Shown here: in pieces, positions 1 through 64,000 of the stretch
Layout of the letters: the number at the start of each line of letters is the position of its first letter
Numbering within the stretch: the first letter of the stretch is position 1
Source: Vitiosangium sp. GDMCC 1.1324
Lineage (GTDB): Bacteria; Myxococcota; Myxococcia; Myxococcales; Myxococcaceae
Direction: 5' to 3'
DNA length: 64,000 bases
NCBI RefSeq assembly: GCF_003044305.1
Contig: NZ_PZOX01000005.1
Location: 451,493 to 515,492, forward strand
Notes under the pieces: model-generated
What the model saw: only the letters and a program-made list of their open reading frames with translations
What the model was told of the DNA's origin: nothing
Database searches by the model: none
Made by a program: the position numbers and the translations under genes

Positions 1-686
1 TTGTACTTCTCCGCGACCCTGCGCTGCATGTCGATGTGGATGGCACGATCCCTGGCGGCGCCGATCGTCAAGACCGGCACGCCGATGCGCGCTTCATCGA
101 TGTGGGAGATCCTCTGGGTGTCCATCTCGCGATGGAACAGATCGCGATAGACGAGGCCCGATTCGTAGCACGTGTTCGCGTAGATTCCCGCGTGCCGAGA
201 AAGGGGAACGCAATTCAAGATTCCCCAACTGAAGCCAATCCTCCAGAACTTGTGAGCCCGGGTCTCGGACTGTGGGGAATACAAGATGTTGGCAAAAGTG
301 AACCGCGGCGCCAACGAGCGCTTGGGCTGCAAGCCAGACGGCGCTGTCGGCGTCAGGAGAACGACCGCCCGAGCCACACCCCGCTCCGCGAGCTTTTGCG
401 CGATGAGTCCTCCCATGGAGTGACCGAAGATGACCGGAGGCCGACCCGTCTCGGCTTCGAGCCGGCGCGCCGCCGCCTCCATGTCCTCGACATAATCAGC
501 CAGCTTCAGCTTCAAGAGCTCCGCGGACGGATCGGCCCTCACCCTGAGCTGCGGACGGAACGTTGGCGTTTCCACGCGCCAGCCGATGTCTCGGAACTGC
601 CCGGCCATACGGCCCCAGACCTCGCCCGTGCAATTCACGCCATGGATCATCAATATCGCGCCCTTGGCACCTGCGCGGTCAGCCAC
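1..686 (-). CDS. alpha/beta hydrolase (lipase/esterase family), C-terminal end runs off window start; start codon uncertain (GTG ~686 or ~731, ATG 650)
   Basis: Manual reverse translation gives ...GAKGAILMIHGVNCTGEVW...GRPPVIFGHSMGGLIAQKLA... with the GHSMGG nucleophile-elbow motif. Not in the ORF track because there is no stop inside the window. Confidence 0.6.
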   Translation of the reverse strand, partial: MADRAGAKGAILMIHGVNCTGEVWGRMAGQFRDIGWRVETPTFRPQLRVRADPSAELLKLKLADYVEDMEAAARRLEAETGRPPVIFGHSMGGLIAQKLAERGVARAVVLLTPTAPSGLQPKRSLAPRFTFANILYSPQSETRAHKFWRIGFSWGILNCVPLSRHAGIYANTCYESGLVYRDLFHREMDTQRISHIDEARIGVPVLTIGAARDRAIHIDMQRRVAEKY

Positions 687-883
687 GGTTTTCTCCCCTG
701 ATCGTGATCGGGCCGGCGGAAGTGCTCCCACGCAGCTTCAGCCCGGCCGACACGTACGACGGCCAGCGCGACTCCGCAAGAGAAGAAAGAGGTGTCTTCA
801 CCGCTTTTACTACAGTTGTAGATTCGTATGCCGAGCTGATCTGAGATCTGTGATTGCGACCATGACGCGGAAGCCACGCGCAG

Positions 884-1016
884 TGTCTGCGTAAATCCAC
901 GTACTCCGGCGATCTGGATATCCCAGGCAGGCTGTCTGCGTATTTCCGCGTACTCCGGCGATCTGGATATCCCAGGCAGGTTGTCTGCGTATTTCCGCGT
1001 ACTCCGGCGATCTGGG
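884..1016. repeat. 49-bp tandem direct repeat, about 2.7 copies (tgtctgcgtatttccgcgtactccggcgatctggatatcccaggcagg..)
   Basis: Copies start at 884, 933 and 982; the third is partial and diverged. It accounts for the repeated PEYAEIRRQPAWDIQIAGVRG peptides in three overlapping minus-strand ORFs. Confidence 0.85.
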
Positions 1017-1149
1017 CTGGACGCGGGAGCGACATCCCCCCCCTTCTCCTTCGAGCGAACAGGCAGCGGCAGAGGCAGCACCCCGCTCTCGCTGTCGGCT
1101 GGAGGACAGGATCACCCGCCCGACCTGCGAGCAGTGGTCTCCGGGCGAG

Positions 1150-2520
1150 ATACTGCAGCGGCAGCTCGGAAGAAGACGGCGGAAGCTCGCTGTTGACGCA
1201 ACGGAGGGGAAAGAAGGGGGATTCCCGTGTCCGCCGCTACACCCACCCAAGGGGGCGAGGCTGCCGTCGCCCAGACGCTGCCCGAAGGGTTGAGGGAGCT
1301 GGCGGCCTGGCTGGCGCCGCACTTCCGCCGACGGGAGGCACTCGAAGCGGCAGGGTCCTTCCTACGGGCGCTGCTGTCCCGAGCGGAGCGGAAGAATGCG
1401 TGGGGCCTCGCGGAGGAAGCCGGGAAGACGGACCCCTACGCGTTTCAACACCTGCTGGGGCGCGCCAGATGGGACGAGGATGCAGTACGCGACGGTGTGC
1501 TGGCCTACGCACGGCAGAGGCTGGGCGAAGGGGGCGTGCTGGCTGTGGCCGAGATGGACTTCCTCAAGAAGGGGGACAAGTCCGCGGGCGTGGCGCATCA
1601 GTACGCCGCAACAGCTGGCCGCATTGAAAACTGCCAGGTGGGTGTCTTTCTCGCCTACGTCACCCGCGAGGGCCGCTCCCTGGTGGATCGCGAGCTGTAC
1701 CTGCCCGAGGAGTGGACGAAGCACAGGAACAGGCGCCATGAGGCTGGCATCCCGGAAGAAGTGGTCTTCCGTACCAAACCCCAACTGGCACAAGTCATGT
1801 TGCAGCGAGCCCTTGATGCGGGGTTGGCCCCCTCGTGGGTGATAGGCAACGAGGTGTATGGCAGTGATGGAAACCTGCGACGCGTCCTCGAACGACACCA
1901 TCAACGCTACCTGCTGGCGGTGACCGCCAACACATCCGCGTGGCGCGCCACCACCCGGTTGACGGCCGGCAGAGCCTTGAAGGAGCTGAAGAAGAGGGAC
2001 TGGGCACGCCTGTCCGCGGGCGCAGGTCCCCAGGGCCCACGCCTGTACGACTGGGCGCGCATGAGCGTCAAGTCGCATACGGGCACTCTCTCCCGGTGGT
2101 TTCTCTTCCAGCGCGGCCTCTCGGATGAAACAGAGGTCGCCTTCTACCTGGTGCACGCACCGGCCAACACCTCGCTGGCTTCCATGGTGGAAGCTGCCGG
2201 CAGTCGCTGGCCGGTGGAGGAGTGCTTCGAATCCGCCAGGGGCGAGGTCGGCCTGGACGACTATGAGGTACGCAGCTGGACGGGTTGGTATCGACACATG
2301 ACGCTGTGTCTGGCGGCTCATACGTTCCTCGCGGCTGCACGCGCCAGGGCCAACTCGAAGGAGGGTCTCCTCCCCAAAGCGTCGAGCAGGCCGCATGGGA
2401 AGAAACACATGTCTGCTTTCCGCCGCCGCCAGGGCCTCCGTTCGTCCGGCTCCCCCCCCAGAACGTGAGGCTTTCCATGGATCCGCCCCCAGAATCGTTT
2501 CTGGGGCTCGGGCCTATCCC
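1150..2520 (+). mobile_element. IS701-family insertion sequence (boundaries approximate; terminal inverted repeats not identified by eye)
   Basis: Single transposase ORF flanked by short non-coding regions, inserted 3' of the anti-sigma gene. Confidence 0.4.
1227..2468 (+). CDS. IS701-family DDE transposase
   Basis: 413 aa. Contains ...AVAEMDFLKKGDKSAGVAHQYAATAGRIENCQVGVFLAYVTREGRSLVDRELYLPEEWT..., typical of IS701/ISAzo-type transposases. GTG start. Confidence 0.85.
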   Translation: MSAATPTQGGEAAVAQTLPEGLRELAAWLAPHFRRREALEAAGSFLRALLSRAERKNAWGLAEEAGKTDPYAFQHLLGRARWDEDAVRDGVLAYARQRLGEGGVLAVAEMDFLKKGDKSAGVAHQYAATAGRIENCQVGVFLAYVTREGRSLVDRELYLPEEWTKHRNRRHEAGIPEEVVFRTKPQLAQVMLQRALDAGLAPSWVIGNEVYGSDGNLRRVLERHHQRYLLAVTANTSAWRATTRLTAGRALKELKKRDWARLSAGAGPQGPRLYDWARMSVKSHTGTLSRWFLFQRGLSDETEVAFYLVHAPANTSLASMVEAAGSRWPVEECFESARGEVGLDDYEVRSWTGWYRHMTLCLAAHTFLAAARARANSKEGLLPKASSRPHGKKHMSAFRRRQGLRSSGSPPRT

Positions 2521-2521
2521 G

Positions 2522-3034
2522 TCAGTCGTATTCGTCCGCGGGGGCGAGGGGCTTGTCCGAGGGCACCTCTCTCAGCTGGGCTTCCGCCTTGTCGCGGGAG
2601 GGCGGTGAGTTCCTCTTGGATGCGCCCGGGCGCAGGTCGGCGGGAGGACAGGCGGACCGGTTGTCTCCGGACAGGCACTGGATGACCTGGTCGGCGACCT
2701 CCGTGCCCGCTGCCGTGGACTGGGTGGAAGACGCGGGGTGAAACACCTGGGAGCGCATCAGCAGCAACACCGCCAGGGCCGCCGCCGCCAGCCCGGCCAC
2801 GGCCAGCAGCAGCAGCTTCGGCCTGGGACGACCCAGCAGCCGCTTCGGGGCGGGAGGCTCGCTTCGGGCCAGCTCGCGCAGCTTCGCCTCCGCGAGCGCC
2901 TCCCGCTGAAGCACCCGCGCGCACGCGTCACACTGGGAGGCGTGCACCTCGAAGAAGGACCGCTGCTGCGGCTCGAGGAGGCCATGCAGGTACTGCGCGG
3001 CCATCTCGGCCGTGATGTGGGGCTGCTCACTCAT
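2522..3034 (-). CDS. anti-sigma factor, zf-HC2 (ChrR/RsrA-like) N-terminal domain, single TM, Pro-rich C-terminus
   Basis: N-terminus MSEQPHITAEMAAQYLHGLLEPQQRSFFEVHASQCDACARVL carries the H-x3-C-x2-C zinc motif. Start overlaps the upstream sigma gene stop by 8 nt. Confidence 0.7.
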   Translation of the reverse strand: MSEQPHITAEMAAQYLHGLLEPQQRSFFEVHASQCDACARVLQREALAEAKLRELARSEPPAPKRLLGRPRPKLLLLAVAGLAAAALAVLLLMRSQVFHPASSTQSTAAGTEVADQVIQCLSGDNRSACPPADLRPGASKRNSPPSRDKAEAQLREVPSDKPLAPADEYD

Positions 3035-3599
3035 GGCGGTCCTCCTCCACCAGCTGGCGCAGGCGGCTGCGGATTTCCCAGAGAATCTGCCGCACGCGCT
3101 GCACGGAGAGTCCCACATGTTCGGCGACTTCCGCATGGCTCAGGTCGGGGCGACCGAAGACGAGCTGGAAGACACGCTGACCGGAGGGGGAACACTGCTC
3201 GAGCAGGGCGCGGGCCCGCTCCAACTCCTGCTTGGACAACAGCCGCGCCTCGGGGGAAGGGGTGGCATCCTCCAGCGCCTCGACCTTCAGGTCCTCCAGG
3301 CTGGCAAAGCGCTCGGGCCGGCGGCGAACCTCGTGCAGAAGCAGGAAGTGGGCCTGGGTGAGGGCAATGCCTGGCAGCCGCAGCTGCTGGAGCTTGCCGC
3401 GCTCCTGCTGGGCGAGCAGCGTGGCCCACGTCTCCTGCACCAGCTCCTGGGCCCGGTCCACCCGGACGCCCCGTGCCAGCAGGAAGACGAGCACCTCGTG
3501 ACCGTGGCGTTGGATGAGCTCGCCCCAGGCCTCACGGTCGCCCGCCAGGGCCCGCGCCGCCACGTCCGCGTTGCTGCGGTCCATCTCCTTCACCTGCAT
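3027..3599 (-). CDS. ECF (sigma-70 family group 4) RNA polymerase sigma factor
   Basis: MQVKEMDRSNADVAARALAGDREAWGELIQRHGHEVLVFLLARG... (region 2) and ...LSHAEVAEHVGLSVQRVRQILWEIRSRLRQL (region 4 HTH). Start chosen at ATG 3599 inside the longer 374-aa ORF. Confidence 0.8.
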   Translation of the reverse strand: MQVKEMDRSNADVAARALAGDREAWGELIQRHGHEVLVFLLARGVRVDRAQELVQETWATLLAQQERGKLQQLRLPGIALTQAHFLLLHEVRRRPERFASLEDLKVEALEDATPSPEARLLSKQELERARALLEQCSPSGQRVFQLVFGRPDLSHAEVAEHVGLSVQRVRQILWEIRSRLRQLVEEDRHE

Positions 3600-3760
3600 G
3601 CGGGGCGATCGGGACAGTCTGAGTGTCAGGGCATTCTGCACGGACGGCGACCTCCAGAGCAACGGAGGCATCAATCCGCAAGGGAGGAAAAGATATCGGC
3701 CGCAGTGTAGAAAAAAGGCGTTGATTGCGCACGCGCCCCGGCTTCTGAGAGGAGGAGCCA

Positions 3761-6700
3761 ATGCCTGCCCTCTCTCCGCGGCTGCGGCTGTTGCTGTTGC
3801 TGGCCGTCCTGCTGGCCTGCGCCCTGGTCTATTCCGGGCAGGCCCTCGCGCCTGCGCACCCCACCGCACCTCTGCCCGGCATGCCCCTGCCGCTCCCGCG
3901 AGACCCGAGAATCCGGCTCCAGGGCCTCCCCTCGTTCCGGGCCGCGTACGAGGAGTCCTTCCGCAGCAAGCCGGACGCGCGTTTCTTGCGAGCCCTCTCC
4001 GAGCTCGAGCGCCTTCTGGGGGGCAGCGCGTCAGCGTCCGTGGACGCCCGCTTCCACGAGGACGGATGGATACTCCAGGTGGAGGGGAAGGAGGTGGGAA
4101 GGCTCCCGGAGTTCCCCGACTTCGCCGATGCCTTGTCGCTCCTGGAGACACGCGCCCACCAACTGGGCGTGAAACGGTTGGAGCTGCAGACAGGCTCCCT
4201 CCCTCCTGGCGCGTCGCCGCTTCCCATGGGCCGAGCGACCCTGGAGACCTTGCGAGAGCTCGACGAAGCCTGGTCCCGCGGCAAGCGCAGCCCCGCCACG
4301 CTCGTGGGCGCCGCGCGGGCCTCGGTGGCCCTGGCGCTCCAGCTCACGGATCTGACCGAAACCGCCGATGCGGTCCCAGCCCGGGCCCTGGCGCTGCTGG
4401 CGCTGGGGCGCGCGACGACCTCGGCGGCCCTCACCGAGGAACGTGCGCTGCTCTCGCATGTCCTGGGGTACGAGCGCACGGCGCGCCAGCTCGCCTCGGC
4501 GCTGCCCTCCGGGGGGGCGGCGCGCGCCTTCCTGCTTCAGGAGGACGATCTCCTCGAGGCGCTGGCGGAGCGCGACGCGGGGGCCGGAGTAGCCAGTCAT
4601 CTCTGGGTACGCCGGCTGGCGCGGATGGGACGCGTGGAGCGTGCGGAGCGCTCCAGCCGGCTGGCCGCCCAGCAACTCGGGGTGGGGCTCCACGTGGTGG
4701 CGCCAAGGCTGCTGATGGATGGCACGCACCCGGAAGATCAGTTCATCGGGAGGGTGGCCGCGCCCTTCATCCTGGCCGAAGTGGCCTGGGCGAACGCCCA
4801 TGAAGCCCCCGGCGTGGCCAACCCCTACGGAATGCTCCCGCCGACGTGGCCCCGGACCTCGGACTCGGATGAGGCGCTCCTCCAGTGGATGCACCACAGC
4901 CGTGAACTCCTCCCCGTGAAGGAGCGTGGCCTGCTTCCCCTCTTCGACGAGCTGCTCGAGAAGACGGGCCGCCCGGGCGCCGTCTTCCTGGATGCCGAGG
5001 TGGAGCGCGCCTTCTTCCGGGGCCTGTTCGATTCGGCCCTCTACCGCAGCGCCATGCACTGTCTGGATGGGCTCGCCACGCCCGAGGCCACGGCGGACTG
5101 CACCGAGAGCTTCGGCACCCGGGAGGCCAGGACCTCGGGGGATTTCCAGCAGTGGTACGCGCGACTCGTCGCCGCCCGCAAAGGCCCTAGGGATGAGCAG
5201 GTGCTGCTCCAGAGCCTCAACGATTTGAAGAGCCTGGGAGCGCCCTTGATCAACGAGCTCCACGATGAGCTGGAAGCGACGATCGACCGCATCGACCCCG
5301 CGCGTACGACGATGACCCGGCGCCTCGCCGCCCGACTCGACACCCGCCCGGACCATCGGGTCATCCTGGCCGACGCACTGAGGGGCTCCCTCTCCAATCT
5401 CGTCCTGTCCGAGCGGCTCTACCGCGCGAGCCTGGAGGCCTGCCAGTACCCCGGGGTGGAGAGCTGGCTCGCGTGGCGGGAGCGCGACTTCGCGAAGATG
5501 AAGCAGTTGCTGCACGACCCTGCCGTGGGAGGGACGAACCAGCTCATGCTGCTCGAGAAGCTGCTCACGGAGAAACAATTGACCGCCGAGGAGGTGGCTC
5601 GCGAGCTGGAGGCATTGGTCGCCACTTCCGGCGACCAATGGTCCTTCACCCTCCGGGGAGTGGAGATGCTGGAGCGCGCGCGGGACTACCCGCGGGCGAG
5701 AGCCCTCGCCGAGCGGTGGCTGGAGTGGAATGCGCAACTGGATGACGTCACGCGCGGTGTCGTCCTGGTGAAACTGGCCCATCTGCACGCCCTGGAAGGC
5801 AACCCCGCGCGCGGCTGGGAGGTCCTCACCCCCGCGCTGACCACCTACCGGCACGAGGTCCTCGAACAGGGAGCGCTCCTGCTCCAGGCGCTCGGAGATG
5901 AGAAGAGGGCCCTGGCCATGGCGGAAGGAATGGCGCACCGCTACCCCGGCCCTTCCAGCCTGGCGCTGATCGCGGAGCTTCACTGGCGCAGCGGGCGCTA
6001 CGCGGAAGCCGCCGCGGCCCTCAAGGCCTCTCCGGTGCGCCGCCTGCTCGCGAAGAACTGGAGGCTCATGGGGACCAGGTTCGCCGATGTCTTCGGCGGC
6101 AAGCCCCTGGAGGAGGGACTGCGTGCCTTCAACATGCTGCAGGAGGGGGGTCTCAATGCCGCGGAGCTTCAATTCCTGACGAGCTTCGTCAGAACCCGGG
6201 AGTCCTGGCAGCTGTCAGTCGAGCTGGATTCGAGAATCCAGTTCCCCGACGCGTCGATTCGCCTGGGGTCCCAGTTGCGAACCTATCAAAGCCTGGCTCG
6301 ATGGAAGTCCAAGGCCGAGGCACTAGAGTGGCTGCGCCCTCGCGTGCCTCCCCCCCTGCGGGGAGTCCAGCTGGCGACGCTCGCCTTCGAGGCTGGAGCG
6401 GACGACCTTCTCTGGGAGTATGTCCAGAGCAACCATGAAGGGGAGCGCGATGTCGCCTATACTTGGTTGTTGAAGGCAGCCTCCAGCGTGCGCACTCGCG
6501 ATGACAACCCGGAACACCGCCGGGCGCTGGAGGAGTACTTCCAGCTCGAGCGCCCGGACTTCTACCACCAGGTGGGCCGTTACCTGCTGGGGCTCACCTC
6601 GGAGGAGGAGGTGCTGGCATTGGCGAAGCAGCCGGACCAGCAGCAGGAGCTGGCCTTCTTTCTGGCACTCAAGGCCCAGGCCGAGCGGCGCTACGAGGAC

Positions 6701-6835
6701 GCCGCGACCTGGTATGCCGCCGCCGTCGAGCAGGGCCTCTACCGCGAGGGAGAATACCAGTGGTCCCTCGCCCAACTGTGGCATTGGAGGGCGCAGGAGC
6801 TGAGCCTCGCGCAATTGCAGAAGCGCGGGCTGTAG
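3761..6835 (+). CDS. large secreted alpha-helical (TPR-like) repeat protein of unknown function
   Basis: 1024 aa. Signal peptide MPALSPRLRLLLLLAVLLACALVYSGQALA. Leu/Ala/Glu/Arg-rich helical content; high GC3 codon usage. Divergent from the ECF sigma/anti-sigma pair. Confidence 0.6.
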   Translation: MPALSPRLRLLLLLAVLLACALVYSGQALAPAHPTAPLPGMPLPLPRDPRIRLQGLPSFRAAYEESFRSKPDARFLRALSELERLLGGSASASVDARFHEDGWILQVEGKEVGRLPEFPDFADALSLLETRAHQLGVKRLELQTGSLPPGASPLPMGRATLETLRELDEAWSRGKRSPATLVGAARASVALALQLTDLTETADAVPARALALLALGRATTSAALTEERALLSHVLGYERTARQLASALPSGGAARAFLLQEDDLLEALAERDAGAGVASHLWVRRLARMGRVERAERSSRLAAQQLGVGLHVVAPRLLMDGTHPEDQFIGRVAAPFILAEVAWANAHEAPGVANPYGMLPPTWPRTSDSDEALLQWMHHSRELLPVKERGLLPLFDELLEKTGRPGAVFLDAEVERAFFRGLFDSALYRSAMHCLDGLATPEATADCTESFGTREARTSGDFQQWYARLVAARKGPRDEQVLLQSLNDLKSLGAPLINELHDELEATIDRIDPARTTMTRRLAARLDTRPDHRVILADALRGSLSNLVLSERLYRASLEACQYPGVESWLAWRERDFAKMKQLLHDPAVGGTNQLMLLEKLLTEKQLTAEEVARELEALVATSGDQWSFTLRGVEMLERARDYPRARALAERWLEWNAQLDDVTRGVVLVKLAHLHALEGNPARGWEVLTPALTTYRHEVLEQGALLLQALGDEKRALAMAEGMAHRYPGPSSLALIAELHWRSGRYAEAAAALKASPVRRLLAKNWRLMGTRFADVFGGKPLEEGLRAFNMLQEGGLNAAELQFLTSFVRTRESWQLSVELDSRIQFPDASIRLGSQLRTYQSLARWKSKAEALEWLRPRVPPPLRGVQLATLAFEAGADDLLWEYVQSNHEGERDVAYTWLLKAASSVRTRDDNPEHRRALEEYFQLERPDFYHQVGRYLLGLTSEEEVLALAKQPDQQQELAFFLALKAQAERRYEDAATWYAAAVEQGLYREGEYQWSLAQLWHWRAQELSLAQLQKRGL

Positions 6836-6949
6836 CGAATACCGGCTACTGAGGGGTGAGACTCCCCGTAGGACGCGTTGGAGAGATTGGAGGCCACGGC
6901 TGGCCACGCCCAGGGGCTCCAACACCTCGCTCAACCCCATCCGCCTCAT

Positions 6950-7972
6950 TCAGGCATCAACTACAACCTCACGCACCTGCGACGACACCTGGCTCACCGA
7001 AACCTTCACATCGAGAAAGTGCGCGAACGTCTCAATCTGCGTCTGCGCATGTCCATCAAGCGGCAGGGTCCGGAACGAGCCACCACGGGCCAGCGCCAGC
7101 AACAGCATGAGCTGATCACACAGGTGCTCTCCCACGGGCACACCGGCCTCCAGGTAGACCCGAGCCTCCTCCGACACCGCCTCGGCCACGGCCTCCGAGC
7201 GCACACCCTTCTCCCCGAACGCGGTGAATACCTCGGTGACGTGCTCGCTCTCGACCTCCAGGTACAGCGCGTTCCCCGGTCCCACCGAGTTCTTCACCTC
7301 CTCCACCCGCCGCTCGTCCGGGAACCACGCGAGCTTCCTCCCTACCGTCTCCAGTTCCCGCTTCGCCACCTCGAACGGCACCTGCGAGATCAGCGCCGTG
7401 GCCTGCCGCCGCAAGACCTTCCCCCGCTCGAGCAGGTGCAGGGGCTTGAGCGGCGCGGGCTCCACGCTCACGAGGAACTTCCCTCCCCCGGCCGGGAAGA
7501 ACCCAGGCCGCTCCAGCGTCGCCTCCACGCTCGGCCCCATCCGACGCACCAGCGGCAGATACGCCTTCGTCAGGAAGTCGAACGGCGGCGCCGCCGGGTT
7601 GTGCGTCCCTCCCTCGAGCACCAGCATCGACGGCCCGCTCGCCCCCAGCAGCGCGGGCAACACCGTCTGCAGCACGAGCGTCGCACTCCCCGCCGTCCCC
7701 ACCGCGAAGTGGTACTCGCCGGACTTCAGGCTCCGAGGCCGGAACGTCAGCTCCTTCGAGTGCAGCTCCGCCCCCTCCAGGTCCGCGTCGCCCACGGCCG
7801 CCGCGGCCTTCACCGCCGTCAGGTGCTGGCGCAGCAGTCCCGGCTTCGAGCGTCCCGCCCGGATGTTCACCATCTGGAAGGGCTGTCCCGTCACCAGCGA
7901 CAGTGCCAGCGACGTGCGCAGCACCTGCCCCCCTCCCTCTCCCTTCGAACCGTCGATGCGAATCATCTCCAA
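6950..7972 (-). CDS. rtcA: RNA 3'-terminal phosphate cyclase
   Basis: MEMIRIDGSKGEGGGQVLRTSLALSLVTGQPFQMVNIRAGRSKPGLLRQHLTAVKAA... matches the RtcA N-terminal signature. Confidence 0.85.
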   Translation of the reverse strand: MEMIRIDGSKGEGGGQVLRTSLALSLVTGQPFQMVNIRAGRSKPGLLRQHLTAVKAAAAVGDADLEGAELHSKELTFRPRSLKSGEYHFAVGTAGSATLVLQTVLPALLGASGPSMLVLEGGTHNPAAPPFDFLTKAYLPLVRRMGPSVEATLERPGFFPAGGGKFLVSVEPAPLKPLHLLERGKVLRRQATALISQVPFEVAKRELETVGRKLAWFPDERRVEEVKNSVGPGNALYLEVESEHVTEVFTAFGEKGVRSEAVAEAVSEEARVYLEAGVPVGEHLCDQLMLLLALARGGSFRTLPLDGHAQTQIETFAHFLDVKVSVSQVSSQVREVVVDA

Positions 7973-8121
7973 ACCTCCCGTGAACCCCGTGTGCCCGCAC
8001 GTAGCGATGCCCGCTCCCTCATCCTAGCGACCGAAGTCTCGGAGAGAGCGGGCATCTCGATGTCTCTATCCCCTCATGTGTCTCCTCCCATGCTTGGGGT
8101 CCCCCCTTCTGGCTCACTCCT

Positions 8122-9360
8122 TCAACCCTTCACGCACACCACCTGGCGCAGCGTGTGGACCACGTCCACCAGGTCCGCCTGCGCCGCCATCACCGCGTCG
8201 ATCGGCTTGTACGCACCCGGCGTCTCGTCGATCACCTCCGCGTCCTTCCGGCACTCGATGCCCTCCGTCGCCTTCGCGTGGTCATCCAGCGTGAAGCGCC
8301 GCTTCGCCGCCTCGCGCGACATCACCCGCCCCGCCCCGTGGCTGCACGAGTGGAACGCCTCCGCGTTCCCCTTCCCTCGCACGATGTACGAGCGCGCACC
8401 CATGCTCCCGGGGATGATTCCCAAGTCCCCCTCTCGCGCCCGCACCGCCCCCTTGCGCGTCACGAAGACGTTCTTCCCGTAGTGGTGCTCGCGCGCCACG
8501 TAGTTGTGGTGGCAGTTCACCGCCGCCTCCGTGAGCTCGAACTCCGGCAGCTCACCGCTCGCCTTCAGCGCCTCCACCACCGAGCGCAGCATCAGCTCGC
8601 GGTTCATCGCCGCGTACTCCTGCGCCCAGCTCACCGCGTGGATGTAGTCCTCGAAGTACTCCGTCCCCTCGGGCAGGTACGCCAGGTCCTGCTCGGGCAG
8701 GTGGATGAAGAAGCGGCGCATGTCCTCCTTCGCCAGCTCGATGAAGTGGCTCCCAATCCGGTTCCCCACCCCGCGCGAGCCGCTGTGCAGCATCAGCCAC
8801 ACGTGGCCGGCCTCATCCAGGCACACCTCGATGAAGTGGTTCCCCGTCCCGAGCGTCCCGAGGTGCCCGAGGTCCGGGCCGCGGTCGATGCGCGGGTGCT
8901 TCGCGATGATGGCGTCGTAGCCGGGCTTCAGGCGCGCCCACGCCTCGCGGTGCATGGCGGGCGAGTCCTGCCACGCGCCCCGGTCGTTCCGACCACCGTT
9001 ATCCGTACGGCCGTGCGGCACCGCCTGCTCGATGGCCGAGCGCACCTTCGCCAGGGAGTCCGGGAGCTGCTCGGCGCGCAGCGTGGTGCGCACGGCGATC
9101 ATCCCGCAGCCGATGTCCACGCCCACCGCGGCCGGAATCACCGCGCCCGCCGTCGCCACCACGCTCCCCACCGTCGCGCCGTACCCGCGGTGCACGTCCG
9201 GCATCACCGCCACCCACTTGTGGATGAAGGGCAGGGCCGCCATCGCCTTCAGCTGCTTCTTCGCCTCGTCCTCGAAGGGCACCCCCACCGTCCACGCCTT
9301 GATGGGCACTCCACCCGTCTCGTTCGTCAGCACCTCGTAGTTGCGCGGCGTCGTCTGCAT
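8122..9360 (-). CDS. rtcB: RNA-splicing ligase RtcB
   Basis: MQTTPRNYEVL...HRGYGATVGSV...GTGNHFIE...HSGSRGVGN...CHHNY...GAGR conserved RtcB motifs. Start set at ATG 9360 within the longer 521-aa ORF. Confidence 0.9.
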   Translation of the reverse strand: MQTTPRNYEVLTNETGGVPIKAWTVGVPFEDEAKKQLKAMAALPFIHKWVAVMPDVHRGYGATVGSVVATAGAVIPAAVGVDIGCGMIAVRTTLRAEQLPDSLAKVRSAIEQAVPHGRTDNGGRNDRGAWQDSPAMHREAWARLKPGYDAIIAKHPRIDRGPDLGHLGTLGTGNHFIEVCLDEAGHVWLMLHSGSRGVGNRIGSHFIELAKEDMRRFFIHLPEQDLAYLPEGTEYFEDYIHAVSWAQEYAAMNRELMLRSVVEALKASGELPEFELTEAAVNCHHNYVAREHHYGKNVFVTRKGAVRAREGDLGIIPGSMGARSYIVRGKGNAEAFHSCSHGAGRVMSREAAKRRFTLDDHAKATEGIECRKDAEVIDETPGAYKPIDAVMAAQADLVDVVHTLRQVVCVKG

Positions 9361-9391
9361 GACCTGCTCCTTCGGAATCGTTCGCCCGGTC

Positions 9392-9431
9392 CGTGCCGGG
9401 CACGCGAGGGGGTAGAGCAGGCCGCGTGCCA
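9392..9431 (-). promoter_or_regulatory. putative sigma-54 promoter for rtcBA (minus-strand TTGGCACGcggcCTGCT, plus coords 9431-9416) plus a 6-1-6 perfect palindrome cgtgcc-g-ggcacg (9392-9404)
   Basis: Matches -24 TGGCACG and -12 (C/T)TGC with canonical spacing, ~50 nt upstream of rtcB. It lies in the divergent intergenic region shared with the sigma-54 activator gene rtcR. Confidence 0.4.
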
Positions 9432-9501
9432 ACGTCCTTCCCGAGGGAGAACGCGAATCCCCTGCCCGTCTTCCTATCCTCCAGGATAAAGTCCTATCCG
9501 C

Positions 9502-11136
9502 ATGGCGAAGACTCGGGCGCGCGAGACGGTGGTCATCGGGATGCTGGGCTCCATCCTCGACACGGGGCGAGGGCCCAAGCGCTGGGAGAAGTGGCGCCCC
9601 ACGGTGTCCCTCTGTCAGCAGGAGGACCTGCTGGTGCACCGGCTGGAGTTGCTCCACCAGAGCGCCCATGCCGAAATGGCGCGGCATGTGGCGGAGGACA
9701 TCGCCCAGGTGTCACCCGAGACGCGCGTGCACCTGACGGCGATGGACATCCAGAACCCGTGGGACCTGGAGGAGACCTATACGGCGCTGCTCGACTACGC
9801 GAAGGCCTACCCCTTCCAGCCCGAGCAGGAGGACTACCTCGTCCACATCACCACCGGAACGCACATCGCGCAGATCACCATGTTTCTGCTGACCGAGAGC
9901 CGGCACCTCCCCGCGCGGCTCATCCAGACGTCCCCGCCCACGGGAGGCAAGGACTACGGCGGCCCGGGAGCGCACACCATCATCGACCTGGACTTGTCGA
10001 AGTACGACACGCTGGCGAGGCGCTTCCAACAGGAGCAGCGCGAGGGCCTGTCCTTCCTGAAGGCGGGCATCGACACGCGCAACGCGGCCTTCAACCGGCT
10101 CATCGAGCGGATTGAACAGGTGGCCACGAGCTCGCGAGCGCCGCTGCTGCTCATGGGGCCCACGGGGGCGGGCAAGTCGCAGCTCGTCAAACGCATCTAC
10201 CAGCTCAAGAAGACCCGGCGGCTCGTGAACGGCCCGTTCGTGGACATCAACTGCGCCACCCTGCGCGGAGACGGGGCCATGTCCGCGCTCTTCGGGCACG
10301 TGAAGGGCTCGTTCACCGGGGCGCTGGCGGACCGGCCGGGGCTGCTGCGCCAGGCGCACGGCGGCGTGCTGTTCCTGGATGAGATTGGCGAGCTGGGCGC
10401 GGACGAGCAGGCCATGCTGCTGCGGGCGCTCGAGGACAAGCGCTTCCTGCCGGTGGGCGCGGACAAGGAGGTGGAGAGTGATTTCCAACTCATCGCCGGC
10501 ACCAACCGGGACCTGCAGGCCGAGGTGGAGCGCGGACGCTTCCGGGAGGATCTGCTGGCGCGCATCAACCTGTGGACCTTCCGGCTGCCGCCCCTGCGCG
10601 AGCGGCCCGAGGACATCCCTCCCAACCTCCTCTACGAGCTGGACCAGGCCTCGCAAGCACTGGGGACGCGGGTGACGATGAACAAGGAGGCCCAGGAGCA
10701 CTTCCTGCGCTTCGCCACCTCACCCGAGGCACGCTGGAGCGGCAACTTCCGGGATCTCAACGCGGCGGTGCTGCGGATGGCGACGCTCGCGCCCGGTGGA
10801 CGCATCACCCGCGAGGGCGTGGACGAGGAGCTGGAGCGGCTGCGCACCGCGTGGGCCAGGAACGGGCCGAGGCAGCAAGAGCCAGCGGTGGACCTCGTGG
10901 TGGAGGTACTCGGGGAGGAGAAGGCCCAGGCGCTGGATCGGTTCGACCGCGCGCAGCTCGCCGAGGTGCTCACGGTGTGCCGGCAGGCGCACTCGCTGTC
11001 CGACGCGGGGCGGGCCCTCTTCGCCCAATCGCGAGCGCAGAAGAAGAGCGTCAACGACGCGGATCGGCTGCGCAAGTACCTTGCCCGCTTCGAGCTGAGC
11101 TGGGCCGACGTGGCAACCCTGTCACCCACGGTCTGA
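9502..11136 (+). CDS. rtcR: sigma-54-dependent transcriptional regulator RtcR (CARF domain + AAA+ activator + HTH)
   Basis: 544 aa. N-terminal CARF-like region. GPTGAGKSQ Walker A, GSFTGA (GAFTGA variant) and ...FLDEIGEL. Divergent from rtcBA. Confidence 0.85.
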   Translation: MAKTRARETVVIGMLGSILDTGRGPKRWEKWRPTVSLCQQEDLLVHRLELLHQSAHAEMARHVAEDIAQVSPETRVHLTAMDIQNPWDLEETYTALLDYAKAYPFQPEQEDYLVHITTGTHIAQITMFLLTESRHLPARLIQTSPPTGGKDYGGPGAHTIIDLDLSKYDTLARRFQQEQREGLSFLKAGIDTRNAAFNRLIERIEQVATSSRAPLLLMGPTGAGKSQLVKRIYQLKKTRRLVNGPFVDINCATLRGDGAMSALFGHVKGSFTGALADRPGLLRQAHGGVLFLDEIGELGADEQAMLLRALEDKRFLPVGADKEVESDFQLIAGTNRDLQAEVERGRFREDLLARINLWTFRLPPLRERPEDIPPNLLYELDQASQALGTRVTMNKEAQEHFLRFATSPEARWSGNFRDLNAAVLRMATLAPGGRITREGVDEELERLRTAWARNGPRQQEPAVDLVVEVLGEEKAQALDRFDRAQLAEVLTVCRQAHSLSDAGRALFAQSRAQKKSVNDADRLRKYLARFELSWADVATLSPTV

Positions 11137-11219
11137 ATCCAGACGCAGTCCATGCGGCCGAACAACTTATAACATCCGCGCGCCGTCACCGGATTCCTCC
11201 TCCCCACAATGCACTCACA

Positions 11220-11241
11220 CCTCGACTTGCAAGAGTCGAGC
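11220..11241. other. perfect 7-bp inverted repeat with 6-nt spacer (ctcgact tgcaag agtcgag)
   Basis: Seen in the rtcR/T6SS intergenic region; possible operator or stem-loop. Function unknown. Confidence 0.3.
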
Positions 11242-11539
11242 ATGACCGGGGCTCGCTTCCTCGACGCTTGACACATCCGATTCCGCGACAGGTCCCTCCA
11301 CGTCTCGGAATACGGTGTTGCAACGGCTGAAGATCGGGCTCGCGCGCGATCAGGCAACGCGTATTCCGTCTCAGCCGAGGCACTCCCCCTTGCCGGGTGC
11401 GCTGCCGGGGAGTCCGGCTCGCGACCCGCCCGCGTTCGTCACAGACCTCACCCACCGTCTCCGCCTTGGAGCAGCAAGGGCAACTCTACGGAGCCCTCGC
11501 GGGGCCGCGTCCATCCACCGGCCCGAGGACACGACATCC

Positions 11540-11909
11540 ATGACTCGTGCATACGATCTTCCCGGTGCCGTGCAGTGGCATGAAGGAATGCTGCTCGCAC
11601 CCCAGCACTTCCAACAGCAGGACCGCCGATACGAGGCGCTGCTGCACTTCCATCTCGGCCTGGACATACCCTTCCACTGGGGCGTGAGCCAGCTCCAGTA
11701 TGACTGGGTCTTCCAGTCCTCCACCTTCACGCAGCCCTCGCTGCTGCGCGGCCTCTACTTCTGCGGTGCCCTCCCACCTGCTGGAGCGCAAGGCCTTCCC
11801 CGAGAGCGGACTGGCCAGCCCGAATGTCGAGGCCGCGCGCATCAACCGGCGGGGCGCCTCACCCTTCGATGACGCCCCCCCGCCCCCACCCTCCTCCCCG
11901 AGCCCCCAG
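11540..11909 (+). pseudogene. remnant in-frame fusion of tssK N-terminus (~50 codons) to an internal segment of the tssM-like gene, with a frameshift
   Basis: MTRAYDLPGAVQWHEGMLLAPQHFQQQDRRYEALLHFHLGLDIPFHWGVSQLQYD is ~80% identical to the N-terminus of TssK at 27028. It continues as VFQSSTFTQPSLLRGLYFCG (vs LFESSPYTEPALLRGIYFCG in the 23211-24827 protein). In another frame it reads HLLERKAFPESGLASPNVEAARINRR (vs QLLERKAFPESGLASPEAEALRKNRR). Confidence 0.6.
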
Positions 11910-11911
11910 CC

Positions 11912-13006
11912 ATGGACGACATGAACCCCGCCTCTCCACTGGACCTCGAGCCGATCCTGCGGCCGATCTCCCCCGACGCGCCCTCGGGACGCAGCCTGCG
12001 CTACGAGCCCCTCTACGATCAGATCCGCGAGGCGCGCCGCGAGGATGACCCCTCGCTGCCCCAGGGCGTCTGGCAGACCTCCCTCAAGCGCGCCAACTGG
12101 GCCCAAGTGACCGAGCTCTGCCAGCAGGCCCTGGCGCACGAATCCAAGGACCTGCAGCTGGCCACCTGGCTCACCGAGGCCTGGGGAATCCAGCAGGGCT
12201 TCCCGGGCGTGGCGCAGGGACTGAGCCTGACCACCGCGCTGGTGGATCGCTTCTGGGATTCCCTGTGGCCGGCCCTCGAGGACGAGGATGCGGAGGCCCG
12301 GCTCGCCCCCCTGGCATGGCTCGACGACAAGCTTCCCCTCGTCCTGGGCAAGGTGCCCCTCGTCAAGGCGCAGACTCCCGGCGGCGTGAGCATTGACTTC
12401 GCGGCCTGGCAGCGGATCCTCCACCGGGAGAAGCACCAGGGAGCTGGCCAGGACGAATCGAGCCCAGAGAAAGCCGGGGCCTCGAGTGGCCCTCTGAACC
12501 GGGAGACCTTCCTGGCCAGCGCCGCGCTGATGCCAGCCCCCGCCCTCGACATGCTCGCGCGAGGGGTGGACGCCGCACTGGCGGCCAGCTCCGCACTGGA
12601 GCAGGCCCTCGACTCGCGGCTGGGACGAACCAGCGCGGCACTGCGCCGCACCCGCTCCACCCTCGGCGACCTCCAGACGCTGGTCTCCACGCTGCGCGCC
12701 AACACCCCTCGGGAGGAACCCGGAGCGGGAGTCGAAGCCCCGCTGGACACGGCGGTCGCGGACATGCCCTCGGTACCGGGGCGGCGTTCGGGCGCCATCC
12801 GTAGCCGGGAGGAGGCCTACCAGATGCTGGCCCTCGCCTCCGACTACCTGCGGCGTACCGAGCCCCACAGCCCCGTCGCCTACCTGGTCAAGCGCGCCGT
12901 GAGTTGGGGACAGATGCCGCTCGCCCAGCTCCTCTCGGAGCTCGTCCCCGATTCCTCCAACCTGGAAGCCATCCAATCTCTGCTCGGCATGAAGAAAGCG
13001 GAGTGA
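11912..13006 (+). CDS. tssA: type VI secretion protein TssA (ImpA N-terminal domain)
   Basis: PISPDAPSGRSLRYEPLYDQIREARREDDPSLPQGVWQ is the ImpA_N signature. 364 aa. Confidence 0.8.
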   Translation: MDDMNPASPLDLEPILRPISPDAPSGRSLRYEPLYDQIREARREDDPSLPQGVWQTSLKRANWAQVTELCQQALAHESKDLQLATWLTEAWGIQQGFPGVAQGLSLTTALVDRFWDSLWPALEDEDAEARLAPLAWLDDKLPLVLGKVPLVKAQTPGGVSIDFAAWQRILHREKHQGAGQDESSPEKAGASSGPLNRETFLASAALMPAPALDMLARGVDAALAASSALEQALDSRLGRTSAALRRTRSTLGDLQTLVSTLRANTPREEPGAGVEAPLDTAVADMPSVPGRRSGAIRSREEAYQMLALASDYLRRTEPHSPVAYLVKRAVSWGQMPLAQLLSELVPDSSNLEAIQSLLGMKKAE

Positions 13007-13026
13007 GCCCCTCGTGAGGCCAGACC

Positions 13027-13494
13027 ATGACACAGAGCAAGCAGCTCCGCGGATTCCCGGCCCCGCTGTTCGACAGGCTGATGGACCTGGAGACCGTCCC
13101 CGCCGTGCTGGATGAGCAGGAATTGCGCGCCTCGGTGAGGCGCGAGGTGGCCCATGCGCTGAGCACCCGCTGCATGCTCTCCCTGGAGCAGGCGGATGCG
13201 CTCGAGCCACACGAGCGCTCGGTCCTGGACTATGGGCTGCCCGACCTGCGGACACTCGGCTCCACCGCCGACGCCGCCCGGCAACTGGAGCGGATCATCT
13301 CCCGCGCGGTGGAGGCCTACGAGCCACGCCTGCGGCAACTCCGGGTCTCCGTGCGGCTTCCTCCCGAGGAGGAAGGCCTCCCCGTCGCGGTGATCACCGC
13401 CCGGCTGGTGCACGAGCCCATGACGGAGCCCATCACCTTTCCGCTGCAGCTGGACCGGAGCGGGAGGCTGTTGGAGGTGGGCGAGGAGCGCTGA
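13027..13494 (+). CDS. tssE: T6SS baseplate protein TssE (gp25-like)
   Basis: PLFDRLMDL...ASVRREVAHALSTRCMLSLEQ...VLDYGLPDL...RAVEAYEPRL is the GPW/gp25 family pattern. 155 aa. Confidence 0.75.
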   Translation: MTQSKQLRGFPAPLFDRLMDLETVPAVLDEQELRASVRREVAHALSTRCMLSLEQADALEPHERSVLDYGLPDLRTLGSTADAARQLERIISRAVEAYEPRLRQLRVSVRLPPEEEGLPVAVITARLVHEPMTEPITFPLQLDRSGRLLEVGEER

Positions 13495-13553
13495 AGCCTC
13501 ACAAAGGATGCCGGCGGTTTCTCCCTTACATGTCTCACGGAAAGGAGCGGTAG

Positions 13554-14129
13554 ATGACATACATCAACATGACGACGGGACTGCTGAATGCGACGTACAG
13601 ATTGCTCGCCGAGTCGGCGAAGAATCCCGTCGAGGTCGGACTGCTGATGCGTTGGAACGAGGACGACCGTTACCTCTGGACGATCTGGTCCGAGGCATAC
13701 CATCCGGGCATCGTCACCAGCTATTCCTCGGCTGGGATGAGACGCGATGTCGGTGGGCATGCCGAGGAGATATTGATCAAGAATTGGAGGGGATACGAGC
13801 AAGAGGCGGGTTTCCGCCCCCGGATCGTCGATCTGATCCTCACCAAGCTTCCCTGCTTCATGACTTCGAATGCCGTGACGCTGGGCACGCGTCAACTGCC
13901 CGTGGGTTGTGCCGGCAAGCTCAAGGTGCTCATCGAGGAGATACAGCCCGGCGTGCTCGATTGGCGGCTCGCCTATTTCAGGGAGCTGAACCCCGGCCCC
14001 AACTCGGATATCGAGAACGGTGGATCCCTGTCGCTCCTGAGCACAATCCAAAAGCTGTCGGTCTACTCATTCTTGGATCACCATTCCTTCGTGGCGCAGG
14101 GCTTCGGGGATGGGCTGACGATTGCCTGA
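13554..14129 (+). CDS. hypothetical protein, lower GC than neighbours; candidate deaminase-like fold (HAE ... PC motif spacing)
   Basis: 191 aa. Contains GGHAEEILIKNW followed ~29 aa later by LTKLPCFMTSNAV. RBS ggaaaggag upstream. GC visibly lower than flanking T6SS genes. Confidence 0.55.
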   Translation: MTYINMTTGLLNATYRLLAESAKNPVEVGLLMRWNEDDRYLWTIWSEAYHPGIVTSYSSAGMRRDVGGHAEEILIKNWRGYEQEAGFRPRIVDLILTKLPCFMTSNAVTLGTRQLPVGCAGKLKVLIEEIQPGVLDWRLAYFRELNPGPNSDIENGGSLSLLSTIQKLSVYSFLDHHSFVAQGFGDGLTIA

Positions 14130-14213
14130 ATTGGCGCCCGTCACATCTCCCCGCGCCACGCTCTACCCTGGAGTGCGCAGTGAAAGCCAGACACACTGAA
14201 AAGGAAGAATGAC

Positions 14214-14723
14214 ATGCCCACAAAGGAAAGCATCCAACACGTTCTGGATCGGGTCCGCCCTCCGCGGGTGCAGATCACCTACGACGTGGAGATTGGTGAC
14301 GCGGTGGAACAGAAGGAGCTGCCGCTGGTGGTCGGCGTCCTGGCGGACCTGGCCGGCCAGCAGAAGGAGCTGCCTCGGTTGAAGGAGCGCAAGTTCGTGG
14401 AGATCGACCGCGACAACTTCAACAAGGTGATGGCGGCCATCGGGCCCCAGCTGCGGATGTCCGTGCCGGACAAGCTGCGCGACGATGGCGGCAGCATGGC
14501 CGTGGAGCTGCGCTTCAAGAGCATCGACTCCTTCCACCCGCGCCAGCTCGTCGAGCAGATAGAGCCCCTGCGGAAGCTGCTGGAGGCGCGCCAGCGGCTG
14601 GTGGACCTGCTCGCGAAGCTGGACGGCAATGACGCGCTGGCGGAGCTGCTGCGGTCCGCGCTGGAGGACAGGGCTCGCCTCCAGGCGCTCGAGTCCGAGC
14701 TGGCGGCGAAGCGCGAGCAGTGA
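14214..14723 (+). CDS. tssB: T6SS contractile sheath small subunit TssB (VipA)
   Basis: MPTKESIQHVLDRVRPPRVQITYDVEIGDAVEQKELPLVVGVLADLAGQ; 169 aa. Confidence 0.9.
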   Translation: MPTKESIQHVLDRVRPPRVQITYDVEIGDAVEQKELPLVVGVLADLAGQQKELPRLKERKFVEIDRDNFNKVMAAIGPQLRMSVPDKLRDDGGSMAVELRFKSIDSFHPRQLVEQIEPLRKLLEARQRLVDLLAKLDGNDALAELLRSALEDRARLQALESELAAKREQ

Positions 14724-14764
14724 GCACCCGTACCCATCCACACACACGACACGGAGAGAGAGAG

Positions 14765-16261
14765 ATGTTCCAGGAAGAAATGAAGGAAGAGGCACGGGGT
14801 ACCCAGACGGCGGTGACGGAGCCGGAGCGGGGACTGCTGGCGCGCATCATCGAAGAGGGCAGGCTGGCGCGCGACGACAGCCAGCAGCCCCGCGCCCGCG
14901 AGCTGGTGGGCGAGCTGGTGAGCCAGGCGCTCTCCACGGAGTCCATTCCCAGCGGCATGGACGTGGTGTCGCTCATCAACCAGCGCATCGCCCGCATCGA
15001 CGAGCTGCTGGGCACTCAGCTCGACGAGGTGCTCCACGCCGAGCCCTTCCAGCGGTTGGAGGCCTCCTGGCGGGGGTTGCACATGCTGGTCCATGGCACC
15101 GAGACGGGGACGAACCTGAAGCTGCGCGTGCTGCACGCCACCAAGAAGGAACTGCTGGATGACCTGGAGCGGGCGCCCGAGTTCGACCAGAGCGCCCTCT
15201 TCAAGAAGGTCTACGAGGAGGAGTACGGCACCTTCGGCGGTCAGCCGTACGGGGTGCTCATCGGCGACTACGAGTTCGGCCGGGTGCCCCGGGACGTGGC
15301 GCTGCTGGAGTCCATCTCCCACGTGGCCGCCGCCGCCCACGCCCCTTTCATCACCGCGGCCAGTCCCTCGCTGTTCGACCTGGACAGCTTCACGGACATT
15401 GGCGCCCCGAGGGACCTGGCGCGCATCTTCGAGAGCACCGAGCTCATCCGCTGGCGGAGCTTCCGGGATTCGGAGGACGCCCGCTACGTGTCGCTGGTGT
15501 TGCCCCATGTGCTGGGAAGGCTGCCCTATGGCGAGGACACCCAGCCGGTGGAGGGCTTCGGCTACCAGGAGGACGTGGACGGCAGGGATCACCGCAAGTA
15601 CCTGTGGGGCAACGCGGCGTACGCCCTGGGCCTGCGTATCACCGCCGCCTTCGCGCTCTACCAGTGGTGCGCCAACATCCGCGGGGTGGAAGGGGGCGGC
15701 ATCGTCCAGGGGCTGCCCACGCATACCTTCCGCACCGACGAGGGGGACATCGCCCAGAAGTGCCCCACCGAGGTGGCCATCACCGACCGGCGTGAGAAGG
15801 AGTTGAGCGACCTGGGCTTCATCGCCCTGTGCCACTGCAAGGGAACCGACTACGCGGCCTTCTTCGGCTCGCAGACGGCCAACAAGCCCCGCCGCTACGA
15901 CACGCCCCAGGCCAATGCCAACGCGGAGCTGTCCTCCCAGCTGCCCTACATCCTGTCCTCCTCGCGCTTCGCCCACTACCTCAAGGTCATCATGCGCGAC
16001 AAGATTGGCGGCTTCGCCTCGCGCGAGGAGATCTCCGACTACCTCAACCGGTGGATCAGCCAGTACGTGCAGACGAACGAGAACGCATCCTTCTCCATCA
16101 AGGCCCGCCAGCCGCTGCGCGAGGCGCAAGTGGACGTCACCGAGGTGCCGGGCCACCCTGGCAGCTACCGGGCGGTGGTGTTCCTCCGCCCCCACTTCCA
16201 GCTCAACGAGCTGACCGCCTCCATCCGCCTGGTGGCCGAGCTGCCCAAGTCGGCCGCGTGA
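14765..16261 (+). CDS. tssC: T6SS contractile sheath large subunit TssC (VipB)
   Basis: ~498 aa with conserved TssC core (..YGVLIGDYEFG.., ..LPHVLGRLPYGE.., ..GLPTHTF..). ATG 14765 preferred over GTG 14720 (RBS ggagagag). Confidence 0.9.
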   Translation: MFQEEMKEEARGTQTAVTEPERGLLARIIEEGRLARDDSQQPRARELVGELVSQALSTESIPSGMDVVSLINQRIARIDELLGTQLDEVLHAEPFQRLEASWRGLHMLVHGTETGTNLKLRVLHATKKELLDDLERAPEFDQSALFKKVYEEEYGTFGGQPYGVLIGDYEFGRVPRDVALLESISHVAAAAHAPFITAASPSLFDLDSFTDIGAPRDLARIFESTELIRWRSFRDSEDARYVSLVLPHVLGRLPYGEDTQPVEGFGYQEDVDGRDHRKYLWGNAAYALGLRITAAFALYQWCANIRGVEGGGIVQGLPTHTFRTDEGDIAQKCPTEVAITDRREKELSDLGFIALCHCKGTDYAAFFGSQTANKPRRYDTPQANANAELSSQLPYILSSSRFAHYLKVIMRDKIGGFASREEISDYLNRWISQYVQTNENASFSIKARQPLREAQVDVTEVPGHPGSYRAVVFLRPHFQLNELTASIRLVAELPKSAA

Positions 16262-16319
16262 GCCCCGGCCTCCACCGTCGTCATCTCCCAGACTCATTTC
16301 CATGAGGCGTTAGAAAGAC

Positions 16320-16781
16320 ATGGCTTCAAGCATTTATCTCAAGATCGCCAAGGCAGAGGGCAGCTCGCAGACCGATAAATTCAAGGACCAGATCGAGGTC
16401 CTCTCCTACCGTTATGAAATCGCCTTCCCCATGACGCTCAACGAGCGGTCCAACAAGGACGGGGGGATCGTCCGGCAGGGCCGCTCCGATCACGGACAGG
16501 TCGTCATCACCAAACACGTGGACAAGGCCTCGCCCAATCTCTTTCTGTCCTGTTGCGTAGGGGATAGCGTCGGCAACGCCACCCTCACCGTGAGTGGAAG
16601 CAAGGACAAAAAGATTTTCACCTACGAAATGACAGACGTCATCATCACCTCGGTCGCCGTCGGGGGCGGGGGCTCGGACGACCCGGTGGAGACGGTGAAG
16701 CTCGACTACGGCACCATCAAATGGGCGCAGGGCGAGAGCAACTCGACGAAGTGGGATCGCAAGAAGAACGAGTCGACCTGA
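16320..16781 (+). CDS. hcp: Hcp (TssD) tube protein
   Basis: MASSIYLKIAKAEGSSQTDKFKDQIEVLSYRYEIAFPM...; 153 aa, Hcp1 family. Confidence 0.85.
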   Translation: MASSIYLKIAKAEGSSQTDKFKDQIEVLSYRYEIAFPMTLNERSNKDGGIVRQGRSDHGQVVITKHVDKASPNLFLSCCVGDSVGNATLTVSGSKDKKIFTYEMTDVIITSVAVGGGGSDDPVETVKLDYGTIKWAQGESNSTKWDRKKNEST

Positions 16782-16831
16782 GCCAGAAGACAGACACGCA
16801 CACGACAGCGGCGGACGAGTGGAGGAGAGCA

Positions 16832-18649
16832 ATGGGCAGCAGTCAAGAAGAGTTGCTCCAGGCCTACCAGCGGGAGCTGGCATGGCTGCGCGGGGCGGGA
16901 GCGGAGTTCGCGGCCAGCTACCCCAAGCTGGCAGCGAGGCTGCGGCTGGGGGCCAGCGAGGTGGGCGATCCCCACGTGGAGCGCCTCATCGAGTCGTTCG
17001 CCTTCCTCACCGCGCGCGTCCAGCACGCCTTCGACAGCGACCTGCCGGAGCTCTCCACCGCCCTGCTGGGCCTGCTGGCTCCCCACCTGGTGGAGCCACT
17101 GCCCTCGCTGTCCATCGCCTGCTTCGAGGTGGATACGGCTGCCGGCCTGCCCCTGGCCGGCAGCCGTATCGAGCGCGGCACGCTTCTGCTGGCCGAGCCG
17201 CGCCCGGGGCAGACGTGCCGCTTCCACACCTGCTCCCCGGTGACGCTCTGGCCGCTGCGGGTGGCGGAGGCGAGCCTGGAGTCCCCGCTCTCCTTCGGCT
17301 GGCTGCGCGGGCGGCGGGACGTGTCGGCGGTGCTCCGGCTGCGGTTGGAGGCCAGCGAGGCCCGGCTGGCGGACCTGCAGTTGGATCGGCTCCAGTTCTT
17401 CCTCGACGGGCCCCCCGAGGTGACCTTCCGCCTCTTCGAGCTGTTCACCTGCCATGCCCGGGACGTGGCGCTCGTGCCGGACGGCTCGCCCGGCGAGCCC
17501 CGCTTCCAGCCCGCGGACAGCCTGCGGCAGCTCGGCTTCGGCCCCGAGGAGGCGGTGCTGCCTTCCCCGCCCCACCTCCACCGCGGCTACCGCCTCCTAC
17601 AGGAGTACTTCGCCTTCCCCGAGAAGTTCCTCTTCTTCGAGCTGGCGCTGGAGCGCGCGTGCGTCCAGGCCTCCCAGCAGGCGCTCGAGGTGCTCGTGCT
17701 GCTGGATGCCACGCCCGGCGAGGACCTCGCGCTCACGCCCGAGACGTTCCGGCTGGGCTGTACCCCCATCGTCAATCTCTTCCCCCAGCTGGCCGAGCCC
17801 ATCCGGTTGGACCAGCGCCGCACCGAATACCCGCTGGTGCCCGACTACCGCCGCCAGCAGGAGCTGGAGCTGCACTCCGTGCTCTCCGTCACCGCCGCCA
17901 CGGAAGGTGCCGGGCACCCGCAGGTGGTGGAGCCCTTCTTCTCCTGGCGCCACCGGGAGGACGAGCAGGAGCCGCGCGCCTTCTGGTACGCACGGCGCCG
18001 GCCCACGGGCCGCGCGCTGGGGCCCGGCTCCCAGGTGATGCTGTCCTTCGTGGACCTGGCGCTCGACCCCCACCTGCCGGCGGAGCAGACGCTGAACGTG
18101 CGCACGCTGTGCACCAACGGGGAGCTGCCCGTGCAGCTCGCGCCCGGCTCGGAGCTCCAGGTGGAGGAGCGCGTCCCCGTGGGCGCCATCCGCTGCCTGC
18201 GCCGTCCCACGCCGCCTCGCGCGCCCCCGGACCGGGGCCCCATGCTCTGGCAGCTCGTCTCGCTGCTGTCGCTCAACCACCTCTCGCTCGCCAACGGCCC
18301 CCAGGCGCTGGAGGCGCTCGAGGAGCTGCTGCGGCTGCATGACTTCTCCGGCGGCCAGGTGTGCGAGCACCAGCTCCAGGGCCTGACGGGAATGGAGAGC
18401 CGCCCGGTGGTGCGCCAGCGCGGCTGGGATGCCTGGCGGGGTTTCTGCCGGGGCCAGGAGATCACCCTCACCTTCGACGAGTCCCTCTACGTGGGCGGCA
18501 GTGCCCTGCTCCTCGCGGCGGTGCTCCATCACTTCTTCGGCCTGTACGCCCCGGTGGATTCCTTCACCCAGCTCGCCGCGAGGAGCGAGCAGCGAAAGGA
18601 CACATGGAAACGATGGCCCCCCATGGCCGGCGACGCGCCCCTGGTGTAG
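16832..18649 (+). CDS. tssF: T6SS baseplate protein TssF (ImpG/VasA)
   Basis: MGSSQEELLQAYQRELAWLRGAGAEFAASYPKLAARLRL...DPHVERLIESFAFLTARV is the TssF N-terminal signature. RBS ggaggagagc. Confidence 0.85.
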   Translation: MGSSQEELLQAYQRELAWLRGAGAEFAASYPKLAARLRLGASEVGDPHVERLIESFAFLTARVQHAFDSDLPELSTALLGLLAPHLVEPLPSLSIACFEVDTAAGLPLAGSRIERGTLLLAEPRPGQTCRFHTCSPVTLWPLRVAEASLESPLSFGWLRGRRDVSAVLRLRLEASEARLADLQLDRLQFFLDGPPEVTFRLFELFTCHARDVALVPDGSPGEPRFQPADSLRQLGFGPEEAVLPSPPHLHRGYRLLQEYFAFPEKFLFFELALERACVQASQQALEVLVLLDATPGEDLALTPETFRLGCTPIVNLFPQLAEPIRLDQRRTEYPLVPDYRRQQELELHSVLSVTAATEGAGHPQVVEPFFSWRHREDEQEPRAFWYARRRPTGRALGPGSQVMLSFVDLALDPHLPAEQTLNVRTLCTNGELPVQLAPGSELQVEERVPVGAIRCLRRPTPPRAPPDRGPMLWQLVSLLSLNHLSLANGPQALEALEELLRLHDFSGGQVCEHQLQGLTGMESRPVVRQRGWDAWRGFCRGQEITLTFDESLYVGGSALLLAAVLHHFFGLYAPVDSFTQLAARSEQRKDTWKRWPPMAGDAPLV

Positions 18650-19632
18650 CCCAGGAGCTCTTCGAGTCCGGCCACCGCTTCGACTTCTTCCAGGCCATGC
18701 GCCTGCTGCGCCTGCTCCGCCCGAAGGATCCGGTGCGGCTGCGCGCCTCGGTGGACCTGGCCTTCCCTCCCAGCGACATCGTCCAGGTGAAGCCGCCCGC
18801 GAAGCCGGGGGCCGCACCGGAGATGACGGTGGCCTTCCTCGGACTGGGCGGGGTGCAGGGGCCGCTGCCGAGGCCCTTCGCCCAGCAGCTCCGGGACCGC
18901 ACGCGCGCGGGAGACACCGGGCTGCGCGACTTCCTGGACATCTTCCACCACCGGCTGCTGTCGCAGCTCTACCAGGGGCGGGTGCTGCGCCGGGTGTGGC
19001 TGGAGCCGGGCCCGCCCGAAGCACACGCCGTGGCGCGCTACCTGTATGCGGTGATGGGCCTGGGCACCCGGGGCATGCGCGAACGGCTGGAGGTGGAGGA
19101 TCGGCTGCTGCTGCGCTACGCCGGGCTGCTGGCGCACCGGCCCGTGTCCCTGGAGGCGCTGCGGGCGATGCTCTCGGACGCGCTGGGGGTGGGGGTGAGG
19201 CCGCGGGCGCCCCGGGGCGCCTGGCTGGAGCTGGAAGAGGAGCAGCGCACGCGCCTGGGCCCCACCGGACGCAACCAGCGGCTCGGCCAGGGCGCGGTGC
19301 TCGGCGGGCGCGCCTGGCTGGAGCAGGCGGGCCTGGAGCTGGAGCTCGGGCCCCTCTCCTGGCGCCGCTACGTGGACCTGCTGCCCGGTAGCCGGGGACT
19401 GGGCGCCCTGCGCTCGCTCACCCGCTTCGCGCTGGGCCCCGGCCCCGAGGTGCGCCTGGTGCTAGCGGTGCGCACCGGGGAGATCCCCGAGCAACCCCTG
19501 AGCGCTCCGCACGGCCCGCGCCTGGGGTGGACGTCCTGGCTGAGAGCCAGACCGGGCCGGCAGGGAACGCAGGCGGTGGCGCTCTCGCCCCGTCACATGT
19601 CCGCGCCAGGCGCGCGGGAGGATGGAACATGA
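18604..19632 (+). CDS. tssG: T6SS baseplate protein TssG (ImpH)
   Basis: ...GHRFDFFQAMRLLRLL... is the TssG N-terminal motif. Start ambiguous (ATG 18604, 18613 or 18626); overlaps the tssF 3' end. Confidence 0.8.
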   Translation: METMAPHGRRRAPGVAQELFESGHRFDFFQAMRLLRLLRPKDPVRLRASVDLAFPPSDIVQVKPPAKPGAAPEMTVAFLGLGGVQGPLPRPFAQQLRDRTRAGDTGLRDFLDIFHHRLLSQLYQGRVLRRVWLEPGPPEAHAVARYLYAVMGLGTRGMRERLEVEDRLLLRYAGLLAHRPVSLEALRAMLSDALGVGVRPRAPRGAWLELEEEQRTRLGPTGRNQRLGQGAVLGGRAWLEQAGLELELGPLSWRRYVDLLPGSRGLGALRSLTRFALGPGPEVRLVLAVRTGEIPEQPLSAPHGPRLGWTSWLRARPGRQGTQAVALSPRHMSAPGAREDGT

Positions 19633-21479
19633 GGTCGGGATACACGCAGGACAACGTCTACCTCTCCGTCACCACGCCCCTGGGCAAGGACGTGCTGCTG
19701 CTGCACGGCATCCAGGGCGAGGAGGCCCTCTCCCAACCCTTCCACTTCACCCTGGAGCTGCACTCCGATCGGCTCGACGTGGACTTCTCGCGGGTGGTGG
19801 GCAAGAGCGCCACCATCTCCCTGGCCCAGCGGGACGGCAGTGAGCGCTTCTTCCACGGCATCATCACCCGCTTCGTCCAGGCCGGCACCTTCGCGGACTT
19901 CACCCGGTACATCGCCGAGCTGCGCCCCTGGTTCTGGCTGCTCACCCTCACCCGCGACAGCCGCATCTTCCAGAACCAGACGGTGCCGCAGATCCTCCAG
20001 CAGCTCTTCCAGGACCAGGGCTTCACCGACTTCCGGCTGGCGCTGCGGCGCACCTACACCCCTCGCGAGTATTGCGTGCAGCACCAGGAGTCCGCCTTCG
20101 ACTTCGCCTCGCGGCTGATGGAGGACGAGGGCATCTTCTACTTCTTCGAGCACACGAAGGACCGGCACACGCTGGTGCTGGCAGACGACGCGGCGGCCCA
20201 TGTGCCCTGCCCGGGGCCCGGGGTGGCGAAGGTCCAGGGGCACCTGAACGCGGCGCGGACGGAGGATGCCGTCACCGGGTGCGAGCTGGAGCAGCAGGTG
20301 GTGCCCGGGCGCTATGCCCTGGGGGACTACTTCTTCGAGACGCCGTCGACCCGGCTCCAGACCCAGGTGAAGGGCAAGGAGGGGAGCCAGGAGCAGTACG
20401 AGTACCCCGGGGACTTCACGCGCCGGGACGTGGGCGAGCGGCGCGGCCGGGTCCGGCTGGAGGCCCACGAGGCGCAGGCCCGGACCCTGCGAGGCCAGGG
20501 CCACGTGCGCTGGTTCATCCCCGGCTACCGCTTCACCCTCGCCGAGCACGAGCGCAAGGACCTCAATGGGGCGTACGTGCTGCGCTGGGTGTCGCACTCG
20601 GCCACGGTGGAGGCGTACTCCAACAGCTTCGAGGCCTTCCCCGCCGCCACGCCCTTCCGTCCGCCCCGGGTGACGCCCCGGCCGGTGGTCCACGGCGTCC
20701 AGAGCGCCCGGGTGGTGGGCAAGGCGGGCGAGGAGATATGGACGGACCGGTTCGGCCGGGTGAAGGTCCAGTTCCACTGGGACCGCGAGGGCAAGAAGGA
20801 CGAGAGCAGCTCGTGCTGGATGAGGGTGGCCCAGGGCCAGGCCGGCAAGGGCTGGGGCAACTTCTTCCTGCCCCACGTGGGCCAGGAGGTGCTCGTCACC
20901 TTCCTGGATGGGGATCCGGATCGGCCCATCGTCACCGGCTCCGTCTACAACGCCGAGCAGGTGGTGCCCTATCCGCTGCCCGCCGGACAGACCAAGAGCA
21001 CGTTGCGCGGGGATTCCTCCGGCAAGGGGGAGCCCAATGAGCTGCGCTTCGAGGACAAGAAGGGCGCGGAAGAGCTCTACCTGCACGCCCGCCGGGACAT
21101 GAAGACCACCGTGGCGCGCGACAGCGTGACGGAGATTCAAGGCAACTGCACCATCCGGGTGCGGGGCAACCTCACCCTGGACGTGGGGGGTTCCATCAAA
21201 ATCAAGGCGGGGAGGAGCCTCACCCAGGAGGCGAAGATGTCGCTGACGAGCATCGCGGGGATGAACCTCACCCAGAAGGCGAAGCTCGCCCTGGAGAGCT
21301 CGGCGGGAACGATGCTGATGCACAAGTCCAAGCTCATGATGATGAACGACGCCCAGATGCTGCTCAGCAACGTCAAGACAATGCACGTGCTCAAGGGGAT
21401 GCCCATGATGCTCCAGCTTCCGTTCCTCCCTGTCCCGGCGGGGGTGCCTCCACTCCCACCGATTCCGGACACCCCCTGA
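19629..21479 (+). CDS. vgrG: VgrG (TssI) spike protein, core only, no C-terminal effector extension
   Basis: MRSGYTQDNVYLSVTTPLGKDVLLLHGIQGEEALSQPFHFTLEL... (gp27-like), then gp5-like OB and beta-helix; 616 aa. ATGA start/stop overlap with tssG. Confidence 0.9.
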   Translation: MRSGYTQDNVYLSVTTPLGKDVLLLHGIQGEEALSQPFHFTLELHSDRLDVDFSRVVGKSATISLAQRDGSERFFHGIITRFVQAGTFADFTRYIAELRPWFWLLTLTRDSRIFQNQTVPQILQQLFQDQGFTDFRLALRRTYTPREYCVQHQESAFDFASRLMEDEGIFYFFEHTKDRHTLVLADDAAAHVPCPGPGVAKVQGHLNAARTEDAVTGCELEQQVVPGRYALGDYFFETPSTRLQTQVKGKEGSQEQYEYPGDFTRRDVGERRGRVRLEAHEAQARTLRGQGHVRWFIPGYRFTLAEHERKDLNGAYVLRWVSHSATVEAYSNSFEAFPAATPFRPPRVTPRPVVHGVQSARVVGKAGEEIWTDRFGRVKVQFHWDREGKKDESSSCWMRVAQGQAGKGWGNFFLPHVGQEVLVTFLDGDPDRPIVTGSVYNAEQVVPYPLPAGQTKSTLRGDSSGKGEPNELRFEDKKGAEELYLHARRDMKTTVARDSVTEIQGNCTIRVRGNLTLDVGGSIKIKAGRSLTQEAKMSLTSIAGMNLTQKAKLALESSAGTMLMHKSKLMMMNDAQMLLSNVKTMHVLKGMPMMLQLPFLPVPAGVPPLPPIPDTP

Positions 21480-21495
21480 GCGGAGGGAAGAGCCC

Positions 21496-22119
21496 GTGCC
21501 AACGGAAATCATCGAGAAGGACGAGCGGGGGCAGGTGCGCGAGCGTTACTTCGAGGACGACGAGGGCCGTCTGGAGGGAGTGGCCAGCCACTATGACGAG
21601 GACGGCCGGCTCGTCCAGGAGTCGCACTGGCGCGCGGGGACACTACACGGCCCCACGAGCTCCTACGGCCCCGACGGCCAGCTGTTGCAGCGGGTCCTGT
21701 TCGCGGACGGCCAGTTGCATGGACCGGCGGAGCTCCAGGACGAGCAGGGACGCCTGCGCATGCAGCTCGGATTCCACGAGGACAGGCCGCATGGCGAATT
21801 GCTCGCCTGGCAGGACGGCCAGCCCCTGATGAAGCACACCCTGGCGGAGGGCAGGCCCGAGGGTCCGCTCGAGCTCTATGAGGACGGCAAGCTCACCCGC
21901 CGGGTGCTCTTCGAGCGGGGATGGCCCCTGGACCAGGGACAGCCCCCGGAGCAGGCCTCGAAGGCTCAAGACGCGAAGGCTCAAGACGCGAAGGCTCAAG
22001 ACTCGATGGCTCCTGGACCGGAGGCCTCCGGGGACATTCCCTTGGAGCAGGAAGAGCAGGCACGGGCGCCACTCGACACCTGGTTCCAAGGCTGGCTCCG
22101 GGGAAGCGGCGGCTCCTGA
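21496..22119 (+). CDS. MORN-repeat-variant (YwqK-like) protein, possible VgrG-associated immunity/accessory protein
   Basis: Repeats of type G.L.G....Y..DGQL (HYDEDGRLVQESHWRAGTLHGPTSSYGPDGQLLQRVLFADGQLHGP...). C-terminal low-complexity KAQDAKAQDAKAQD. Confidence 0.55.
   Translation: MPTEIIEKDERGQVRERYFEDDEGRLEGVASHYDEDGRLVQESHWRAGTLHGPTSSYGPDGQLLQRVLFADGQLHGPAELQDEQGRLRMQLGFHEDRPHGELLAWQDGQPLMKHTLAEGRPEGPLELYEDGKLTRRVLFERGWPLDQGQPPEQASKAQDAKAQDAKAQDSMAPGPEASGDIPLEQEEQARAPLDTWFQGWLRGSGGS
21961..22005 (+). repeat. 15-bp tandem repeat x3 (aaggctcaagacgcg) encoding KAQDA repeats
   Basis: Seen directly in the sequence. Confidence 0.9.
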
Positions 22120-22260
22120 GGGAGCTGCTGCCGCCCCAGGATTCCTCGCCCAGCGCAACGCGAATGCACACGTCCGGGTCTACGACAGCTTCATTCCCCG
22201 GCCACTGTATGCCCTTCCGGTTCCCCACATGACTCCAACATGCGGCGAGATGAAACACGC

Positions 22261-23087
22261 CTACGGCTGGATGTTCTTGTTCAACCGGAAGAAGTTGGTC
22301 GGGTCGTAGGTGCGCTTCAGGGCGGTGAGGCGCTTCCATTTGGCCTCGCCGTACGTCTCCCGCACACGCCCGGCGGGCTCGTCGGCGTCGATGAAATTGA
22401 GCGGGGTCCCCCCGCTCGAGAAGGAGTGGGCGGCTTGCCAGGCGTCCTGCACCCAGCGAGTGTGGCGCTCGGCGTCGGCCGGGTCTCTCCAGCTCGACTG
22501 GAACATCGAAAAGAAAGGCGACGCGCGCCCCGAGAATGCGGTCTCGTCCTCGCCAACCCACGCGATCGCGCCCTTCATATGGGCGAGCTCCAGGAAGCAG
22601 AGGGACGACGGGGCCGCTCGAAGCTGCGCGGTGATGGCCTCGATGGCCTCCTCTCCCAGCTTGGAGAGATAATCCGAGCGGATGGCTTGACTGTAGCCAT
22701 GGGCAGCCCCCGGTCCCGAATCGAGTACCTTCTGATGACCCCCGCCTGAATGCGCGCGGTGCGCCGCGCTGGATCGACGCGGATGCCCTTCATGAGGGAG
22801 AGATCGATCACCAGGCCGCCGTCGCACACGCCGTTGCCGGCGACATCGTGCCCGCCGCCCCGCACCGCGACCAGCGCGTCGTGCTCCCGCGCGAACCGCA
22901 CGGCGGCGAGGGACATCGGCGGCCCCGGTGCATCGAGCGATCAACGCCGGCCGCTTGTCGATCCGAGCATTCCAGACGACGCGGGCCGCGTCGTAGCGCG
23001 GGCTGCCGGGGCAATGAGCTCGCCGCGAAAGTTGGACCGAAGCGAGTCGAGCGCGGATTGCTTGAAGCGAGCTCCCTGGGAATTCAT
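22261..23087 (-). pseudogene. decayed FAD-linked oxidase (BBE/PCMH-type) gene: three frames, internally deleted
   Basis: Frame 1: MNSQGARF...IAPGSPRYDAARVVWNARIDKRPALIARCTGAADV. Frame 2: AVRFAREHDALVAVRGGGHDVAGNGVCDGGLVIDLSLMKGIRVDPARRTARIQAGV (FAD_binding_4). Frame 3: ...GEDETAFSGRAS...YGEAKWKRLTALKRTYDPTNFFRLNKNIQP (BBE C-terminus). Total span ~830 nt versus ~1.4 kb expected. Confidence 0.55.
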
Positions 23088-23210
23088 GGTGGAAGGCCTC
23101 CTGGCGCCGAAGGGCGGGAAACCGCGGCGGCGGATGATGTGCGGCACGAGCAGGATGAGCACTTCCGTCCCCGGGCGGTGGAGATGCCGCCCAGGGAGGG
23201 GAGGGGCGCT

Positions 23211-24827
23211 TCATCCCTGGGGAATGACGATCTGCTGGCCCGGCATGAGGTTGTCTTTGTTGAGGCCGGGGTTGGCCTCCACGATGCGAGGCCATTGATT
23301 GCCGTCGTGCAGGTAGCGCTGGGCGATGTCGTAGATGATGTCGCCCGGCTTGACGGTGTAGAGCGTGCCCTTGGGTTTGTCCTTGGGCGCGTACTGGGAC
23401 GCGTACTGGGACGCGGAGGCCACGGGGCCCGTCTGGTTGGTCCAGCGGGGGCGCCCATCCGGGCCGCGGATGAGCAGGATGCCGTCGTCCCGCATCACCA
23501 GCTCGCTCTTCTCCTGGCCCTGGGTCTTGCTGCTCCACACGGGCGCATTGGCGGCCTGGTACACGACGAGATTGCCGTCGCGCTGCATGGCCGTGCGCCA
23601 GGCCCGCTTGCCCTGGGTGTTGGTGGCCCAGCGGGCCTGCTGGGTGGTCAGGTCGTAGATGACGAGGTTGCCGTCGTCCTGGTACACGAGGGCGAAGCGG
23701 CCGTTGGCGGAGACGAGCCGCTCGCCGGGCGTGAGGAACGCGTTGTCCCCTCCGCGCAGCACGCTCTTGGAGCCTCCGAGGAACACGCCCAGGAGGATCA
23801 GGAGCACGCCCAGCAGCACGCTCGCCGCGAGCCCTGCCTTGAGCAGGGTCAACTGCCGCCGGTTCTTGCGCAGGGCCTCGGCCTCGGGACTCGCCAGGCC
23901 GCTCTCGGGAAAGGCCTTGCGCTCCAGCAGCTGGGTGATGAAGGCCGGAGAGCGGGGCTCGCGCAGCCCGTCCCGGCCCGGCCGGAGGACACCTTCCGCG
24001 TCCGGATCCCCGCAGAAGTAGATGCCTCGCAGCAGCGCGGGCTCCGTGTAGGGGCTGGACTCGAAGAGTCCATCGAGCAGCCGCCGCACCGGCTCGGCCA
24101 TGTCGCGCAGCTGGGAGGGGAAGAGGAAGGCGGACTCGCGCTCGGCCGCGGTGCCGCGCCCATCGGCGAACAGCTCCAGCTGCATCGTGCACAGGCCCTG
24201 GTGGATGCTGGCGAAGGCCTCGTTCACCCACGCGGAGATGTACGGCTCCTGGGGCGGGTGGGGAGTGGACCAGCCGAGCATCTCCTCGCGCAGGCTCGGT
24301 GGCAGGGAGCGGCACCACGCCGTGAAGCCGGGGAGGACGTCACACTGGGTGATGACGACGTAGATGGGGAAGCGCACGCCCAGCTCGCCGCGCAGGGACT
24401 GCAAGCCCTGGAAGAGGGCACGCGCCTTGCGGTCGAGTCCGACGTCGTCGAGCGCCTGCGGGCCCATCAGCTCATGGGCCGGTATCGTGAGCAGCACGCC
24501 GTCGATGGGGCGCTGGCCCCGCACGCGGCGCAGATCTCTCAGCACGCCCTGGAACTCGGGCCCCGGCTCCTCCGTCAGGCCGGGCATGTCGATGACGGCG
24601 CCCTGGTCGTAGAGCCAGACGCCCCAGCCCTCGGCCTCCATCTCCTTGCGGCTGGGCGTACCGTAGGGACGGCGCAGGTGGGCGCCCGCGGCCAGCGAGG
24701 TGCGCCCCGAGCGCGGCTCTCCCACGAGCATGAGCCAGGGCAGTTGGTAGCGGCGATTGCGACGGGTGCCGGTGGCCCCGATGCGGTCGATCGCCGTGTC
24801 GATGGGAGATTTCTGGAGGGCGGTCAT
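23211..24827 (-). CDS. TssM/IcmF-like N-terminal NTPase domain protein fused to TM helix, bulb-type lectin (B_lectin) and C-terminal LysM domain
   Basis: Start MTALQK (ATGA overlap with tssL stop). YQLPWLMLVGEPRSGRTSLAAG (degenerate P-loop), PIYVVITQCDVLPGFTAWC (ImcF-related N-domain). TM LLKAGLAASVLLGVLLILLGVFLGG. Two QxDGNLVxY lectin motifs. LysM YTVKPGDIIYDIAQRYLHDGNQWPRIVEANPGLNKDNLMPGQQIVIP. Confidence 0.7.
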   Translation of the reverse strand: MTALQKSPIDTAIDRIGATGTRRNRRYQLPWLMLVGEPRSGRTSLAAGAHLRRPYGTPSRKEMEAEGWGVWLYDQGAVIDMPGLTEEPGPEFQGVLRDLRRVRGQRPIDGVLLTIPAHELMGPQALDDVGLDRKARALFQGLQSLRGELGVRFPIYVVITQCDVLPGFTAWCRSLPPSLREEMLGWSTPHPPQEPYISAWVNEAFASIHQGLCTMQLELFADGRGTAAERESAFLFPSQLRDMAEPVRRLLDGLFESSPYTEPALLRGIYFCGDPDAEGVLRPGRDGLREPRSPAFITQLLERKAFPESGLASPEAEALRKNRRQLTLLKAGLAASVLLGVLLILLGVFLGGSKSVLRGGDNAFLTPGERLVSANGRFALVYQDDGNLVIYDLTTQQARWATNTQGKRAWRTAMQRDGNLVVYQAANAPVWSSKTQGQEKSELVMRDDGILLIRGPDGRPRWTNQTGPVASASQYASQYAPKDKPKGTLYTVKPGDIIYDIAQRYLHDGNQWPRIVEANPGLNKDNLMPGQQIVIPQG

Positions 24828-25657
24828 CGGCGGTTCTCCTGGGCGGTGCGGGCGGCCGCGGGAGTGTGGTCGTGAGAGGTGTTGAGGACGATGGCGGTGG
24901 GGACGAGGACGAGGATCGCGGCGGCGATACCGGCGGCCCAGGGCCAGCGCGGCGCGAGCCGCCGATCCGAGCGCTCGTCCAGGGTGTGCGCGTAGGTCTG
25001 GGGCAGCAGCCGGCGCGACGGCGCGTCGGGCTCGGGCGGGCGTTGGTGGATGAGCACGTAGAGCTGGCGCTGCAGATCCTGCAGGAGCGCCTCCTCGCCG
25101 TGCTCGCGGTAGCGGCCCTGGAAACCGAGCGCGAGCATCAGCAGGTACACTTCGGCCATCTCGGCCTGGGTCGGGTCGCGGTCCTGCAGCAGGCGCTTCA
25201 CGTCTTCGAAGATGCGCTCGCCGGCGTGGTGGGTGCCAAAGAGCACGTCCTCCAGCAGGCCCTCGCGCCAAGCATCACGGCCGTACCACGGGGTGTTGAC
25301 GAGCACCTCGTCGGCGAAGCTGGCCATCACGTAGCGGCACTGCTCGAGCTGGCGCTCCTGGAGCGAGCCGCGGGGGGCGCCCTCGAGCCGGCTCTGCTGC
25401 TCCACGCGCGCGAGCAGTCGCTGGCGGATCTCCTCGACACTGGGGCCCTGCCGCCCCTGTCCGGAGGGGCGGGAGATGGCCTGCAGGCGTTGGCGCAGCT
25501 CGAGCAGCTCCGTGAAGAGCGTGCGGGTGCGCTCGAGCAACAGGGAGGAGCCGGACGGCTCATCGAAGAAGGGAGGCGTGTTCATGGCGGAAGAGGGCTC
25601 GCGGCGCCTGCCCCGGTCGTTCCAGGACGAGGAGGCGGAATGGGATGACGGACTCAT
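24824..25657 (-). CDS. tssL: T6SS membrane protein TssL (DotU family)
   Basis: LEQCRYVMASFADEVLVNTPWYGRDAW...FGTHHAGERIFEDVKRLL...EVYLLMLALGFQGRY plus C-terminal TM AAGIAAAILVLVPTAIVL. Alternative start ATG 25585. Confidence 0.8.
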   Translation of the reverse strand: MSPSSHSASSSWNDRGRRREPSSAMNTPPFFDEPSGSSLLLERTRTLFTELLELRQRLQAISRPSGQGRQGPSVEEIRQRLLARVEQQSRLEGAPRGSLQERQLEQCRYVMASFADEVLVNTPWYGRDAWREGLLEDVLFGTHHAGERIFEDVKRLLQDRDPTQAEMAEVYLLMLALGFQGRYREHGEEALLQDLQRQLYVLIHQRPPEPDAPSRRLLPQTYAHTLDERSDRRLAPRWPWAAGIAAAILVLVPTAIVLNTSHDHTPAAARTAQENRR

Positions 25658-25714
25658 GTGTGGTGACTCCTTCGGTTCTCAGGGTGAGTGGTGACGGCTG
25701 GATGTGACGTGGAC

Positions 25715-27028
25715 TCACGGCTCGTTGCGGATGAGCAGGGAGATATCGGCGGCGGCCTGCACCTCTCCGGGCTCCAGCGTGTTCTCGAGCAACAGCCGCT
25801 CATCGGGCCGGAGGTAGAAGGGACTGGCCTCCAGGGAGAAGAGGAGCGCACCAGGGCGGGGCACCAGGCCCGCGGGGGGCTCGATGAGCTCGCGCCGGGC
25901 CCCGAGCGTGCGCGTCTCGCGCATCTGCCGGTGGCGCGTGTCCGAGCCGATGCGGCACCCGGCCATCCATCCCAGCACCTGCTGCCGCGTGGTGCCCGGA
26001 CGGCCGCGCACTTCGAGCACCATCTCGCGGCCCATCCACGCGGGGAGCAGGCGCGTGTGGAAGCCGCTGCCCTCGGGAGTGAGCTGCACCCGCGTGTACG
26101 CCTCGGAGAGGCCCCGCTCCAGCGCGCCCTCGACGAAGTCGAACACCTGTTGGAAGGAGCGCAGCGGATCCAGGTGCTCGTACGCGGGGAACGCGGGAGG
26201 GATGCGCACCTCCGCGACGTGGGCGACCTGGCCGGCCAGGGAGCACAACGCGAGGTAGAGGGTGAAGGGGTGCACCTCGCCGGAGCGCAGCAGGGCCTCG
26301 TAGGGCGGCAGCCCGGCCACGAGCCAGTGCAGCTGACGCTGGTGCTCGGCGAGCACGTGCGGCTCGTCGGCGGCGTCGCGCATGGCCTCCACCAGGTGGG
26401 CGGCTTTCTGCCGGACGCGCAGGGAGAGCCGGTCACAGCGCTCGCCGAGCGTCGAATCCAGGCCCACGGCGAGCAGCGGCGGCAGGTAGTCCTCCACGGC
26501 GAAGGACTCGCCCAGGCGGCGCACCTCCACGAGCGGCAGGGAGGCGTACCCGGCGGGAGGCAGGCCGGCGAACAGCTGCAGGCGCGGGGTGAGCTGGGGG
26601 ATGCTCAGCGGCGTGTCCCCGGTGCTCTCGTCGACGAGCGGCTCGCTGGTGGTGGACACGAAGCGGCTGGGATTGCTCGTGCGCCCGGTGGGCACGCCCA
26701 CGTGCAGACGCACCGGGTGCTGCCAGTTCACCTCGGTGAGGCCCGCGAAGGCGAGTTGGAGGGGCGGGGCTCCTTCTCCCGCCTGGTACGAGAGGAACAG
26801 CCCATCGGGCAGCAGGGCCTCCAATTCCCGGAGCTGGAGGGTGCCCGCCACCAGGCGCGTGCGGTCGTACTCCAGCCGGCTCACGCCCCAGTGGAAGGGC
26901 GCGGCCCGCTGGAGATGGAAGTGCAGCAGCGCCTCGTGGTGCTGGTCCTGCTGTTGGAAGTGTTGGGGGGCCAGCAGCATGCCCTCGTGCCATTGCACGG
27001 CGGAGGGAATCGGCGGGGTGGGAGGCAT
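25715..27028 (-). CDS. tssK: T6SS baseplate protein TssK
   Basis: MPPTPPIPSAVQWHEGMLLAPQHFQQQDQHHEALLHFHL... is the canonical TssK N-terminus; 437 aa. Confidence 0.85.
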   Translation of the reverse strand: MPPTPPIPSAVQWHEGMLLAPQHFQQQDQHHEALLHFHLQRAAPFHWGVSRLEYDRTRLVAGTLQLRELEALLPDGLFLSYQAGEGAPPLQLAFAGLTEVNWQHPVRLHVGVPTGRTSNPSRFVSTTSEPLVDESTGDTPLSIPQLTPRLQLFAGLPPAGYASLPLVEVRRLGESFAVEDYLPPLLAVGLDSTLGERCDRLSLRVRQKAAHLVEAMRDAADEPHVLAEHQRQLHWLVAGLPPYEALLRSGEVHPFTLYLALCSLAGQVAHVAEVRIPPAFPAYEHLDPLRSFQQVFDFVEGALERGLSEAYTRVQLTPEGSGFHTRLLPAWMGREMVLEVRGRPGTTRQQVLGWMAGCRIGSDTRHRQMRETRTLGARRELIEPPAGLVPRPGALLFSLEASPFYLRPDERLLLENTLEPGEVQAAADISLLIRNEP

Positions 27029-27680
27029 GAACTGTCTCTCGGAGGGAAGGGAGTCGGCTGGCAGGTCCCCCCAGGTCCGAGCCCGAGGAAATCCGCCTCA
27101 GGGGTGGAGCCACGGTGGGCGCGATGTGATGTGACTGCTTCCGGGACGTGCTTCCCCGCCCGCCGTCAGACCCGCTGGCTGTTGTGCTCGAAGGCTTGTC
27201 CCATGCGCGCCATCAGTTCCTCCGTGCCCAGCCGCCAAAGTCCGGCAGGTGCACCCCGGGTGGGAGGAACCACGTGCACGGGTGGCACTGTATGGGCGCT
27301 TCGTACGCCACCATGTGGTGGACGGAGTGGCGAAGCGATGGGCTGGTACTCGCCCCCTGAGCGGCCGAGCAACCCCGCGCAACCTCGGGCATCCATGCTC
27401 CCGTGCGGCCACCGGGGCCGTACATCGGCGCCCCGCACACGTCACCAAGAGATTCCCCCCGCGTGACCCGAACGATGCTATCGAACAGGCAGCAGACCGG
27501 CCCCTGCTCGGTTAGTTGCTCGACGCCGACCCATGGTCATGGGAGATGGCGGTGCCCGGTGAAGAGTGGGCCCAGGGACGTACGCAGTTCCCGGTTCGAG
27601 GCCGAGCTCGTCCCGGGGAGCAGGTGATCAACGTGGACACAGCAGTCATGCATGACGGTCAGTCGCGGGGACAGGCCCCC

Positions 27681-29027
27681 ATGGGGCTCTTCCGGCTGAC
27701 CTGGCCGATCTTCTTGGAGTTCCTCCTCTTCATGCTGATGGGCACGGCGGACACGCTGATGCTCAGTGGCGTCTCCGACGACGCGGTCTCCGCGGTAGGT
27801 GTCGTCAACCAGTACGTCTACATCTCCATCCTGATCATGGAGGTGATCAGCAACGGGGCCTCCGTCGTCGTGGCGCAGTACATCGGCGCCCAGAGAACAC
27901 GGGAAGCCGCCCGGATCGCCGCGCTCTCCATCACGCTGAACCTGCTGCTCGGCCTCGCGGTCAGCGCGGGCCTGCTGCTGATTGGAAACACGCTCCTGGA
28001 CGACATGAACCTGCACGGCCAGGTGTTGGCCCATGCGAAGACGTACATGGGCATCGCGGGCGGATTCCTCTTCCTGCAGGCGCTCATCAACGTCTTCTCC
28101 AGCATGATCCGCACGTACGGATTCACGAAGCAATCCATGTACGTCTCGCTGGGCATGAACGTGATCCACGTGTTCTGCAACTACCTGCTCATCTTCGGCC
28201 ACTTCGGGCTGCCGAAGCTGGGGGTGGCCGGTGCGGCGGTCTCCACTGTAATAAGCCGGTCCCTCGCGCTCGTCGTCTTCGTCTGGATGCTGTACCGCGT
28301 GATGGACGTCCGGATGGTGACTCGGGACTACGTGACGTTCTCGAAGGAGTACATCCGGAAGATCCTCAAGGTGGGCATTCCTTCCGCCGTCGAGCAGGTC
28401 ACCTATCACGTCTGCCAGACGGTGTTCGTTTACTACGTGACCTTCCTCGGCTCCGCGGCCCTGGCGTCCAGGCAGTATGCGATGGCCATCTCCCAGTATG
28501 TCTTCCTGTTCAGCCTCTCCCTGGGGATCGGGACCTCCATCATCGTCGGACGTCTGGTGGGGGCGAGCCGCACGGACGACGCGTTCCGCCAGACCCTCAC
28601 CAGCTTGAAATGGGGCGTGGCGCTCACCGTCGCGGTGGACGTGATCGCCATCCTGTTGCGCAAGCCATTGATCGGACTGTTCACGGAGAATGCCGACATC
28701 ATCCGGATCACCTCCCAGGTCATCGTCCTGAGTCTCGTCCTCGAGACCGGGCGGTCCTTCAACCTCGTGCTGGTGAACTCCCTGCGGGCCGCCGGAGATG
28801 CCACGTTCACCGTCTACATGGGATTCCTGTCCATGGCCTGTTTGAGCCTGTCCCTGGGCTACCTCTTCGTCTTCAAGCTGAACCTGGGATTGCCCGGCGT
28901 CTGGCTCGCCGTCGCGGCGGATGAGTGGACGCGAGGCATCGTCTTCTGGTTCCGCTGGCGCAGCAGGGCCTGGGAGAGAAAGTCGCTCGTCGCCCCCGCC
29001 GAGCCCGCGACGGTGGCGCTCACGTGA
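27681..29027 (+). CDS. MATE family efflux transporter
   Basis: 12-TM profile; MGLFRLTWPIFLEFLLFMLMGTADTLMLSG... Alternative upstream start ATG 27648. Confidence 0.8.
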   Translation: MGLFRLTWPIFLEFLLFMLMGTADTLMLSGVSDDAVSAVGVVNQYVYISILIMEVISNGASVVVAQYIGAQRTREAARIAALSITLNLLLGLAVSAGLLLIGNTLLDDMNLHGQVLAHAKTYMGIAGGFLFLQALINVFSSMIRTYGFTKQSMYVSLGMNVIHVFCNYLLIFGHFGLPKLGVAGAAVSTVISRSLALVVFVWMLYRVMDVRMVTRDYVTFSKEYIRKILKVGIPSAVEQVTYHVCQTVFVYYVTFLGSAALASRQYAMAISQYVFLFSLSLGIGTSIIVGRLVGASRTDDAFRQTLTSLKWGVALTVAVDVIAILLRKPLIGLFTENADIIRITSQVIVLSLVLETGRSFNLVLVNSLRAAGDATFTVYMGFLSMACLSLSLGYLFVFKLNLGLPGVWLAVAADEWTRGIVFWFRWRSRAWERKSLVAPAEPATVALT

Positions 29028-29893
29028 GGCACTTCGTCATGGTCGCCTTGGGGGCCACCCTCTGGGGGTGCTGGTCCCTCTTCCTGCGCCCCGCTGGGCT
29101 CTCCGGCATCCAGTGCGCCTTCCTCTCCATGGCCCTCATGGCGCTCCCGGCGCCCTTCGTCCTCCGGCCCCAGGCCTTCCGGGACCGGCGGGCCACGCTC
29201 GCGCTCGGCATCCTCGGGCTGTCCGACGCCGCCAACTGCGCCCTCTTCTTCGCCGCCGTCCAGCGCGGCCCCGTCGCCGTCGCCGTCCTCACCCACTACC
29301 TCGCCCCCCTCCTCATCGCCCTCGCCGCCCCCTGGGTCCTCCGCGAGCGCCGCTCCACCCGCGCCCTCCTCGCCGCCCCCCTCACCCTCGCCGGCCTGGC
29401 GCTCCTGCTGGGGACTCCGCGCGGCGGCTTCTCCGACCCCTGGACCGCCCTGCTCGGAGGAGGCAGTGCCCTCTTCTACATGGCCAACGTCCTCGCCTCG
29501 AAAGAGGCCTCCCGGGCGTACTCGCCCCTGGCCGTCTCCGCCCTCCACGCCCCCATCGCCGCCCTCGCGCTCCTGCTCGTCTTCGGACGCGGCGCCCTGC
29601 CGCCCACGCTCGACTCCCACGTCCTCCTGGCCGCCGCCGGCTGCGTCCTGTGCGGCCTCTTCGCCAACATGCTGTTCCTCGCCGGACTGCGCGGCATCCC
29701 CACCACCGCCGCGGGAGCCCTCACCTACCTGGAGCCCCTCACCGCCGCCCTCGTCGGGCAGCTCGTCTTTGGCGAGGCCCTCGGGCCCCTGGGGGTCCTC
29801 GGGGGCCTCGCCGTCCTCCTCACGGGGGTCTGGGTCGCCAGCGAGCCTCGGGCCGGCGCCCAGCCGGTTCCCGCCCCCACGAGTACGGGGTAA
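29024..29893 (+). CDS. EamA/DMT family transporter
   Basis: 10-TM protein with duplicated EamA-like halves. GTG start overlapping the MATE stop (alternative ATG 29039). Confidence 0.7.
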   Translation: MRHFVMVALGATLWGCWSLFLRPAGLSGIQCAFLSMALMALPAPFVLRPQAFRDRRATLALGILGLSDAANCALFFAAVQRGPVAVAVLTHYLAPLLIALAAPWVLRERRSTRALLAAPLTLAGLALLLGTPRGGFSDPWTALLGGGSALFYMANVLASKEASRAYSPLAVSALHAPIAALALLLVFGRGALPPTLDSHVLLAAAGCVLCGLFANMLFLAGLRGIPTTAAGALTYLEPLTAALVGQLVFGEALGPLGVLGGLAVLLTGVWVASEPRAGAQPVPAPTSTG

Positions 29894-29917
29894 CCCGTGG
29901 GGTCGGGGGGGTCGAGG

Positions 29918-30256
29918 CTACTTCAGTTCCTCCTCCAGAGCGGCCCGGACCTGGGCGGTGAAGCCCGCCAGGAGCTGGCCGCCCGTGTCGATGAGGGGTC
30001 TGCGCACGTGGTTCGGGTTCGCCGCCAGGTGCCGCACCAGCTCCTCCTCCCCGAGCGCCCCCAGCTCCGCCTTCCTCTTGGGGGCGATCAGCTCCCGGAC
30101 TCCGCCCAACCTCGCCGCCAGGGCCCGGACCTCGGCCTCGCTCAGCGGCTTCTTCGCCAGCTCCCGCACTTCCGCCTGCACTGCCTTGTGCGCGAGAAAC
30201 TCCCGCGCTGACTTACAACCCGTTCAACCGTTCTTGATATAGAGCGTGATGGACAT
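29918..30256 (-). CDS. ArsC/Spx/YffB-family thioredoxin-fold protein with in-frame TGA (30226-30224) at the catalytic Cys position: candidate selenoprotein (U-T-G-C redox motif)
   Basis: Manual translation: MSITLYIKNG-[TGA]-TGCKSAREFLAHKAVQAEVRELAKK...RPLIDTGGQLLAGF...; compare YffB [20 protein letters not shown]. The ORF track shows only the 87-aa piece from GTG 30181. Hairpin GCGCGGG-AGUUU-CUCGCGC begins 16 nt 3' of the UGA. GGGAGG SD before ATG 30256. Confidence 0.5.
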
Positions 30257-30367
30257 GCCTCCCGTCTACCAGTCCACCCCCCTCCCCTCAAATACCCGCT
30301 TGCGCTGAGGGCCGGGGGAGTGGTCCTCTCTGGTCATCCCGTCTGCCTCCACGGGAGCAGTCCCCTC

Positions 30368-30913
30368 ATGGAACCCTCCGTCGATAGCCGCGAGTACCGC
30401 GTCGTCTTCTTCTGCCCGACCTCGAGCGCCCAGCTCGAACACATCGAGGCACCCGTGCGCCGCGTCCTCACGCGCATCTCCGCTCCCCCCGCCGAGCTCG
30501 CCCCGCTGGAGGCCGCCGGGACGCTCGGAGAGGCGGGCTGGCGTGTCTACCTGGTGCGCTCCATGACCGAGCGCTCCGCCGCGCACGCCCTGGCCGCCCA
30601 TGTCACCGAGGCCGCCGCGGCCATCGCCGCCGAGCTGGACACCGAGGTGCTCGGGCTCTACGTGGACGTGGCCAGCGACTCGTCGCGCGTGTGCCGCTGC
30701 ATGCCGGACGAGAGCCCCGAGACATTCGCCGGCCGCCGCCGCAACGTGCTCGACCGCACGGCCGAGTGGCTGGACGTCAACCCGGCCAGCCTGTCGGCCC
30801 TCTTCCAGCTCGGCATGGAGACGGACGAGGAGATGGACGCCGAGGACCGCTTCGTCGAGGCCAAGCTGCGCGAGGCGCGCGAGCTCATGCAGCGCTATCG
30901 TCAGGGCAAATGA
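30368..30913 (+). CDS. hypothetical protein, translationally coupled to the downstream DTW gene
   Basis: MEPSVDSREYRVVFFCPTSS...; stop TGA overlaps ATG of the next gene (caaATGAgg). Confidence 0.5.
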   Translation: MEPSVDSREYRVVFFCPTSSAQLEHIEAPVRRVLTRISAPPAELAPLEAAGTLGEAGWRVYLVRSMTERSAAHALAAHVTEAAAAIAAELDTEVLGLYVDVASDSSRVCRCMPDESPETFAGRRRNVLDRTAEWLDVNPASLSALFQLGMETDEEMDAEDRFVEAKLREARELMQRYRQGK

Positions 30914-31503
30914 GGTCTCGGACCCCGGCGGATCTCGCCGGTCGCTGCCCCGGCTGTTACCTGCCCACCGCGCTGTGCCTGTGCGCCGACGTGCCCCGGC
31001 TCGAGACGCGCACGCGCTTCCTCGTCATCCGCCACAACAAGGAAGCGAACAAGTCCACCAACACGGCGCGGCTGGCGGCGCTCGCCCTGACGAACTGCCA
31101 CATCGTCTCCTATGGAGCCCCGGGTCAGCCCTTCGACCTGTCGGTGCTCGCGGCGCCGGACACGTGGCTGCTCTTCCCGGATGCCCAGCCGCCCCCGCCC
31201 GGTACGCCTCCGCCCGAGCGCGTGGTGGTGCTGGATGGCAACTGGACGCAGGCCCGGCGCATGTACCAACGACTGCCCGAGCTGCGCCGCCTGCCGGGGC
31301 TCCCCCTGCCTCCTCCCCCGCCAGAGGCCCGGCGCCTGCGCCGCTCGCCCCACCCCTATGGGATGTCCACCGTGGAGGCCATCGCCGGGGCCATCTCCGT
31401 CCTCGAGGGCGAGCCGGTGGCCCGCTCGCTCCATGCGCTCCACGAGCTGATGATCGACCGCGTGCTCGCCGCCCGGGGCCGGATCAACGACGACGACGAC
31501 TGA
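30910..31503 (+). CDS. DTW-domain protein (tRNA-uridine aminocarboxypropyltransferase TapT/YfiP family)
   Basis: CPGCYLPTALCLC Cys cluster and VLDGNWTQARRMY (DTW motif). Confidence 0.75.
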   Translation: MRSRTPADLAGRCPGCYLPTALCLCADVPRLETRTRFLVIRHNKEANKSTNTARLAALALTNCHIVSYGAPGQPFDLSVLAAPDTWLLFPDAQPPPPGTPPPERVVVLDGNWTQARRMYQRLPELRRLPGLPLPPPPPEARRLRRSPHPYGMSTVEAIAGAISVLEGEPVARSLHALHELMIDRVLAARGRINDDDD

Positions 31504-31556
31504 GCGACGCCGCGGCGCGCCACGAGCCCCTGCCTGGAAGAGCGGCCGGGTGACGG

Positions 31557-32138
31557 ATGGTCATCGGACAGCATCTCGGTGGTAGGGTCGGCGCCGTGAA
31601 TCAAAGGCTGATCTTCGATTACACACTGCAGAGCAACCTCCGGGTGCTGGGACAACCGCTCGCGCCCGAACATGTCTCCGGGCTGATGGAGCTGGGCGTC
31701 GACCCGAGCAGGCCGTTGCTGCCGGCGTACCCGGTGGAGACGTACACCGCGGTCATCGACTTCATCGCCGCGCAGCTGTGGCCGGGGCTGCCTCGGGACG
31801 AGGCGGGCTTCGAGCTGGGCCGGGCCTTCATGCGCTCGTACCGGGAGACGCTGATGGGCAAGGCGGTGCTCTCGGTGACGCGGGTCATCGGGCCGCACCG
31901 GACCCTGGAGCGCATGAACCGCAACTTCCGCAGCGCGAACAACTACACCGAGACGCGCCTGCAGAAGGTGGGGCCGAGCACCTACGAACTGTGGTTCAAC
32001 TATGCGATGCGCACCGGCTACTTCCGGGGGCTGATCACCGAGGCGCTGGAGAAGACCAGCGCCAAGGCGCTCTCGGTGACGCTCGTCGCCAGCAGTACCG
32101 GCGGCGAGGCCACGTTCCGCATCTCGTGGACGGATTGA
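31557..32138 (+). CDS. TIGR02265/DUF2378-like protein (myxobacterial paralogous family), tentative
   Basis: 193 aa. Its 3' ~125 nt is duplicated at 34496-34628. Confidence 0.5.
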   Translation: MVIGQHLGGRVGAVNQRLIFDYTLQSNLRVLGQPLAPEHVSGLMELGVDPSRPLLPAYPVETYTAVIDFIAAQLWPGLPRDEAGFELGRAFMRSYRETLMGKAVLSVTRVIGPHRTLERMNRNFRSANNYTETRLQKVGPSTYELWFNYAMRTGYFRGLITEALEKTSAKALSVTLVASSTGGEATFRISWTD

Positions 32139-32146
32139 GCCTCCCG
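32021..32146 (+). repeat. Repeat A copy 1 (intact 3' end of gene 31557-32138)
   Basis: ~90% identical to 34496-34628. Confidence 0.85.
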
Positions 32147-32168
32147 CGGGGAGGGGCAACGGTCCCGA

Positions 32169-32288
32169 TGCGGCATCCCGGAGACACGCCTGAGACCGGC
32201 TCGCGCCGCCCGGAAACCGGCTGGCGACAAGCGCATGGAGCCTTCGAGAAGCGGCCCCCATCATTGCACTCCAGGAGGGACCATGAAC
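32169..32288 (+). repeat. Repeat B copy 1: 120-bp conserved upstream element ending ...ctccaggagggaccATGAAC
   Basis: ~83% identity, gap-free, to 39484-39603. Contains direct repeats GAGACCGGCT/GAAACCGGCT with 21-bp periodicity. Confidence 0.8.
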
Positions 32289-32328
32289 CTGATGACGCAC
32301 CCCGCCACCGGGCGCGTAGGCTGCGGCA

Positions 32329-33633
32329 ATGATGCAGAGAGCTTCGTTCCTCCTCCCTCGCCTGTTCCTAGCGCTGAGCCTCGCCCTTGCCTCCTCGTGT
32401 GCCACCTCTCAATCCGGTGTGGCCGACAACCAGAGCCAACCACCTGCTGAGCCCCAAGTGGTGCGCGCCACGTGGTTGCTGGGAGAGCAGCTCCAGCTCG
32501 ACTTCGAGCCCGTCCCGCTGCCTCCCCGTCTGGAGACAGTCACGGTGGAGGAAATCCGTTCGGTGCTTGCCGACTTCCTCCAATGCGTCGAGGACACGTC
32601 CCAGTTCCAGATCCTTCCCGTCCTGGCCTCATCCACGAGCGGGCTCCCGCCATGGGAAGCGCGGCTGCGTGCGGAGTTCCTCACCCGGTACGGCCCAGGG
32701 CTGTTGCCACTGCCCGACTCGTTGGAACGCAGCCCGCTTTTCATGGCCCTCAGGCTCTCGCCTCGCTATATGGGGCCGGGCCTCCGCGACGCAGCGCGAG
32801 AGCTGTTCCGCTCGCCCATCTTCCTGGCCAGCGTCACTCTGTCGATCCTGGTGTACTTCTCCGCGTGGGTGCTGCCCGAGCCCCTCTTCTCCAAGGCGTT
32901 CGCCGCCACGCTTACCGCCAGGCTCGCGCTCGCGGTGGGACTGTTGGAGCTGCGCAACATCGCGCTGGCCTTCCTGCAGTTCTACAGAGAGGCACAAACG
33001 GCCAGGACGATGAAGGAGATAGAAGCCGTCGCCGAGAGGTTCGGCCGTGCGCTCGGAGGCACGGCGCTGCGCGTGCTCGTCATGGCCGCCAGCTTCGGCG
33101 TGGCGAAGGCCCTGCCCAACGTGCCTCCCGGCGGGCTCGGCCCGCTGCTGAGTTCTCCACGCTTTGCCATGGCGGGGGGAGGAAGCGTCCAGTTCGCGAG
33201 CACGGCTCATGTGGTGGCGGACGGCACCATTGTTCTCGCGGGAGCGGCCATGGGGACTGCCGGCTCCACGGCGGGCGGTGTCTGCAGTGACGGCTCCGAG
33301 AAGAAGGACGGCTACCAGTGGCACCACCTGGCCACAGACAAGAATGACGCTTCACCTCTGAGAGGTGGACCTTGGACACCGCGCTTCCAGCGGCTCTTTG
33401 GCAAGGCGGGAATGCAGCTCAACGATCCCGCGAACCGCGTCTACCTCTTGGGCCATCTGGGACCACACCCAGAGCGGTATCACGCGGAAGTCCACCGGAG
33501 GCTCGAAGCAGCCCTGGAAGGCTGTGGCAGCATCTCGCAGTGCAGAGTGCGCTTGGTGGAGGAACTCCGAAGAATCAAGGATGAAGTATGCACCCGCGGC
33601 TCCCCCCTGCATCGGCTCCTGACGGAATCGTGA
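32329..33633 (+). CDS. lipoprotein polymorphic toxin with C-terminal HNH/EndoVII-fold nuclease domain of WHH/AHH type (SitA-like)
   Basis: Lipobox LALSLALASSC. C-terminal DGYQWHHLATDKNDASPLRGGPW...QLNDPANRVYLLGHLGPHPERYHAEVHRRL (HH...N...H...H pattern of WHH/AHH toxin domains). Confidence 0.6.
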   Translation: MMQRASFLLPRLFLALSLALASSCATSQSGVADNQSQPPAEPQVVRATWLLGEQLQLDFEPVPLPPRLETVTVEEIRSVLADFLQCVEDTSQFQILPVLASSTSGLPPWEARLRAEFLTRYGPGLLPLPDSLERSPLFMALRLSPRYMGPGLRDAARELFRSPIFLASVTLSILVYFSAWVLPEPLFSKAFAATLTARLALAVGLLELRNIALAFLQFYREAQTARTMKEIEAVAERFGRALGGTALRVLVMAASFGVAKALPNVPPGGLGPLLSSPRFAMAGGGSVQFASTAHVVADGTIVLAGAAMGTAGSTAGGVCSDGSEKKDGYQWHHLATDKNDASPLRGGPWTPRFQRLFGKAGMQLNDPANRVYLLGHLGPHPERYHAEVHRRLEAALEGCGSISQCRVRLVEELRRIKDEVCTRGSPLHRLLTES

Positions 33634-33656
33634 AGGATCGAGGCGAGAGTCAAAGT

Positions 33657-34220
33657 ATGACTTGGTATTACGATTTACTGGACGACACGCGGCTGCCAGG
33701 AAGATGGCAGCTTGGGGCGCCCCTGGATGATGGGGGAAACGAAATCGACCCGTGGCAGTTCAAGAAAGGGCGCGTTCTGGAGCTGGGATGCGTGCCCCGC
33801 TTCACGCTTGATCTTCCTGGCCATCCGCTGGATTTCAGCTGGGCGGCTTTTAGCATCCCAGTGGTCTCTGGCCGCTTCGCCAAACTGTTCGAGCGACTGC
33901 GCGTAGAGGGTGTGCAGTTCATTAAAGCCCAGGTCGATGATCAGCCAGAGCCCTGGTACATCCTCAACGCGCTCCGGATCATCCGTTGTATTGATGACGC
34001 TCGTAGTGAGCAAGTCCAATACTGGAAGCCCCAAGACAACCGGCCGGACAAGCTGGGCGAGTATCGTGCTGTCTATGGCATGCGCATTGACTCAGCGAAA
34101 GTAGGGGACGCTCGCATCTTTCGTCCTTGGGGCTGGCGCGTAGCGCTCATCGTTGCAGGGGACATCAAGCAGGCCATCGAAGACACGAACCTCTCTGGAG
34201 CAAGATTCGTAGAGGTTTAG
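33657..34220 (+). CDS. putative cognate immunity protein (lower GC)
   Basis: 187 aa, MTWYYDLLDD...; immediately 3' of the nuclease toxin gene, small and cytoplasmic. Family not recognised. Confidence 0.45.
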   Translation: MTWYYDLLDDTRLPGRWQLGAPLDDGGNEIDPWQFKKGRVLELGCVPRFTLDLPGHPLDFSWAAFSIPVVSGRFAKLFERLRVEGVQFIKAQVDDQPEPWYILNALRIIRCIDDARSEQVQYWKPQDNRPDKLGEYRAVYGMRIDSAKVGDARIFRPWGWRVALIVAGDIKQAIEDTNLSGARFVEV

Positions 34221-34263
34221 AGGCGGCGCGAATCGAACCCGCGCTGGGCGGTGCGAAACCTCT
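34211..34263 (-). other. tRNA T-arm-like stem-loop (minus strand CGCGG-GTTCGATT-CGCGC) nested in an 8-bp outer stem; possible tRNA 3' fragment/att remnant or terminator
   Basis: GGTTCGATTC motif on the minus strand. Outer complementary AGAGGTTT / AAACCTCT. Sits right after the immunity gene stop. Confidence 0.25.
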
Positions 34264-34320
34264 AGTACTACTGTGTCATAAACGTCAGGCTCTGCCGGTG
34301 ACGGTACGGACAGCCGATGC

Positions 34321-34500
34321 ATGAAGGATGAGGACTGCCCGAAAGAGTTCTCCTGCCTGCCCGTCAAAACCAAGGATGGACAGGCCCTGGTCCGCAGGTG
34401 CTCGCTCATTGGAGAGCGGAAGGAAGGAGAAAGGTGTGACGTGCTCGCACGCAGTCATCGTTTCGGCTGCGCGCGAGGACTCCTCTGCCAGGCGGGCACC
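34321..34500 (+). pseudogene. Cys-rich gene fragment (DEDCPKEFSCLPVKTKDGQALVRRCSLIGERKEGERCDVLARSHRFGCARGLLCQ)
   Basis: Orphan ORF fragment fused to repeat A copy 2; no start context. Confidence 0.3.
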
Positions 34501-34628
34501 GGCTACTTCCGGGGGCTGCTCACCGAGGCGCTGGAGAAGACCAGCACCTCGGCTCTCGGTGACGCTCGTCACCAGCAGTGCCGGCGGCGAGGCCACATTC
34601 CGCATCTCGTGGACGGATTGAGCCTCCC
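34496..34628 (+). repeat. Repeat A copy 2 (frameshifted fragment of the TIGR02265-like gene 3' end)
   Basis: GYFRGLLTEALEKTS... then a 2-nt deletion; ...LSVTLVTSSAGGEATFRISWTD* continues in another frame. Confidence 0.85.
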
Positions 34629-34724
34629 ACAGTGGGCTCTCTCCGGGCCAGAGAGTCCTTCTCCTATGCTATCTCCGGGTGACTCGAGTACGCAGAGGAG
34701 CGCGATGGATACCGAAGTGGAAGT

Positions 34725-35643
34725 CATGAAGACGCGGTGGTTGTTACCCGCGGCGTTGCTGCTGGCCATCACGGGATGCGGTGCGCGTTCCGGTGGCGCG
34801 GAAGGCAAGGTCACGTACGCGGAGGTGCCCAGCCCGAGTGAGCCCCGCGGGGTGCATCCGCTGACACTCGACATCGCGGTGCCAGAGGGGCCGGGGCCCT
34901 TTCCCGCAATCGTCTTCATCCACGGTGGCGGATGGGTCATCGGAGATCTGCACGAAGGGAATCTCGAAGAACGAGTCCAGGAAGCGAGCCGGCGGGGCTT
35001 CGTCGGGGTGACCCTCAACTATCGACTCGCGAACCTCGACGATGGACACGGCAAGGCCCTCCATCCCTGGCCGGCGCAACTGCAGGACGTGCGTTGTGCG
35101 CTCCGGTGGCTCGCCGCGAATGCCTCCACGTACAAAGTGGATACGGCCCGGGTGGGGGTACTCGGCCAGTCCGCCGGCGGGCACCTCGCGATGATGTCGG
35201 CGTACGCCCGAAACGACGCACGCTTCGAGCCAGCCTATTGCCCCTACAACGAGAACCTCGAGGTGAAGGCCGTGGTGTCCATGTGCGGCGCCGGTGACCC
35301 CGCGTCCGTCTATGAGACGACAGACTGGTGGGTCAAACCCTACATCTCCCGGTTCCTCGCGCTGCCGGACGGAGCGAAGGTGCGGGATGCGCCCGAGGTC
35401 TTCGCTGACGTCAGCAACCTCACCTACATGGGCCGCGGGCCCAAGGTGCCCCTGCTGATTCTCCAGGGGACGAAGGACACCCTCGTCGTCCCCGAGGTGC
35501 AGCGAGCCTTCGCGGCATCAGCCGAGCTGCTCGGGCAGGAGGTCCACGTCCAGTACTTCGAAGGCGCGGGCCACGACATTGATGCCACCCACCGGGCCGA
35601 GTCGGACGTGCACATCTGGAAGTGGTTCGGGGAGCGGCTATGA
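34725..35643 (+). CDS. lipoprotein alpha/beta hydrolase (esterase/lipase, HGGG + GxSxG)
   Basis: MKTRWLLPAALLLAITGC lipobox; IVFIHGGGWVIGD; GVLGQSAGGHLA. Confidence 0.75.
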
Positions 35644-36170
35644 AGATGCGCCACTTCATCGGCATGCTCGTCCTGCTGGGGGCGCCGCGAGCACTGGCTC
35701 AGTCAGGCGAAGCGCAGACCCAAGCTCCAACCGCGGAGCCCTTCGCTCTTCGGCTGGGGCTCAGCGCCCGGCCGCTCATCGGGCTCAGTGGGCTGAGTGC
35801 TATCAGGACCCACACGCTTCGGGACGGAGGGTGGGTGGTCGCGGACGTCGCCCCCTCCTACCGCCTGTCACGATTCTTCGCCGCCGAGCTCGGCCTGTCG
35901 GCGATGGTGCCCGTGAAGGACGCGTGGGGGTTTCCGGACTTCCGGCTCGCGGTGACACCCGCTGCCCGGCTCGATGCCGGGCCTCTCTACCTGCGCGTCG
36001 GGGTCCCCTTGATGTTCGGGGAGGGATTCAGCATGGGCGCACAGGCCGCGGTGGGCGCGACGCTCTTCAACCACTTCTACGTGGGAGTCGTCGGGGAGGC
36101 CAACGTCAGAGACCTCCTGGGGATGGCGGGGCTCGAACTGGGCGTCCGCTTGGGTGGCCCGAAGCCCTGA
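35640..36170 (+). CDS. secreted hypothetical protein (possible small beta-barrel)
   Basis: Signal peptide MKMRHFIGMLVLLGAPRALAQ; ATGA overlap with the upstream esterase gene. Confidence 0.5.
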   Translation: MKMRHFIGMLVLLGAPRALAQSGEAQTQAPTAEPFALRLGLSARPLIGLSGLSAIRTHTLRDGGWVVADVAPSYRLSRFFAAELGLSAMVPVKDAWGFPDFRLAVTPAARLDAGPLYLRVGVPLMFGEGFSMGAQAAVGATLFNHFYVGVVGEANVRDLLGMAGLELGVRLGGPKP

Positions 36171-36711
36171 CAAAGAGCGCGGAGCCAAGCAACGTCTTGG
36201 CGCGCGCCACCAGTCGCGAGCGATCCTGGGCGGGAACGGCCAGCATGCCCCCCTCGATCATCGCCCAGCTGCACACGAAATCGTCGAGCGTCACACCCGG
36301 CCGCACGAGTCCCTGCGCTCGCGCCGCCTCCACCGGCCCGGCGAGCAGGCCGCGCAACTGCTGGTTCAGTTGTTCGAGGGCTGTCCTCCCTGCTTCCGTG
36401 GATGCCAGGTACGGGTGCAATCCCGGGATGGCGCTCAAGGTGTCAGCGATCCAGAAGAAGATCTCCTCGACGGAGCGGGCCGGGTCGGGGGCCGCGGCGA
36501 GGCGTTGTTCGATGAGGTCCACGCGGCGCTCGATCATCGCCCGGGCGAGGTGGTCGCGATCCGGGAAGTGGCGGTAGAGCGTGCCTCGCCCGACCCCGGC
36601 GCGCTCGGCGATGAGCTGGAGCGGCACGTGGAGGCCGTGCTCACGGAAGACCTGTTCGCCCGCCTCGAGGAGAAGTTCGCGGTTGCGTTGAGCGTCCTGT
36701 CGTTGCGTCAC
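36106..36711 (-). CDS. TetR family transcriptional regulator
   Basis: HTH ...LQLIAERAGVGRGTLYRHFPDRDHL...; GTG start (VTQRQDAQRNRELLLEAG) chosen over the upstream ATG, which would place the operators inside the gene. Confidence 0.8.
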   Translation of the reverse strand: MTQRQDAQRNRELLLEAGEQVFREHGLHVPLQLIAERAGVGRGTLYRHFPDRDHLARAMIERRVDLIEQRLAAAPDPARSVEEIFFWIADTLSAIPGLHPYLASTEAGRTALEQLNQQLRGLLAGPVEAARAQGLVRPGVTLDDFVCSWAMIEGGMLAVPAQDRSRLVARAKTLLGSALFVRASGHPSGRPVRAPPSPGGL

Positions 36712-36730
36712 GCCCAGGAGTGTACCCCAC

Positions 36731-36794
36731 GAAATGGACACCCATGTCCGCTTCGTGGTATGGCGCTTCCAGAAACGGACATCCATGTCCGCTT
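36731..36794. promoter_or_regulatory. two copies of a 23-bp operator-like repeat, each with the 14-bp palindrome GGACAyCCATGTCC, between tetR and the divergent SDR gene
   Basis: aaatGGACAcCCATGTCCgcttc (36731-36753) and aaacGGACAtCCATGTCCgcttc (36772-36794). Confidence 0.55.
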
Positions 36795-36833
36795 CTCCGG
36801 AGAAACAACCCTACGCCCAGGGAGACCCGCCCC

Positions 36834-37658
36834 ATGACCGCACCGCACAAGGACGTCATCGTCATCACTGGCCTCGGCGGCATGGGCCTCGCCACCGCCC
36901 GCCGCCTCGGCTCCGGCCGCCAGCTCGTCCTCGCTGACTACGCCCAGGAGCTCCTCGACCGCGTCGCCGACACCCTCCGCGGCGAAGGCCACACCGTCCA
37001 CCCCCTCCGCGTCGACGTCTCCGACCCGCGGTCCGTCGAACGGCTCGCCCAGCACGCAGGTGCCCTCGGCTCGCTCCGCGCTGTCGTGCACACCGCCGGC
37101 GTCTCCCCCGTGCAGGCCAGCCCCGAGCGGGTCGTGCAGGTGGACGTCCTCGGCACCGCCCACGTCCTCGATGCCTTCCTCCCCTTCGTGACGCTCGGCA
37201 GTGTCGCCGTGTGCATCGCCTCGATGGCCGGTGCGATGGTCCCCCTCCCCCCCGAGGCCGAACGGGCCCTCGCCACCACCCCCACGAGCGAGCTCGCGGG
37301 GCTCCTCATGCTCGACCCCAAGAAGCTCGATTCCGGCGCCGCCTACAGCGTGGCGAAGCGCGCGAACCAGTTGCGCGTCCAGGCGGCGTCGATTCCGTGG
37401 GGGCGGCGGGGCGGCCGGGTGGTCAGCGTCAGCCCGGGCATCATCTCCACCCCGATGGGTCAGGCGGAGTTGCAGGGCCCTCACGCAGAGGCCATGCGCG
37501 GCATGATTCAAGCGTCCGGCACGGGGCGCATCGGCACCCCGGACGACATCGCCAGCGCCGTCGAGTTCCTGATCAGCCCTCGGGCGTCATTCATCACCGG
37601 CACCGACCTCCTCGTCGACGGCGGCGCCGTCGCCGCGGCGCGCTACGCCCGGCCGTAG
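36834..37658 (+). CDS. SDR family oxidoreductase
   Basis: ITGLGGMGLATARRLG (Rossmann); catalytic YSVAK; start at MTAPHKDVIVITG. Confidence 0.8.
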   Translation: MTAPHKDVIVITGLGGMGLATARRLGSGRQLVLADYAQELLDRVADTLRGEGHTVHPLRVDVSDPRSVERLAQHAGALGSLRAVVHTAGVSPVQASPERVVQVDVLGTAHVLDAFLPFVTLGSVAVCIASMAGAMVPLPPEAERALATTPTSELAGLLMLDPKKLDSGAAYSVAKRANQLRVQAASIPWGRRGGRVVSVSPGIISTPMGQAELQGPHAEAMRGMIQASGTGRIGTPDDIASAVEFLISPRASFITGTDLLVDGGAVAAARYARP

Positions 37659-37766
37659 CGCATCCCTTCCACGAACCCCATCAGGAGCATTTCCATCAAG
37701 GGAGCCCCCCATGAGGGTGGGGAGGCTCACCGGCCGATGCCCCTTATCGGACTTCCCTGAAGCAGG

Positions 37767-39392
37767 TCAGAACTTGAAGTTCCCGCCATCCAGCGTCGTG
37801 GAGCTGCCGCAGGCCGCCGTGGTGGCCTCGCGGTTGCCGCTGGAGGTGGAGGCGTTGCTCTCCCACACGGCCGTGCTGCCGTTGTACTTGACGAACTTGT
37901 ACTGGATGGCGGTGGAGGGGCTGAGCTGCACCGTGCCGCTCCAGGTGACGTTGGCGCCCGAGCCCTGGATGGTCAGCTTGAAGCCGTTGGCCGGAGTCCA
38001 ATTGCCCAGCTGCGACTGGTTGCCCACCACGTAGAGATCCTGCCCGAACGTGGTGTTCGCGTTGCTGATGCTGAAGGTCACGGGCACCGTGGTGCACGTA
38101 CCACCGCCCCCTCCGGTTCCACTCGTCCACACCGCATAGTTGGACCCCGACGCGGCCTGCGTCCAGCCGGTGCCCGGGCTCCAGGAGTTGGGGCCGATCT
38201 TCACCGCCGTGTTGCCGTTGATGATGGCCGCGTAGAGGCCCGTCTCGGCGACCTGGATGGCCACCGTGGAGGTCGAGGTGATGCCCTGGGCCTTGCGCAC
38301 GTCCATCAGCGCCTTGATCTGCGCCTTGAGGCCCCAGTCGTAGATGTGCGGGTAGTAGACCGAGGGGATACCCGGATGCGTCAGCACGTAGGCATAGCCC
38401 TGCATCACCTTGTCACAGGGCACCGGCCAGTGGTTCTGCCCGTTGCCACAGGACTCGCTCGGGCCGGTGTCGTGGTTGTCCACGAACGTCACGGACTTCT
38501 GCGCCCACCAGCCGATGGCCCCCGCCGGCTTGCCCGCGGAGTCCTTCAGCCGCCCGTACTCGTTGTTGGCCAGCGCCTGGTTGAGCAGACCCTTGGTGGT
38601 GAAGTCGAACGCGCCGCACGTCCCCTGCGTCCCGTCGATCCAGTTCATCAACTGCTGACGGTGCGCATCCACGTTGTTGTAGTCGAGGTTCGTCCAGATC
38701 TCGCCGACACAGAAGTCCGGCTGCATGGCGTCCTGGTAGAGCTTCGCGTAGCTGGGGGCATAGCCCTTGGAATAGTCAAAGCGGATGCCACTGAAGCCCA
38801 CGCCCTTGAGCCGGCTGGACAGCCAGTTCTTGAGGTCCGTCTGGACGACGGAGTTGCTGTGATCCAGGTCCCGGGCGGCGCTGTAGCCATCTCCCGAGTC
38901 CGCGGCGCCCGTGGAGCAATTGCACTCATCGCCCGCGGCGATGGAGGACGTGCCCCAGGACGGATTGGTGAAGTCATACCAACCGGTCGACCCCACGCGG
39001 TGGTTGATCACCACGTCCGCCACCGACTTGATGCCAGCGTTGGAGAAGGCGGTGATGGCGTTCTTCAGGTCGGTCTCGCTGCCGTAGCTGGAGTTGAGGA
39101 CGTTGAGCTGGCGCGGCAGGTAGCCCTGCGTGGAGGCCGCGTCGGAGGGCGGCGGGAGCCACACGTGGGTGAAACCCATGGCGCCCAGGTCGCTCGCCTT
39201 GCCCTGCAGGACGTTGTACCAGTTGGGGTTGGAGTAGCTGGCCGAGTTCCAATGAAAACCCTGCACCAGGATGGCCGTGCTGGCCTGGGTCTGCTGGGTG
39301 GCCGCGGCGGCCTCTCGGGCCGGAACCAGACAGGCCAGCGCCAGCGCGGCGTACGACATCCACTTCGAATGGTTCATCTTCTTGTTTCTCAT
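37767..39392 (-). CDS. secreted alpha-amylase (GH13) with C-terminal CBM20 starch-binding domain
   Basis: Signal peptide. GFTHVWLPPP, DVVINHR, GIRFDYSKG, FVDNHDT (GH13 regions I-IV). C-terminal VTFSISNANTTFGQDLYVVGN...LGNW...QYKFVKYNGSTAVWESN (CBM20). Confidence 0.85.
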   Translation of the reverse strand: MRNKKMNHSKWMSYAALALACLVPAREAAAATQQTQASTAILVQGFHWNSASYSNPNWYNVLQGKASDLGAMGFTHVWLPPPSDAASTQGYLPRQLNVLNSSYGSETDLKNAITAFSNAGIKSVADVVINHRVGSTGWYDFTNPSWGTSSIAAGDECNCSTGAADSGDGYSAARDLDHSNSVVQTDLKNWLSSRLKGVGFSGIRFDYSKGYAPSYAKLYQDAMQPDFCVGEIWTNLDYNNVDAHRQQLMNWIDGTQGTCGAFDFTTKGLLNQALANNEYGRLKDSAGKPAGAIGWWAQKSVTFVDNHDTGPSESCGNGQNHWPVPCDKVMQGYAYVLTHPGIPSVYYPHIYDWGLKAQIKALMDVRKAQGITSTSTVAIQVAETGLYAAIINGNTAVKIGPNSWSPGTGWTQAASGSNYAVWTSGTGGGGGTCTTVPVTFSISNANTTFGQDLYVVGNQSQLGNWTPANGFKLTIQGSGANVTWSGTVQLSPSTAIQYKFVKYNGSTAVWESNASTSSGNREATTAACGSSTTLDGGNFKF

Positions 39393-39483
39393 CGGTGGGG
39401 GGGTCCGAGGGCGAGGGGTCCCCTTCAACCACTTTCGCCGTGTATGACTTGATTTCCTCACTATCGGTGAAGTCAAGGAGCGG

Positions 39484-39603
39484 TGCGGCATCCCGGTGAG
39501 AGACTCGAGACCGGCTCGCGCCGCCCGGAGACCGGCTGGCGACAAGCACATGGAGCCGTGGAGGACCGGGACCCATCCTGGCGCTCCAGGAGGGACCATG
39601 AAC
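39484..39603 (+). repeat. Repeat B copy 2, provides SD and start codon of the acyltransferase gene
   Basis: See repeat B copy 1; two perfect GAGACCGGCT direct repeats 21 bp apart. Confidence 0.8.
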
Positions 39604-40770
39604 CCGATACCGAAACCCGCCATCGAGCGCCGCCCGGACCTGGACTGGCTCCGGGTGGTGGCGATCCTGCTGCTCCACCTCTTCCACACCGGAATGATGT
39701 TCAACTCCTGGGACTGGCACCTGAAGGCCCCCGAGCTCCTGCCCGTCCTGGAGCCCCCCATGGAGCTCCTGCACCACGTGCGCATGCCCCTGCTGATGCT
39801 CATCTCGGGGGCGGTCACGGCCGTGGCCCTGAGACGGCGGGGAGTCGGGGCGTTCGTGTGGGACCGGACGAAGCGCCTGCTGTGGCCGCTCGTCTTCGGC
39901 ATCTTCGTCATCGTCCCGCCGCAGATCTACGCCGAGCGCCTCTTCCGGGGCACCTTCCACGGCGGCTATCTGGACTTCTACCCGTCCGTCTTCCAGTTCG
40001 TGTCCTACCCCGCGGGCAGCTTCAGCTGGCACCACCTCTGGTTCGTGGCCTACCTCTTCGTCTACTGCCTCCTGGCCGCGCCCCTGTTCGCATGGCTGGA
40101 GACGACTCGAGGCCGGGCCTGCTTCGAGCGCGCCGAGGAGTGGCTCGCGCGGGGATGGAACCTCTGGCTCCTCTTTCTGCCCCTGGCCCTGGGCCGCATC
40201 CTGCTGCGGCGCTTCCCCGAGACGCACGCGCTCACCGACGACCCCAACACCTTCGTCTACTACGGCCTGCTCTTCCTGCTCGGGCACCTGCTCGGCCGAG
40301 GCTCCCGGCTCCAGGAGCGGCTGGTGGTCATGCGCCAGCGTTCCCTGGCAATCTTCGGGGTGCTCTTCGCGCTCATGGTGCCGCCCTCCGAGTACCCCTT
40401 CCCCTTCGAGCACCTCGGCACCTACGCCTTCGTGTGGTGCCTGCTGCTCACTGCCCTCGGCTACGCGCGAGCCCACATCACCACGCGCAGCGCCTGGGTG
40501 ACGTACGCCCAGGAGCTCGCCTATCCGTTCTACATCCTCCACCAGACCGTCATCGTGCTCGTGGGCTTCATGCTCCTGCGGCCAGCCGTGGGCCCGTGGA
40601 CCCGCTTCGGACTGGTGCTCACCCTGTCCTTCCTCGTCACCTGGGCACTCTGCGAGGGCGTGAAGCGCGTGTCCTGGCTCCGCCCCTGCTTCGGCATGGC
40701 AGGCCGGAAGCCGGTGGCGCCGGGAGCGGTTCCCTCCCCGAGTCCCCTCGAGGCGAAGTCCGGAGTCTGA
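39598..40770 (+). CDS. acyltransferase family 3 (OpgC-like) membrane protein
   Basis: MNPIPKPAIERRPDLDWLRVVAILLLHLFH...; ~10 TM helices. Confidence 0.8.
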   Translation: MNPIPKPAIERRPDLDWLRVVAILLLHLFHTGMMFNSWDWHLKAPELLPVLEPPMELLHHVRMPLLMLISGAVTAVALRRRGVGAFVWDRTKRLLWPLVFGIFVIVPPQIYAERLFRGTFHGGYLDFYPSVFQFVSYPAGSFSWHHLWFVAYLFVYCLLAAPLFAWLETTRGRACFERAEEWLARGWNLWLLFLPLALGRILLRRFPETHALTDDPNTFVYYGLLFLLGHLLGRGSRLQERLVVMRQRSLAIFGVLFALMVPPSEYPFPFEHLGTYAFVWCLLLTALGYARAHITTRSAWVTYAQELAYPFYILHQTVIVLVGFMLLRPAVGPWTRFGLVLTLSFLVTWALCEGVKRVSWLRPCFGMAGRKPVAPGAVPSPSPLEAKSGV

Positions 40771-40776
40771 GTCCCC

Positions 40777-41949
40777 ATGGAAGCCACCCCCACGCGCCAG
40801 CCCGCACTGGAGTCCCGCCCCTGGCGCTGGCCGAACATCCGTCCGCGCCCGGCCCTGGCGTTGCTCGGGTTCGGCGTGACCGTGGGCCTCTGGCTGGGCA
40901 GCACGGTGTGGCTCACCCTGAGGGCGGACGGCAGCACGGTGCCCTGGACCCGCCCCTTCCTGTGGGAGCTCACCGGGGCCCTCAGCGCCCTCCCGCTGCT
41001 GCCCATCCAGCTGACCGCCGTGCTGAACGCCCCGAGTCCCCGTGCCTCGGGGGAGAACCGTGGCGCGGCGTGGGGGCGCTTCCTCGGCATCCACCTGGGC
41101 GCCTTCCTGCTCTACACCTCCCTGCACATCCTCTTGATGGTGGGCTCCCGGCACCTGCTCTACTCGCTCCTGGGATGGGGCTCCTACAACTACGGGCTCC
41201 TGGGCTTCCGGGTGCCCATGGAGGTCCAGAAGGATCTGATCGTCTACGGGCTCTCCTACACGGGCCTCACCCTCTACGGTGCCTGGAAGGAGCGCCAGGA
41301 GAACGCCCTGCGCGAGGCCCGGCTCGAAGGACAGCTCAAGGCCGCCCAGCTCCGCGCGCTCATGGGCCAGCTCAACCCGCACTTCCTCTTCAACGCGCTC
41401 AACACCATCAGCTCCGTGATGTACGAGGACCTGGCGAAGACGGACCGGCTCCTGAGCGACCTCGGGCTGCTGCTGCGCGAGAGCCTCGAGCGCGGCACGG
41501 GCCCCACCTGGCCGCTCGCCGACGAGCGCAAGCACACCGAGCGGTTCCTCGCGCTGATGCAGGCCCGCTTCGGTGAGCGGCTCCGCGTCCGCTGGGAGCT
41601 GGAGCCCGGTCTGGAGCCCCTCCCCGTCCCCCGCTTCGCGCTGCAGCTCCTGGTGGAGAACGCCCTCAAGCACAACCAGGAGCAGCTCACCGGGCTGGAG
41701 GTCCGGCTCCGGGCCCGGAGCGAGTCCGGCGCCCTGCTGCTGGAGGTCGAGGACACCGGACGGGGCCTCGCGCGCCCCTCCCCGGCGACACACGGCTCCG
41801 GCCTCGGCCTCACCGGGCTCCGGCAGGCGCTGGAGCTGCTCCATGGTCCCGAGGGCCACCTGGAGCTGGGCGCGGGCCCCGAGGGTGGCGCCCGCGTCCG
41901 CATCCGGGTGCCCCTCTCGCGGACCCGTTCCGAGGAGGCCCTGCCATGA
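40777..41949 (+). CDS. sensor histidine kinase, LytS/YehU family
   Basis: N-terminal TM domain; QLNPHFLFNALNTISSVM (His_kinase); HATPase GLGL. Confidence 0.8.
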   Translation: MEATPTRQPALESRPWRWPNIRPRPALALLGFGVTVGLWLGSTVWLTLRADGSTVPWTRPFLWELTGALSALPLLPIQLTAVLNAPSPRASGENRGAAWGRFLGIHLGAFLLYTSLHILLMVGSRHLLYSLLGWGSYNYGLLGFRVPMEVQKDLIVYGLSYTGLTLYGAWKERQENALREARLEGQLKAAQLRALMGQLNPHFLFNALNTISSVMYEDLAKTDRLLSDLGLLLRESLERGTGPTWPLADERKHTERFLALMQARFGERLRVRWELEPGLEPLPVPRFALQLLVENALKHNQEQLTGLEVRLRARSESGALLLEVEDTGRGLARPSPATHGSGLGLTGLRQALELLHGPEGHLELGAGPEGGARVRIRVPLSRTRSEEALP

Positions 41950-42716
41950 CGACTCCCCTCTCCGTGCTCGTGGTGGATGACGAGGCCCCTGCCCGGGCCA
42001 AGGTGAAGCGCTTCCTCGCGGAGGATGAGCGATTCTCCCTCGCCGGAGAGGCCCAGGACGGCGCCGAGGCGCTCGCACGCATCGAGGTGCTGAAGCCACA
42101 CCTGGTGCTGCTCGACATCCAGATGCCAGGGCTCACCGGGTTCGAGGTGTTGGAGGCCCTGGGGCCCGAGCGCTGCCCCGAGGTCATCTTCTCGACGGCC
42201 TATGATCAGTTCGCCCTGAAGGCCTTCGACGCCCACGCCGTGGACTACCTGCTCAAGCCCTACGACGCCGAGCGATTCCGGAAGGCCCTGGACAAGGCCT
42301 GGACCCGGCTCGACGGGGGGCGTACCGACACGGAGCGCCTGAAGGCGCTGCTCTCCAGCCTGGAACCAGGCCGGGAAAAACCCCTGGAGCGCCTGCTGGT
42401 GAAGACCGGGGAGGCCTGGATCGCCCTGCGCGTGGACCGGGTGAGCCGCTTCTCCGCCGAGGACAAGTACGTGCGCGTCTTCTCCGACGAGGGCGAGCAC
42501 CTGGTGCGCCAGACGCTCAAGCACCTCGAGGAGCGCCTGGACCCGCGGCGCTTCGTGCGCGTCCACCGCAGCGAGCTCATCCAGTTCGACGCCGTGGTCC
42601 GGCTGGAGCCCTGGAGCCATGGCGATGGCCTGCTGATGCTCCGGGACGGCAGCTCCGTGGTGCTCAGCCGCACCTACCGGGAGGCCTTCCTGGAGCGGTG
42701 GGGCGTGGAGGGGTAG
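41946..42716 (+). CDS. LytTR-family response regulator
   Basis: REC domain (VLVVDDEAPAR...LLDIQMPGLTGFEV) plus LytTR DNA-binding domain; ATGA overlap with the kinase gene. Confidence 0.85.
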   Translation: MTTPLSVLVVDDEAPARAKVKRFLAEDERFSLAGEAQDGAEALARIEVLKPHLVLLDIQMPGLTGFEVLEALGPERCPEVIFSTAYDQFALKAFDAHAVDYLLKPYDAERFRKALDKAWTRLDGGRTDTERLKALLSSLEPGREKPLERLLVKTGEAWIALRVDRVSRFSAEDKYVRVFSDEGEHLVRQTLKHLEERLDPRRFVRVHRSELIQFDAVVRLEPWSHGDGLLMLRDGSSVVLSRTYREAFLERWGVEG

Positions 42717-43142
42717 GCTCCCTCAAGCCCCAGAAAAGACCGCGGCCCGCTCCCCGATGCCCCCCGGCATCAAGAAGCGGGCCACGTAGAATCCCGCGTG
42801 CCCCCCCGGACCTCGCGGGAATCGGAGGCGCCTCCCCCCTTTGCACTGCAAGGCGCCTCCTGGAGGTTTTCGGATTCCGCAGTGCAAGCCCCCTCGCTCG
42901 ACGGAACCGTCCCCCGTGTTCTGAAAGCACCTTCTCACGAGTCCGCCGCCGAGGCTGTGAGCCGGCTCACTCGCCCGCTGTGAAATGTTTCACACCCCCC
43001 GCCCCCGCCCATACCCCCTGTACAGGCAGGCAGGCCCTCTCGCGAGGCGCTCGCACGCGGAGCCCCACTCCACGCTTCGGTGGATCGCGGTGGGTGCGCT
43101 ACCGTTCGGTTCCCGGACGCTCTTCTTCCCCCTGGAAGGCAC

Positions 43143-45440
43143 ATGCCGCGTACCCTGCTCACGAGTTTCGCCCTGGCCTTCGGCCTCGTCGCCTTGACCG
43201 CGTCGGCGGCGGAGCCCCCCCCCACCGCCCTCCCCTCCCGCGAAGAGCGCCTGGATCGACTGGCCCGGTTGTGGGGACAGGTGCGTTACCGCCACCCCTA
43301 CCTGGCCTACAAGGACATCGACTGGGACGCCGCGCTCGTGGCCGCCATCCCCCGGGTGGAGGCCGCCAAGGACCGGGCCGCCTACGCCACGGCCGTGCAG
43401 GACATGCTGGAGGAGCTGAGAGATCCGGCCACCCGCATCCTGCGCCCCGACGAGCAGCAGGAGGCCACGCAGAAGGCGCCGACGGCCCCGGTCCGCGACC
43501 TGCGCAGCTGGGAGGCCAAGGACGTGCTCGTGCTGGACCTGCGAGCCGCCCAGCAGCCGGCGGCCCTGGCGCTCCTGCGCGGCAAGTCCGAGGAGCTGCG
43601 CCCGGACCTCGCGAAGGCCAAGGCCGTCATCGTCGATCTGCGCGCCCGGGGCGTGGACGAGCGCACCACCTGGTCCATGAATGACCTGCTCGGCAAGGTG
43701 CTCCCGCTCTTGCTGACCCAGGAGCTCCAGGTTCCGGGAGAGCGCTCGGTGTACCACTCGGGCTACCGCCCGCAGTCCGGTGGCAGCAGCGGCGGTTACG
43801 CCATGTCGTTCCTCACCTCGGCGGGCGAGCTCATCTCCCCTCAGGGAGAGGGAAAGGCTCGCCCGGTCATCTTCCTGCTGGATGACAAATCCTATGCGGA
43901 TCCCCGCGTCCTCACCATGAAGGCCCAGGGGCAGGCGCAGATCGTCACCGAGGGACGGCTGGACGACGGGGCGGCGGTGCAGAAGACGCGGGTGGAGCTC
44001 GGCGGCGGGCTGACGGCGGTGGTGCGGCTGAGCGAGCTCGGCATCCCCCTGCGCGCGGACGCGGTGCTGCCCAAGCGCGCGCGCTCGGAGGGCAAGGATG
44101 ACACGCTCCAGAAGGCGCTCGAGCTGGCGCGCAAACCGGCGAAGAAGGGCAAGGCGCGCGAGCTCGACCTGCCCCCGGCCCGGTGGCAAGCGGACCGCAA
44201 GTACGAGGACATGCTCTACCCGAAGCGCGAGTACCGCCTGCTCGCGCTCTTCCGGCTGTGGAACGTCATCCAGTTCTTCTACCCGTACAAGCACCTGATG
44301 GACCGGGACTGGGACGGCACGCTGGCCACGTTCCTGCCGAAGTTCGAGAAGGCGAAGGACGCCGCGGAGTACGCGCTCGCGGTGGCGGAGATGAGCACGC
44401 TCATCCAGGACGGGCACACGGGCCTGCGCGGCCACCCCGAGCTGGAGAAGCGGGGCCTCGCCGGCGTGGGCGCGCCCTTCGAGCTGATGGAGATCGAGGG
44501 CCAGCCGGTGGTGGTGGGCATCCGGGACGCGGAGGCGGCTCCGGGGCTCGCACCGGGCCAGGTGGTCGAGACGATCGACGGCAAGCCCCTCGCGGAGCGG
44601 GTGGAGGCGCTGAAGCCCTATGTCACGGCCTCGCACCCCGTGCACCTGCGGCACATGCTGCTGGCGCGGGCCATGATGGGGCCCGAGGGCTCCCAGGCAA
44701 CGCTGGGCGTGCGTGACGCCGCGGGGCAGCCCAAGCAGGTGCGCTTCACCCGGAGCGTGAAGTCGTTCCAGAAGCCCCGGCAGGGCGAGGCCTGGCGCGT
44801 GTTGCCGGACAACATCGGCTACGTGGACCTGACGCGCCTGCAGGTGCCCGAGGTGGCGGGCATGTTCGAGAAGCTGAAGAACACGAAGGCGATCGTGTTC
44901 GACATGCGCGGCTATCCGAAGGGGACGGCCTGGAGCATCGTGCCGTACCTCAACACGCGCAAGGCGCGCTACGGGGCGGTGTTCGAGCGCAACGTCATCA
45001 CCGCGGTGTCCGAGGAAGAGGCGAATGGGCGGTACAAGTTCTTCCAGGAGCTGCCCAAGGCCGACGTTCCCTTCCTGTACCGCGGCCGGACGGTGATGCT
45101 CATCGACGAGCGGGCCATCAGCCAGTCCGAGCACTCGGGCCTGTTCTTCGAAGCGGCCAACGGCACCACCTTCATCGGCAGCCCCAGCGCGGGAGCCAAC
45201 GGCGACGTCACGGACCTGGTGTTGCCCGGCGGCATCACCCTGGGCTTCACCGGCCACGACGTGCGGCACCTGGACGGCCGCCAGTTGCAGAGGGTGGGTC
45301 TGCGGCCCCAGGTCTTCGTGAGGCCCACGATCCTGGGCGTGCAGGCCGGGAAGGACGAGGTGCTGGACAAGGCCCTCGAGTTCCTCAAGGGCGGCAGCAG
45401 CAGCGGCGGCGCGGCGGTGGCCGGCGACTCGGTCCGGTAG
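43143..45440 (+). CDS. secreted S41-family peptidase (tail-specific/C-terminal processing type) with PDZ
   Basis: Signal peptide MPRTLLTSFALAFGLVALTASAA; S41 core ...VFDMRGYPKG...LIDERAISQSEHSGLFFEA.... Confidence 0.7.
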   Translation: MPRTLLTSFALAFGLVALTASAAEPPPTALPSREERLDRLARLWGQVRYRHPYLAYKDIDWDAALVAAIPRVEAAKDRAAYATAVQDMLEELRDPATRILRPDEQQEATQKAPTAPVRDLRSWEAKDVLVLDLRAAQQPAALALLRGKSEELRPDLAKAKAVIVDLRARGVDERTTWSMNDLLGKVLPLLLTQELQVPGERSVYHSGYRPQSGGSSGGYAMSFLTSAGELISPQGEGKARPVIFLLDDKSYADPRVLTMKAQGQAQIVTEGRLDDGAAVQKTRVELGGGLTAVVRLSELGIPLRADAVLPKRARSEGKDDTLQKALELARKPAKKGKARELDLPPARWQADRKYEDMLYPKREYRLLALFRLWNVIQFFYPYKHLMDRDWDGTLATFLPKFEKAKDAAEYALAVAEMSTLIQDGHTGLRGHPELEKRGLAGVGAPFELMEIEGQPVVVGIRDAEAAPGLAPGQVVETIDGKPLAERVEALKPYVTASHPVHLRHMLLARAMMGPEGSQATLGVRDAAGQPKQVRFTRSVKSFQKPRQGEAWRVLPDNIGYVDLTRLQVPEVAGMFEKLKNTKAIVFDMRGYPKGTAWSIVPYLNTRKARYGAVFERNVITAVSEEEANGRYKFFQELPKADVPFLYRGRTVMLIDERAISQSEHSGLFFEAANGTTFIGSPSAGANGDVTDLVLPGGITLGFTGHDVRHLDGRQLQRVGLRPQVFVRPTILGVQAGKDEVLDKALEFLKGGSSSGGAAVAGDSVR

Positions 45441-45524
45441 CACCCGCGACGGACAGTCCACCAGGGAGGCACGGGCGCTGGTAGGGTGCCGGCGCACCGT
45501 CAACCCTACCCTGGAGGACCCGAC

Positions 45525-45887
45525 ATGCCGACCCTCATCCCCGCCCCCACGCGCATCACCGCCGCGGGCAACAAGCCCAAGCTCATCGACGAGTACGTGG
45601 GGCGGGTGAACACGAAGCAGGGCGAGCTCAGCGTCGCCCACATGCGCAGCCCCGGCGGGTGGCTGGAGCCCGGCCAGACGCCCGAGTTCCGGGAGATCAC
45701 CGTGGTCATCAAGGGCCTGCTGCGCGTGGAGCACAAGGGCGGCCACCTGGACGTGCGCGCCGGCCAGGGCGTGGTGACCGAGCCCGGGGAGTGGGTGCGC
45801 TACAGCTCTCCCGAGGCCGAGGGCGCCGAGTACATCGCCATCTGCCTCCCCGCCTTCTCGCCCGACACCGTCCACCGCGACGCGTAG
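45525..45887 (+). CDS. cupin-domain protein
   Basis: 120 aa, ...GGWLEPGQTPEFREITVVIKGLLRVEHKGG... beta-barrel pattern. Confidence 0.45.
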   Translation: MPTLIPAPTRITAAGNKPKLIDEYVGRVNTKQGELSVAHMRSPGGWLEPGQTPEFREITVVIKGLLRVEHKGGHLDVRAGQGVVTEPGEWVRYSSPEAEGAEYIAICLPAFSPDTVHRDA

Positions 45888-45905
45888 CCGCCGCGGGGCC
45901 CGGCG

Positions 45906-47324
45906 CTAGTTGACCTTCTTCATCTCCACGACGAAGGAGCGCGGCGCCAGGAAGCCCGTCACCCTCGGGGCGGGGAGGATCTCCCCAGTGGAGGAGACGA
46001 ACGCCACCGTGGGCAGTCCCTCCACCCCGAAGCGCTCCATCAGCGAGTCCAACGCGTCATCGCTGTTCGTGGCATCGACCTTCACGTTGATGAAGCGCTC
46101 GGACTCCGCGATGACCTCGGGAGCCGGGTACGTCTCACGATCCAGCTCCTTGCAGGCCGCGCACCAGTCCGCGAAGAAGTCGATCATCACCGGCCGCCCC
46201 TCGCTCTTCGCGCGAGCCATCACCTGCGCGAAGGACTCGGACGAGAAGCCGTTGCCCTTGGCCGGCATCACCGCGTGCCACGCGAAGGAGGGCGCCTTCG
46301 GCTGCTCCATCACGCCGAGCGACACCCACAGGGAGCCCACGCTCTTGGTGTCCATGGCCCCACCGCGCAGCACCAGGGCCACCACCACCAGCGCCACGCC
46401 GAAGCCCTTGAGGGTGAAGTCCCTCGCCCCCTCCTTGAAGGACAGGTGGATGGCGCCCAGCAACACCCCCAGCGCCGCCAGCACCGCAGCGATGACCGTG
46501 CCCGGCGTGCGGCCGAGCTGCTCGGCAACGCCCTTCACCGCGCCACCCAGCGCCGGGAAACCATCCTTCAGGTACGAGATGGCGAGCGCCACCAGCACGA
46601 TGCCCAGCACGCTCTTCACCCACTCCATCCACACGCCGCCCCGGGGCAGGCGCACGGTGAAGACGCCGATGAGGAAGAAGGGCACGCCGATGCCGAGCGC
46701 GTAGATGAAGAGCAGCACCGCGCCGAGCAGCGTGCTCTGCGACTTCGCCACGAAGGCCAGCAGGCCCGTGAGCACCGGCCCGGTGCACGGAGCCGCGAGG
46801 AAGCCGGACACGCTGCCCATGAGGAAGGCGCCCGTGACGCCCGAGCCACCCACCGAGTTGAGCCGCTGCTGGAGCCCCTGGGGCAGCGCCAGCTCGAAGG
46901 CGCCGAACATGGACGTGGCCAGCGCCAGGAGGAACACCGCCAGCCCCGTCACCACCACCGGGCTGCCCAGCATCGAGCCAAAGGCCTGTCCCGTCTTCGC
47001 CGCCAGCACCCCCAGCCCGCTGAACACCACGCCCATGCCGACGATGTAGGAGCTGGTCAGCACGAGCGCCTTGCCTCGGCCCTCGGCCTTGCGCGCCCCG
47101 AAGACGGACACGGTGATGGGGATGAGCGGGTAGACGCAGGGCGTCATCGCGGTGAGCAGGCCACCGGCGAACACCACGGCCGCGCCGAGGGCGAAGCTGC
47201 CCGCCTTGAGGAAGCGCGCGGCGTCCAGCCCCGAGCTCGGGCCCGTCGGGAGGAGCCAGGGCACGATCACCACGGCCAGCCCGAATACCGCTGCAATGAC
47301 CCCCACCTTCTTCTTCGCGTCCAT
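45906..47324 (-). CDS. dsbD: thiol:disulfide interchange protein DsbD-like (CcdA membrane core + C-terminal thioredoxin domain)
   Basis: CVYPLIPITVS... and TGPVCYAS-type TM Cys pairs; C-terminal FFADWCAACKE thioredoxin motif. Confidence 0.8.
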   Translation of the reverse strand: MDAKKKVGVIAAVFGLAVVIVPWLLPTGPSSGLDAARFLKAGSFALGAAVVFAGGLLTAMTPCVYPLIPITVSVFGARKAEGRGKALVLTSSYIVGMGVVFSGLGVLAAKTGQAFGSMLGSPVVVTGLAVFLLALATSMFGAFELALPQGLQQRLNSVGGSGVTGAFLMGSVSGFLAAPCTGPVLTGLLAFVAKSQSTLLGAVLLFIYALGIGVPFFLIGVFTVRLPRGGVWMEWVKSVLGIVLVALAISYLKDGFPALGGAVKGVAEQLGRTPGTVIAAVLAALGVLLGAIHLSFKEGARDFTLKGFGVALVVVALVLRGGAMDTKSVGSLWVSLGVMEQPKAPSFAWHAVMPAKGNGFSSESFAQVMARAKSEGRPVMIDFFADWCAACKELDRETYPAPEVIAESERFINVKVDATNSDDALDSLMERFGVEGLPTVAFVSSTGEILPAPRVTGFLAPRSFVVEMKKVN

Positions 47325-47492
47325 GTGACTCCTCTTGCCCCTACCGGCCCCTATATACGCGCGAGGGGCCGATGGTTACACCGGAGGTTGCTCCAGGGCG
47401 CGCGCACCTGACGGAACCCAACCCGGCGAGCCAGCCCTCCTCCGCCCTGGTCCCCACGGTGGCCGGAGAACCGTTCCCGGAGCCCTTCTTTT

Positions 47493-48740
47493 CTACACCT
47501 GGGGTGAAGCGACGGGCTCGGGCAAGGGCTGCGTCCGCCGCAGGGGCAGGAGGAGCGCCACGAAGGCCACCGACAACACCGTGCCGAGCAGGAACACGTT
47601 CGAGTAGCTCCAGCCCAGCCGGGTGGCCAGTAGCCCCGCGAGGGGGCCCCCAGGCGACTTGCCCAGCACTTCCACGCTCGCCAGCAGGGTGTAGTGCGTG
47701 GCCCCGATGCGCTTGTCCACCCGCGACATCATGAACGCGAACAGCGCCGTGGTGAGCACTCCTCCGAAGAAGTGCTCCGCCACGGTGACGGCGACGACGC
47801 CCGGGGCCGTGGGCCCATGGAGCGCCAGCCACCACTCGCCACCGAGCGGGAACACGCGCAGGCACGAGGCGAGCGCCAGTGCCCCCAGCAGCGGCATCCG
47901 GCTGGCGAGCCACCCTCCCGCGAAGGAGCCGAGCAACGAGGCCACGAGGCCCCACGTCCCCACCCACTGGCCGATCTGCGCGGGCGTGAAGCCCACATCC
48001 ACGAGGAAGGGCTTGAAGAGCACATCCACGAGGGTCTCACCCAGCTTGTAGGTGCCGATGAAGAGCAGCATCCACGCCGTACCGGGCAGGCGCAACGCGG
48101 CCAGGAGCCGCGCCCGCACATCGGACCAGGAGACCCGTTCGCCCTCCGGGCCCTCCGCGGCGCGACCGGGCTCGCGCACCAGGGCCGCCACGCCCAACAC
48201 CCCCAGGGACAGCAACGACATCGCCAGGAAGAGCCCCCGCCAACCGACGAAGTCGATCATCCACATGAGCAGCCCGCCCGAGGTGAGCATCCCGGCCTTG
48301 TAGCCCACCACCTGGGCCGTGTTGCCCCACCCCAGCTCGTGCGGCTCCAGCAGGTCCACCGCGAGCCCGTCCACGGCGATGTCCTGCGTGGCCGCGAAGA
48401 AATTCATCAGGAAGACGAGGCCCAGCAACAACCACAACGCGCCCGGCACCGGCACGAAGGCGGCCGCCGCGCACGAGGCCGCCAGCCCGGCCTGCATGGG
48501 GAGGATCCACGACTTGCGCCGGCCCAGACGCTCCGAGCCGTAGCGATCCACCAGGGGCGACCACAGGGCCTTGCCCATCCAGGGGAGCGCCAGCAGCCCG
48601 ATGCTGCTGATGACCATCAGCGACACGCCCTGCGTGCGCAGGTACACCGCCAACGCGGTGGTCTGGAAGCCGTACGGCATCCCCTGCACGAAGTACAGAG
48701 CGCTGAGCAGCCCCAACTTCCGGTACGAGAGCCTCTTCAC
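47493..48740 (-). CDS. MFS transporter, AmpG-like
   Basis: [41 protein letters not shown]...[18 protein letters not shown]. Confidence 0.7.
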
Positions 48741-48782
48741 CCCCCGAACCCTAGCGGAGAACCGCCCCGCGCGCTCGCGGGC

Positions 48783-49242
48783 TCAGGCCTCCGAGGGGCG
48801 GCGGCGGAACAGCACGATGGCGTTCTCGGTCATCACCACCTCGCCCTGCTGGTTGCGGACCTCCATGCGCATCTTCAGGGTGCCGCGATCCGGCTTGCTG
48901 CGCGAGGGCGTCGACTCGAGCACCTCGATGCGCGCGGAGAGCGTGTCACCGGGACGCACCGGGACGCACCGGGCGCAGCCAGCGCAGCTCGTCCAGCCCC
49001 GGCGAGCCCATGCTCGAGGAGCCCTCCAGCACGGCGCGCACCAGCAACCGGTGGCAGATGGCGGCGGTCTGCCAACCGCTCGCGATGATGCTTCCGTAGA
49101 TGGATTGACGACCCGCTTCCTCGTCCACGTGGAACGGCTGCGGATCATACTGCCGGGCGAACGCCAGGATCTCCTCGCGCGTCACCACGTACGAGCCAAG
49201 CTCCAGCACCTGGCCCACCTGGAAGTCCTCGAAATAACGCAT
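48783..49242 (-). pseudogene. MaoC-like (hot-dog fold) dehydratase disrupted by a 10-bp tandem duplication
   Basis: N-terminal and C-terminal halves lie in two frames (ORFs 48946-49347 and 48783-49148). Duplication cgggacgcac cgggacgcac at 48951-48970. Confidence 0.6.
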
Positions 49243-49418
49243 GTGCTCCTCGGAAAGAATCCACGCGGGGAGCCACAATCGAACATCTCGCTCCGCGCGG
49301 GAATCCAAAGTCGCGGAGATCGTTGACGCCCGCCCCTCAGTGTTCAAGAAATACCGCCCTCTGGCGACTCTGGTGGCGGACCCGCGGCTGGGCCTCCCCT
49401 CCCCCCTCAGGAGGCGGC

Positions 49419-49880
49419 ATGGGCATCTCGGACTTCATCAGCCTCGATGACTCGCTCTGGCCCCTGCTGATCGCGAAGTTCGTGGGGCAGCCCTCGCTCC
49501 AACAGCAGGAGGAGTACTTCTCCCGGCTGCTCGACTACCTGGGACGCGAGGAGCAGTTCGTGGGCATCCTCGACACGCGCCAGGTGCGGATGATGACGGC
49601 CGAGCATCGCCAGCGGCTGACGGAGTTCATGGAGAAGCACGACGCACTGATACGGGCCCGGTGCGTGGGCTGCGCCGCCGTCATCACCTCGCCCGTGATG
49701 CAACTGGTGGCGAGCCTCGTCCTCTACTTCAGACCCATGCCCTTCCCGTACTACTCGACCTCCACCCTGCCCGAGGCGGTGAGATGGACGGCGAGGTGCC
49801 TGGAAGACGCGGGACACCAGCCCGACGCCAGCCGCATCCGGCAGCACTACGGCCTGCACGTGGAGAAGCGCGCGGGTTGA
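49419..49880 (+). CDS. hypothetical protein
   Basis: MGISDFISLDDSLWPLLIAKFVGQPS...; no recognised domain. Confidence 0.4.
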   Translation: MGISDFISLDDSLWPLLIAKFVGQPSLQQQEEYFSRLLDYLGREEQFVGILDTRQVRMMTAEHRQRLTEFMEKHDALIRARCVGCAAVITSPVMQLVASLVLYFRPMPFPYYSTSTLPEAVRWTARCLEDAGHQPDASRIRQHYGLHVEKRAG

Positions 49881-49886
49881 ACGGGC

Positions 49887-50177
49887 TCACCGCGCTCCGA
49901 ACGTCTTCACCATCTTGTTGTAGACGCCCATGATGAGCAGCGGCCCCACCCACATGCCCACGAAGCGGCTGGTCCGGGTCCGGTGCGCCAACTCCATGCC
50001 CAGCGAGAAGGCCATCGCGCACAGGCTGGCGAAGAGGAACACGTCCGAGGGAACCTTCGCCGTCTGCTGCTCCAGCAGCCGGGTGAACGAGCCCTCGTCG
50101 TGCTCGGCCCGCATCACCGTCGCGGCCCGGTAGTCCCTCATCGACTTCTCGCTCGCGGGATTGATGTCCTGCTGCAT
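49887..50177 (-). CDS. small membrane protein (hypothetical)
   Basis: MQQDINPASEKSMRDYRAATVMRAEHDEGSFTRLLEQQTAKVPSDVFLFASLCAMAFSLGMELAH...; C-terminal part of an otherwise implausible 321-aa ORF. Confidence 0.4.
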   Translation of the reverse strand: MQQDINPASEKSMRDYRAATVMRAEHDEGSFTRLLEQQTAKVPSDVFLFASLCAMAFSLGMELAHRTRTSRFVGMWVGPLLIMGVYNKMVKTFGAR

Positions 50178-50285
50178 GCCGCACCCTTCCTTCCCGTGTT
50201 GCTGAGGCCGAGGCCCTGCCTCGACCCCCGTGCGCCCACCATTGCGCCGTGCACCATATTTAGGCCGTCCGGCGGAGGAGGCGAG

Positions 50286-50903
50286 ATGGCGGAGGCAGGC
50301 ACGGAAACAGGCGGCAGCATGCACGAGGGGCTGCTCTCCGCGGTGGAGGGCGCCGGGCCGCTGCTGCAGCGCGACTACTGGGCCATCATCGATGGCTGCG
50401 GCTGCTCCCCCTCGGAGCTGATGGAGCTGGTGTCCTCCCGCTTCGCGGAGTTCGCCCCGGAGGAGTTGGTCATCTTCGGGCGCGAGACCGAACGAGACTC
50501 GCCGATCGAGCCTGGGGACGAGCTGCGGGTGCGCATCCGAGGCGCGGGGACATTCCGCGTGCGCATCATCCACCGGGATCGCCAGAGCATCACCATGGCC
50601 ACGCTGCCCGGACACCCCGAAGCGGGACGCATCACCTTCGGGGCCTACCGCAACGAGCGGGGCGACGTCATCTTCCACATCCGCAGCCGGGCGCGCTCGG
50701 GCTCGCGGGTGAAGTACCTGGGGTTCCGCACGGGCGGCGAGGCCATGCAGACCAACACCTGGACCGACTTCGTGAACACCGTCGCCCTCACCGTGGGACA
50801 GGGCGTCATCGGCTTCATCCACGCGGAGACCACCGTGATGAAGGAAGCACACGAAAACGCGGATGACGTCCGGGGCCCCACCTTCCTCGCGCGTGGAGAC
50901 TGA
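50286..50903 (+). CDS. DUF1990-like hypothetical protein (paralogue of next gene)
   Basis: TLPGHPEAGRITFGAYRNERGDVIFHIRSRARSG parallels TLWGHIEAGREWFLLSKDHGSGELRFHIKASWREG in the next gene. Confidence 0.45.
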   Translation: MAEAGTETGGSMHEGLLSAVEGAGPLLQRDYWAIIDGCGCSPSELMELVSSRFAEFAPEELVIFGRETERDSPIEPGDELRVRIRGAGTFRVRIIHRDRQSITMATLPGHPEAGRITFGAYRNERGDVIFHIRSRARSGSRVKYLGFRTGGEAMQTNTWTDFVNTVALTVGQGVIGFIHAETTVMKEAHENADDVRGPTFLARGD

Positions 50904-50905
50904 AC

Positions 50906-52138
50906 ATGACGGATGTCGAGTGGCGCTGGCTGAGGGGCTGGTCGAAGGACGAGGTGTTGGCGCGGCTCGATCAGGCCGCCACCCTCCCCCTCAACTTCGA
51001 GACTCCCGAGGAGGAGATGACGCTCGACAACGGCTGGAGCCAGGTGGAGTCGCAGGCCGTCATCGCCCACGACCGCCCGGGTCCGCCGTCCGGGGATGAC
51101 GCGTTCGACAGGTTGAAGCATGCCGTCACCCACTTCGGATTCTCCGACCCCCGCATCGTGTACGGACACTTCGACGCCTCGGAGCCGCTGAAGGGACGCC
51201 CGATGCTGCTCGAGCTGCGGACCCTGGGCCCGCGCTATCTCTGCCCGGTGCGGATCGGCGCCGTCCGCGCCGAGAACGAGGCGGAGCGCACCGTGTTCGG
51301 CTTCCGCTTCGACACCCTGTGGGGGCACATCGAGGCCGGGCGGGAGTGGTTCCTCCTCAGCAAGGACCACGGCAGCGGCGAGCTGCGCTTCCACATCAAG
51401 GCGTCCTGGCGCGAGGGCCACTTCCCCAACTGGTGGAGCTACGTGGGCTTCGAGCTGGTGGGACGCCGCTACCAGCGAGCCTGGCACCACCTGGCCCACG
51501 CGCGGCTGCGGGAGCTGATGCGCACCGGCCACCTGGAGCGGCACCCCGAGGTCGAGGAGCTGCTCCACGCGGAGCTGCGGGTCGGGCACAAGCCGGTGCA
51601 GTTCTATTCACAGAGAGGCACGGGACGCCGCCTCGGCGGCGTCGAACGGGAGGTCGAGCGCGTGAGACGAGATAGACTGCTGACCACGGTGGGTTTCGGA
51701 GTGTTGGCCGGGATGCGGGCCTTGAGCGCGCCCGCGCTCCTCAGTCACCAGCTCTCACGGGAGCCCGTCGAGGCCCCCGAGGGACGCTCGCATGTGCTCG
51801 CCTCACCGAAGGCCTCGCGCGTGCTGGCCGTGCTGGCCGCCGGTGAGCTCGCCGCGGACAAGACCCCCTGGATTCCCGCGCGCATCTCGCCACCGGCGCT
51901 GGTGGGACGGGCCCTCTCCGGCGCGTTGACCGGCGCCGCCGCGGCCGCACCGCACCGGCGGCTGTCCGCCGGACGCGCCCTGCTCGGAGCGGCGGCGGCC
52001 GTGGCCTCGAGCTTCGCCTTCTATGAGCTGCGGCGGCTCGCGACGAATCGGCTGGGCCTGCCCAACGTGGTGGCGGGATTGCTGGAGGACGCCGTCGCCG
52101 TGGCGCTCGGGGGCAGGCTGCTCACCGCCATGCACTGA
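50906..52138 (+). CDS. DUF1990-like domain fused to a C-terminal hydrophobic (DUF4126-like) region
   Basis: 410 aa; see paralogue above. C-terminus Ala/Leu/Gly-rich and membrane-like. Confidence 0.45.
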   Translation: MTDVEWRWLRGWSKDEVLARLDQAATLPLNFETPEEEMTLDNGWSQVESQAVIAHDRPGPPSGDDAFDRLKHAVTHFGFSDPRIVYGHFDASEPLKGRPMLLELRTLGPRYLCPVRIGAVRAENEAERTVFGFRFDTLWGHIEAGREWFLLSKDHGSGELRFHIKASWREGHFPNWWSYVGFELVGRRYQRAWHHLAHARLRELMRTGHLERHPEVEELLHAELRVGHKPVQFYSQRGTGRRLGGVEREVERVRRDRLLTTVGFGVLAGMRALSAPALLSHQLSREPVEAPEGRSHVLASPKASRVLAVLAAGELAADKTPWIPARISPPALVGRALSGALTGAAAAAPHRRLSAGRALLGAAAAVASSFAFYELRRLATNRLGLPNVVAGLLEDAVAVALGGRLLTAMH

Positions 52139-52165
52139 GGCCTGCCCACCGCCACCGGCTGCTGC

Positions 52166-53128
52166 TCACCGGTAGCCGGTGGCGTCGGCGGGCTTGCCCG
52201 CGTCCTGGACCTCGCGGACGTAGCGCCAGGCATCGGGCTGGGAGCCGTCGAGATCGGTGAAGCCGTAGACCTTCGCGAGCTGGCCGCTCGAGAGAGACTG
52301 GCCGCTCCAGCGCGCCACGTCCGGATCCGCCGCGAGCGCGGCGACCGCGCGCCCCACGTAGTGAGGCGTCTCCGAGATGATGAAGTGTGGCTGCTTCCGG
52401 GTCGCGTCGCGCCAGTTCGCCTCGGTGACTCCGAAGATCTCCAGCATGAGCTCTGAACGCAACCAACCCGGTGTCAGCGCGACGGCGGTGGCACCGTGGG
52501 GCCGCAGCTCATGGGCCTGGGCCCACGCCAGGCGAATGATGGACGTCTTGGCGAGGTCGTAGAAGAGCGACAGCCGGTAGTTCGTGGCGTTGTACTCGGC
52601 GGTGCCGTCCGTGACTTCGACGAGCAACCCCCTCGGGGATTTGATCAGCAACGGCAACGCGAAGTGGCTGGTGATGACATGAGTGTCGATCGCCAGCCGC
52701 AGGAGCCGCAGCCCTTGCTCCAGCGGCTGCTCCCACAACGGCTTGTTCCATTCGAAGAGGAACTCGGCGCCCCAGATGTCGTTGACCAGCACATCGAGCC
52801 GGCCGTGCTCACGCTCAATGCGCGCCACGAGCTCCCGCACCTGGACGGGCTCCAGATGATCGACCTGGACCGCGATGCCCTGGCCACCGGCCCGGGTCAC
52901 CAGTTCCGCGGTCTCTTCGATCGTCTCGGGGCGGTTCAGCTCCGAGCGCTGCGCACGCGTGCTGCGGCCCGTGACGTAGACCGTGGCGCCAGCCACACCC
53001 AGCTGGACCGCGATCCCTCGGCCCGCGCCGCGCGTCGCGCCCGCGACCAGCGCGACCTTCCCGTGCAGAGGCAACATTCCCTTCTTCATCCCCTCGGTGT
53101 GTTCGCTCATTCGCACCGAAGGTACCAA
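52166..53128 (-). CDS. SDR family NAD(P)-dependent oxidoreductase
   Basis: VALVAGATRGAGRGIAVQLGVAGATVYVTGR (Rossmann); YDLAK catalytic motif. Confidence 0.8.
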   Translation of the reverse strand: MVPSVRMSEHTEGMKKGMLPLHGKVALVAGATRGAGRGIAVQLGVAGATVYVTGRSTRAQRSELNRPETIEETAELVTRAGGQGIAVQVDHLEPVQVRELVARIEREHGRLDVLVNDIWGAEFLFEWNKPLWEQPLEQGLRLLRLAIDTHVITSHFALPLLIKSPRGLLVEVTDGTAEYNATNYRLSLFYDLAKTSIIRLAWAQAHELRPHGATAVALTPGWLRSELMLEIFGVTEANWRDATRKQPHFIISETPHYVGRAVAALAADPDVARWSGQSLSSGQLAKVYGFTDLDGSQPDAWRYVREVQDAGKPADATGYR

Positions 53129-53169
53129 CCATTGTTGACACCTTCTGTCAGGTATCGCGGCGGCCCTGT

Positions 53170-54381
53170 TCAGCGCGGGTGGGGATCTCCGTGCGGGAGC
53201 TCGAGCATCTCGGGTGCGTCCGCCAGGAGGTTGGCGAACGGGAAGAGGGTGACATGCGCCGCCTGACGTTCAATCAAGCCCTGGAGTCCCCCCGGCGCGA
53301 GGGTGAAGGGCGCGCCATGCACCTGGAAGGCAGCCTCGTCGTAGAGGCGGGCCATGTGCCTGCGCCAGGAGGGCGGCAGCTTCTGGGCCGTCTGCCGGGC
53401 GCGCTCGCTCAGCGGCTCGTCCACGGGGGTGTCGATGTCCGCGAGCACCGCCCGTTGGAAGCTCTCCCTCACCCGAGCCCGCTCCGCCGGGGTGGCGGGG
53501 GCCAGAGCACGGATCGCCTCGGACAGACACTTCCAGAGCTCCAGCGACACGGCGAAGGGAACGGTCGAGATGAAGTTGTTCACCATCACGTGCATGGGCG
53601 AGAAGGACTCGACGTGATGCCACCAGAAGGGCGGGATGAGCAGCACATCCCCGGGCTCGAGCACGGCCACGTAGGCCTCTTGCAGCGCGGTGCGGAACTT
53701 CGGGTAGTGGTCGAAGTTGGCCTTGAGCAACTGCACGTGCGTGGTGGGCGCGTAGCCGCACAGGATGTCGTAGGGGGCGTGGTACATGTTCGGCATCTGC
53801 TCCGGGGGGAACATCGTCACCCGTTTGGTGCCTTCGAACATGCAGATGAAATTGATGAAGTCGTCATAGTGCAGGTTGAACACCTGCCCATCCGAGCCCA
53901 CCCAGAACTTGCTCCGCGCCCCGATGGGATTGGAGAACTTCAAGAAGTCGAACTGGAGCGCCCCTCGTACGAGCTCCTGCTCGAGGACCCCGTCCTGCAT
54001 GTATACATACTCACCCGTGGTGGGGGCGGCCTTGAGACGCCGGGCGAACTCGGAAAAGGGCACGCCTTGCACGGCCACGTCGTCGCCGTGGCCCAGGGTC
54101 GAGACGAGCTCGGGCAGGTAGTGGCCCCCGGACTCGGGAGGCAACACACAGAAGTCCACGGTCCGGTCCTGGAAGTACTCGCCGAGCACGGAGATCCTGG
54201 CGTCCAGCGTCGAGCGGGATTGGAACTCCTTGAGCAGCGGGCATGAGTCCAACATCCCCTTGAGGAAGACCGGCTCCCGGTAGTGCCACTCGCGCAGCTC
54301 GTCGAGGGGCGGGCGATGGAGCTTCCGGGGGGTCTTGGCATCGAAGGGAAGCGGAGGCAGTGGCATGGGAAGGTCCAGCAA
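53170..54381 (-). CDS. JmjC/cupin-8 family (2-oxoglutarate oxygenase-like) protein
   Basis: ...FWVGSDGQVFNLHYDDFINFICMFEGTKRVTMFPP...LIPPFWWHHVESFSPMHVMVNNF (JmjC HxD...H). Confidence 0.6.
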   Translation of the reverse strand: MLDLPMPLPPLPFDAKTPRKLHRPPLDELREWHYREPVFLKGMLDSCPLLKEFQSRSTLDARISVLGEYFQDRTVDFCVLPPESGGHYLPELVSTLGHGDDVAVQGVPFSEFARRLKAAPTTGEYVYMQDGVLEQELVRGALQFDFLKFSNPIGARSKFWVGSDGQVFNLHYDDFINFICMFEGTKRVTMFPPEQMPNMYHAPYDILCGYAPTTHVQLLKANFDHYPKFRTALQEAYVAVLEPGDVLLIPPFWWHHVESFSPMHVMVNNFISTVPFAVSLELWKCLSEAIRALAPATPAERARVRESFQRAVLADIDTPVDEPLSERARQTAQKLPPSWRRHMARLYDEAAFQVHGAPFTLAPGGLQGLIERQAAHVTLFPFANLLADAPEMLELPHGDPHPR

Positions 54382-54546
54382 GAGGGGGGGATCGCGATGC
54401 TAGCGTGGAGGCCTGGGGCGGAACAATCCACCCGCCCCCAGTCCTCCCTCCCCTCGAACGGGACGCACACAAGGGCCGGAAGCCGCTGAGCTCTCAGTGG
54501 CTTCCAGCCCTGGTGTTTTCACGTCTCCAGAATGTCGCGATGGGCC

Positions 54547-55185
54547 CTACTTCTTCGGCTTCTCCTGCTCCATCTTCGGCTTCTCCTGCTCCATCTTCGG
54601 CTGCTCCTTGTTCATTCCGGAGCCGCCAACGCCAGTAGACGGGACGTCGCCCCAGCCCGGCTCGAACATCGCCTTCCACTTCCACTGGCCATCGCGCTTC
54701 ACCAGGAGCCCGGCGTTCCGGCCGGCCAGATTCTTCCCGCCCATGCTCATGGTGTAGTCATCGGCATAGGAGACGAGCGAGTCCGACAACACGGTGATGT
54801 TGCGCTTGTGGGTCAGCATCTTCGTGTCCGGGTGTGACTGCTCGTACATGGGCTTCATCATGTCCGTGTACTGCTGACGGTCATACAGCTCGGCCTTCGG
54901 GACGCCCTTGCTGTCATCGGTCGCCATGAAGATCGGGAAGTCGATCCGGGCGAGCGACGCATCGAAGTCGTGCTTCTTCATGATGGCGTCCTCTTCCTTG
55001 AAGAAGGCTTCAACCTCCTTCCGGGTCTTGGCTTCGTTGGTTGGCTTGCGGGTCCAGGGTCCCATCTTGGACATGTCCATGGGCGCGCCCGTGGTCCCCG
55101 TGGCGGTGCCGGGCTGCGTGTCTTGCGCCCAGACGGGAGCGGTGAGCATGAGAGAGACGAGACACATTGCGATTCGACGCATCAT
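54547..55185 (-). CDS. secreted NTF2/SnoaL-like protein with C-terminal EQEKPKM tandem repeats
   Basis: Signal peptide MMRRIAMCLVSLMLTAPVWAQ. Lower GC. 21-bp tandem repeat gagcaggagaagccgaagatg x2 near the 3' end. Confidence 0.5.
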   Translation of the reverse strand: MMRRIAMCLVSLMLTAPVWAQDTQPGTATGTTGAPMDMSKMGPWTRKPTNEAKTRKEVEAFFKEEDAIMKKHDFDASLARIDFPIFMATDDSKGVPKAELYDRQQYTDMMKPMYEQSHPDTKMLTHKRNITVLSDSLVSYADDYTMSMGGKNLAGRNAGLLVKRDGQWKWKAMFEPGWGDVPSTGVGGSGMNKEQPKMEQEKPKMEQEKPKK

Positions 55186-55310
55186 GAGCGACCTCCTCCT
55201 CGCCCGAAGGTGAGGGCGGTCCTATTCCCGGGCAAACCCGCCTGCCGAGGTCGCCCCACCCTGGGGTCCGCCCCCCAGCCAGACTTCTGTACACGCCGGG
55301 CGCGGGCACG

Positions 55311-55520
55311 GTGGTCGTGAGCGTCGACGGACGGCCGGACAACCGGCTCGGCGGGCCTCCCTACAACCCGGACATCGAGGCGCTGAAGAAGAACCCGATG
55401 GAGCTCGCCGGCAACGTGGTGGTCATCGACCACGGAGGTGGGGAGTACAGCCTGCTGGCCCACATGCAACAGGGAAGCGTCACGGTGAAGGCCGGCGACA
55501 AGGTTCGCGCCGGCCAACCG
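55311..55520 (+). pseudogene. M23 peptidase gene remnant
   Basis: VVIDHGGGEYSLLAHMQQGSVTVKAGDKVRAGQ (M23 HxxxD/HxH region) with no proper N- or C-terminus. Confidence 0.4.
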
Positions 55521-55702
55521 AACCCGGCTCTTTCCCCAAGGCCGCCCGCTCGCCCTCCGGCCAGCCCCAGCCCTCGGGGGAAGACCCACGCTCCTGGTTC
55601 CGGACAGCCGCACCCGGCGCGGCTTGACCCCCACGGAATTGAAACCTATTCTCATTCTCACTTGAACGCCGCGCGCCGCGGCCAGCCGTGAGTCGAACCC
55701 GT

Positions 55703-55939
55703 ATGATCGTCTGCCTCTGCCATGTCGTGTCGGATCGGACCATTCGCGCCCGGATCTCCGAGGGAGCCCGGACCGTGGACGCCCTGGGAGATGCGTGCGG
55801 AGCGGGGACCGGATGTGGCGGGTGCAAGGGCCAGCTGGCGCAGATGCTGGTGGAGGCCCGCCAGGGGCCGTGCCCCAGGGCCGCCCACCGTGAAGATTGT
55901 GCGGTCGTCGCCCTGCCGCTAGTGTCCGCGGCGCTATGA
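55703..55939 (+). CDS. bfd: bacterioferritin-associated ferredoxin (BFD-like [2Fe-2S] domain)
   Basis: [18 protein letters not shown]...[11 protein letters not shown]. Confidence 0.7.
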
Positions 55940-56412
55940 AAGGCCACCCACAGGTCATCGACCTGCTCAACGACGTCCTGACGACCGAGCTCACGGCGAT
56001 CAACGAGTACTTCCTGCACGCGCGTATCGCGGACAACTGGGGGTACGACCGGCTCGGAAAGAAGATCTACGAGGAGTCGATCGGCGAGATGAAGCACGCC
56101 GATCGGATCGTCAAGCGCATCCTCTTCCTCGATGGCCTGCCCAACCTGCAGCGCCTGGGGAAGGTGAACGTGGGGGAGACGATCCCGGAGATGCTCCGCC
56201 TGGATCTGGACCTGGAGCTCGGCTCGCAGAGGCGCCTCAACGACGGCATCGAGCTGTGCCGTTCACTGGGCGACAATGGCAGCCGCGAGCTGCTGGAGGC
56301 GATCCTCGAGGACACCGAGGAGCACATCGACTGGCTCGAGGCCCAGCTGGAGCTGATGAAGCAGGTGGGTGAGACGAACTACCTCGCCCAGCAGATCAAG
56401 AAGGAGAGCTGA
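55936..56412 (+). CDS. bfr: bacterioferritin
   Basis: [56 protein letters not shown]. Confidence 0.9.
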
Positions 56413-56418
56413 GCCCGT

Positions 56419-59400
56419 CTACGCCCTCCGCAGGCTGTTGAGCAGCCGTGGGCGCATGATGGTGGGGATGTGCTCCGCGCGCCGGAGTGCCTCCTCCAAC
56501 AGCACCACTGCTACCTGGCGCTCGCCCCGCCTCAGCCGGGCGAGGGCCTGGAGCTCCAGGACCTCTAGCGGCTCCTGCTCCACGGAGCACGCGTCCGAGC
56601 GCACCCGCAGTGCCTGCCACTCCTCGGGTGAGGTCGGGCGCGTGGCCATCTCCACCAGTGAGAAGAGGACGGACTCGGAGGGGTTGAGCTCCGTTCCCGG
56701 CCGCTCCGCCAGTGCCTGGCGGATGGCTTGTAATGCCTGGCGGGCCTGCTCCTCCTGCCCCGCGTAGGCCAGGGCCCGAGCCCGCAGCAGCAGGCCCCAT
56801 GGACGGGGTGCCACCTCCGGGTGGTTGCGCTCCACCTCCACCGCACGCGCGATGTGGGGCTCGGCCGCCTCGAGGTCTCCCATCTGGTAGTGCAGCTCGC
56901 CCATGTTGTGCTCGGCGAAGTACTCCCAGCCCACCATCCCCAGCTCCCGCCCCAGCCGCTTGAAGTGCTCCTGGTCCTCCAGTGCCCGCGCGAGCTCTCC
57001 GCGAGCCACCCAGAGGTTGCGGCGATTGTTGATGGCGCTACCCAGGTGCAGCGTGTCTCCGCGCGCGGAGCAGGCGGCGATGCACTCCTCCAGCACGCGC
57101 TGCGCGTCGCCGATGCGGCCCAGGTTGGGGAGGATGAAGCCCAGCAGCAGCAGGGAGATGATGCGCGACTCGTAGCCGGCATCCCCCAGGAGGCCGCCCT
57201 GAGCCGAGGCGGCCTCCAGCAGGACGCGGGCCTGCTCCCACCGACCCTGGCGAAACCTGACGCGTCCCATACCGAGCAGCACCCGCACCTGCGACAGCGG
57301 TGTGTCCAACCGGGCGGCGACGGCCAGGGACCGCGCCTGCTCGACGCGCTCCGCGGAGCGTGCGTAGTCATTGGTCCAATCCAGGGCGGTGGCCTCGTCC
57401 AGCAGTACCTCCAACTCCTCGCGTGTATTGCCGAGATGGCGGGCCAGCTCCCGGGCGCGCTCCAGGTCGGCCAGCGAGTCCTCATAGCGGCCCACCCTGT
57501 AGCGCATGAGGCCCCGGCCGCGCAGGGCGGCGAGGCACCACAGGTCGGCCATGTCCGGTAGCAACTCCAGGACGCGGGTGTAGGTGGCCTCCGCCTCCAG
57601 GTATGCGTGACGGGCCCGGGCCGACTCGGCCAGCTCCATGTAGAGGGCGGAGGACTCCCCCCGCAGGCCGCAGGCGGCGGCGTGGAAGGCCAGCCGGGGC
57701 TGGCGCGGGCGCCCGCGGGTGCAGGCCTCGCGCAGGTGGTATTGGTGGGCCGCGCGGTGGATGCGCCAACGCCAGGCCTCGGACAGCGAACGGGTCACCG
57801 CCTCCCGCAAGAGCTCATTGCGGAAGCGCAGACCCTCCCGGGGGTGGGCCACCAGCAGCCCCAGCTCCACCAGCCGGTGGGTGGCATGACGGGGCTCCAA
57901 GGGGAAGTCGGAGGCGCCGTCCTCCCTCGCCAGTTCTTCCACCACCCCCTCCACCTCCTCGAGGTCGAAGTCGCTGCCCAACAGCGCGCACAGCAGGGTA
58001 TGCGCGGTGAGCTCTGCGGGCAGGGCCGCCAGCTCATGCTGGGCCAGCCACTCCACGAGATGGATTTCCGGCACCCGCTCCAGCTCGTCGGTGGCCAGGT
58101 ACCAGCCCCCACTGGAGCGCTGGCGCACCATGCCCTGACGCTTGAGGCCACGCGCCAGCTCGACGAGGAAGAGGGGCACGCGCTGAGCGCGCTCGGCCAG
58201 CCGGGCCAGGGCCTCCGCGGGCACGCTCTCGGCGGGGCGCAGCTCGGCGCGGCACAGCTCCATGGCGTCGGGAAGGGCCAGGGGGCCGAGCTTCAAGGAG
58301 TGGTGGTGGGCGGCGCGCGAGCCCCACTGGGGGTGGGCTCGTTTGAAGCCGGGACGGGAGAGCACGCACACCCACAGGGGAATCCGGGACTCGGCACGCG
58401 CCGCGTACTCGAGCGCCTCCAGGGTCACCTCCTCGACGAAGTGGGCATCGTCCAGCAACAGCAGCAGGGGGTGGGCCCGGGCACTGGCGGCCAGCAGCTC
58501 GCCCACGGTGCGTACCACGAGCGCGCGCAGGGCACCGGGTGCGGCGGCCTGGCTCGACAGCCCGGGGGTGGAGGTGAGCCAACCCAGGCAGCTGGCCACC
58601 ACGGGCCACAGCTCATGTACCAGCCCGACCCCCAACAGCTCCTCGCACCGGGCGCGGTAGGCGGCCTCCTCCGGCATCGTGCCTCCCCCTCCCAGCACCT
58701 GGCGCAACAGCAGGCGAAGGGTCCCCTCGGAGTCTCCCTGCACCGGCGCACGCGCACGCAGGGAGAGGACGCGGGCTCCGGGAAGCCGCTGCCTCAGGTG
58801 GTGGAGGAGCGCGGCGGCCAGGTGGCTCTTGCCCAGCCCCCGGTCCCCTCTCACCGTGGCCAGGGTGGGAGCCTGCTGCCACACCGCCGAGCAGGCGCTC
58901 CGCACCAGCGCCTCCAGCTCCCGCTGCCGGCCCAACAGCATCCCGTGCTCCAGCCACAGCATGATGGGGGTGTCTTCACCGGCCTCTGGGGAGGCCTCGC
59001 GAAACAGGCCCGGGCGCCCCGGCACCGGGACGAAGGCCAGATGCGGCAGCGTCATCACCGCCGCCTCCGTCAGCAGCAGGATGCGCGGGTCGTGCTCGGT
59101 GGGGTAGTGCTCCAGGAGGGAGAAGATGGGGCTGAGGTAGCGAGGAGAGCCATTGGCGCCACGCAGCACCTTCACCCGGGCCACGTCCACCAGGAGGGTG
59201 ACGGCCAGCCCCGTGCTCAGCATGCGCTCGGCGCATTGGCGGGCCCCCTGAAGGGGATGGGCCTCGGCCCCCGAATCGAAGACGGCGGCGAAGCAGGTGC
59301 CCTTCTGGAAGGCGAGCTGTCCGCCACAGAGGGCCAGCGCCTTCTGGACCGTGACGGGATTGGCTCCGGAGCGCAGGAAGAGCACGGCCGCGGAGCAGGA

Positions 59401-60357
59401 AGAAACGGCGGATGGGCCCGGAGGAGCGGTGCGCTGGCGAGCGGGCGCTCCGGAGGGCTGCTCCAGCGCCCGCCGCAGGGCGAGGGACAGCTCCCGGGCC
59501 GAGGCGTAGCGGCGGGAGCGCTCCTTGGCCAGACATCGCAACACCACTTCCTCCAGGGCGGGAGGCACCGCGCCCAGCTCGGAAGGACGAGGCGGGCGGC
59601 GCGTGAGGTGGGCGCGGTGGACATCCGCGGTGGGGCCGAAGAAAGGTGTCCGGCCGGTGAGCATCTCGTAGAGGAGCACTCCCACGGCGTAGATGTCCGT
59701 ACGCGCGTCCAGCGCCGCCCCCAGACATTGCTCGGGCGCCATGTACTCAGCGGTGCCGGCATAGGCCCCTACACGGGTGGAGGGAGTCTCGTCCTCCACG
59801 ATGACCAGCGGCCGCGCCAGCCCGAAGTCGAAGAAGCCCACGGCTCCGGCGGCCTCGTCGACGAAGATGTTCTCCGGCTTGAGGTCGCAGTGGATGAGGC
59901 CCCGGTGGTGAACGGTCTCGAGCGCCTCCACCAACGCCAGCGCGCGGCGGCTCCCCTCGGACAGTGATGCCCCCTCCCGCCGAGCCAGGAGCTCGGCCAG
60001 CAACGGGTGGTGGATGAACTGCATGACAAGATAGGGCGAGCCCAGGGCCACCCGGCCCGTCTCATACACCTCCGGCACGGTGGGCGGACCGATGGTGCGC
60101 AGTGCCTCGGCCTCCTGGCACAGCGCCTGCTCGGCGGGGGCTCCACGGTGATGGGCCAGCTTGATGGCGACACGCTGACCGTCTCGCAGGCGCCGGGCGG
60201 ACAGCAGGGAGCCGAAGCCACCTCGCGCCACCATGCGCTCCACGTCATATCCGGGAATGAACGGAGGCGGCAGAGGCGTAACGGGAGGTGTCTCACTGAG
60301 AGTGGCCCCCGTGGAACAGCGGAGATGGGTCCCCGCCCAACGCAGCCCGCATGTCAT
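56419..60357 (-). CDS. Ser/Thr protein kinase fused to AAA/NACHT-like ATPase and TPR repeats (start uncertain, up to 60435)
   Basis: GGFGSLLSARRL...AIK, HCDLKPENIF, DFGLA, APE kinase motifs. Central P-loop region, C-terminal TPR helices; 1300+ aa. Confidence 0.8.
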   Translation of the reverse strand: MTCGLRWAGTHLRCSTGATLSETPPVTPLPPPFIPGYDVERMVARGGFGSLLSARRLRDGQRVAIKLAHHRGAPAEQALCQEAEALRTIGPPTVPEVYETGRVALGSPYLVMQFIHHPLLAELLARREGASLSEGSRRALALVEALETVHHRGLIHCDLKPENIFVDEAAGAVGFFDFGLARPLVIVEDETPSTRVGAYAGTAEYMAPEQCLGAALDARTDIYAVGVLLYEMLTGRTPFFGPTADVHRAHLTRRPPRPSELGAVPPALEEVVLRCLAKERSRRYASARELSLALRRALEQPSGAPARQRTAPPGPSAVSSCSAAVLFLRSGANPVTVQKALALCGGQLAFQKGTCFAAVFDSGAEAHPLQGARQCAERMLSTGLAVTLLVDVARVKVLRGANGSPRYLSPIFSLLEHYPTEHDPRILLLTEAAVMTLPHLAFVPVPGRPGLFREASPEAGEDTPIMLWLEHGMLLGRQRELEALVRSACSAVWQQAPTLATVRGDRGLGKSHLAAALLHHLRQRLPGARVLSLRARAPVQGDSEGTLRLLLRQVLGGGGTMPEEAAYRARCEELLGVGLVHELWPVVASCLGWLTSTPGLSSQAAAPGALRALVVRTVGELLAASARAHPLLLLLDDAHFVEEVTLEALEYAARAESRIPLWVCVLSRPGFKRAHPQWGSRAAHHHSLKLGPLALPDAMELCRAELRPAESVPAEALARLAERAQRVPLFLVELARGLKRQGMVRQRSSGGWYLATDELERVPEIHLVEWLAQHELAALPAELTAHTLLCALLGSDFDLEEVEGVVEELAREDGASDFPLEPRHATHRLVELGLLVAHPREGLRFRNELLREAVTRSLSEAWRWRIHRAAHQYHLREACTRGRPRQPRLAFHAAACGLRGESSALYMELAESARARHAYLEAEATYTRVLELLPDMADLWCLAALRGRGLMRYRVGRYEDSLADLERARELARHLGNTREELEVLLDEATALDWTNDYARSAERVEQARSLAVAARLDTPLSQVRVLLGMGRVRFRQGRWEQARVLLEAASAQGGLLGDAGYESRIISLLLLGFILPNLGRIGDAQRVLEECIAACSARGDTLHLGSAINNRRNLWVARGELARALEDQEHFKRLGRELGMVGWEYFAEHNMGELHYQMGDLEAAEPHIARAVEVERNHPEVAPRPWGLLLRARALAYAGQEEQARQALQAIRQALAERPGTELNPSESVLFSLVEMATRPTSPEEWQALRVRSDACSVEQEPLEVLELQALARLRRGERQVAVVLLEEALRRAEHIPTIMRPRLLNSLRRA

Positions 60358-60634
60358 GCAGCGTGGCACGTGTCCTCGCCCCCTGATACCAGTCATTCCA
60401 AGACAAACCATTGTACTCCCGGCCACATCGCCCACCGCGCAATGTCATGCACCTCACCCTCGAGGTGTCGGCGGCAGGATGAATCACCGATTTTCCGGGT
60501 CTACAGACATGCCGGGACCTCCTTTTGGAGGCAATCTCTTCCTGGAGCCGTCTCCCAGGTTCCCACGCTGTCGTGGCTCCCCGGGTCCACGCTCGTTCGC
60601 GCCCGGACTACCTCTTCTTACATGGGGGGCAACA

Positions 60635-61581
60635 TGCAAGGCATTGGGTTCAAAGGACATCTCTTGGGGGCGGCATTACTGCTCTCGTCTCTGAATGGCT
60701 GCGGGCCGGTGGAGACGCGGCCAGCGAAGGAGGAGATCCTCGCCGCCAAGATGCAGGCGATGGAGGAGTTCAACGGCCTGAGCACCAACGGCCTGGGCAC
60801 CAACGGCCTGAGCACCAACGGCCTGGGCACCAATGGCCTGGGCACCAATGGCCTGGGCACCCTGCAGTTCTCCACATGGTTCCAGACAAACCCGCAGCTC
60901 AACGAGGAGGTGATGAAGTACTTCGTCTATTGTGCGGTATCCGCGGGGCAGACACGCACCTATGTCGATGCCTCCTCGGACACCACCTATACCTGGAGCG
61001 GCGGATTGGGGCTGGCGCCAGGCTGGTCCGAGGGAATACCAGCGACCGTGGACGAGCAGCAGCTCATCTCCGCCTGCCTGGCCGCCCATACGAACAAGTA
61101 TGGAGCGCGCGTCCCCATCTCCGTGCTGGGGCGCAACGCGAATGGAGAGGCCATCCCCTTCACCGAGCAGGAGCTCAAGGACTACCCGGACAAGGAGGCC
61201 TGCTTCTTCGGCAATCTCTTCAATGGCGAGGGTGTCTTCTCCGGCAGTGACGGAAGCCCGCTGGCCCGCAACAACAGCGCCGCACGCTTCTGCGCGCTGA
61301 CGGACAACTCGGACATCAAGAACGGCGAGCAGGAAGATGACGATCGCTGCGCTCCCATGCACCGCATCCGCCGCCTCAAGTGCAACAAGCTCTGCGAGCA
61401 GGATCCCGAGAAGAAATTCTACTCGACCTGCACCTACAACGGCGTCACCTACCGGGCCATCACCACGCGGATGCGCAAGCAGGATGTCTTCAAGTGCGGT
61501 GACGGCGTCTGCCAATACACCGAGAAGTGCGGCACGAGCGACACCCCCGACAACTGCAAGGACTGCGGGCCCTGTCCATAA
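60635..61581 (+). CDS. lipoprotein with NGL(S/G)T tandem repeats and Cys-rich C-terminus
   Basis: Lipobox LLLSSLNGC; 12 Cys in the C-terminal 100 aa. Confidence 0.6.
60772..60861 (+). repeat. 15-bp tandem repeat x6 (aacggcctgRgcacc) encoding NGLST/NGLGT
   Basis: Seen directly in the sequence. Confidence 0.9.
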
Positions 61582-61693
61582 GCTGCCCATGGGAATTCCA
61601 TGAGCGCCCTCCCCGGCCAGTCCACCATCCTGGCGACCGAGGAGGGCATCCCCTACGAAAAGCGCCGCTGAGCGCGGTCCAGCCTGGGCCGCC

Positions 61694-64000
61694 CTACTCC
61701 CGGGCAGCCTCGGCATGGGGCGAGGAGGGGCTGGGCGCGGACACGCGCGGTCCCGGCAGACGTCCCCGGTTGTTGACGAGGAAGTCCACGGGCGCCGAGT
61801 CCCCCACGTTGTCCGCCGCGTCGAGGGCCCGGGCGCTCAGCACGTGGGTGCCATTGGCCACGCGCGCGGAGTTCCAGGTGAACGCATAGGGCTCCGTGTC
61901 GCTGCTGCCCACCAGCATGCCGTCCACGTAGTAGTCCACGCGCGCCACCTTGAAGTTGTCCAGGGCATCGGCGATGAGCGTGACGGTGCCGGTGACCGTT
62001 GAGCCCTCCCCGGGGCGCGTCACGGAGACAGTGGGCAGCTGGTTGTCCACCCACAGCGAGAGCTCGGCCAGGCCCCGGTTGCCTCCGGCGTCATGGGCCA
62101 GCACGCGCAGCGCATGGGGCCCATCGGCCACGCCGGCCGTGTCCCAGCTGAAGAGGTAGGGAGGCGCCGTGAGCACGCCCACCTGCGTGTCGCCGTCGTA
62201 GAGCACCACCTCCATCACGCCCACGTTGTCGGAGGCGGCCGCGGAGAGCAGCACCACGCCGCGGACCGCTCCGGACGGCGGCGCGTCGACGCTCACCATG
62301 GGGGGAGCCGGGTCCTCGACGAGCACGGAGACGGGGGCGGAGAGACCCACGTTGCCCGCCGCGTCGTAGGCCCGGGCGCTCAGCACGTGCGTGCCGGGCC
62401 CCACCGGCTCCCAGGTCCAGGCATAGGGCGCCGAGACCGCGCTGCCCAGCAGCATGTCATCCACGAAGAACTCCACGCGTGTCACCCCGGACTCATCCGA
62501 CGCGGTGGCGGTGAGGAGCACGGGCTCCCCCACCGTCGTGCCGCCCTCGGGTACGGTGAGGGAGACAGTGGGTGCCTGGTTGTCCACGGTGACGGTCACG
62601 GAGGCGGAGGTGCCCACGTTGCCCGCCGCGTCGTAGGCCCGGGCGCTCAGCACGTGCGTGCCGGGCGTCACCCCCACCGGCTCCCAGGTCCAGACATAGG
62701 GCGCTGAGACCGCGCTGCCCAGCGGCATGCCATCCACGAGGAACTCCACGCGAGCCACCCCTGACTCATCCGACGCGGTGGCGGAGAGGAGCACGGGGCC
62801 CCCCACCGTCGTGCCGCCCCCGGGTGCGGTGAGGGAGACGGTGGGCGCCTGGTTGTCCACGGTGACGGACACGGAGGCGGAGGTGCCTACGTTGCCCGCC
62901 GCGTCGTAGGCCTTCGCACTCAGCGTGTGCGTGCCATTCGCAGCGTTGGCCGTGTTCCAGGTGGACGTATAGGGCGGCGCCGTGCGGGTGCTCACGAGCA
63001 CGGTGCCGTCATAGAACTCGACCCGTGCCACGCCCACGTTGTCGCTGGCCGAGGCGGTGAGGCTGACGGAGCGCCCCACGCGCGCGCCCACCGAGGGCGA
63101 CGTCAGGGCCACCGTGGGCACGACGGCATCCGCGGCGGCGACCGGGAAGGCCAGGTCGTCGTGGTCCATGATGCCGCTGTTGTAGACGCACGCGCCGTTG
63201 AATGAGCCACCCGAGTAGTAGATGCCGCGGATGGCCTGGACCCCCGCCTGCGCGGGCAGCGTGTAGTTGACGCGGATCACCTGCGCGCCGAGCGCCGGAG
63301 GCAGGTACGTGCCGATGAGCACCCAGTTCTGGCTGCTGGCGTTGGCGCTGTAATAGAGGTTCAACCGATCGTTGTACAAATCACTGGCCCACACCGTGGC
63401 CTCGATCTGCACGGTCTTGCCCGCCGTGAAGTTTCCGCCATTCACGGCCGACACCTTCAGCCGATCCAACGACTGATCGACGTGGTAGGCGCCGGCCATG
63501 CCGTCCAGGCAGGGACCGATCGTGTTGGGCTGGTTGGGCTCCGGGCCCAGCTGCCCACGGCCATTGAGCAGGGAACCCGAGTCGCAGGACGAGCCGGCGC
63601 TCACGCACTGGGGCGCCCCGAGGACGCTGTCATAGGTGGCACCGACCGCGGTGGACGGGAGGGCGACCGTCACCGTCACGGTGGCCACGTTGGACACCAG
63701 GCTCCCGTCGCTCGCCTGGAAGGTGAACGTGACCGTGCCCGCGAAGCCGGCCGGTGGCGTGTAGAGGAGGTCCGGCGCCGTGCCCGAGAGTGTTCCCTCG
63801 GAGGGCCCCGTCACCACCGTGAACGAGAGGGCATCGTTGTCCGCGTCCAGCCCCGACAGCTTGACGGCCACGGGCGTGCCCACCACCGTGGAGAGGGACA
63901 GCGGCTGGACGACCGGAGCGTCCGGAGTGGGCCGCACGGTCAGCGTCACGGTGCCCTCGGCCGAGCCCGTCCCGTCCGAGGCCCGGAAGCGAAACGAGTC
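61694..64000 (-). CDS. secreted multi-domain protein with about 5 tandem bacterial Ig-like repeats; N-terminus beyond window end
   Basis: Repeating ~95-aa units ...PTVSLT.P..G.TV.G.V.L.A.ASD..GV.RVEF.VDG..LG....APY...W......GTH.L.A.A.DAAGNVG.S..V.V.VDN. The reading frame remains open upstream of GTG 63949 to the window edge. Confidence 0.7.
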   Translation of the reverse strand, partial: DSFRFRASDGTGSAEGTVTLTVRPTPDAPVVQPLSLSTVVGTPVAVKLSGLDADNDALSFTVVTGPSEGTLSGTAPDLLYTPPAGFAGTVTFTFQASDGSLVSNVATVTVTVALPSTAVGATYDSVLGAPQCVSAGSSCDSGSLLNGRGQLGPEPNQPNTIGPCLDGMAGAYHVDQSLDRLKVSAVNGGNFTAGKTVQIEATVWASDLYNDRLNLYYSANASSQNWVLIGTYLPPALGAQVIRVNYTLPAQAGVQAIRGIYYSGGSFNGACVYNSGIMDHDDLAFPVAAADAVVPTVALTSPSVGARVGRSVSLTASASDNVGVARVEFYDGTVLVSTRTAPPYTSTWNTANAANGTHTLSAKAYDAAGNVGTSASVSVTVDNQAPTVSLTAPGGGTTVGGPVLLSATASDESGVARVEFLVDGMPLGSAVSAPYVWTWEPVGVTPGTHVLSARAYDAAGNVGTSASVTVTVDNQAPTVSLTVPEGGTTVGEPVLLTATASDESGVTRVEFFVDDMLLGSAVSAPYAWTWEPVGPGTHVLSARAYDAAGNVGLSAPVSVLVEDPAPPMVSVDAPPSGAVRGVVLLSAAASDNVGVMEVVLYDGDTQVGVLTAPPYLFSWDTAGVADGPHALRVLAHDAGGNRGLAELSLWVDNQLPTVSVTRPGEGSTVTGTVTLIADALDNFKVARVDYYVDGMLVGSSDTEPYAFTWNSARVANGTHVLSARALDAADNVGDSAPVDFLVNNRGRLPGPRVSAPSPSSPHAEAARE

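Follow-up and report, generated by a model that had tools for sequence, protein, structure and literature searches.

The T6SS locus at 11.5-27 kb of the 64-kb stretch of Vitiosangium sp. GDMCC 1.1324 DNA that we analyzed (GCF_003044305.1; hereafter, the window) probably encodes a lineage-specific, reduced form of the proteobacterial-type system (T6SS-i), which belongs to Archangiaceae and would be anchored only in the inner membrane. The tail and baseplate are complete (TssA, B, C, Hcp, E, F, G, K, and VgrG), and the membrane complex is cut to TssL and a truncated TssM (TssM').

Gene content of the reduced locus

In Pfam and NCBIfam profile searches, eleven T6SS genes were strongly matched, all with intact open reading frames: tssA, E, B, C, hcp, F, G, and vgrG on the + strand, and tssK, tssL, and the 538-aa TssM relative on the - strand (Table 1). 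This bore out the inventory and strands given in an earlier note on this DNA, although its list for 11540-27028 left out a real 191-aa reading frame, and the position at which it started the locus, 11540, is the start codon of a dead tssK::tssM relic rather than of a functioning gene. TssF and TssC share 91% and 93% amino acid identity, respectively, with their A. gephyra counterparts, and TssC is full length, including its C-terminal VipB_2 domain. VgrG lacks a C-terminal effector domain. TssL has a single C-terminal membrane helix by hydropathy (aa 238-262) and no peptidoglycan-binding domain.

Table 1. Features of the T6SS locus and its flanks (positions within the window).
Feature	Position	Strand	Description
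tssK::tssM' relic	11540-11872	+	Dead remainder of native tssK-tssL-tssM' module; ATG at 11540
tssA	11912-13006	+	364 aa, short TssA type; ImpA_N 4.8e-39; TIGR03363 7.7e-94, above curated cut-off
tssE	13027-13494	+	155 aa, gp25-like baseplate wedge; GPW_gp25 2.6e-13
191-aa accessory gene	13554-14129	+	Between tssE and tssB; frame backed by GC3; annotated hypothetical protein
tssB	14214-14723	+	169 aa, small sheath subunit; T6SS_VipA 3.6e-56
tssC	14765-16261	+	498 aa, large sheath subunit; VipB 4.3e-136, VipB_2 1.9e-45
hcp	16320-16781	+	153 aa, tube; T6SS_HCP 3.3e-29
tssF	16832-18649	+	605 aa, baseplate; T6SS_TssF 4.7e-200
tssG	18604-19632	+	342 aa, baseplate; T6SS_TssG 1.3e-83
vgrG	19629-21479	+	616 aa, spike; Phage_GPD 5.5e-99, Phage_base_V, Gp5_trimer_C; TIGR03361 1.9e-184
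MORN_2-repeat (YwqK-like) gene	21496-22119	+	207 aa, directly 3' of vgrG; MORN_2 1.3e-07
FAD-linked (BBE-type) oxidase fragment	22261-22916	-	Frameshifted pseudogene, within inserted block 22120-27236
tssM' (truncated tssM)	23211-24827	-	538 aa; IcmF-related_N 1.2e-51
tssL (dotU)	24824-25657	-	277 aa; DotU 9.9e-35; TIGR03349 6e-32
tssK	25715-27028	-	437 aa, joins baseplate to membrane complex; T6SS_VasE 7.7e-47; TIGR03353 1.4e-68
HvfC_N-family relic	27237-27386	+	Marks far edge of inserted block

The absence of ClpV, TssJ, PAAR, and a canonical TssM from the locus, as the earlier note had described, was confirmed and extends to the window. Neither a Pfam scan of every sizeable high-GC3 reading frame nor tblastn with queries from related loci (a Clp-type ATPase, TssJ, PAAR, and DUF4280) gave a match to ClpV, TssJ, PAAR, or DUF4280 anywhere in the 64 kb, which also holds no full-length TssM. 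Gaps within the T6SS cluster are too small for a further hidden gene. PAAR/DUF4280 and RicinB genes are present in relatives and missing from the Vitiosangium locus. By contrast, clpV and tssJ are missing from the reduced cluster in every genome examined, and ClpV and TssJ were not found around ~14 related loci in stretches reaching up to 10 kb on each side of the anchor gene.

Two accessory genes accompany the core. The 191-aa gene is an insertion relative to A. gephyra DSM 2261, and its product, which lacks a membrane helix, has invariant GGH[AT]EE and LPC-x17-C motifs. Homologues were found only in one A. gephyra strain (74%) and in H. versicolor (63%), where the gene sits at the same tssE|tssB position; Pfam, NCBIfam, and PDB returned zero matches, and the AF2 model (pLDDT 40) was unusable. 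The MORN_2 gene keeps its position after vgrG in A. gephyra, C. fuscus, and Melittangium, and homologues 3' of vgrG at loci L002, L001, and L036 share 51-77% amino acid identity with it.

The truncated TssM

The only TssM relative had been described as a 539-aa protein keeping just a cytoplasmic NTPase-like domain. It is indeed short and carries a GTPase-like domain, but it has 538 aa, one membrane helix (about aa 326-352 by hydropathy), and a periplasmic lectin-LysM tail. The P-loop of the cytoplasmic GTPase-like IcmF-N domain (GEPRSGRT, aa 36-43) has Arg in place of the Walker-A Lys. Because full-length relatives share the change to Arg or Gln at this position, it is older than the truncation and therefore says little about the truncated form specifically. 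The mannose-type MMBL lectin (B_lectin) contains two intact QxDxNxVxY motifs (aa 383-391 and 415-423), matches the putidacin-L1 lectin family in NCBIfam (3e-25), and is followed by a LysM domain at about aa 491-537 (Pfam 7.2e-12). In an AF2 model with a pLDDT of 72, Foldseek matches were to MMBL lectins, pyocin L1, and TRAFAC GTPases.

The periplasmic domain of TssM and the lipoprotein TssJ together form the usual channel to the outer membrane. TssM' lacks this whole domain (~700-900 aa) as well as the N-terminal membrane segment(s). The TIGR03348 model is covered only at positions 96-454 of 1168, scoring 161 bits against a cut-off of 388, and past the stop codon we found unrelated sequence with no similarity to the TssM periplasmic domain in any frame. 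We found 21 homologues of 409-542 aa. Where the canonical domain would be stands a short tail that varies between species. In most species, this tail is Pro-rich with up to three (W/F)DD(A/S)PP repeats; the mannose-type lectin tail occurs in Vitiosangium, Melittangium, a Cystobacter MAG, and the metagenomic homologue P0003, with LysM after the lectin wherever the C-terminus is complete. When 13 of the 21 homologues, the window protein, and two translations from loci were aligned, they showed an invariant G-E-P-x-x-G-R-T-S and a single membrane helix.

Judging from sequence comparisons, the truncation appears to be derived and confined to the Archangiaceae lineage. When 1.84 billion representatives were searched exhaustively with HMMER, only two gave a match starting at residue 1-3. 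Most others were 1040-1700 aa long with alignments starting at about residue 50-130, and the shorter entries (365-900 aa) were read as fragments because their matches mostly start at residue 60-130. P0231, P0263, and P0326 matched from residue 1-8. The next relatives in genomes have a TssM of 1375-1519 aa, and the nearest outside relatives overall span 1040-1784 aa. At the outgroup locus L010, the genes follow the same order, and TssJ, a TssM of 1784 aa, and a Clp-type ATPase are encoded as well.

Mosaic history and conservation

The earlier note described two convergent operons. This layout is a local rearrangement and not the design of the system: relatives have one co-directional operon, tssK-L-M'-A-...-vgrG, and the Vitiosangium operons converge because the native tssK-L-M' was deleted and a replacement block lies inverted downstream. 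A deletion of ~2.7 kb destroyed the native module beside rtcR, leaving a relic in which tssK codons 1-55 are joined to two short tssM' fragments. By tblastn, 11540-11704 corresponds to aa 1-55 of A. gephyra TssK (82%), 11699-11767 to TssM' aa 250-272, and 11772-11861 to aa 293-322 in another frame; the relic also has a weak VasE N-terminal match in Pfam and 86-91% blastn identity to L002. The locus is a mosaic: in place of the genes once downstream of vgrG, there is now a divergent tssK-L-M' block of the Melittangium type. These three genes share 78% nucleotide identity with Melittangium over the whole 3.8 kb and only 74-77% with A. gephyra. The block came together with the oxidase pseudogene, which covers only FAD_binding_4 model positions 15-73 (8e-14) and has its BBE domain (3e-10) in a different frame. 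The HvfC_N relic matches aa 25-74 of HvfC from L036 (58%, 2.6e-12, tblastn), with 86-87% blastn identity to L036 and L005; C. fuscus and A. lansingense carry this gene ~2 kb 3' of vgrG.

Still, the reduced gene set is no chance feature of the Vitiosangium genome. The same set occurs in at least 10 named species from five Archangiaceae genera (Archangium, Cystobacter, Hyalangium, and Melittangium among them), lending support to the earlier suggestion of a minimal or non-recycling variant. The 11-gene cluster without tssJ and clpV was found in A. gephyra (two strains), M. boletus, A. lansingense, H. versicolor, and C. fuscus, on two metagenome contigs with myxobacterial marker genes, and at six further loci in a genome scan. 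Core reading frames are intact across the Archangiaceae clusters with dN/dS of 0.14-0.64, indicating purifying selection on the core genes; TssM' against Melittangium gave 0.44. TssC identity across genera is 76-93%.

The N-terminal ClpV-docking motif of TssC, as defined in PMC4239648, reads LLARII rather than LLDxII. Its acidic residue is gone in 15 of the 16 reduced-cluster sequences, whereas of about 107 relatives, all but one have Asp or Glu there; the hydrophobic core LLxxII of the docking helix is kept. However, the motif may not map cleanly to ClpV loss, since it is also degenerate in L030, L032, and L034, the three nearest clusters with a full-length TssM.

Alternative readings and comparison with known systems

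If the system is reduced and anchored in the inner membrane, TssK would dock the baseplate there on the cytoplasmic domains of TssL and TssM', and the lectin-LysM module may tie this anchor to peptidoglycan or to some other glycan of the envelope. Sheath contraction would then drive the Hcp/VgrG needle across the periplasm and outer membrane with no TssJ-TssM conduit formed beforehand. After contraction, sheaths might be taken apart by ClpB or another general disaggregase, or might simply turn over slowly, with firing at low frequency as a consequence. Counting against this reading, T6SS-i is generally held to require a trans-envelope membrane complex (PMC10781749).

A quite different, though less likely, reading is that the cluster is an incomplete second T6SS, dependent on a complete one at another place in the genome for ClpV and possibly also for TssJ and full-length TssM. 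The genome search spanned the 64-kb window, and any of the three encoded beyond it could act in trans. Archangiaceae genomes of 10-13 Mb have room for several clusters, the kept LLxxII core fits such borrowing, and the cluster of M. xanthus, from the sister family, has a ClpV (MXAN_4813; PMC4239648, PMC5801462), so that a cluster of this type could be the donor. However, a foreign full-length TssM would make TssM' dispensable, yet TssM' is present in every cluster and under purifying selection, and here, once the native copy was lost, its replacement came as a tssK-L-M' unit. The lost acidic residue in TssC and the lack of ClpV and TssJ near the ~14 related loci also argue against borrowing.

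That the locus is a decaying remnant that no longer builds a working secretion system seems improbable. Local decay is evident in the two relics and the one pseudogene, and it counts, as does the lack of PAAR/DUF4280 genes in the 64 kb, against a reduced working system; a remnant would also account for the deleted native module, the missing RicinB genes, and the absence of three canonical core functions. Yet the eleven core reading frames are intact here and in at least nine other genomes from five genera, and their dN/dS values and TssC identities do not suggest decay. Moreover, an intact replacement tssK-L-M' was kept after the native one was lost, which argues for selection on function. There is next to no chance that the short TssM is an artefact, with a full-length gene hidden by a frameshift in assembly or annotation or by the end of a contig. 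Although many short metagenomic IcmF-N proteins are contig-end fragments, with matches typically starting at residue 60-130, the 21 independent homologues share the same ends, several in complete chromosomes of 9.9-13.8 Mb. In addition, the TssM' stop and the start of tssA are no more than a few bases apart in relatives, and the sequence past that stop is unrelated here.

As a reduced T6SS-i, the locus shares with canonical members its Pfam and NCBIfam families for tail, baseplate, and spike, about 70% TssC identity, and the backbone order K-L-M-A-B-C-hcp-E-F-G. The canonical order is (tssJ)-K-L-M-A-B-C-hcp-E-F-G-...clpV, as in L010; by contrast, the reduced cluster lacks tssJ and clpV, and its TssM has 409-542 aa rather than 1040-1784 aa. 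The M. xanthus cluster, which the earlier note proposed as the comparator, is of a different type in that it retains ClpV (PMC4239648); MXAN_4800-4813 is counted as canonical T6SS-i from published locus tags only. The T6SS of Acinetobacter baumannii is a T6SS-i that works without TssJ (PMC10564176), which shows that the membrane complex is where T6SS-i machines can evolve. However, its TssM is full length with an added oligomerization feature, and TsmK and further envelope proteins are recruited (PMC10564176). In the reduced cluster, the TssM periplasmic domain itself is gone, and a conserved substitute gene was not found.

The Francisella T6SS-ii and the Campylobacter jejuni system both retain a TssM/PdpB-type trans-envelope component and a TssJ-like lipoprotein. 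Like the present locus, their clusters lack a dedicated ClpV (PMC5481754; PMC3428339), and Francisella relies on ClpB, a general disaggregase, for sheath recycling (PMC5481754), a precedent for the mechanism proposed here. Its IglA/IglB sheath is highly divergent, whereas the sheath of the present locus is typical VipA/VipB. Amoebophilus T6SS-iv similarly lacks both a canonical transmembrane anchor and ClpV (Bock et al. 2017, summarized in PMC6745524). T6SS-iv is kin of extracellular contractile injection systems and is without TssK/L/M/A homologues. By contrast, every tail and baseplate protein plainly marks the Vitiosangium locus as T6SS-i, and TssK, TssL, and the cytoplasmic domain of TssM are all retained.

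Bacteroidota T6SS-iii retains ClpV. Its baseplate likewise docks on a membrane complex other than TssJLM (TssN, O, P, Q, R; PMC10781749), but TssL and TssM are wholly absent there, and none of the genes for its five dedicated membrane proteins is in the Vitiosangium locus. Parallels to the tail of TssM' are TagL (PMC10781749) and a TssL with an OmpA-like extension, which also place a peptidoglycan-binding domain on an inner-membrane component, and by analogy, the LysM of TssM' would fill a TagL-like peptidoglycan-anchoring role. Here, however, LysM follows an MMBL lectin and is fused to TssM, not to TssL or TagL, and the module does not supplement the periplasmic channel domain but replaces it.

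Gene content of the cluster and architecture of its TssM relative

The G+C content of the window is 64-73% and its raw ORF lists are crowded with spurious frames; genes were called by third-position GC (GC3) and then checked against Pfam and NCBIfam. All of the T6SS genes and strands listed in the earlier note were present as claimed, with very strong family matches. Two competing ORFs were discarded: one at 13508-14212, whose translation is Arg-rich and outside the GC3 frame and which overlies the real gene for a 191-aa protein, and one at 22261-24318 on the minus strand, of which only the last ~130 codons (a BBE domain) are real and belong to a frameshifted oxidase pseudogene. According to Pfam, the flanks are unrelated to T6SS, with rtcA, rtcB, and rtcR upstream and MatE and EamA transporters, hydrolases, an amylase, an S41 peptidase, DsbD, and a Ser/Thr kinase downstream. 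A DDE_5 transposase of an IS element lies close to the left window end. Approximately 5 kb past the T6SS genes, a protein of 437 aa with an AHH nuclease toxin domain at its C terminus adjoins a myxobacterial DUF2378 protein, and this pair may be a polymorphic toxin locus.

Features of the window and their counterparts in related loci (L001, Melittangium boletus; L002, Archangium gephyra; L005, A. lansingense; L036, Cystobacter fuscus; L032, metagenomic cluster with full-length TssM; others, related loci)
Feature	Window position	Strand	Position in related loci	Match or remark
DDE_5 transposase	1197-2468	+		IS element
rtcA-rtcB, rtcR	6950-11136			RNA-repair operon and sigma-54 activator
tssA	11912-13006	+		strong family match
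tssE	13027-13494	+		strong family match
191-aa orphan gene	13554-14129	+	L035 8779-9354	between tssE and tssB
tssB	14214-14723	+		VipA 4e-56
tssC	14765-16261	+		VipB 4e-136, VipB_2 2e-45; 498 aa
tssB-tssC fusion			L001 12785-14740; L032 5334-7517	651 aa; 727 aa
hcp	16320-16781	+		T6SS_HCP 3e-29
tssF	16832-18649	+		strong family match
tssG	18604-19632	+		strong family match
vgrG	19629-21479	+		TIGR03361 2e-184
MORN_2 protein	21496-22119	+	L002 20205-20780; L001 20485-21021; L036 17462-18040	
RicinB-lectin gene			L002 20854-21263; L005 17590-18141; L006 16334-16864; L012 20583-21023; L036 18114-18623	
FAD/BBE oxidase fragment	22261-22916			frameshifted
TssM relative (TssM')	23211-24827	-		TIGR03348 partial match
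tssL	24824-25657	-		DotU 1e-34
tssK	25715-27028	-		strong family match
HvfC_N relic	27237-27386			
DUF2378 protein	31554-32138	+		
AHH-domain protein	32320-33633	+		437 aa

Canonical TssM has an N-terminal membrane hairpin, a cytoplasmic NTPase domain, a third membrane helix, and, in the periplasm, a large TssJ-contacting domain. The truncated relative encoded here, TssM', had been described as keeping only the cytoplasmic domain, which proved wrong, as this 538-aa protein also carries a membrane helix, a B-lectin/MMBL domain, and a LysM domain. TIGR03348 (1168 positions) matches it at 96-454 only, with 161 bits vs. a curated cut-off of 388, indicating that the N-terminal membrane segment(s) and all parts past the cytoplasmic domain are missing. 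Hydropathy places the single membrane helix at aa ~326-352, and no similarity to the canonical periplasmic domain was found in any frame at tssM' in the window. The lectin domain scores 3e-25 against the putidacin L1 lectin-like bacteriocin family and has two intact QxDxNxVxY sugar-binding motifs (aa 383-391 and 415-423), followed by a LysM match of 7e-12. In an AlphaFold2 model built from 22 homologues (mean pLDDT 72), the cytoplasmic part resembles TRAFAC GTPases (EngB, Era, MnmE, FeoB, and Toc34) and the periplasmic part is similar to monocot mannose-binding lectins, pyocin L1, and LlpA; a PDB sequence search with the TssM' family profile returned no matches. The P-loop, GEPRSGRT, does not fit the Walker A pattern GxxxxGK[ST] and has Arg at the Lys position, as do all 21 family members checked, without exception. 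At this position R or Q stands in the nearest full-length TssM relatives, and 89 of 90 distant TssM have GK[TS]. Loss of the Walker A lysine had thus already occurred in the nearest full-length relatives, before truncation.

The absence of ClpV, TssJ, and PAAR reported in the earlier note held across the entire 64 kb, using Pfam on sizeable ORFs and tblastn with related-locus queries. Pfam on large ORFs and tblastn detected no Clp-type AAA+ protein in the 64 kb, nor was one present in related loci. The T6SS-SciN family (TssJ) matched no ORF scanned, with low sensitivity for TssJ outside the cluster, and the TssJ of the outgroup locus L010 found no tblastn match in the window or 10 related loci. 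Inside the cluster, intergenic gaps are too small for another gene and leave no unassigned coding space. Neither PAAR nor DUF4280 occurs in the 64-kb window, while a PAAR gene follows vgrG in A. lansingense and L012 and a DUF4280 gene does so in L006 and A. minus. The earlier note had also suggested Myxococcus xanthus as a comparator, which is poorly matched because M. xanthus, unlike the window cluster, carries ClpV (MXAN_4813; PMC4239648); its tagF is MXAN_4805 (PMC5801462). No second Vitiosangium TssC was found among the best 120 TssC matches. One TssC labeled "MAG: Archangium sp." (P0146) was rejected as a second myxobacterial T6SS, being 97% identical to Longimicrobiaceae sequences, and its contig is probably a mis-binned MAG contig.

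Distribution and origin of the reduced cluster

In a search of 5.8 billion proteins, the window TssM' was 100% identical to an NCBI protein of Vitiosangium sp. GDMCC 1.1324, a myxobacterium in the family Archangiaceae, and 21 homologues of 409-542 aa were recovered. The named hosts are Melittangium boletus, Cystobacter fuscus, C. ferrugineus, Archangium gephyra, A. violaceum, A. minus, A. lansingense, Hyalangium minutum, and H. versicolor, and the other homologues are from metagenomes. An alignment of 13 homologues, the window protein, and two locus translations shows a conserved ~330-aa cytoplasmic domain with an invariant G-E-P-x-x-G-R-T-S, one membrane helix, and a variable periplasmic tail. 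In most TssM' this tail is Pro-rich with up to three (W/F)DD(A/S)PP repeats, and in Vitiosangium, Melittangium, a Cystobacter MAG, and the metagenomic P0003 it is an MMBL lectin, followed by LysM in the first three. The repeats, in one to three copies, occur in the tails of P0004-P0020 (e.g., aa ~385-415 of A. gephyra P0007) and make up a short linear motif.

Genomic context was read for ~14 reduced loci, up to 10 kb on each side of the anchor gene, and neither clpV nor tssJ was found in that span. Each of these relatives' loci is a single co-directional operon with one of two sub-layouts: tssK-L-M'-A-E-(191-aa ORF)-B-C-hcp-F-G-vgrG in A. gephyra, C. fuscus, and H. versicolor, or tssK-L-M'-A-B-C-hcp-E-F-G-vgrG-(PAAR or DUF4280) in A. 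lansingense, A. minus, and some MAGs. Melittangium follows the second order without PAAR. TssB and TssC are fused in Melittangium and in the metagenomic L032. Pointing to function, each genome read has the eleven core ORFs unbroken, apart from L013, a nanopore-type assembly with scattered breaks. TssC identity across genera is 76-93%, and dN/dS in pairwise comparisons with A. gephyra and Melittangium ranges from 0.14 to 0.64 (TssC, 0.14; TssM', 0.44-0.53). We take the reduced gene set to be the conserved state of an Archangiaceae lineage. The literature searched held no description of a truncated TssM or ClpV-less T6SS in myxobacteria, a negative that counts only as absence of evidence.

The RNA-repair operon rtcA-rtcB and the sigma-54 activator gene rtcR adjoin the T6SS operon in the window, L002, L005, L015, and L016, with rtcR directly upstream in four species. 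A regulatory link between RtcR and the cluster was not supported, as no sigma-54 consensus precedes the T6SS genes: the consensus had 48 matches where chance predicts 67, and the intergenic regions of interest contained none of them.

The TssM' cytoplasmic domain was used in an exhaustive HMMER search of 1.84 billion representatives. Only two representatives match from residue 1-3, and P0231, P0263, and P0326 match from residue 1-8; most other matches are 1040-1700 aa long, with the match beginning at residue ~50-130. The closest full-length relatives, P0223 (51% identity, 1040 aa), P0224, and P0225, lie in the same tssK-L-M-A-B-C order. Short TssM forms were confined to Archangiaceae among the results of a scan of 185,579 species genomes, a scan that returned no Vitiosangium, M. 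boletus, A. gephyra, or A. violaceum though their proteins carry the search patterns, so that some records seem to be masked or missing there. The next relatives in that scan were Desulfobacteraceae and Acidobacteria (30-37% identity, TssM of 1375-1519 aa). L010 has the order tssJ-K-L-M(1784 aa)-B-C-hcp-E-F-G followed by a Clp-type ATPase, and its TssC is 72% identical. Its TssM (4096-9450) contains TssA-like sequence at aa ~1410-1505 and there is no separate tssA gene, so the 1784-aa protein appears to be a TssM-TssA fusion. Full-length TssM in the relatives, together with tssJ and the Clp-type ATPase in L010, shows the Archangiaceae cluster to be a reduced derivative of an ordinary T6SS-i.

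The sheath protein carries a possible trace of ClpV loss. The third position of the ClpV-docking motif of TssC is Asp or Glu in all but one of ~107 relatives; it is Ala, Met, or Thr in 15 of 16 reduced-cluster TssCs (LLARII in the window). Three metagenomic clusters with full-length TssM share this change. This pattern would fit relaxed constraint on ClpV docking but is suggestive only.

Mosaic history in Vitiosangium and accessory genes

The "two convergent operons" of the earlier note are a scar left by module replacement and not part of the system's design, given the single co-directional operon of the relatives. DNA identity to A. gephyra is ~90% for rtcB-rtcR and for tssB to vgrG, 82% for tssA-tssE, and only 74-77% for the minus-strand tssM'-L-K, which is 78% identical to Melittangium over its full 3.8 kb including the lectin-LysM part. 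A tssK relic remains at the native site beside rtcR, where the ATG at 11540 that the earlier note took as the start of the locus opens 55 tssK codons (82% to A. gephyra). These are fused to TssM' codons 250-272 and then codons 293-322 in another frame, indicating a deletion of ~2.7 kb. An HvfC_N relic lies downstream of the inverted block, and the FAD/BBE oxidase fragment adjoins that block; in C. fuscus and A. lansingense, the HvfC_N gene comes after vgrG, a RicinB-lectin gene, and an MbnB gene. It follows that block 22120-27236 took the place of the genes originally downstream. The mosaic also shows tssK-L-M' to be a module that can be exchanged. Hcp shares only 68% identity with its A. gephyra counterpart, against 91-93% for the flanking TssC and TssF, which makes the tube gene locally divergent within a block that is otherwise nearly identical.

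Several accessory genes accompany the cluster. The 191-aa ORF was found solely in Vitiosangium, a single A. gephyra strain, and H. versicolor, always at the same operon position, with GC3 below its neighbors and invariant GGH[AT]EE and LPC-x17-C motifs. This pattern is reminiscent of zinc-dependent deaminases, a reading (HxE...PC...C) left unsupported by Pfam, NCBIfam, and PDB profiles, which gave no match, and by an AlphaFold2 pLDDT of 40; the product may serve as cargo or as an accessory protein. In clusters without PAAR or DUF4280, the gene directly after vgrG encodes a MORN_2-repeat (YwqK-like) protein, 178-207 aa long. Proteins of the YwqK type usually confer immunity, and no toxin partner was found here. 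Just downstream of vgrG there may also be a gene for a small RicinB-lectin protein, which has a Sec signal peptide (ARA|E). This gene is present in six of seven covered loci with a Pro-rich TssM' tail and missing from both loci with a fused lectin-LysM TssM'. We rejected RicinB as a separately encoded counterpart of the fused lectin because it is not universal, being missing in H. versicolor, and the complementarity is imperfect.

A proposed mechanism and comparison with known T6SS types

The cluster encodes a complete tail, baseplate, and spike; TssL and TssM', each with a single helix, are its sole membrane proteins, and it encodes no periplasmic channel domain, TssJ, or ClpV. In known systems, the baseplate docks via TssK on the cytoplasmic domains of TssL and TssM (PMC10781749), and the Francisella sheath is recycled by ClpB (PMC5481754). 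We propose that TssL and TssM' would together form a docking platform in the inner membrane, which the lectin-LysM module or the Pro-rich repeat tail would tether to the wall. No pre-formed conduit would then guide the needle across the periplasm and outer membrane, and the sheath would be disassembled by ClpB or through slow turnover. The descriptive part of this picture is near certain, and we lean modestly toward the picture as a whole. Whether the cluster operates independently of components supplied in trans is evenly balanced in our view. More tentative, and somewhat doubtful, is the full claim of an Archangiaceae T6SS-i anchored only in the inner membrane by TssL and a TssM' whose periplasmic tail is Pro-rich or binds glycan or peptidoglycan, firing across the cell's own periplasm and outer membrane without a TssJ-TssM conduit or dedicated ClpV.

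In proteobacterial-type T6SS, both the trans-envelope TssJ-L-M channel and the ClpV recycler are regarded as core and near-essential. A T6SS lacking its membrane complex is generally assumed to be unlikely to function (PMC10781749). Here tssJ, clpV, and the channel part of TssM are lost, yet the cluster is retained in conserved form, under purifying selection, in five genera of social, predatory bacteria. Inner-membrane-only anchoring, if true, would add to this type a new class of membrane complex and a new mode of firing. The reduced T6SS would also be a natural minimal system for separating the docking and conduit roles of the membrane complex, and for asking whether a needle can breach its own envelope unaided and how sheaths recycle without ClpV. 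If the missing parts are instead supplied in trans, the locus would be a modest case of an auxiliary cluster.

T6SS-i is defined by 13 core components, TssA-TssM, with a PAAR/DUF4280 spike tip that is accessory but usual. The window locus has the contractile TssB/TssC sheath of this type, with a full-length TssC that includes the C-terminal VipB_2 and is ~70% identical to many T6SS-i TssC. It also has the Hcp tube and VgrG spike, and TssE, F, G, and K and TssA are all above curated cut-offs, giving a T6SS-i baseplate. TssL (DotU) scores 111 bits vs. a TIGR03349 cut-off of 90 and has one C-terminal membrane helix. What it lacks relative to T6SS-i is a full-length TssM, TssJ (among ORFs scanned in the window), and, in the 64 kb, ClpV/TssH and the PAAR/DUF4280 tip. 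Membership in the Francisella-type T6SS-ii, with its IglA/IglB sheath and PdpB, DotU, and IglE, is unlikely because the sheath matches the standard VipA/VipB models at very high scores. In the Bacteroidota-type T6SS-iii, a TssN, O, P, Q, and R membrane complex replaces TssJLM; by Pfam matches and hydropathy, the window has TssL and TssM' and no unassigned membrane-protein genes in the cluster. T6SS-iv also does without an anchor and ClpV (PMC6745524). However, this Amoebophilus type has eCIS-like tail genes and lacks TssK, TssL, TssM, and TssA, whereas the window has TssA, K, L, and the TssM N-domain, and its tail proteins belong to T6SS-i families.

What the first reader, a model, noticed from the sequence alone, without database searches (positions are those of the whole stretch)
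11540..11909. Fused tssK'::tssM' remnant immediately 5' of tssA indicates an ancestral contiguous operon and a duplication/inversion event
Codons 1-50 of this fragment are ~80% identical to the N-terminus of the intact TssK at 27028-25715. The fragment then continues in frame into a segment matching the middle of the TssM-like protein (LLRGLYFCG vs LLRGIYFCG). After a frameshift it reads LLERKAFPESGLASP..RINRR (vs LLERKAFPESGLASPEAEALRKNRR). It ends where the intact protein's TM helix would start, and its stop overlaps the tssA ATG. The simplest model is that a tssK-tssL-tssM' copy once preceded tssA on the + strand and was largely deleted. The functional copy now sits inverted 11 kb downstream.
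Basis: seen in the sequence. Interest (0 to 1): 0.55.

Follow-up and report, generated by a model that had tools for sequence, protein, structure and literature searches.

The report
Scar of displaced native T6SS genes
The 370-base stretch in front of tssA is the decayed leftover of this myxobacterium's original tssK-tssL-tssM secretion-system genes, but the intact set 11 kb downstream is not a moved copy of them: it comes from a different type VI secretion lineage and has replaced them.

Summary
Window 11540-11911 holds four collinear pieces of a tssK-tssL-tssM operon: tssK codons 1-55, two pieces of tssM, and the last 55 nt of tssM. Together they form a frameshifted chimeric pseudogene abutting the tssA start.

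In four relatives (Archangium minus, A. lansingense, Cystobacter fuscus and a MAG), intact tssK-tssL-tssM sits exactly here. About 3.0 of 3.4 kb was lost in at least three deletions.

The "duplication/inversion" part is not supported. The remnant is 87-93% identical in nucleotides to the C. fuscus genes at the ancestral site. It is only 81-84% identical to the intact inverted copy in the same window.

That intact copy (23211-27028, minus strand) groups with a second lineage, typified by Melittangium boletus, for all three genes. It also shares that lineage's TssM architecture (IcmF_N, one transmembrane helix, B-lectin, LysM). The rest of the cluster (tssA to vgrG) groups with C. fuscus.

Best model: a tssKLM module from another lineage (horizontally acquired, or a captured old paralog) displaced the native genes, which then decayed. 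RefSeq annotates the scar as a 110-aa "TssK". This is a tidy case of module replacement, not a new kind of system.

The parts
11137..11539 (+). Intergenic region between rtcR and the remnant. It is presumed to hold the retained promoter and 5' leader of the old tssK-led operon.
   Evidence: The position is equivalent to the rtcR-tssK spacer in L002 and L004. No nucleotide similarity to relatives upstream of about 11519. No sigma-70 or sigma-54 consensus site found. The promoter role is inferred only.
11540..11704 (+). tssK' : start codon and codons 1-55 of the native (clade I) tssK.
   Evidence: 86.6% nt to C. fuscus L003 1583-1746 and 87.3% to A. minus. Only 81.5% to the window's intact tssK. 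Pfam T6SS_VasE positions 1-33 only, below cutoff.
11705..11770 (+). tssM' piece 1 (..VFQSSTFTQPSLLRGLYFCG), fused in frame to tssK' after a 2,681-nt deletion.
   Evidence: 11709-11766 is 93.1% identical to L003 4433-4490, against 84.5% to the intact copy. The junction shows GAC microhomology.
11771..11856 (+). tssM' piece 2 (HLLERKAFPESGLASPNVEAARINRRG), shifted to frame 2 by a 56-nt deletion.
   Evidence: 11773-11856 is 92.9% identical to L003 4553-4636, against 83.8% to the intact copy. Junction shown.
11857..11911 (+). tssM' piece 3: the last ~55 nt of the native tssM (SPFDDAPPPPPSSPSPQ), directly abutting the tssA ATG. It follows a 276-nt deletion that removed the transmembrane helix and Pro-rich tail. 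The ancestral stop TAG is mutated to CAG.
   Evidence: 87.0% over 54 nt to L003 4914-4967. An imperfect CCGGnGGGCG direct repeat lies at the deletion edges. The C. fuscus TssM C-terminus is shown.
11912..13006 (+). tssA, now the first intact gene of the + strand T6SS operon (tssA-tssE-orf-tssB-tssC-hcp-tssF-tssG-vgrG, to 21479).
   Evidence: Pfam ImpA_N and the other core families. Sister to C. fuscus in the nucleotide tree.
25715..27028 (-). Intact tssK of the replacing (clade II, Melittangium-type) module.
   Evidence: Pfam T6SS_VasE full length. 76-77% aa to M. boletus and L082, against 68-71% to clade I. Clade II including the window 300/300. omega 0.27.
24824..25657 (-). Intact tssL (DotU) of the replacing module. 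Its stop overlaps the tssM-like start (ATGA).
   Evidence: Pfam DotU. 84.8-85.6% nt to clade II against 73-78% to clade I. Tree.
23211..24827 (-). Intact short TssM-like gene of the replacing module: IcmF-related N domain, one transmembrane helix, B-lectin and LysM.
   Evidence: Pfam. The only full-length homologues with the same architecture are M. boletus P0002 (69% aa) and L083. Tree.
22578..23087 (-). N-terminal fragment of an FAD-linked oxidase (pseudogene with an internal stop and truncation), immediately after the tssM-like stop. A rearrangement scar at the left edge of the inserted block.
   Evidence: Translation. Pfam FAD_binding_4, E 1.9e-13, profile positions 15-73 of 139 only. Absent from all related loci.
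27248..27336 (+). 89-nt scar of the gene that follows mbnB/DUF692 in relatives. It marks the right edge of the replaced segment. mbnB itself is missing from the window.
   Evidence: 91.0, 87.4 and 85.9% to L002 19181-19269, L003 17101-17187 and L004 18734-18818. In relatives the homology extends on both sides; in the window it does not. MbnB_TglH_ChrH lies upstream in L002 and L003.

Best explanation
Window 11540-11911 is a non-functional scar of the native tssK-tssL-tssM genes, which once headed this T6SS operon just downstream of rtcR. At least three deletions (2,681, 56 and 276 nt) removed about 3.0 of 3.39 kb.

Two ends survive. One is the tssK start with its first 55 codons, and presumably the promoter and leader upstream of it. 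The other is the last ~55 nt of tssM, which abuts the tssA start. Transcription and translation of tssA to vgrG can therefore plausibly continue from the old signals.

The TssK/TssL/TssM functions are now supplied by a three-gene module of a different T6SS lineage (clade II, Melittangium-type, with a B-lectin/LysM TssM). This module lies inverted between the vgrG/MORN effector region and matE. It was acquired either by horizontal transfer from a Melittangium-related myxobacterium or by capture of an old paralogous cluster. Its arrival made the native genes redundant, and they decayed.

Shown: the homology, collinearity, synteny, phylogenetic incongruence and deletion junctions.

Inferred: the order of events (gain before loss), retention of promoter and translational-coupling function, and that the chimeric T6SS works.
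For: - Synteny: four relatives carry intact tssK-L-M immediately 5' of tssA. Two of them have the same rtcB-rtcR and matE flanks as the window.
- The remnant is collinear with, and closest to, the C. fuscus genes at that site: 86.6-93.1% nt against 81.5-84.5% to the window's intact copy.
- Bootstrap on the remnant: the split (clade I + remnant | clade II + intact copy) appeared 1000/1000 times; remnant sister to C. fuscus 808/1000; remnant sister to the intact copy 0/1000.
- tssA and tssB trees place the window with C. fuscus. tssK, tssL and tssM trees place the intact copy with M. boletus, L082 and L083. The TssK protein tree gives 300/300.
- Per-gene nucleotide identity to C. fuscus is 90-92% for tssB to vgrG but 74-76% for the intact K, L and M. 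Identity to M. boletus and L082 is 79-86% for K, L and M.
- The B_lectin+LysM TssM architecture is shared only with clade II, which has canonical K-L-M-A order in other genomic contexts.
- The intact genes are full length, have GC3 of 0.91-0.92, and omega of 0.27-0.44 against Melittangium.
- The scars on both sides of the inserted block (an FAD-oxidase fragment and an 89-nt gene remnant, with mbnB lost) indicate insertion/replacement rather than a clean inversion.
- Among the hits listed by the two protein-database searches, only one Vitiosangium TssK and one Vitiosangium TssM-like protein appear, apart from the 110-aa remnant ORF.
Against: - No donor closer than about 80% nt was found, so the transfer is old or from an unsampled lineage. 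The intact module is the basal branch of clade II.
- No sampled genome carries both lineages, so horizontal transfer and capture of an old paralog cannot be told apart.
- No mobile-element genes, tRNA or flanking repeats mark the block, and its composition is native-like.
- The remnant shows no excess substitutions relative to its functional C. fuscus orthologue (Tajima test 15 versus 13, not significant). The dN/dS of its tssK' part is low (0.06-0.16). This means either that the decay is recent or that about 290 nt gives too little power. It does not exclude residual constraint.
- No promoter was detected upstream.
- The C. fuscus reference assembly (L003) has many frameshift errors, although the nucleotide comparisons are robust to them.
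Confidence: 0.82

Rival explanations
1. One reading: the native tssK-tssL-tssM was duplicated in inverted orientation 11 kb downstream (or moved there), and the original copy was then largely deleted. On this model the remnant and the intact copy are recent paralogs.
For: The remnant and the intact genes are homologous and in opposite orientation. The ancestral site is confirmed by synteny.
Against: The remnant is nearer to C. fuscus (89.4% over 284 nt) than to the intact copy (81.6%). It was never sister to the intact copy in 1000 bootstraps. The intact K, L and M group with Melittangium-type clusters and carry their B-lectin/LysM TssM domain, which clade-I TssM proteins lack. No inversion-mediating repeats were found. 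The edges of the block carry unrelated gene fragments.
Confidence: 0.05
2. Captured ancient paralog, a sub-variant of the best model without horizontal transfer. The Vitiosangium ancestor carried two T6SS clusters (clade I and clade II). An intragenomic rearrangement brought the clade-II tssKLM next to the clade-I cluster. The rest of clade II and the native tssKLM were then lost.
For: The block's composition is native-like, with GC3 of 0.91-0.92. The intact module is basal to the sampled clade II rather than nested in it. The FAD-oxidase fragment next to tssM could be a piece of the former chromosomal neighbourhood.
Against: In the TssK and TssM searches, no listed genome has both lineages: each species appears in only one clade. 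No clade-II tssA or other core-gene remnant lies next to the block or elsewhere in the 64-kb window.
Confidence: 0.3
3. The 110-aa ORF (RefSeq WP_146209761.1, annotated as TssK) is a functional small protein or regulatory leader retained by selection. It might act as a TssK N-terminal mimic or as an upstream ORF that couples translation to tssA.
For: The ATG and the first 55 codons are intact with low dN/dS. The ORF is annotated as a protein. Its position immediately 5' of tssA and the retained 3' end of tssM fit a role as a leader.
Against: - Only 55 TssK codons survive. They match Pfam T6SS_VasE profile positions 1-33 of 429, below the cutoff. From my own knowledge, the TssK N-terminal domain is roughly 190 residues, so this would be about a quarter of it.
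- The C-terminal half of the ORF is out-of-frame tssM sequence.
- Three separate deletions and a lost stop codon are typical of decay.
- No homologue of the fused ORF exists elsewhere: the J1 junction pattern found nothing in metagenome contigs, and the protein cluster holds only this genome.
Confidence: 0.07

Closest known systems
Intact tssK-tssL-tssM operon head of the Archangium/Cystobacter T6SS (A. minus CP043494, A. lansingense, C. fuscus NCWS; loci L002, L004, L003)
   Same: Same chromosomal position (rtcR ... tssA). The order of the surviving pieces is collinear. Nucleotide identity is 87-93%. The final FDDAPPP..SPSP motif of TssM abuts the tssA ATG in the same way.
   Different: In the window, 3.0 of 3.39 kb is missing: all of tssL, 88% of tssK and most of tssM. 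The reading frame is broken and the tssM stop codon is mutated.
Melittangium boletus DSM 14713 T6SS cluster (CP022163, L081) and related clade-II clusters (L082, L083)
   Same: The window's intact tssK, tssL and tssM are their closest relatives (76, 76 and 69% aa; 79-86% nt). The TssM shares their IcmF_N, transmembrane helix, B-lectin and LysM architecture.
   Different: In those genomes the module sits in canonical order directly 5' of its own clade-II tssA. In the window it is detached, inverted, placed at the far end of a clade-I cluster, and followed by an oxidase gene fragment instead of tssA.
Xenologous (non-orthologous) gene displacement within conserved operons, with a pseudogene relic of the displaced copy
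   Same: The module and its neighbours have incongruent phylogenies. A redundant native copy decays in situ. Operon function is presumably preserved.
   Different: Here a three-gene structural sub-module of a secretion machine is displaced as a unit, and the replacement sits at a different place and in a different orientation from the relic. I know of no described T6SS example, and the limited literature searches found none.

Membership tests
TssK (Pfam PF05936 T6SS_VasE), as annotated in RefSeq for the 110-aa ORF | Whole-protein Pfam score above the gathering threshold, with coverage of the ~430-position profile (shoulder, neck and head domains) | tested here: not met
   21.9 bits against a cutoff of 23.4. 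Only profile positions 1-33 of 429 are matched. The sequence after residue 55 derives from tssM.
TssM / IcmF-related N-terminal domain (PF14331) | NTPase-like cytoplasmic domain followed by a transmembrane helix | tested here: not met
   No Pfam hit to PF14331 for the remnant. Only about 50 residues of the domain's C-terminal end survive, in two frames. The transmembrane helix is deleted.
Unitary pseudogene / deletion relic of a resident gene | Significant homology to functional genes, truncation and frameshift, and location at the syntenic position of intact orthologues in relatives | tested here: met
   Remnant sister to the intact copy in 0 of 1000 bootstraps. The remnant is 89.4% identical to C. 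fuscus against 81.6% to the intact copy.
Xenologous / paralogous module displacement | Phylogeny of the replacing genes is incongruent with that of the flanking cluster genes | tested here: met
   tssA and tssB group with C. fuscus. The intact tssK, tssL and tssM group with Melittangium-type clusters.
Xenologous / paralogous module displacement | An identifiable donor, or hallmarks of transfer (mobile-element genes, tRNA site, compositional anomaly) | tested here: not met
   No tRNA, Rfam hit or flanking repeats. GC3 is native-like. The best relatives are only 79-86% nt identical. Metagenome scans found nothing closer.
Functional T6SS-i membrane complex/baseplate module (TssK-TssL-TssM) for the intact copy | Full-length genes under purifying selection | tested here: met
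   Full-length Pfam coverage. omega 0.27-0.44. The tssL and tssM reading frames overlap by ATGA.
Functional T6SS-i membrane complex/baseplate module (TssK-TssL-TssM) for the intact copy | Assembly with the clade-I TssF/TssG baseplate and secretion activity | not testable with these tools
   Needs Hcp-secretion or killing assays and interaction tests.

The most novel reading that the evidence does not exclude
The locus is a natural module-swap experiment. A clade-I sheath/tube/baseplate (tssA to vgrG) would be working with a heterologous clade-II TssK-TssL-TssM unit. The TssM of that unit is short, anchors to peptidoglycan or glycan through B-lectin and LysM, and lacks the canonical periplasmic domain; no tssJ was seen in the window or in the loci examined. 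If the machine is active, TssK-L-M is an independently exchangeable evolutionary unit of the T6SS. The retained relic, which keeps the promoter and the tssA-coupling ends, would then show which parts of the old genes selection kept.
Probability: 0.3. Interest if true: 0.5.

Novelty: new member of a known kind. Interest (0 to 1): 0.33.

Why it matters
The finding corrects a database annotation: RefSeq WP_146209761.1, labelled "TssK", is a chimeric pseudogene.

It documents with a physical relic that the TssK-TssL-TssM sub-module of a type VI secretion system can be replaced as a unit by one from a lineage about 25% diverged in nucleotide sequence. The replacement includes a change in how TssM is built on the periplasmic side.

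For T6SS evolution and engineering, this suggests that the interface between TssK and the TssF/G baseplate tolerates heterologous partners, while K, L and M co-evolve as a block.

It is an instructive evolutionary case rather than a new biological mechanism.

Tried and rejected
- tblastx of the downstream regions against the window gave only high-GC noise and was discarded. The blastn lines of the same call were used.
- Consensus scans for sigma-70 promoters and terminators, and for a sigma-54 site, upstream of the remnant found nothing. The only good sigma-54-like site is upstream of rtcB.
- No tRNA or Rfam family lies in 9-30 kb.
- No direct or inverted repeats flank the inverted block that could explain an inversion or transposition.
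- No remnant of a clade-II tssA or other clade-II core gene lies near the block or elsewhere in the window.
- An exact-pattern scan of metagenome contigs for the tssK'::tssM' junction found nothing.
- A metagenome scan with the intact TssK found only distant relatives of 31% identity or less over long matches.
- A look-up of the contig encoding the window's own TssK returned nothing on record.
- Literature searches for myxobacterial T6SS TssM/TssJ and for Vitiosangium found nothing bearing on this locus.
- The low identity (46% aa) of C. fuscus L003 TssK by tblastn was traced to frameshift errors in that assembly. A properly called C. fuscus TssK is 68% identical, so it is not evidence of divergence.

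Full report
**Source and gene map**

The window comes from Vitiosangium sp. GDMCC 1.1324. Its TssM-like and TssK proteins are 100% identical to NCBI entries of that strain.

Pfam scans give this order:
- rtcA (6950-7972, minus strand) and rtcB (8122-9687, minus strand)
- rtcR (9502-11136, plus strand)
- the finding (11540-11911)
- tssA (11912-13006), tssE (13027-13494), an unknown ~700-nt insert
- tssB (14214-14723), tssC (14720-16261), hcp (16320-16781)
- tssF (about 16844-18649), tssG (to 19632), vgrG (to 21479)
- a MORN-repeat gene (21496-22119)
- then, on the minus strand, a TssM-like gene (24827-23211), tssL (25657-24824) and tssK (27028-25715)
- matE (27516-29027, plus strand)

The TssM-like gene encodes an IcmF-related N domain, one transmembrane helix, a B-lectin domain and a LysM domain.

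**1.

blastn of the fragment against the whole window finds three strong matches on the minus strand of the intact genes:
- 11559-11704 matches 27009-26864 (81.5% over 146 nt, E 7e-36).
- 11709-11766 matches 24067-24010 (84.5% over 58 nt).
- 11773-11852 matches 23935-23856 (83.8% over 80 nt).

Everything else is at noise level.

Two details are refined. It has no counterpart in the window's intact TssM but matches the 3' end of the C. fuscus tssM. Second, neither ORF's stop overlaps the tssA ATG. Frame 1 ends at 11872. Frame 2 ends at 11924 because the ancestral TAG is now CAG.

**2. What once stood here**

I used TssF as an anchor, with 10-kb flanks, so that whole clusters came back. The four closest loci are Cystobacter fuscus NCWS (L003; TssF 87% aa), a MAG (L001), Archangium minus (L002) and A. 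lansingense (L004). All four have tssK-tssL-tssM-tssA on one strand. L002 and L004 also share the window's outer flanks: rtcB-rtcR upstream and matE downstream.

Against C. fuscus, the relic resolves into four collinear pieces separated by three deletions:
- 2,681 nt, from tssK codon 55 to about codon 252 of tssM. It is in frame, with 2-3 nt of microhomology.
- 56 nt, which causes the frameshift.
- 276 nt, which removes the transmembrane helix and the Pro-rich tail. It is flanked by an imperfect CCGGnGGGCG direct repeat.

What survives is exactly the two ends of the old three-gene block. One end is the tssK start. The other is the last 55 nt that abut the tssA ATG.

**3. The intact copy is not a copy of these genes**

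Per-gene nucleotide identities show that the cluster is a chimera.

| Segment of the window | vs C. fuscus | vs Melittangium boletus (L081) / metagenome locus L082 | vs the window's intact copy |
|---|---|---|---|
| tssB, tssC, tssF, tssG, vgrG | 90-92% | 76-83% (L081) | not applicable |
| Intact inverted tssK, tssL, tssM | 76.4%, 73.6%, 75.8% | 79-86% | not applicable |
| Relic (four pieces) | 86.6%, 93.1%, 92.9%, 87.0% | 77-83% | 81.5%, 84.5%, 83.8% (three pieces) |

The intact tssK, tssL and tssM are also about equally distant from the other clade-I loci.

NJ trees resolve two lineages:
- Clade I: A. minus, A. lansingense, C. fuscus and MAG L001.
- Clade II: M. boletus, L082 and the MAG labelled "Cystobacter sp." (L083).

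The window's tssA and tssB fall in clade I, next to C. fuscus. Its intact tssK, tssL and tssM fall in clade II.

I placed the 288 alignable relic nucleotides into the tssK and tssM alignments and ran 1000 bootstraps:
- the split (clade I + relic | clade II + intact copy) appeared 1000 times;
- relic sister to C. fuscus appeared 808 times;
- relic sister to the intact copy appeared 0 times.

A 20-taxon TssK protein tree gives clade II including the window 300/300 support.

Domain architecture agrees. Only clade-II TssM proteins carry B-lectin and LysM: M. boletus P0002, 542 aa and 69% identical, and L083. Clade-I TssM proteins end in a Pro-rich tail. In their own genomes the clade-II modules sit in canonical K-L-M-A order, in unrelated chromosomal contexts.

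**4. How the block sits in the chromosome**

The segment between the MORN gene and matE has been remodelled.
- Directly after the tssM-like stop lies the N-terminal part of an FAD-linked oxidase. It carries an internal stop and is truncated (23087-22578, minus strand; Pfam FAD_binding_4 E 1.9e-13, profile positions 15-73 of 139). It is found in none of the relatives.
- On the other side, 27248-27336 is an 89-nt island of homology (86-91%) to the gene that follows mbnB/DUF692 in A. minus, A. lansingense and C. fuscus. In those genomes the homology continues on both sides. In the window it does not, and mbnB is absent.

So the arrival of the block went with deletion of resident genes and left junk at both edges.

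There is no tRNA, no Rfam element, no flanking repeat pair and no compositional anomaly. There is no clade-II tssA relic either.

**5. Most likely history and mechanism**

*Shown.* The relic is orthologous to the clade-I genes at this site. The intact module belongs to another lineage. The intact genes are full length and under purifying selection (omega 0.27-0.44 against M. boletus).

*Inferred.*
- The foreign or paralogous module was gained first, which made the native genes redundant. They were then whittled away by successive deletions.
- Deletions that spared the 5' end (promoter, leader and start codon) and the 3' end (the tssA translation-initiation context) were the ones tolerated, because tssA to vgrG still depend on them.
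- TssK, TssL and TssM were replaced together because, by established T6SS structural knowledge, they contact each other directly: TssK links the TssF/G baseplate to the TssL/TssM cytoplasmic domains. Only the TssK-TssFG interface then has to work across lineages.

*Timing.* The relic has no excess of substitutions over its functional C. fuscus orthologue (Tajima 15 versus 13, not significant), and its tssK' part has a low dN/dS. This suggests recent decay, but about 290 nt gives little power.

*Horizontal transfer or captured old paralog.* This cannot be decided. No genome listed in the searches holds both lineages, which favours transfer. The native-like composition and the basal position of the module in clade II leave paralog capture open.

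**6. Comparison with what is known, and novelty**

This is a pseudogene relic of a xenologous or paralogous displacement inside a conserved operon, which is a known kind of event. I found no description of it for this locus, or of a TssK-L-M swap in myxobacteria, in the paper library. That search was narrow.

RefSeq annotates the relic's 110-aa ORF as "type VI secretion system baseplate subunit TssK" (WP_146209761.1). That is a misannotation: it scores below the Pfam threshold, covers 33 of 429 profile positions, and its second half is out-of-frame tssM.

**7. Verdict**

Interest is moderate to low. It is a clean and instructive example of module replacement in a secretion-system cluster, with a testable implication (heterologous compatibility between TssK-L-M and the baseplate), but it is not a new kind of system.

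Noticed in passing
window 11540-11872: RefSeq annotates this 110-aa chimeric, frameshifted relic as a protein, 'type VI secretion system baseplate subunit TssK' (WP_146209761.1). GenBank has a 94-aa 'hypothetical protein' (PTL82645.1) in the same protein cluster.
   Followed up: yes
window 22578-23087 (minus strand): N-terminal fragment of an FAD-linked oxidase (FAD_binding_4, profile positions 15-73 of 139) with an internal stop, lying 124 nt after the tssM-like stop. It is absent from all related loci. It may be a piece of the block's former neighbourhood.
   Followed up: partly
window 27248-27336; L002 19181-19269, L003 17101-17187, L004 18734-18818: An 89-nt island, 86-91% identical to an internal part of the gene that follows an mbnB/TglH/ChrH (DUF692) RiPP-modification gene in three relatives. 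Both of those genes are otherwise gone from the window.
   Followed up: partly
window 23211-24827 (minus strand); L002 4372-5796; L003 3676-4965; L081 10001-11629: All TssM homologues in these Archangiaceae clusters are short (about 420-545 aa). They have an IcmF_N domain and one transmembrane helix, followed either by a Pro-rich tail or by B-lectin and LysM. None has the canonical IcmF C-terminal periplasmic domains. No tssJ or clpV is seen in the window. Sorangium and Chondromyces homologues are full length. This points to a minimal or differently anchored membrane complex.
   Followed up: partly
window 13495-14213: A ~700-nt insert between tssE and tssB with an ORF of unknown function (13554-14129, GC3 0.78, no Pfam hit). 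C. fuscus has only about 90 nt at this position.
   Followed up: no
window 13027-13494 versus L001, L002, L004 and L081: tssE lies directly after tssA in the window and in C. fuscus. It lies between hcp and tssF in Archangium, the MAG and Melittangium. This is a shared rearrangement that supports the window-C. fuscus grouping.
   Followed up: partly
window 21952-22026: Four tandem copies of a 15-nt unit (CAAGACGCGAAGGCT-like) at the 3' end of the MORN-repeat gene downstream of vgrG.
   Followed up: no
window 9417-9431 (minus strand): A sigma-54-type -24/-12 match (TGGCACGCGGCCTGC, one mismatch) in the divergent rtcB-rtcR spacer. This fits RtcR-dependent rtcBA expression. No such site lies upstream of the T6SS relic.
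   Followed up: no
L003 (Cystobacter fuscus NCWS, JBMEQP010000002.1) 1500-14600: Nearly every T6SS gene in this assembly is broken into several frames: tssK, tssB, tssC, tssF and vgrG. This looks like long-read indel errors rather than real pseudogenes. Protein-level identities to this locus are therefore unreliable.
   Followed up: partly

What the first reader, a model, noticed from the sequence alone, without database searches (positions are those of the whole stretch)
23211..24827. TssM-like NTPase domain fused to a transmembrane helix, a bulb-type lectin and a LysM domain
The protein starts with an IcmF/TssM-type cytoplasmic domain: YQLPWLMLVGEPRSGRTSLAAG and PIYVVITQCDVLPGF. The P-loop is degenerate, with GR in place of GK. 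One TM helix follows. The rest is a periplasmic/extracytoplasmic region carrying two clear QxDGNLVxY bulb-lectin motifs and a canonical C-terminal LysM. It lacks the N-terminal TM hairpin and the large TssJ-binding periplasmic domain of canonical TssM. Its ATG overlaps the tssL stop, so the two are translationally coupled. This may be a peptidoglycan-anchored replacement for the TssM-TssJ membrane complex. I do not recognise this architecture as described.
Basis: partly seen in the sequence, partly recalled or inferred. Interest (0 to 1): 0.7.

Follow-up and report, generated by a model that had tools for sequence, protein, structure and literature searches.

The report
Shortened TssM with lectin and LysM
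A predatory soil myxobacterium carries a type VI secretion gene cluster whose membrane-anchor protein TssM has lost its envelope-spanning half and gained two sugar/cell-wall-binding domains, which suggests a secretion gun held only by the inner membrane and the cell wall.

Summary
Window 23211-24827 (-) encodes a 538-aa protein with four parts: a TssM/IcmF cytoplasmic GTPase-like domain (Pfam PF14331, E 6.6e-52), one TM helix, a bulb-type lectin with two intact sugar-site motifs, and a C-terminal LysM. It is translationally coupled to tssL by an ATGA overlap.

It is not a pseudogene. It belongs to a monophyletic family of short TssM proteins (410-545 aa) found in T6SS operons of at least five Archangiaceae genera. 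The family evolves under constraint similar to tssK and tssL.

Its nearest relatives (36-50% identity; a soil metagenome, Sorangium, Acidobacteriota) are 1040-1417 aa. Most of them have a lipoprotein gene just upstream of tssK. The short family lost both that lipoprotein and the ~900-aa periplasmic domain.

Most short forms end in a proline-rich tail with [FW]DDAPPP motifs. Only one subclade carries lectin, with or without LysM, so LysM anchoring is a lineage-specific add-on and not the general replacement for TssM-TssJ.

Vitiosangium holds a decayed scar of a Pro-tail-type tssK-L-M' at 11540-11924, so the lectin-LysM module displaced an older one.

Best reading: an inner-membrane-only membrane complex tethered to peptidoglycan. 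The closest known architecture is TagP. I could not search the whole genome for a second T6SS.

The parts
23211..24827 (-). tssM' : short TssM, 538 aa plus stop
   Evidence: Translation. Pfam and NCBIfam. 100% identical to NCBI protein P0001 from Vitiosangium sp. GDMCC.
23862..24827 (-). Cytoplasmic GTPase-like / IcmF-related_N domain (aa 1-322). P-loop GEPRSGRTS at 24696-24722, DxxG-like IDMPG at 24579-24593, TxxD ITQCD at 24339-24353.
23772..23852 (-). Single transmembrane helix (aa 326-352). Basic residues lie on its N-terminal side, so the orientation is N-in / C-out.
   Evidence: Hydropathy scan. Continuous helix 316-349 in the model. Sequence.
23430..23750 (-). Bulb-type (beta-prism II) lectin domain (aa 360-466). 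Intact sites at 23655-23681 and 23559-23585; degenerate third site at 23466-23492.
   Evidence: Sites I and II are conserved and site III is degenerate in the aligned lectin-bearing relatives.
23214..23369 (-). LysM domain (aa 487-538), preceded by a low-complexity linker of about 20 aa (23370-23429)
   Evidence: PF01476, 46 bits against a cutoff of 20.9. Beta-alpha-alpha-beta topology in the model. PDB LysM hits including M. xanthus TsaP.
24824..25657 (-). tssL (DotU, 277 aa, C-terminal TM, no peptidoglycan-binding domain). Its stop overlaps the tssM' start.
25715..27028 (-). tssK (437 aa), first gene of the inverted tssK-tssL-tssM' module
11912..22119 (+). Rest of the T6SS cluster: tssA 11912-13006, tssE 13027-13494, orf191 13554-14129, tssB 14214-14723, tssC 14720-16261, hcp 16320-16781, tssF 16721-18649, tssG 18361-19632, vgrG 19527-21479, MORN-repeat gene 21496-22119
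   Evidence: Pfam and NCBIfam. ORF coordinates are first possible starts, so true starts of tssC, tssF and tssG are probably further downstream.
11540..11924 (+). Decayed scar of an older tssK-tssL-tssM'. It consists of TssK aa 1-55 fused to fragments of a Pro-tail-type TssM' (aa ~250-272 and ~290-327, ending ...SPFDDAPPPPPSSPSP).
   Evidence: tblastn and blastn against the A. gephyra locus L002. ORF translations.

Best explanation
The gene encodes the only TssM-type subunit of a compact T6SS operon type found in Archangiaceae: tssK-L-M'-A-(E)-B-C-hcp-(E)-F-G-vgrG. The operon has no clpV, no TssJ-like lipoprotein and no TssM periplasmic domain.

Shown computationally:
- The family descends from ~1350-aa TssM-like proteins.
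- It lost the N-terminal TM segment, the ~900-aa periplasmic domain and the lipoprotein gene upstream of tssK.
- It kept the cytoplasmic GTPase-like domain and one TM helix, under constraint like tssK and tssL.
- One subclade then gained a periplasmic bulb lectin, followed in most of its members by a LysM.

Inferred:
- TssM' and TssL form an inner-membrane platform on which the TssK/TssFG baseplate docks. This is what the cytoplasmic domain of canonical TssM does.
- The lectin sits about 10 residues beyond the membrane. LysM, on a ~20-residue linker, grips glycan strands of the cell's own peptidoglycan.
- That grip gives the platform the fixed cell-wall anchoring that other T6SSs get from OmpA-type domains on TssL, TagL or TagP and from the TssM-TssJ link to the outer membrane.
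- The tube and spike then cross the wall and outer membrane without a dedicated TssM-TssJ conduit.
For: Identity and topology.

Conservation:
- The short form occupies the same operon slot, with the same 4-nt overlap with tssL, in Melittangium boletus and Archangium gephyra.
- Short forms in the same tssK-L-M'-A gene order also occur in Cystobacter fuscus, Hyalangium versicolor, A. minus, A. lansingense and two MAGs. H. minutum, C. ferrugineus and A. violaceum proteins were also recovered.
- dN/dS of the N-domain is 0.30-0.35, against 0.22-0.28 for tssK and 0.30-0.42 for tssL. LysM is 0.33-0.53.

Derivation by loss:
- The next relatives are 1040-1417 aa, in the same K-L-M-A-B-C-hcp-E-F-G order where that much of the locus was recovered.
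- A lipobox lipoprotein directly upstream of tssK is present in 6 of 7 Acidobacteriota loci (no hit in L011), all 8 Ectopseudomonas-type loci and Sorangium. It is absent from all short-form loci and from the whole window.
- Among the 150 best hits in 1.84 billion representative proteins, only two clusters are complete short forms. The 15 shorter hits I inspected look like fragments.
- The short forms are monophyletic and nested inside the long clade (NJ tree).

No split-off C-terminal gene: a search with the closest long relative returned only proteins that still carry PF14331, and none came from Archangiaceae.

The module is needed: Vitiosangium lost an older tssK-L-M' (the scar at 11540-11924) but keeps an intact replacement 10 kb away.

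Glycan-binding role:
- TssL here has no peptidoglycan-binding domain.
- Peptidoglycan anchoring of the membrane complex is required in EAEC (PMC13584744; PMC8253398).
- The closest lectin homologues, as annotated by precomputed Pfam, are appended to GH25 lysozymes, an NlpC/P60 protein and peptidases of Myxococcales-type proteins.
Against: - No experiment exists on any member of the family.
- The LysM/lectin module is absent from most of the family, which ends in a Pro-rich tail. Peptidoglycan tethering therefore cannot be essential to the short-TssM design.
- The lectin evolves fast (dN/dS 0.47-1.2). Its ligand in a periplasm is unknown, because bulb lectins usually bind mannose or rhamnose and not peptidoglycan.
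- In canonical systems the TssM C-terminal domain and TssJ are required for function (PMC4256274).
- I could not scan the rest of the Vitiosangium genome. A second, complete T6SS, or non-homologous outer components, may exist.
- M. xanthus, in the related family Myxococcaceae, has all 13 core genes and shows a periplasm-spanning density.
- dS is compressed at GC3 of about 90%, so the dN/dS values are rough.
Confidence: 0.55

Rival explanations
1. A trans-envelope complex still exists but is built from unknown, non-homologous periplasmic or outer-membrane proteins encoded elsewhere, as in Bacteroidota (TssNOPQR). The periplasmic tail of TssM', whether [FW]DDAPPP motifs or lectin-LysM, serves to recruit them.
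For: - The Pro-rich tails carry 1-3 copies of a conserved short linear motif spaced about 15 residues apart, which looks like a partner-binding site.
- There is precedent for a non-homologous membrane complex (PMC10781749).
- TsmK and TagV compensate for missing TssJ in other systems.
Against: - No conserved extra gene accompanies the operon. Flanking genes differ between genomes. The only conserved accessory gene, present in the three loci where the region downstream of vgrG was recovered, is a MORN-repeat protein with no Pfam, PADLOC or NCBIfam hit suggesting export; its localisation was not analysed.
- Lectin-LysM and the Pro tail are unrelated, yet they replaced each other in Vitiosangium.
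Confidence: 0.2
2. The periplasmic lectin-LysM is a sensor and not an anchor. It detects muropeptides or foreign glycans (wall damage, prey contact) and signals through the TM helix to the GTPase-like domain, controlling where and when the baseplate assembles.
For: - The cytoplasmic domain has a small-GTPase fold with conserved G-motif-like elements.
- The lectin evolves fast, as receptor domains often do.
- Related lectins sit on prey-directed enzymes.
Against: - The Walker A Lys is replaced by Arg throughout the family, and other clade members lack a P-loop altogether. This argues against a nucleotide switch.
- Most family members have no folded periplasmic domain.
Confidence: 0.08
3. The short TssM works together with the TssM/TssJ (and ClpV) of a second, canonical T6SS encoded elsewhere in the genome. 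It is then an accessory in the manner of TagP and not a stand-alone anchor.
For: - TagP-type proteins (TssM homologue plus a peptidoglycan-binding domain) are classed as accessory components of T6SS loci.
- M. xanthus has a canonical cluster.
- Whether one exists in Archangiaceae could not be tested here.
Against: - The compact operon carries its own tssK, tssL, tssA, sheath, baseplate and spike genes, so it is otherwise a complete set.
- The canonical TssM profile matches this clade only in the cytoplasmic part, so the clade is distant from canonical TssM proteins.
- No Archangiaceae protein appeared among relatives of the long form or among the 120 listed hits (of 220) of the lipoprotein family.
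Confidence: 0.07
4. The cluster is a decaying, non-functional T6SS, and the gene is a relic with fortuitously fused domains.
For: - There are rearrangements in this window: an inversion of K-L-M', a scar and a neighbouring frameshifted oxidase gene.
- In the A. gephyra type-strain record tssF is called as two pieces.
Against: - All eleven core ORFs are intact with near full-length profile coverage.
- The same gene set is intact across at least five genera.
- dN/dS is well below 1 for the N-domain and LysM.
- Translational coupling is preserved.
- A lost K-L-M' was replaced and not simply dropped.
Confidence: 0.05

Closest known systems
Canonical TssM (IcmF family, TIGR03348; for example EAEC SciS, A. 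tumefaciens ImpL)
   Same: Homologous cytoplasmic GTPase-like plus IcmF-related_N domain followed by a TM helix. The gene lies immediately after tssL inside a T6SS cluster. The presumed role is docking the baseplate.
   Different: No N-terminal TM segment(s). No ImcF-related (PF06761) or IcmF_C (PF06744) periplasmic domains. No TssJ partner gene in the locus. Walker A Lys is replaced by Arg. It scores 161 bits against the 388-bit family cutoff.
TagP (PP3090 of P. putida): TssM homologue with an OmpA-type peptidoglycan-binding domain. P0030 has this architecture.
   Same: A TssM-like N-terminal part anchored in the inner membrane and fused to a periplasmic cell-wall-binding domain (PMC13584744).
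   Different: P0030 keeps the TM hairpin, a GK[ST] P-loop and part of the ImcF-related domain, and uses an OmpA/MotB-type domain. TagP is classed as an accessory gene. Here the protein is the only TssM homologue in the operon, and it uses lectin plus LysM. The two lie on different branches of the tree, so this is convergence.
TagL and 'evolved' TssL (OmpA-type peptidoglycan anchors of the membrane complex)
   Same: A peptidoglycan-binding module attached to an inner-membrane component of the T6SS membrane complex. It is required for activity in EAEC (PMC8253398; PMC13584744).
   Different: A different fold (LysM/lectin rather than OmpA) on a different subunit (TssM rather than TssL or TagL).
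Long 'IcmF/TssM N-terminal domain-containing' proteins of Sorangium, Acidobacteriota, Azospirillum and Ectopseudomonas (about 1350 aa)
   Same: True closest relatives, at 32-50% identity in the N-domain. Same gene order in the Acidobacteriota, Sorangium and metagenome loci; in Ectopseudomonas the J-K-L-M-A block is the same but the sheath/baseplate genes lie divergently upstream. Arg in the P-loop in some members (P0194, P0051).
   Different: They keep at least one N-terminal TM segment, a ~900-aa periplasmic domain and, in most loci, a lipoprotein gene upstream of tssK.
Membrane-complex variants and anchor-free contractile systems (Bacteroidota TssNOPQR; T6SSiv of Amoebophilus; the Citrobacter TssM1 length variants)
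   Same: Examples showing that T6SS-type machines can work with a different, reduced or absent TssJLM complex (PMC10781749; PMC4256274; T6SSiv from my own knowledge).
   Different: Bacteroidota replace all three proteins with unrelated ones. Citrobacter still needs the full-length form. Here TssL and half of TssM are retained.
Lectin-like bacteriocins (putidacin L1, pyocin L1/L2), the M. smegmatis LysM-lectin protein, and M. xanthus TsaP
   Same: The same lectin fold and motif (E 2e-19 to 1e-17). The 4oit chain is named a LysM domain protein, so a LysM-lectin pairing exists elsewhere. TsaP is the LysM protein in the M. xanthus type IV pilus machine structure 3jc8; its role in tying the secretin to peptidoglycan is from my own knowledge.
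   Different: None of these is part of a T6SS or fused to a TssM domain.

Membership tests
TssM / IcmF (TIGR03348 equivalog) | Cytoplasmic NTPase-like plus IcmF-related_N domain | tested here: met
   PF14331 E 6.6e-52, aa 91-328. TIGR03348 positions 97-454.
TssM / IcmF (TIGR03348 equivalog) | Whole-protein score above the curated cutoff (388 bits) | tested here: not met
   161 bits
TssM / IcmF (TIGR03348 equivalog) | N-terminal transmembrane segment(s) before the cytoplasmic domain | tested here: not met
   No hydrophobic segment before aa 326. The upstream in-frame sequence has none either.
TssM / IcmF (TIGR03348 equivalog) | Large periplasmic domain (PF06761 ImcF-related plus PF06744 IcmF_C) that binds TssJ | tested here: not met
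   Pfam finds neither domain. tblastn with periplasmic domains of the closest long relatives finds nothing in the window.
TssM / IcmF (TIGR03348 equivalog) | Walker A GxxxxGK[ST] | tested here: not met
   GEPRSGRTS. The Arg is invariant in 15 family members.
TssM / IcmF (TIGR03348 equivalog) | Gene adjacent to tssL within a T6SS cluster | tested here: met
   ATGA overlap with tssL. Cluster genes identified.
Complete T6SS-i (13 core genes) | tssA-G, hcp, vgrG, tssK and tssL present | tested here: met
Complete T6SS-i (13 core genes) | tssH/clpV and tssJ present | tested here: not met
   Neither was found in the 64-kb window or in the loci of relatives. The rest of the genome could not be searched.
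Bulb-type lectin (PF01453, beta-prism II) | Profile match and fold | tested here: met
   Pfam is below its gathering score (24.7 against 32.4). NCBIfam gives E 3e-25, PDB phmmer gives E 2e-19, and the model fits at TM 0.76-0.80.
Bulb-type lectin (PF01453, beta-prism II) | Three QxDxNxVxY sugar sites | tested here: inconclusive
   Two sites are intact and one is degenerate, which is the same pattern in the aligned relatives. Actual sugar binding is not testable here.
LysM (PF01476) | Profile match above the cutoff and beta-alpha-alpha-beta fold | tested here: met
   46 bits against 20.9. Model strands 488-491 and 532-535, helices 497-507 and 513-518.
TagP (TssM homologue with a peptidoglycan-binding domain) | OmpA/MotB-type (PF00691) peptidoglycan-binding domain; accessory to a full-length TssM | tested here: not met
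   No PF00691. No other tssM in the operon. It lies on a separate branch from the TagP-like P0030.
Peptidoglycan-anchored T6SS membrane complex | Physical binding of the periplasmic module to peptidoglycan | not testable with these tools
   Needs a sacculus pull-down or a glycan array.

The most novel reading that the evidence does not exclude
Archangiaceae run a T6SS-i whose membrane complex stops at the inner membrane. TssL plus a half-size TssM dock the baseplate, and there is no TssJ and no periplasmic conduit. Interchangeable periplasmic 'grips' (a Pro-rich [FW]DDAPPP tail, or lectin with or without LysM) hold the platform to the cell wall while the tube punches through peptidoglycan and outer membrane unaided. 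This would be an evolutionary intermediate between the canonical trans-envelope T6SS and anchor-free contractile injection systems. It would show that the TssM-TssJ channel is dispensable.
Probability: 0.4. Interest if true: 0.8.

Novelty: new variant of a known kind. Interest (0 to 1): 0.6.

Why it matters
The TssJ-TssL-TssM complex is treated as the obligatory envelope-spanning anchor and conduit of proteobacterial-type T6SSs, and in tested systems the TssM C-terminal domain is essential.

Here a whole bacterial family keeps an otherwise complete T6SS operon after deleting that half of TssM and the lipoprotein gene that accompanies it in relatives. That gives a natural system for asking three things:
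- What is the minimal membrane anchor?
- How does a tube cross the cell's own wall without a channel?
- What do peptidoglycan-binding modules contribute?

Nature has already done a swap experiment in Vitiosangium, where a Pro-tail module was displaced by a lectin-LysM module. The analysis also exposes a large, poorly annotated T6SS lineage (Sorangium, Acidobacteriota, Azospirillum, Ectopseudomonas). Pfam and NCBIfam models do not recognise its TssM periplasmic domain or its lipoprotein.

Tried and rejected
1. Truncated-pseudogene idea: rejected. See conservation, selection, coupling and the replaced module.
2. Hidden N-terminal extension with TM helices: rejected. The upstream in-frame sequence overlaps tssL off-frame and is Arg/Pro-rich.
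3. Split gene, with the periplasmic domain encoded separately: not seen in the window or in the loci of relatives, nor among 56 homologues of the closest long form. This does not exclude it genome-wide.
4. Search for the lipoprotein family: 220 hits, of which 120 were listed, none from Archangiaceae. The other 100 were not shown.
6. The afdb50 fold library was unavailable.
7. PADLOC: no hit.
8. Sigma-70 promoter scan around the K-L-M' module: nothing found, and no terminator right after tssM'. Myxobacterial promoters are not covered by this scan.
9. Literature searches for a short TssM, a TssM-lectin or TssM-LysM fusion, or Archangiaceae T6SS: nothing.
10. The 15 short hits (365-711 aa) I inspected in the representative search look like fragments of long forms. 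Several still begin the periplasmic domain with the FIPTSWF motif.
Full report
**What is there.** The minus-strand ORF from the ATG at 24827 to the stop at 23211-23213 encodes 538 aa.
- Pfam finds IcmF-related_N (E 6.6e-52, aa 91-328) and LysM (E 5e-12, aa 490-536). It gives a sub-threshold B_lectin hit.
- NCBIfam aligns only positions 97-454 of the 1168-position TssM model to aa 16-350 (161 bits; cutoff 388). It also finds a putidacin-L1-type lectin (E 3e-25).
- An AlphaFold model (mean pLDDT 83) shows an alpha/beta N-domain, one long helix at 316-349, a beta-rich domain at 370-463 and a beta-alpha-alpha-beta LysM.
- Foldseek places the beta domain on monocot mannose-binding lectins (TM 0.76-0.80) and the N-domain on GTPases such as Era.
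- PDB sequence search gives pyocin L2 and putidacin L1 at E 2e-19 to 1e-18.
- Two QxDxNxVxY sites are intact and the third is degenerate.
- The only hydrophobic segment is aa 326-352, with basic residues on its N-side. The lectin and LysM are therefore periplasmic.
- The start overlaps the tssL stop in ATGA, with AGGAG 8 nt upstream.
- The protein is 100% identical to an NCBI entry from Vitiosangium sp. GDMCC.

**Context in the window.** The window holds tssA, tssE, a 191-aa unknown ORF, tssB, tssC, hcp, tssF, tssG, vgrG and a MORN-repeat gene on the plus strand (11912-22119). Next comes a frameshifted FAD/BBE oxidase remnant. Then tssM', tssL and tssK lie on the minus strand (23211-27028). 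None of the ORFs scanned across the 64 kb is a clpV, tssJ or second tssM.

**Not a pseudogene: a conserved short family.**
- Homologues of 410-545 aa occur in Melittangium, Cystobacter, Archangium and Hyalangium species, and in MAGs and metagenomes.
- In M. boletus and A. gephyra the gene sits in one operon, tssK-tssL-tssM'-tssA-...-vgrG-MORN, with the same 4-nt overlap to tssL. The same tssK-L-M'-A order holds in the other short-form loci.
- The first ~350 residues are 56-75% identical across the aligned family members, with many invariant positions including the P-loop Arg.
- dN/dS (NG86) among Vitiosangium, Melittangium and a Cystobacter MAG is 0.30-0.35 for the N-domain. That compares with 0.22-0.28 for tssK and 0.30-0.42 for tssL. 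LysM gives 0.33-0.53, the lectin 0.47-1.2 and the linker 0.5-1.9. dS is compressed at this GC3, so these ratios are rough.

**The C-terminus is variable.** Only Vitiosangium, M. boletus and a Cystobacter MAG (L004) have lectin plus LysM. A metagenomic member (P0003) has the lectin alone. All others end in an ~80-130-aa proline-rich tail, most with 1-3 [FW]DDAPPP motifs about 15 residues apart. In an NJ tree of N-domains the lectin forms are one subclade of a monophyletic short family. A basal member (P0021) still has an N-terminal TM segment (no support values).

**Origin by loss.**
- Searching 1.84 billion representative proteins, only two clusters among the 150 listed hits are complete short forms. 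The next hits are 1040-1417 aa at 39-50% identity. The 15 shorter hits I inspected look like fragments.
- Genome loci from Acidobacteriota and Sorangium, and the metagenome contigs, have the same gene order with a long TssM-like gene. Ectopseudomonas shares the J-K-L-M-A block, with the sheath and baseplate genes divergently upstream.
- Six of the seven Acidobacteriota loci, all eight Ectopseudomonas-type loci and Sorangium carry a ~155-aa lipobox lipoprotein gene directly upstream of tssK.
- Neither that lipoprotein nor the periplasmic domain is detectable in any short-form locus or in the window.
- The closest long relative (P0045, 1040 aa, 50% identity) already lacks the last ~270 residues, and its contig has no lipoprotein gene. 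This suggests stepwise reduction.
- A search seeded with P0045 found no periplasmic-only proteins and nothing from Archangiaceae. The listed part of the lipoprotein family search likewise had no Archangiaceae member.
- Arg, Gln or a fully degenerate sequence at the P-loop also occurs in long members, while others keep GK[ST]. The GR P-loop is therefore a clade trait.

**A natural replacement.**
- Between rtcR and tssA (11540-11924) lies a scar. TssK residues 1-55 (82% to A. gephyra) are fused to fragments of a TssM' that ends in ...SPFDDAPPPPPSSPSP.
- A. gephyra has the intact Pro-tail K-L-M' at exactly this position next to rtcR.
- The window's intact K, L and M' are closest to Melittangium and L004 (75-76% for K and L, 69% for M'). 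Its tssA-to-vgrG genes are closest to A. gephyra and C. fuscus (74-92%).
- The Vitiosangium cluster is therefore chimeric. A lectin-LysM-type K-L-M' module displaced a Pro-tail-type one. This argues that the module is needed and that the two tail types are interchangeable over evolutionary time.

**Mechanism (inferred).**
- From established knowledge of canonical TssM, the cytoplasmic domain contacts TssL and the TssK/TssG baseplate. The periplasmic domain with TssJ forms the envelope-spanning part, and it is required in tested systems (PMC4256274).
- The retained half should still build an inner-membrane docking platform with TssL.
- TssL here lacks a peptidoglycan-binding domain. Other T6SSs need such a domain on TssL, TagL or similar (PMC13584744; PMC8253398).
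- LysM is a peptidoglycan/chitin-glycan binder. In M. xanthus the LysM protein TsaP is part of the type IV pilus machine (PDB 3jc8); its anchoring of the secretin to peptidoglycan is from my own knowledge.
- The nearest lectin homologues, by precomputed Pfam annotation, are appended to GH25 lysozymes, an NlpC/P60 protein, peptidases and other hydrolases. This fits a cell-wall-directed binding module.
- I therefore favour a peptidoglycan/glycan tether on an inner-membrane-only complex.
- Alternatives are unknown outer partners, a sensing role, help from a second T6SS, and decay. These are weighed in the rivals section.

**Comparison with what is known.**
- The protein fails membership of the TssM equivalog. 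It does not meet the score cutoff, and it lacks the N-terminal TM segment(s), the periplasmic domains and the Walker A Lys.
- It is nevertheless a true homologue of the TssM cytoplasmic half.
- The nearest named architecture is TagP, a TssM homologue with an OmpA-type peptidoglycan-binding domain and unknown function. P0030 exemplifies that layout and sits on a distant branch.
- Neither the 2026 review of T6SS accessory factors nor the full-text searches mention LysM, lectin or myxobacterial short TssM.
- M. xanthus has a canonical 13-gene cluster with a periplasm-spanning density, so this is not the known myxobacterial T6SS.

**Limits.** No wet-lab data exist. The tree has no support values. 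The homology of the long relatives' periplasmic domain and lipoprotein to canonical TssM-C and TssJ could not be shown.

Noticed in passing
window 11540-11924 (+): Scar of an older tssK-tssL-tssM' between rtcR and tssA. TssK aa 1-55 are fused to frameshifted fragments of a Pro-tail TssM' ending ...SPFDDAPPPPPSSPSP. The intact A. gephyra operon sits at the equivalent position.
   Followed up: yes
window 11912-27028 compared with L001, L002, L004: The cluster is chimeric. tssK, tssL and tssM' are closest to Melittangium and a Cystobacter MAG. tssA to vgrG are closest to A. gephyra and C. fuscus, and have the A-E-B-C-hcp-F-G order rather than A-B-C-hcp-E-F-G.
   Followed up: partly
window 22261-23205 (-): FAD_binding_4 and BBE domains lie in two different frames. 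This is a frameshifted FAD-linked oxidase remnant directly downstream of tssM' and may mark the rearrangement junction.
   Followed up: partly
window 13554-14129 (+): A 191-aa ORF is inserted between tssE and tssB, with lower GC (58.5% against ~68%) and no Pfam hit. It contains HAE...PC...C, which is reminiscent of deaminase zinc motifs. It is conserved at the same position in Hyalangium versicolor (L007, 63% identity).
   Followed up: partly
P0004-P0020; L005-L009: The proline-rich periplasmic tails of most short TssM proteins carry 1-3 copies of [FW]DDAPPP spaced about 15 residues apart. This is a conserved short linear motif of unknown partner.
   Followed up: partly
L010-L025, P0045-P0243: A large lineage of ~1350-aa TssM-like proteins occurs in Sorangium, Acidobacteriota, Azospirillum, Ectopseudomonas, Planctomycetota and others. 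Its ~900-aa periplasmic domain and its lipoprotein upstream of tssK match no Pfam, NCBIfam or PDB entry. No clpV was seen in the loci examined.
   Followed up: partly
L026 4831-7953 (P0045): The closest long relative is an intermediate. It is 1040 aa, lacks the last ~270 residues of the periplasmic domain, and has no lipoprotein gene upstream of tssK on its 10-kb contig. Its 78%-identical relative P0193 is 1280 aa.
   Followed up: partly
L001 12785-14740; L004 12754-13590: In Melittangium boletus, tssB and tssC form one continuous 651-aa ORF with no stop between them, a natural sheath-subunit fusion. The Cystobacter MAG locus also shows no stop between tssB and the start of tssC, but it ends at the contig edge. 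In the window and in L005, L008 and L009 they are separate genes.
   Followed up: partly
window 6950-11136: An rtcA-rtcB / rtcR (sigma-54 activator) RNA-repair module lies immediately next to the T6SS cluster. The same neighbourhood is seen in A. gephyra, A. minus and A. lansingense.
   Followed up: no
L003 15541-17357: In the A. gephyra type-strain record (CP011509) tssF is called as two pieces (517 + 96 aa), whereas in a second assembly (L002) it is intact at 605 aa. This is either a sequencing error or a strain-specific frameshift.
   Followed up: no
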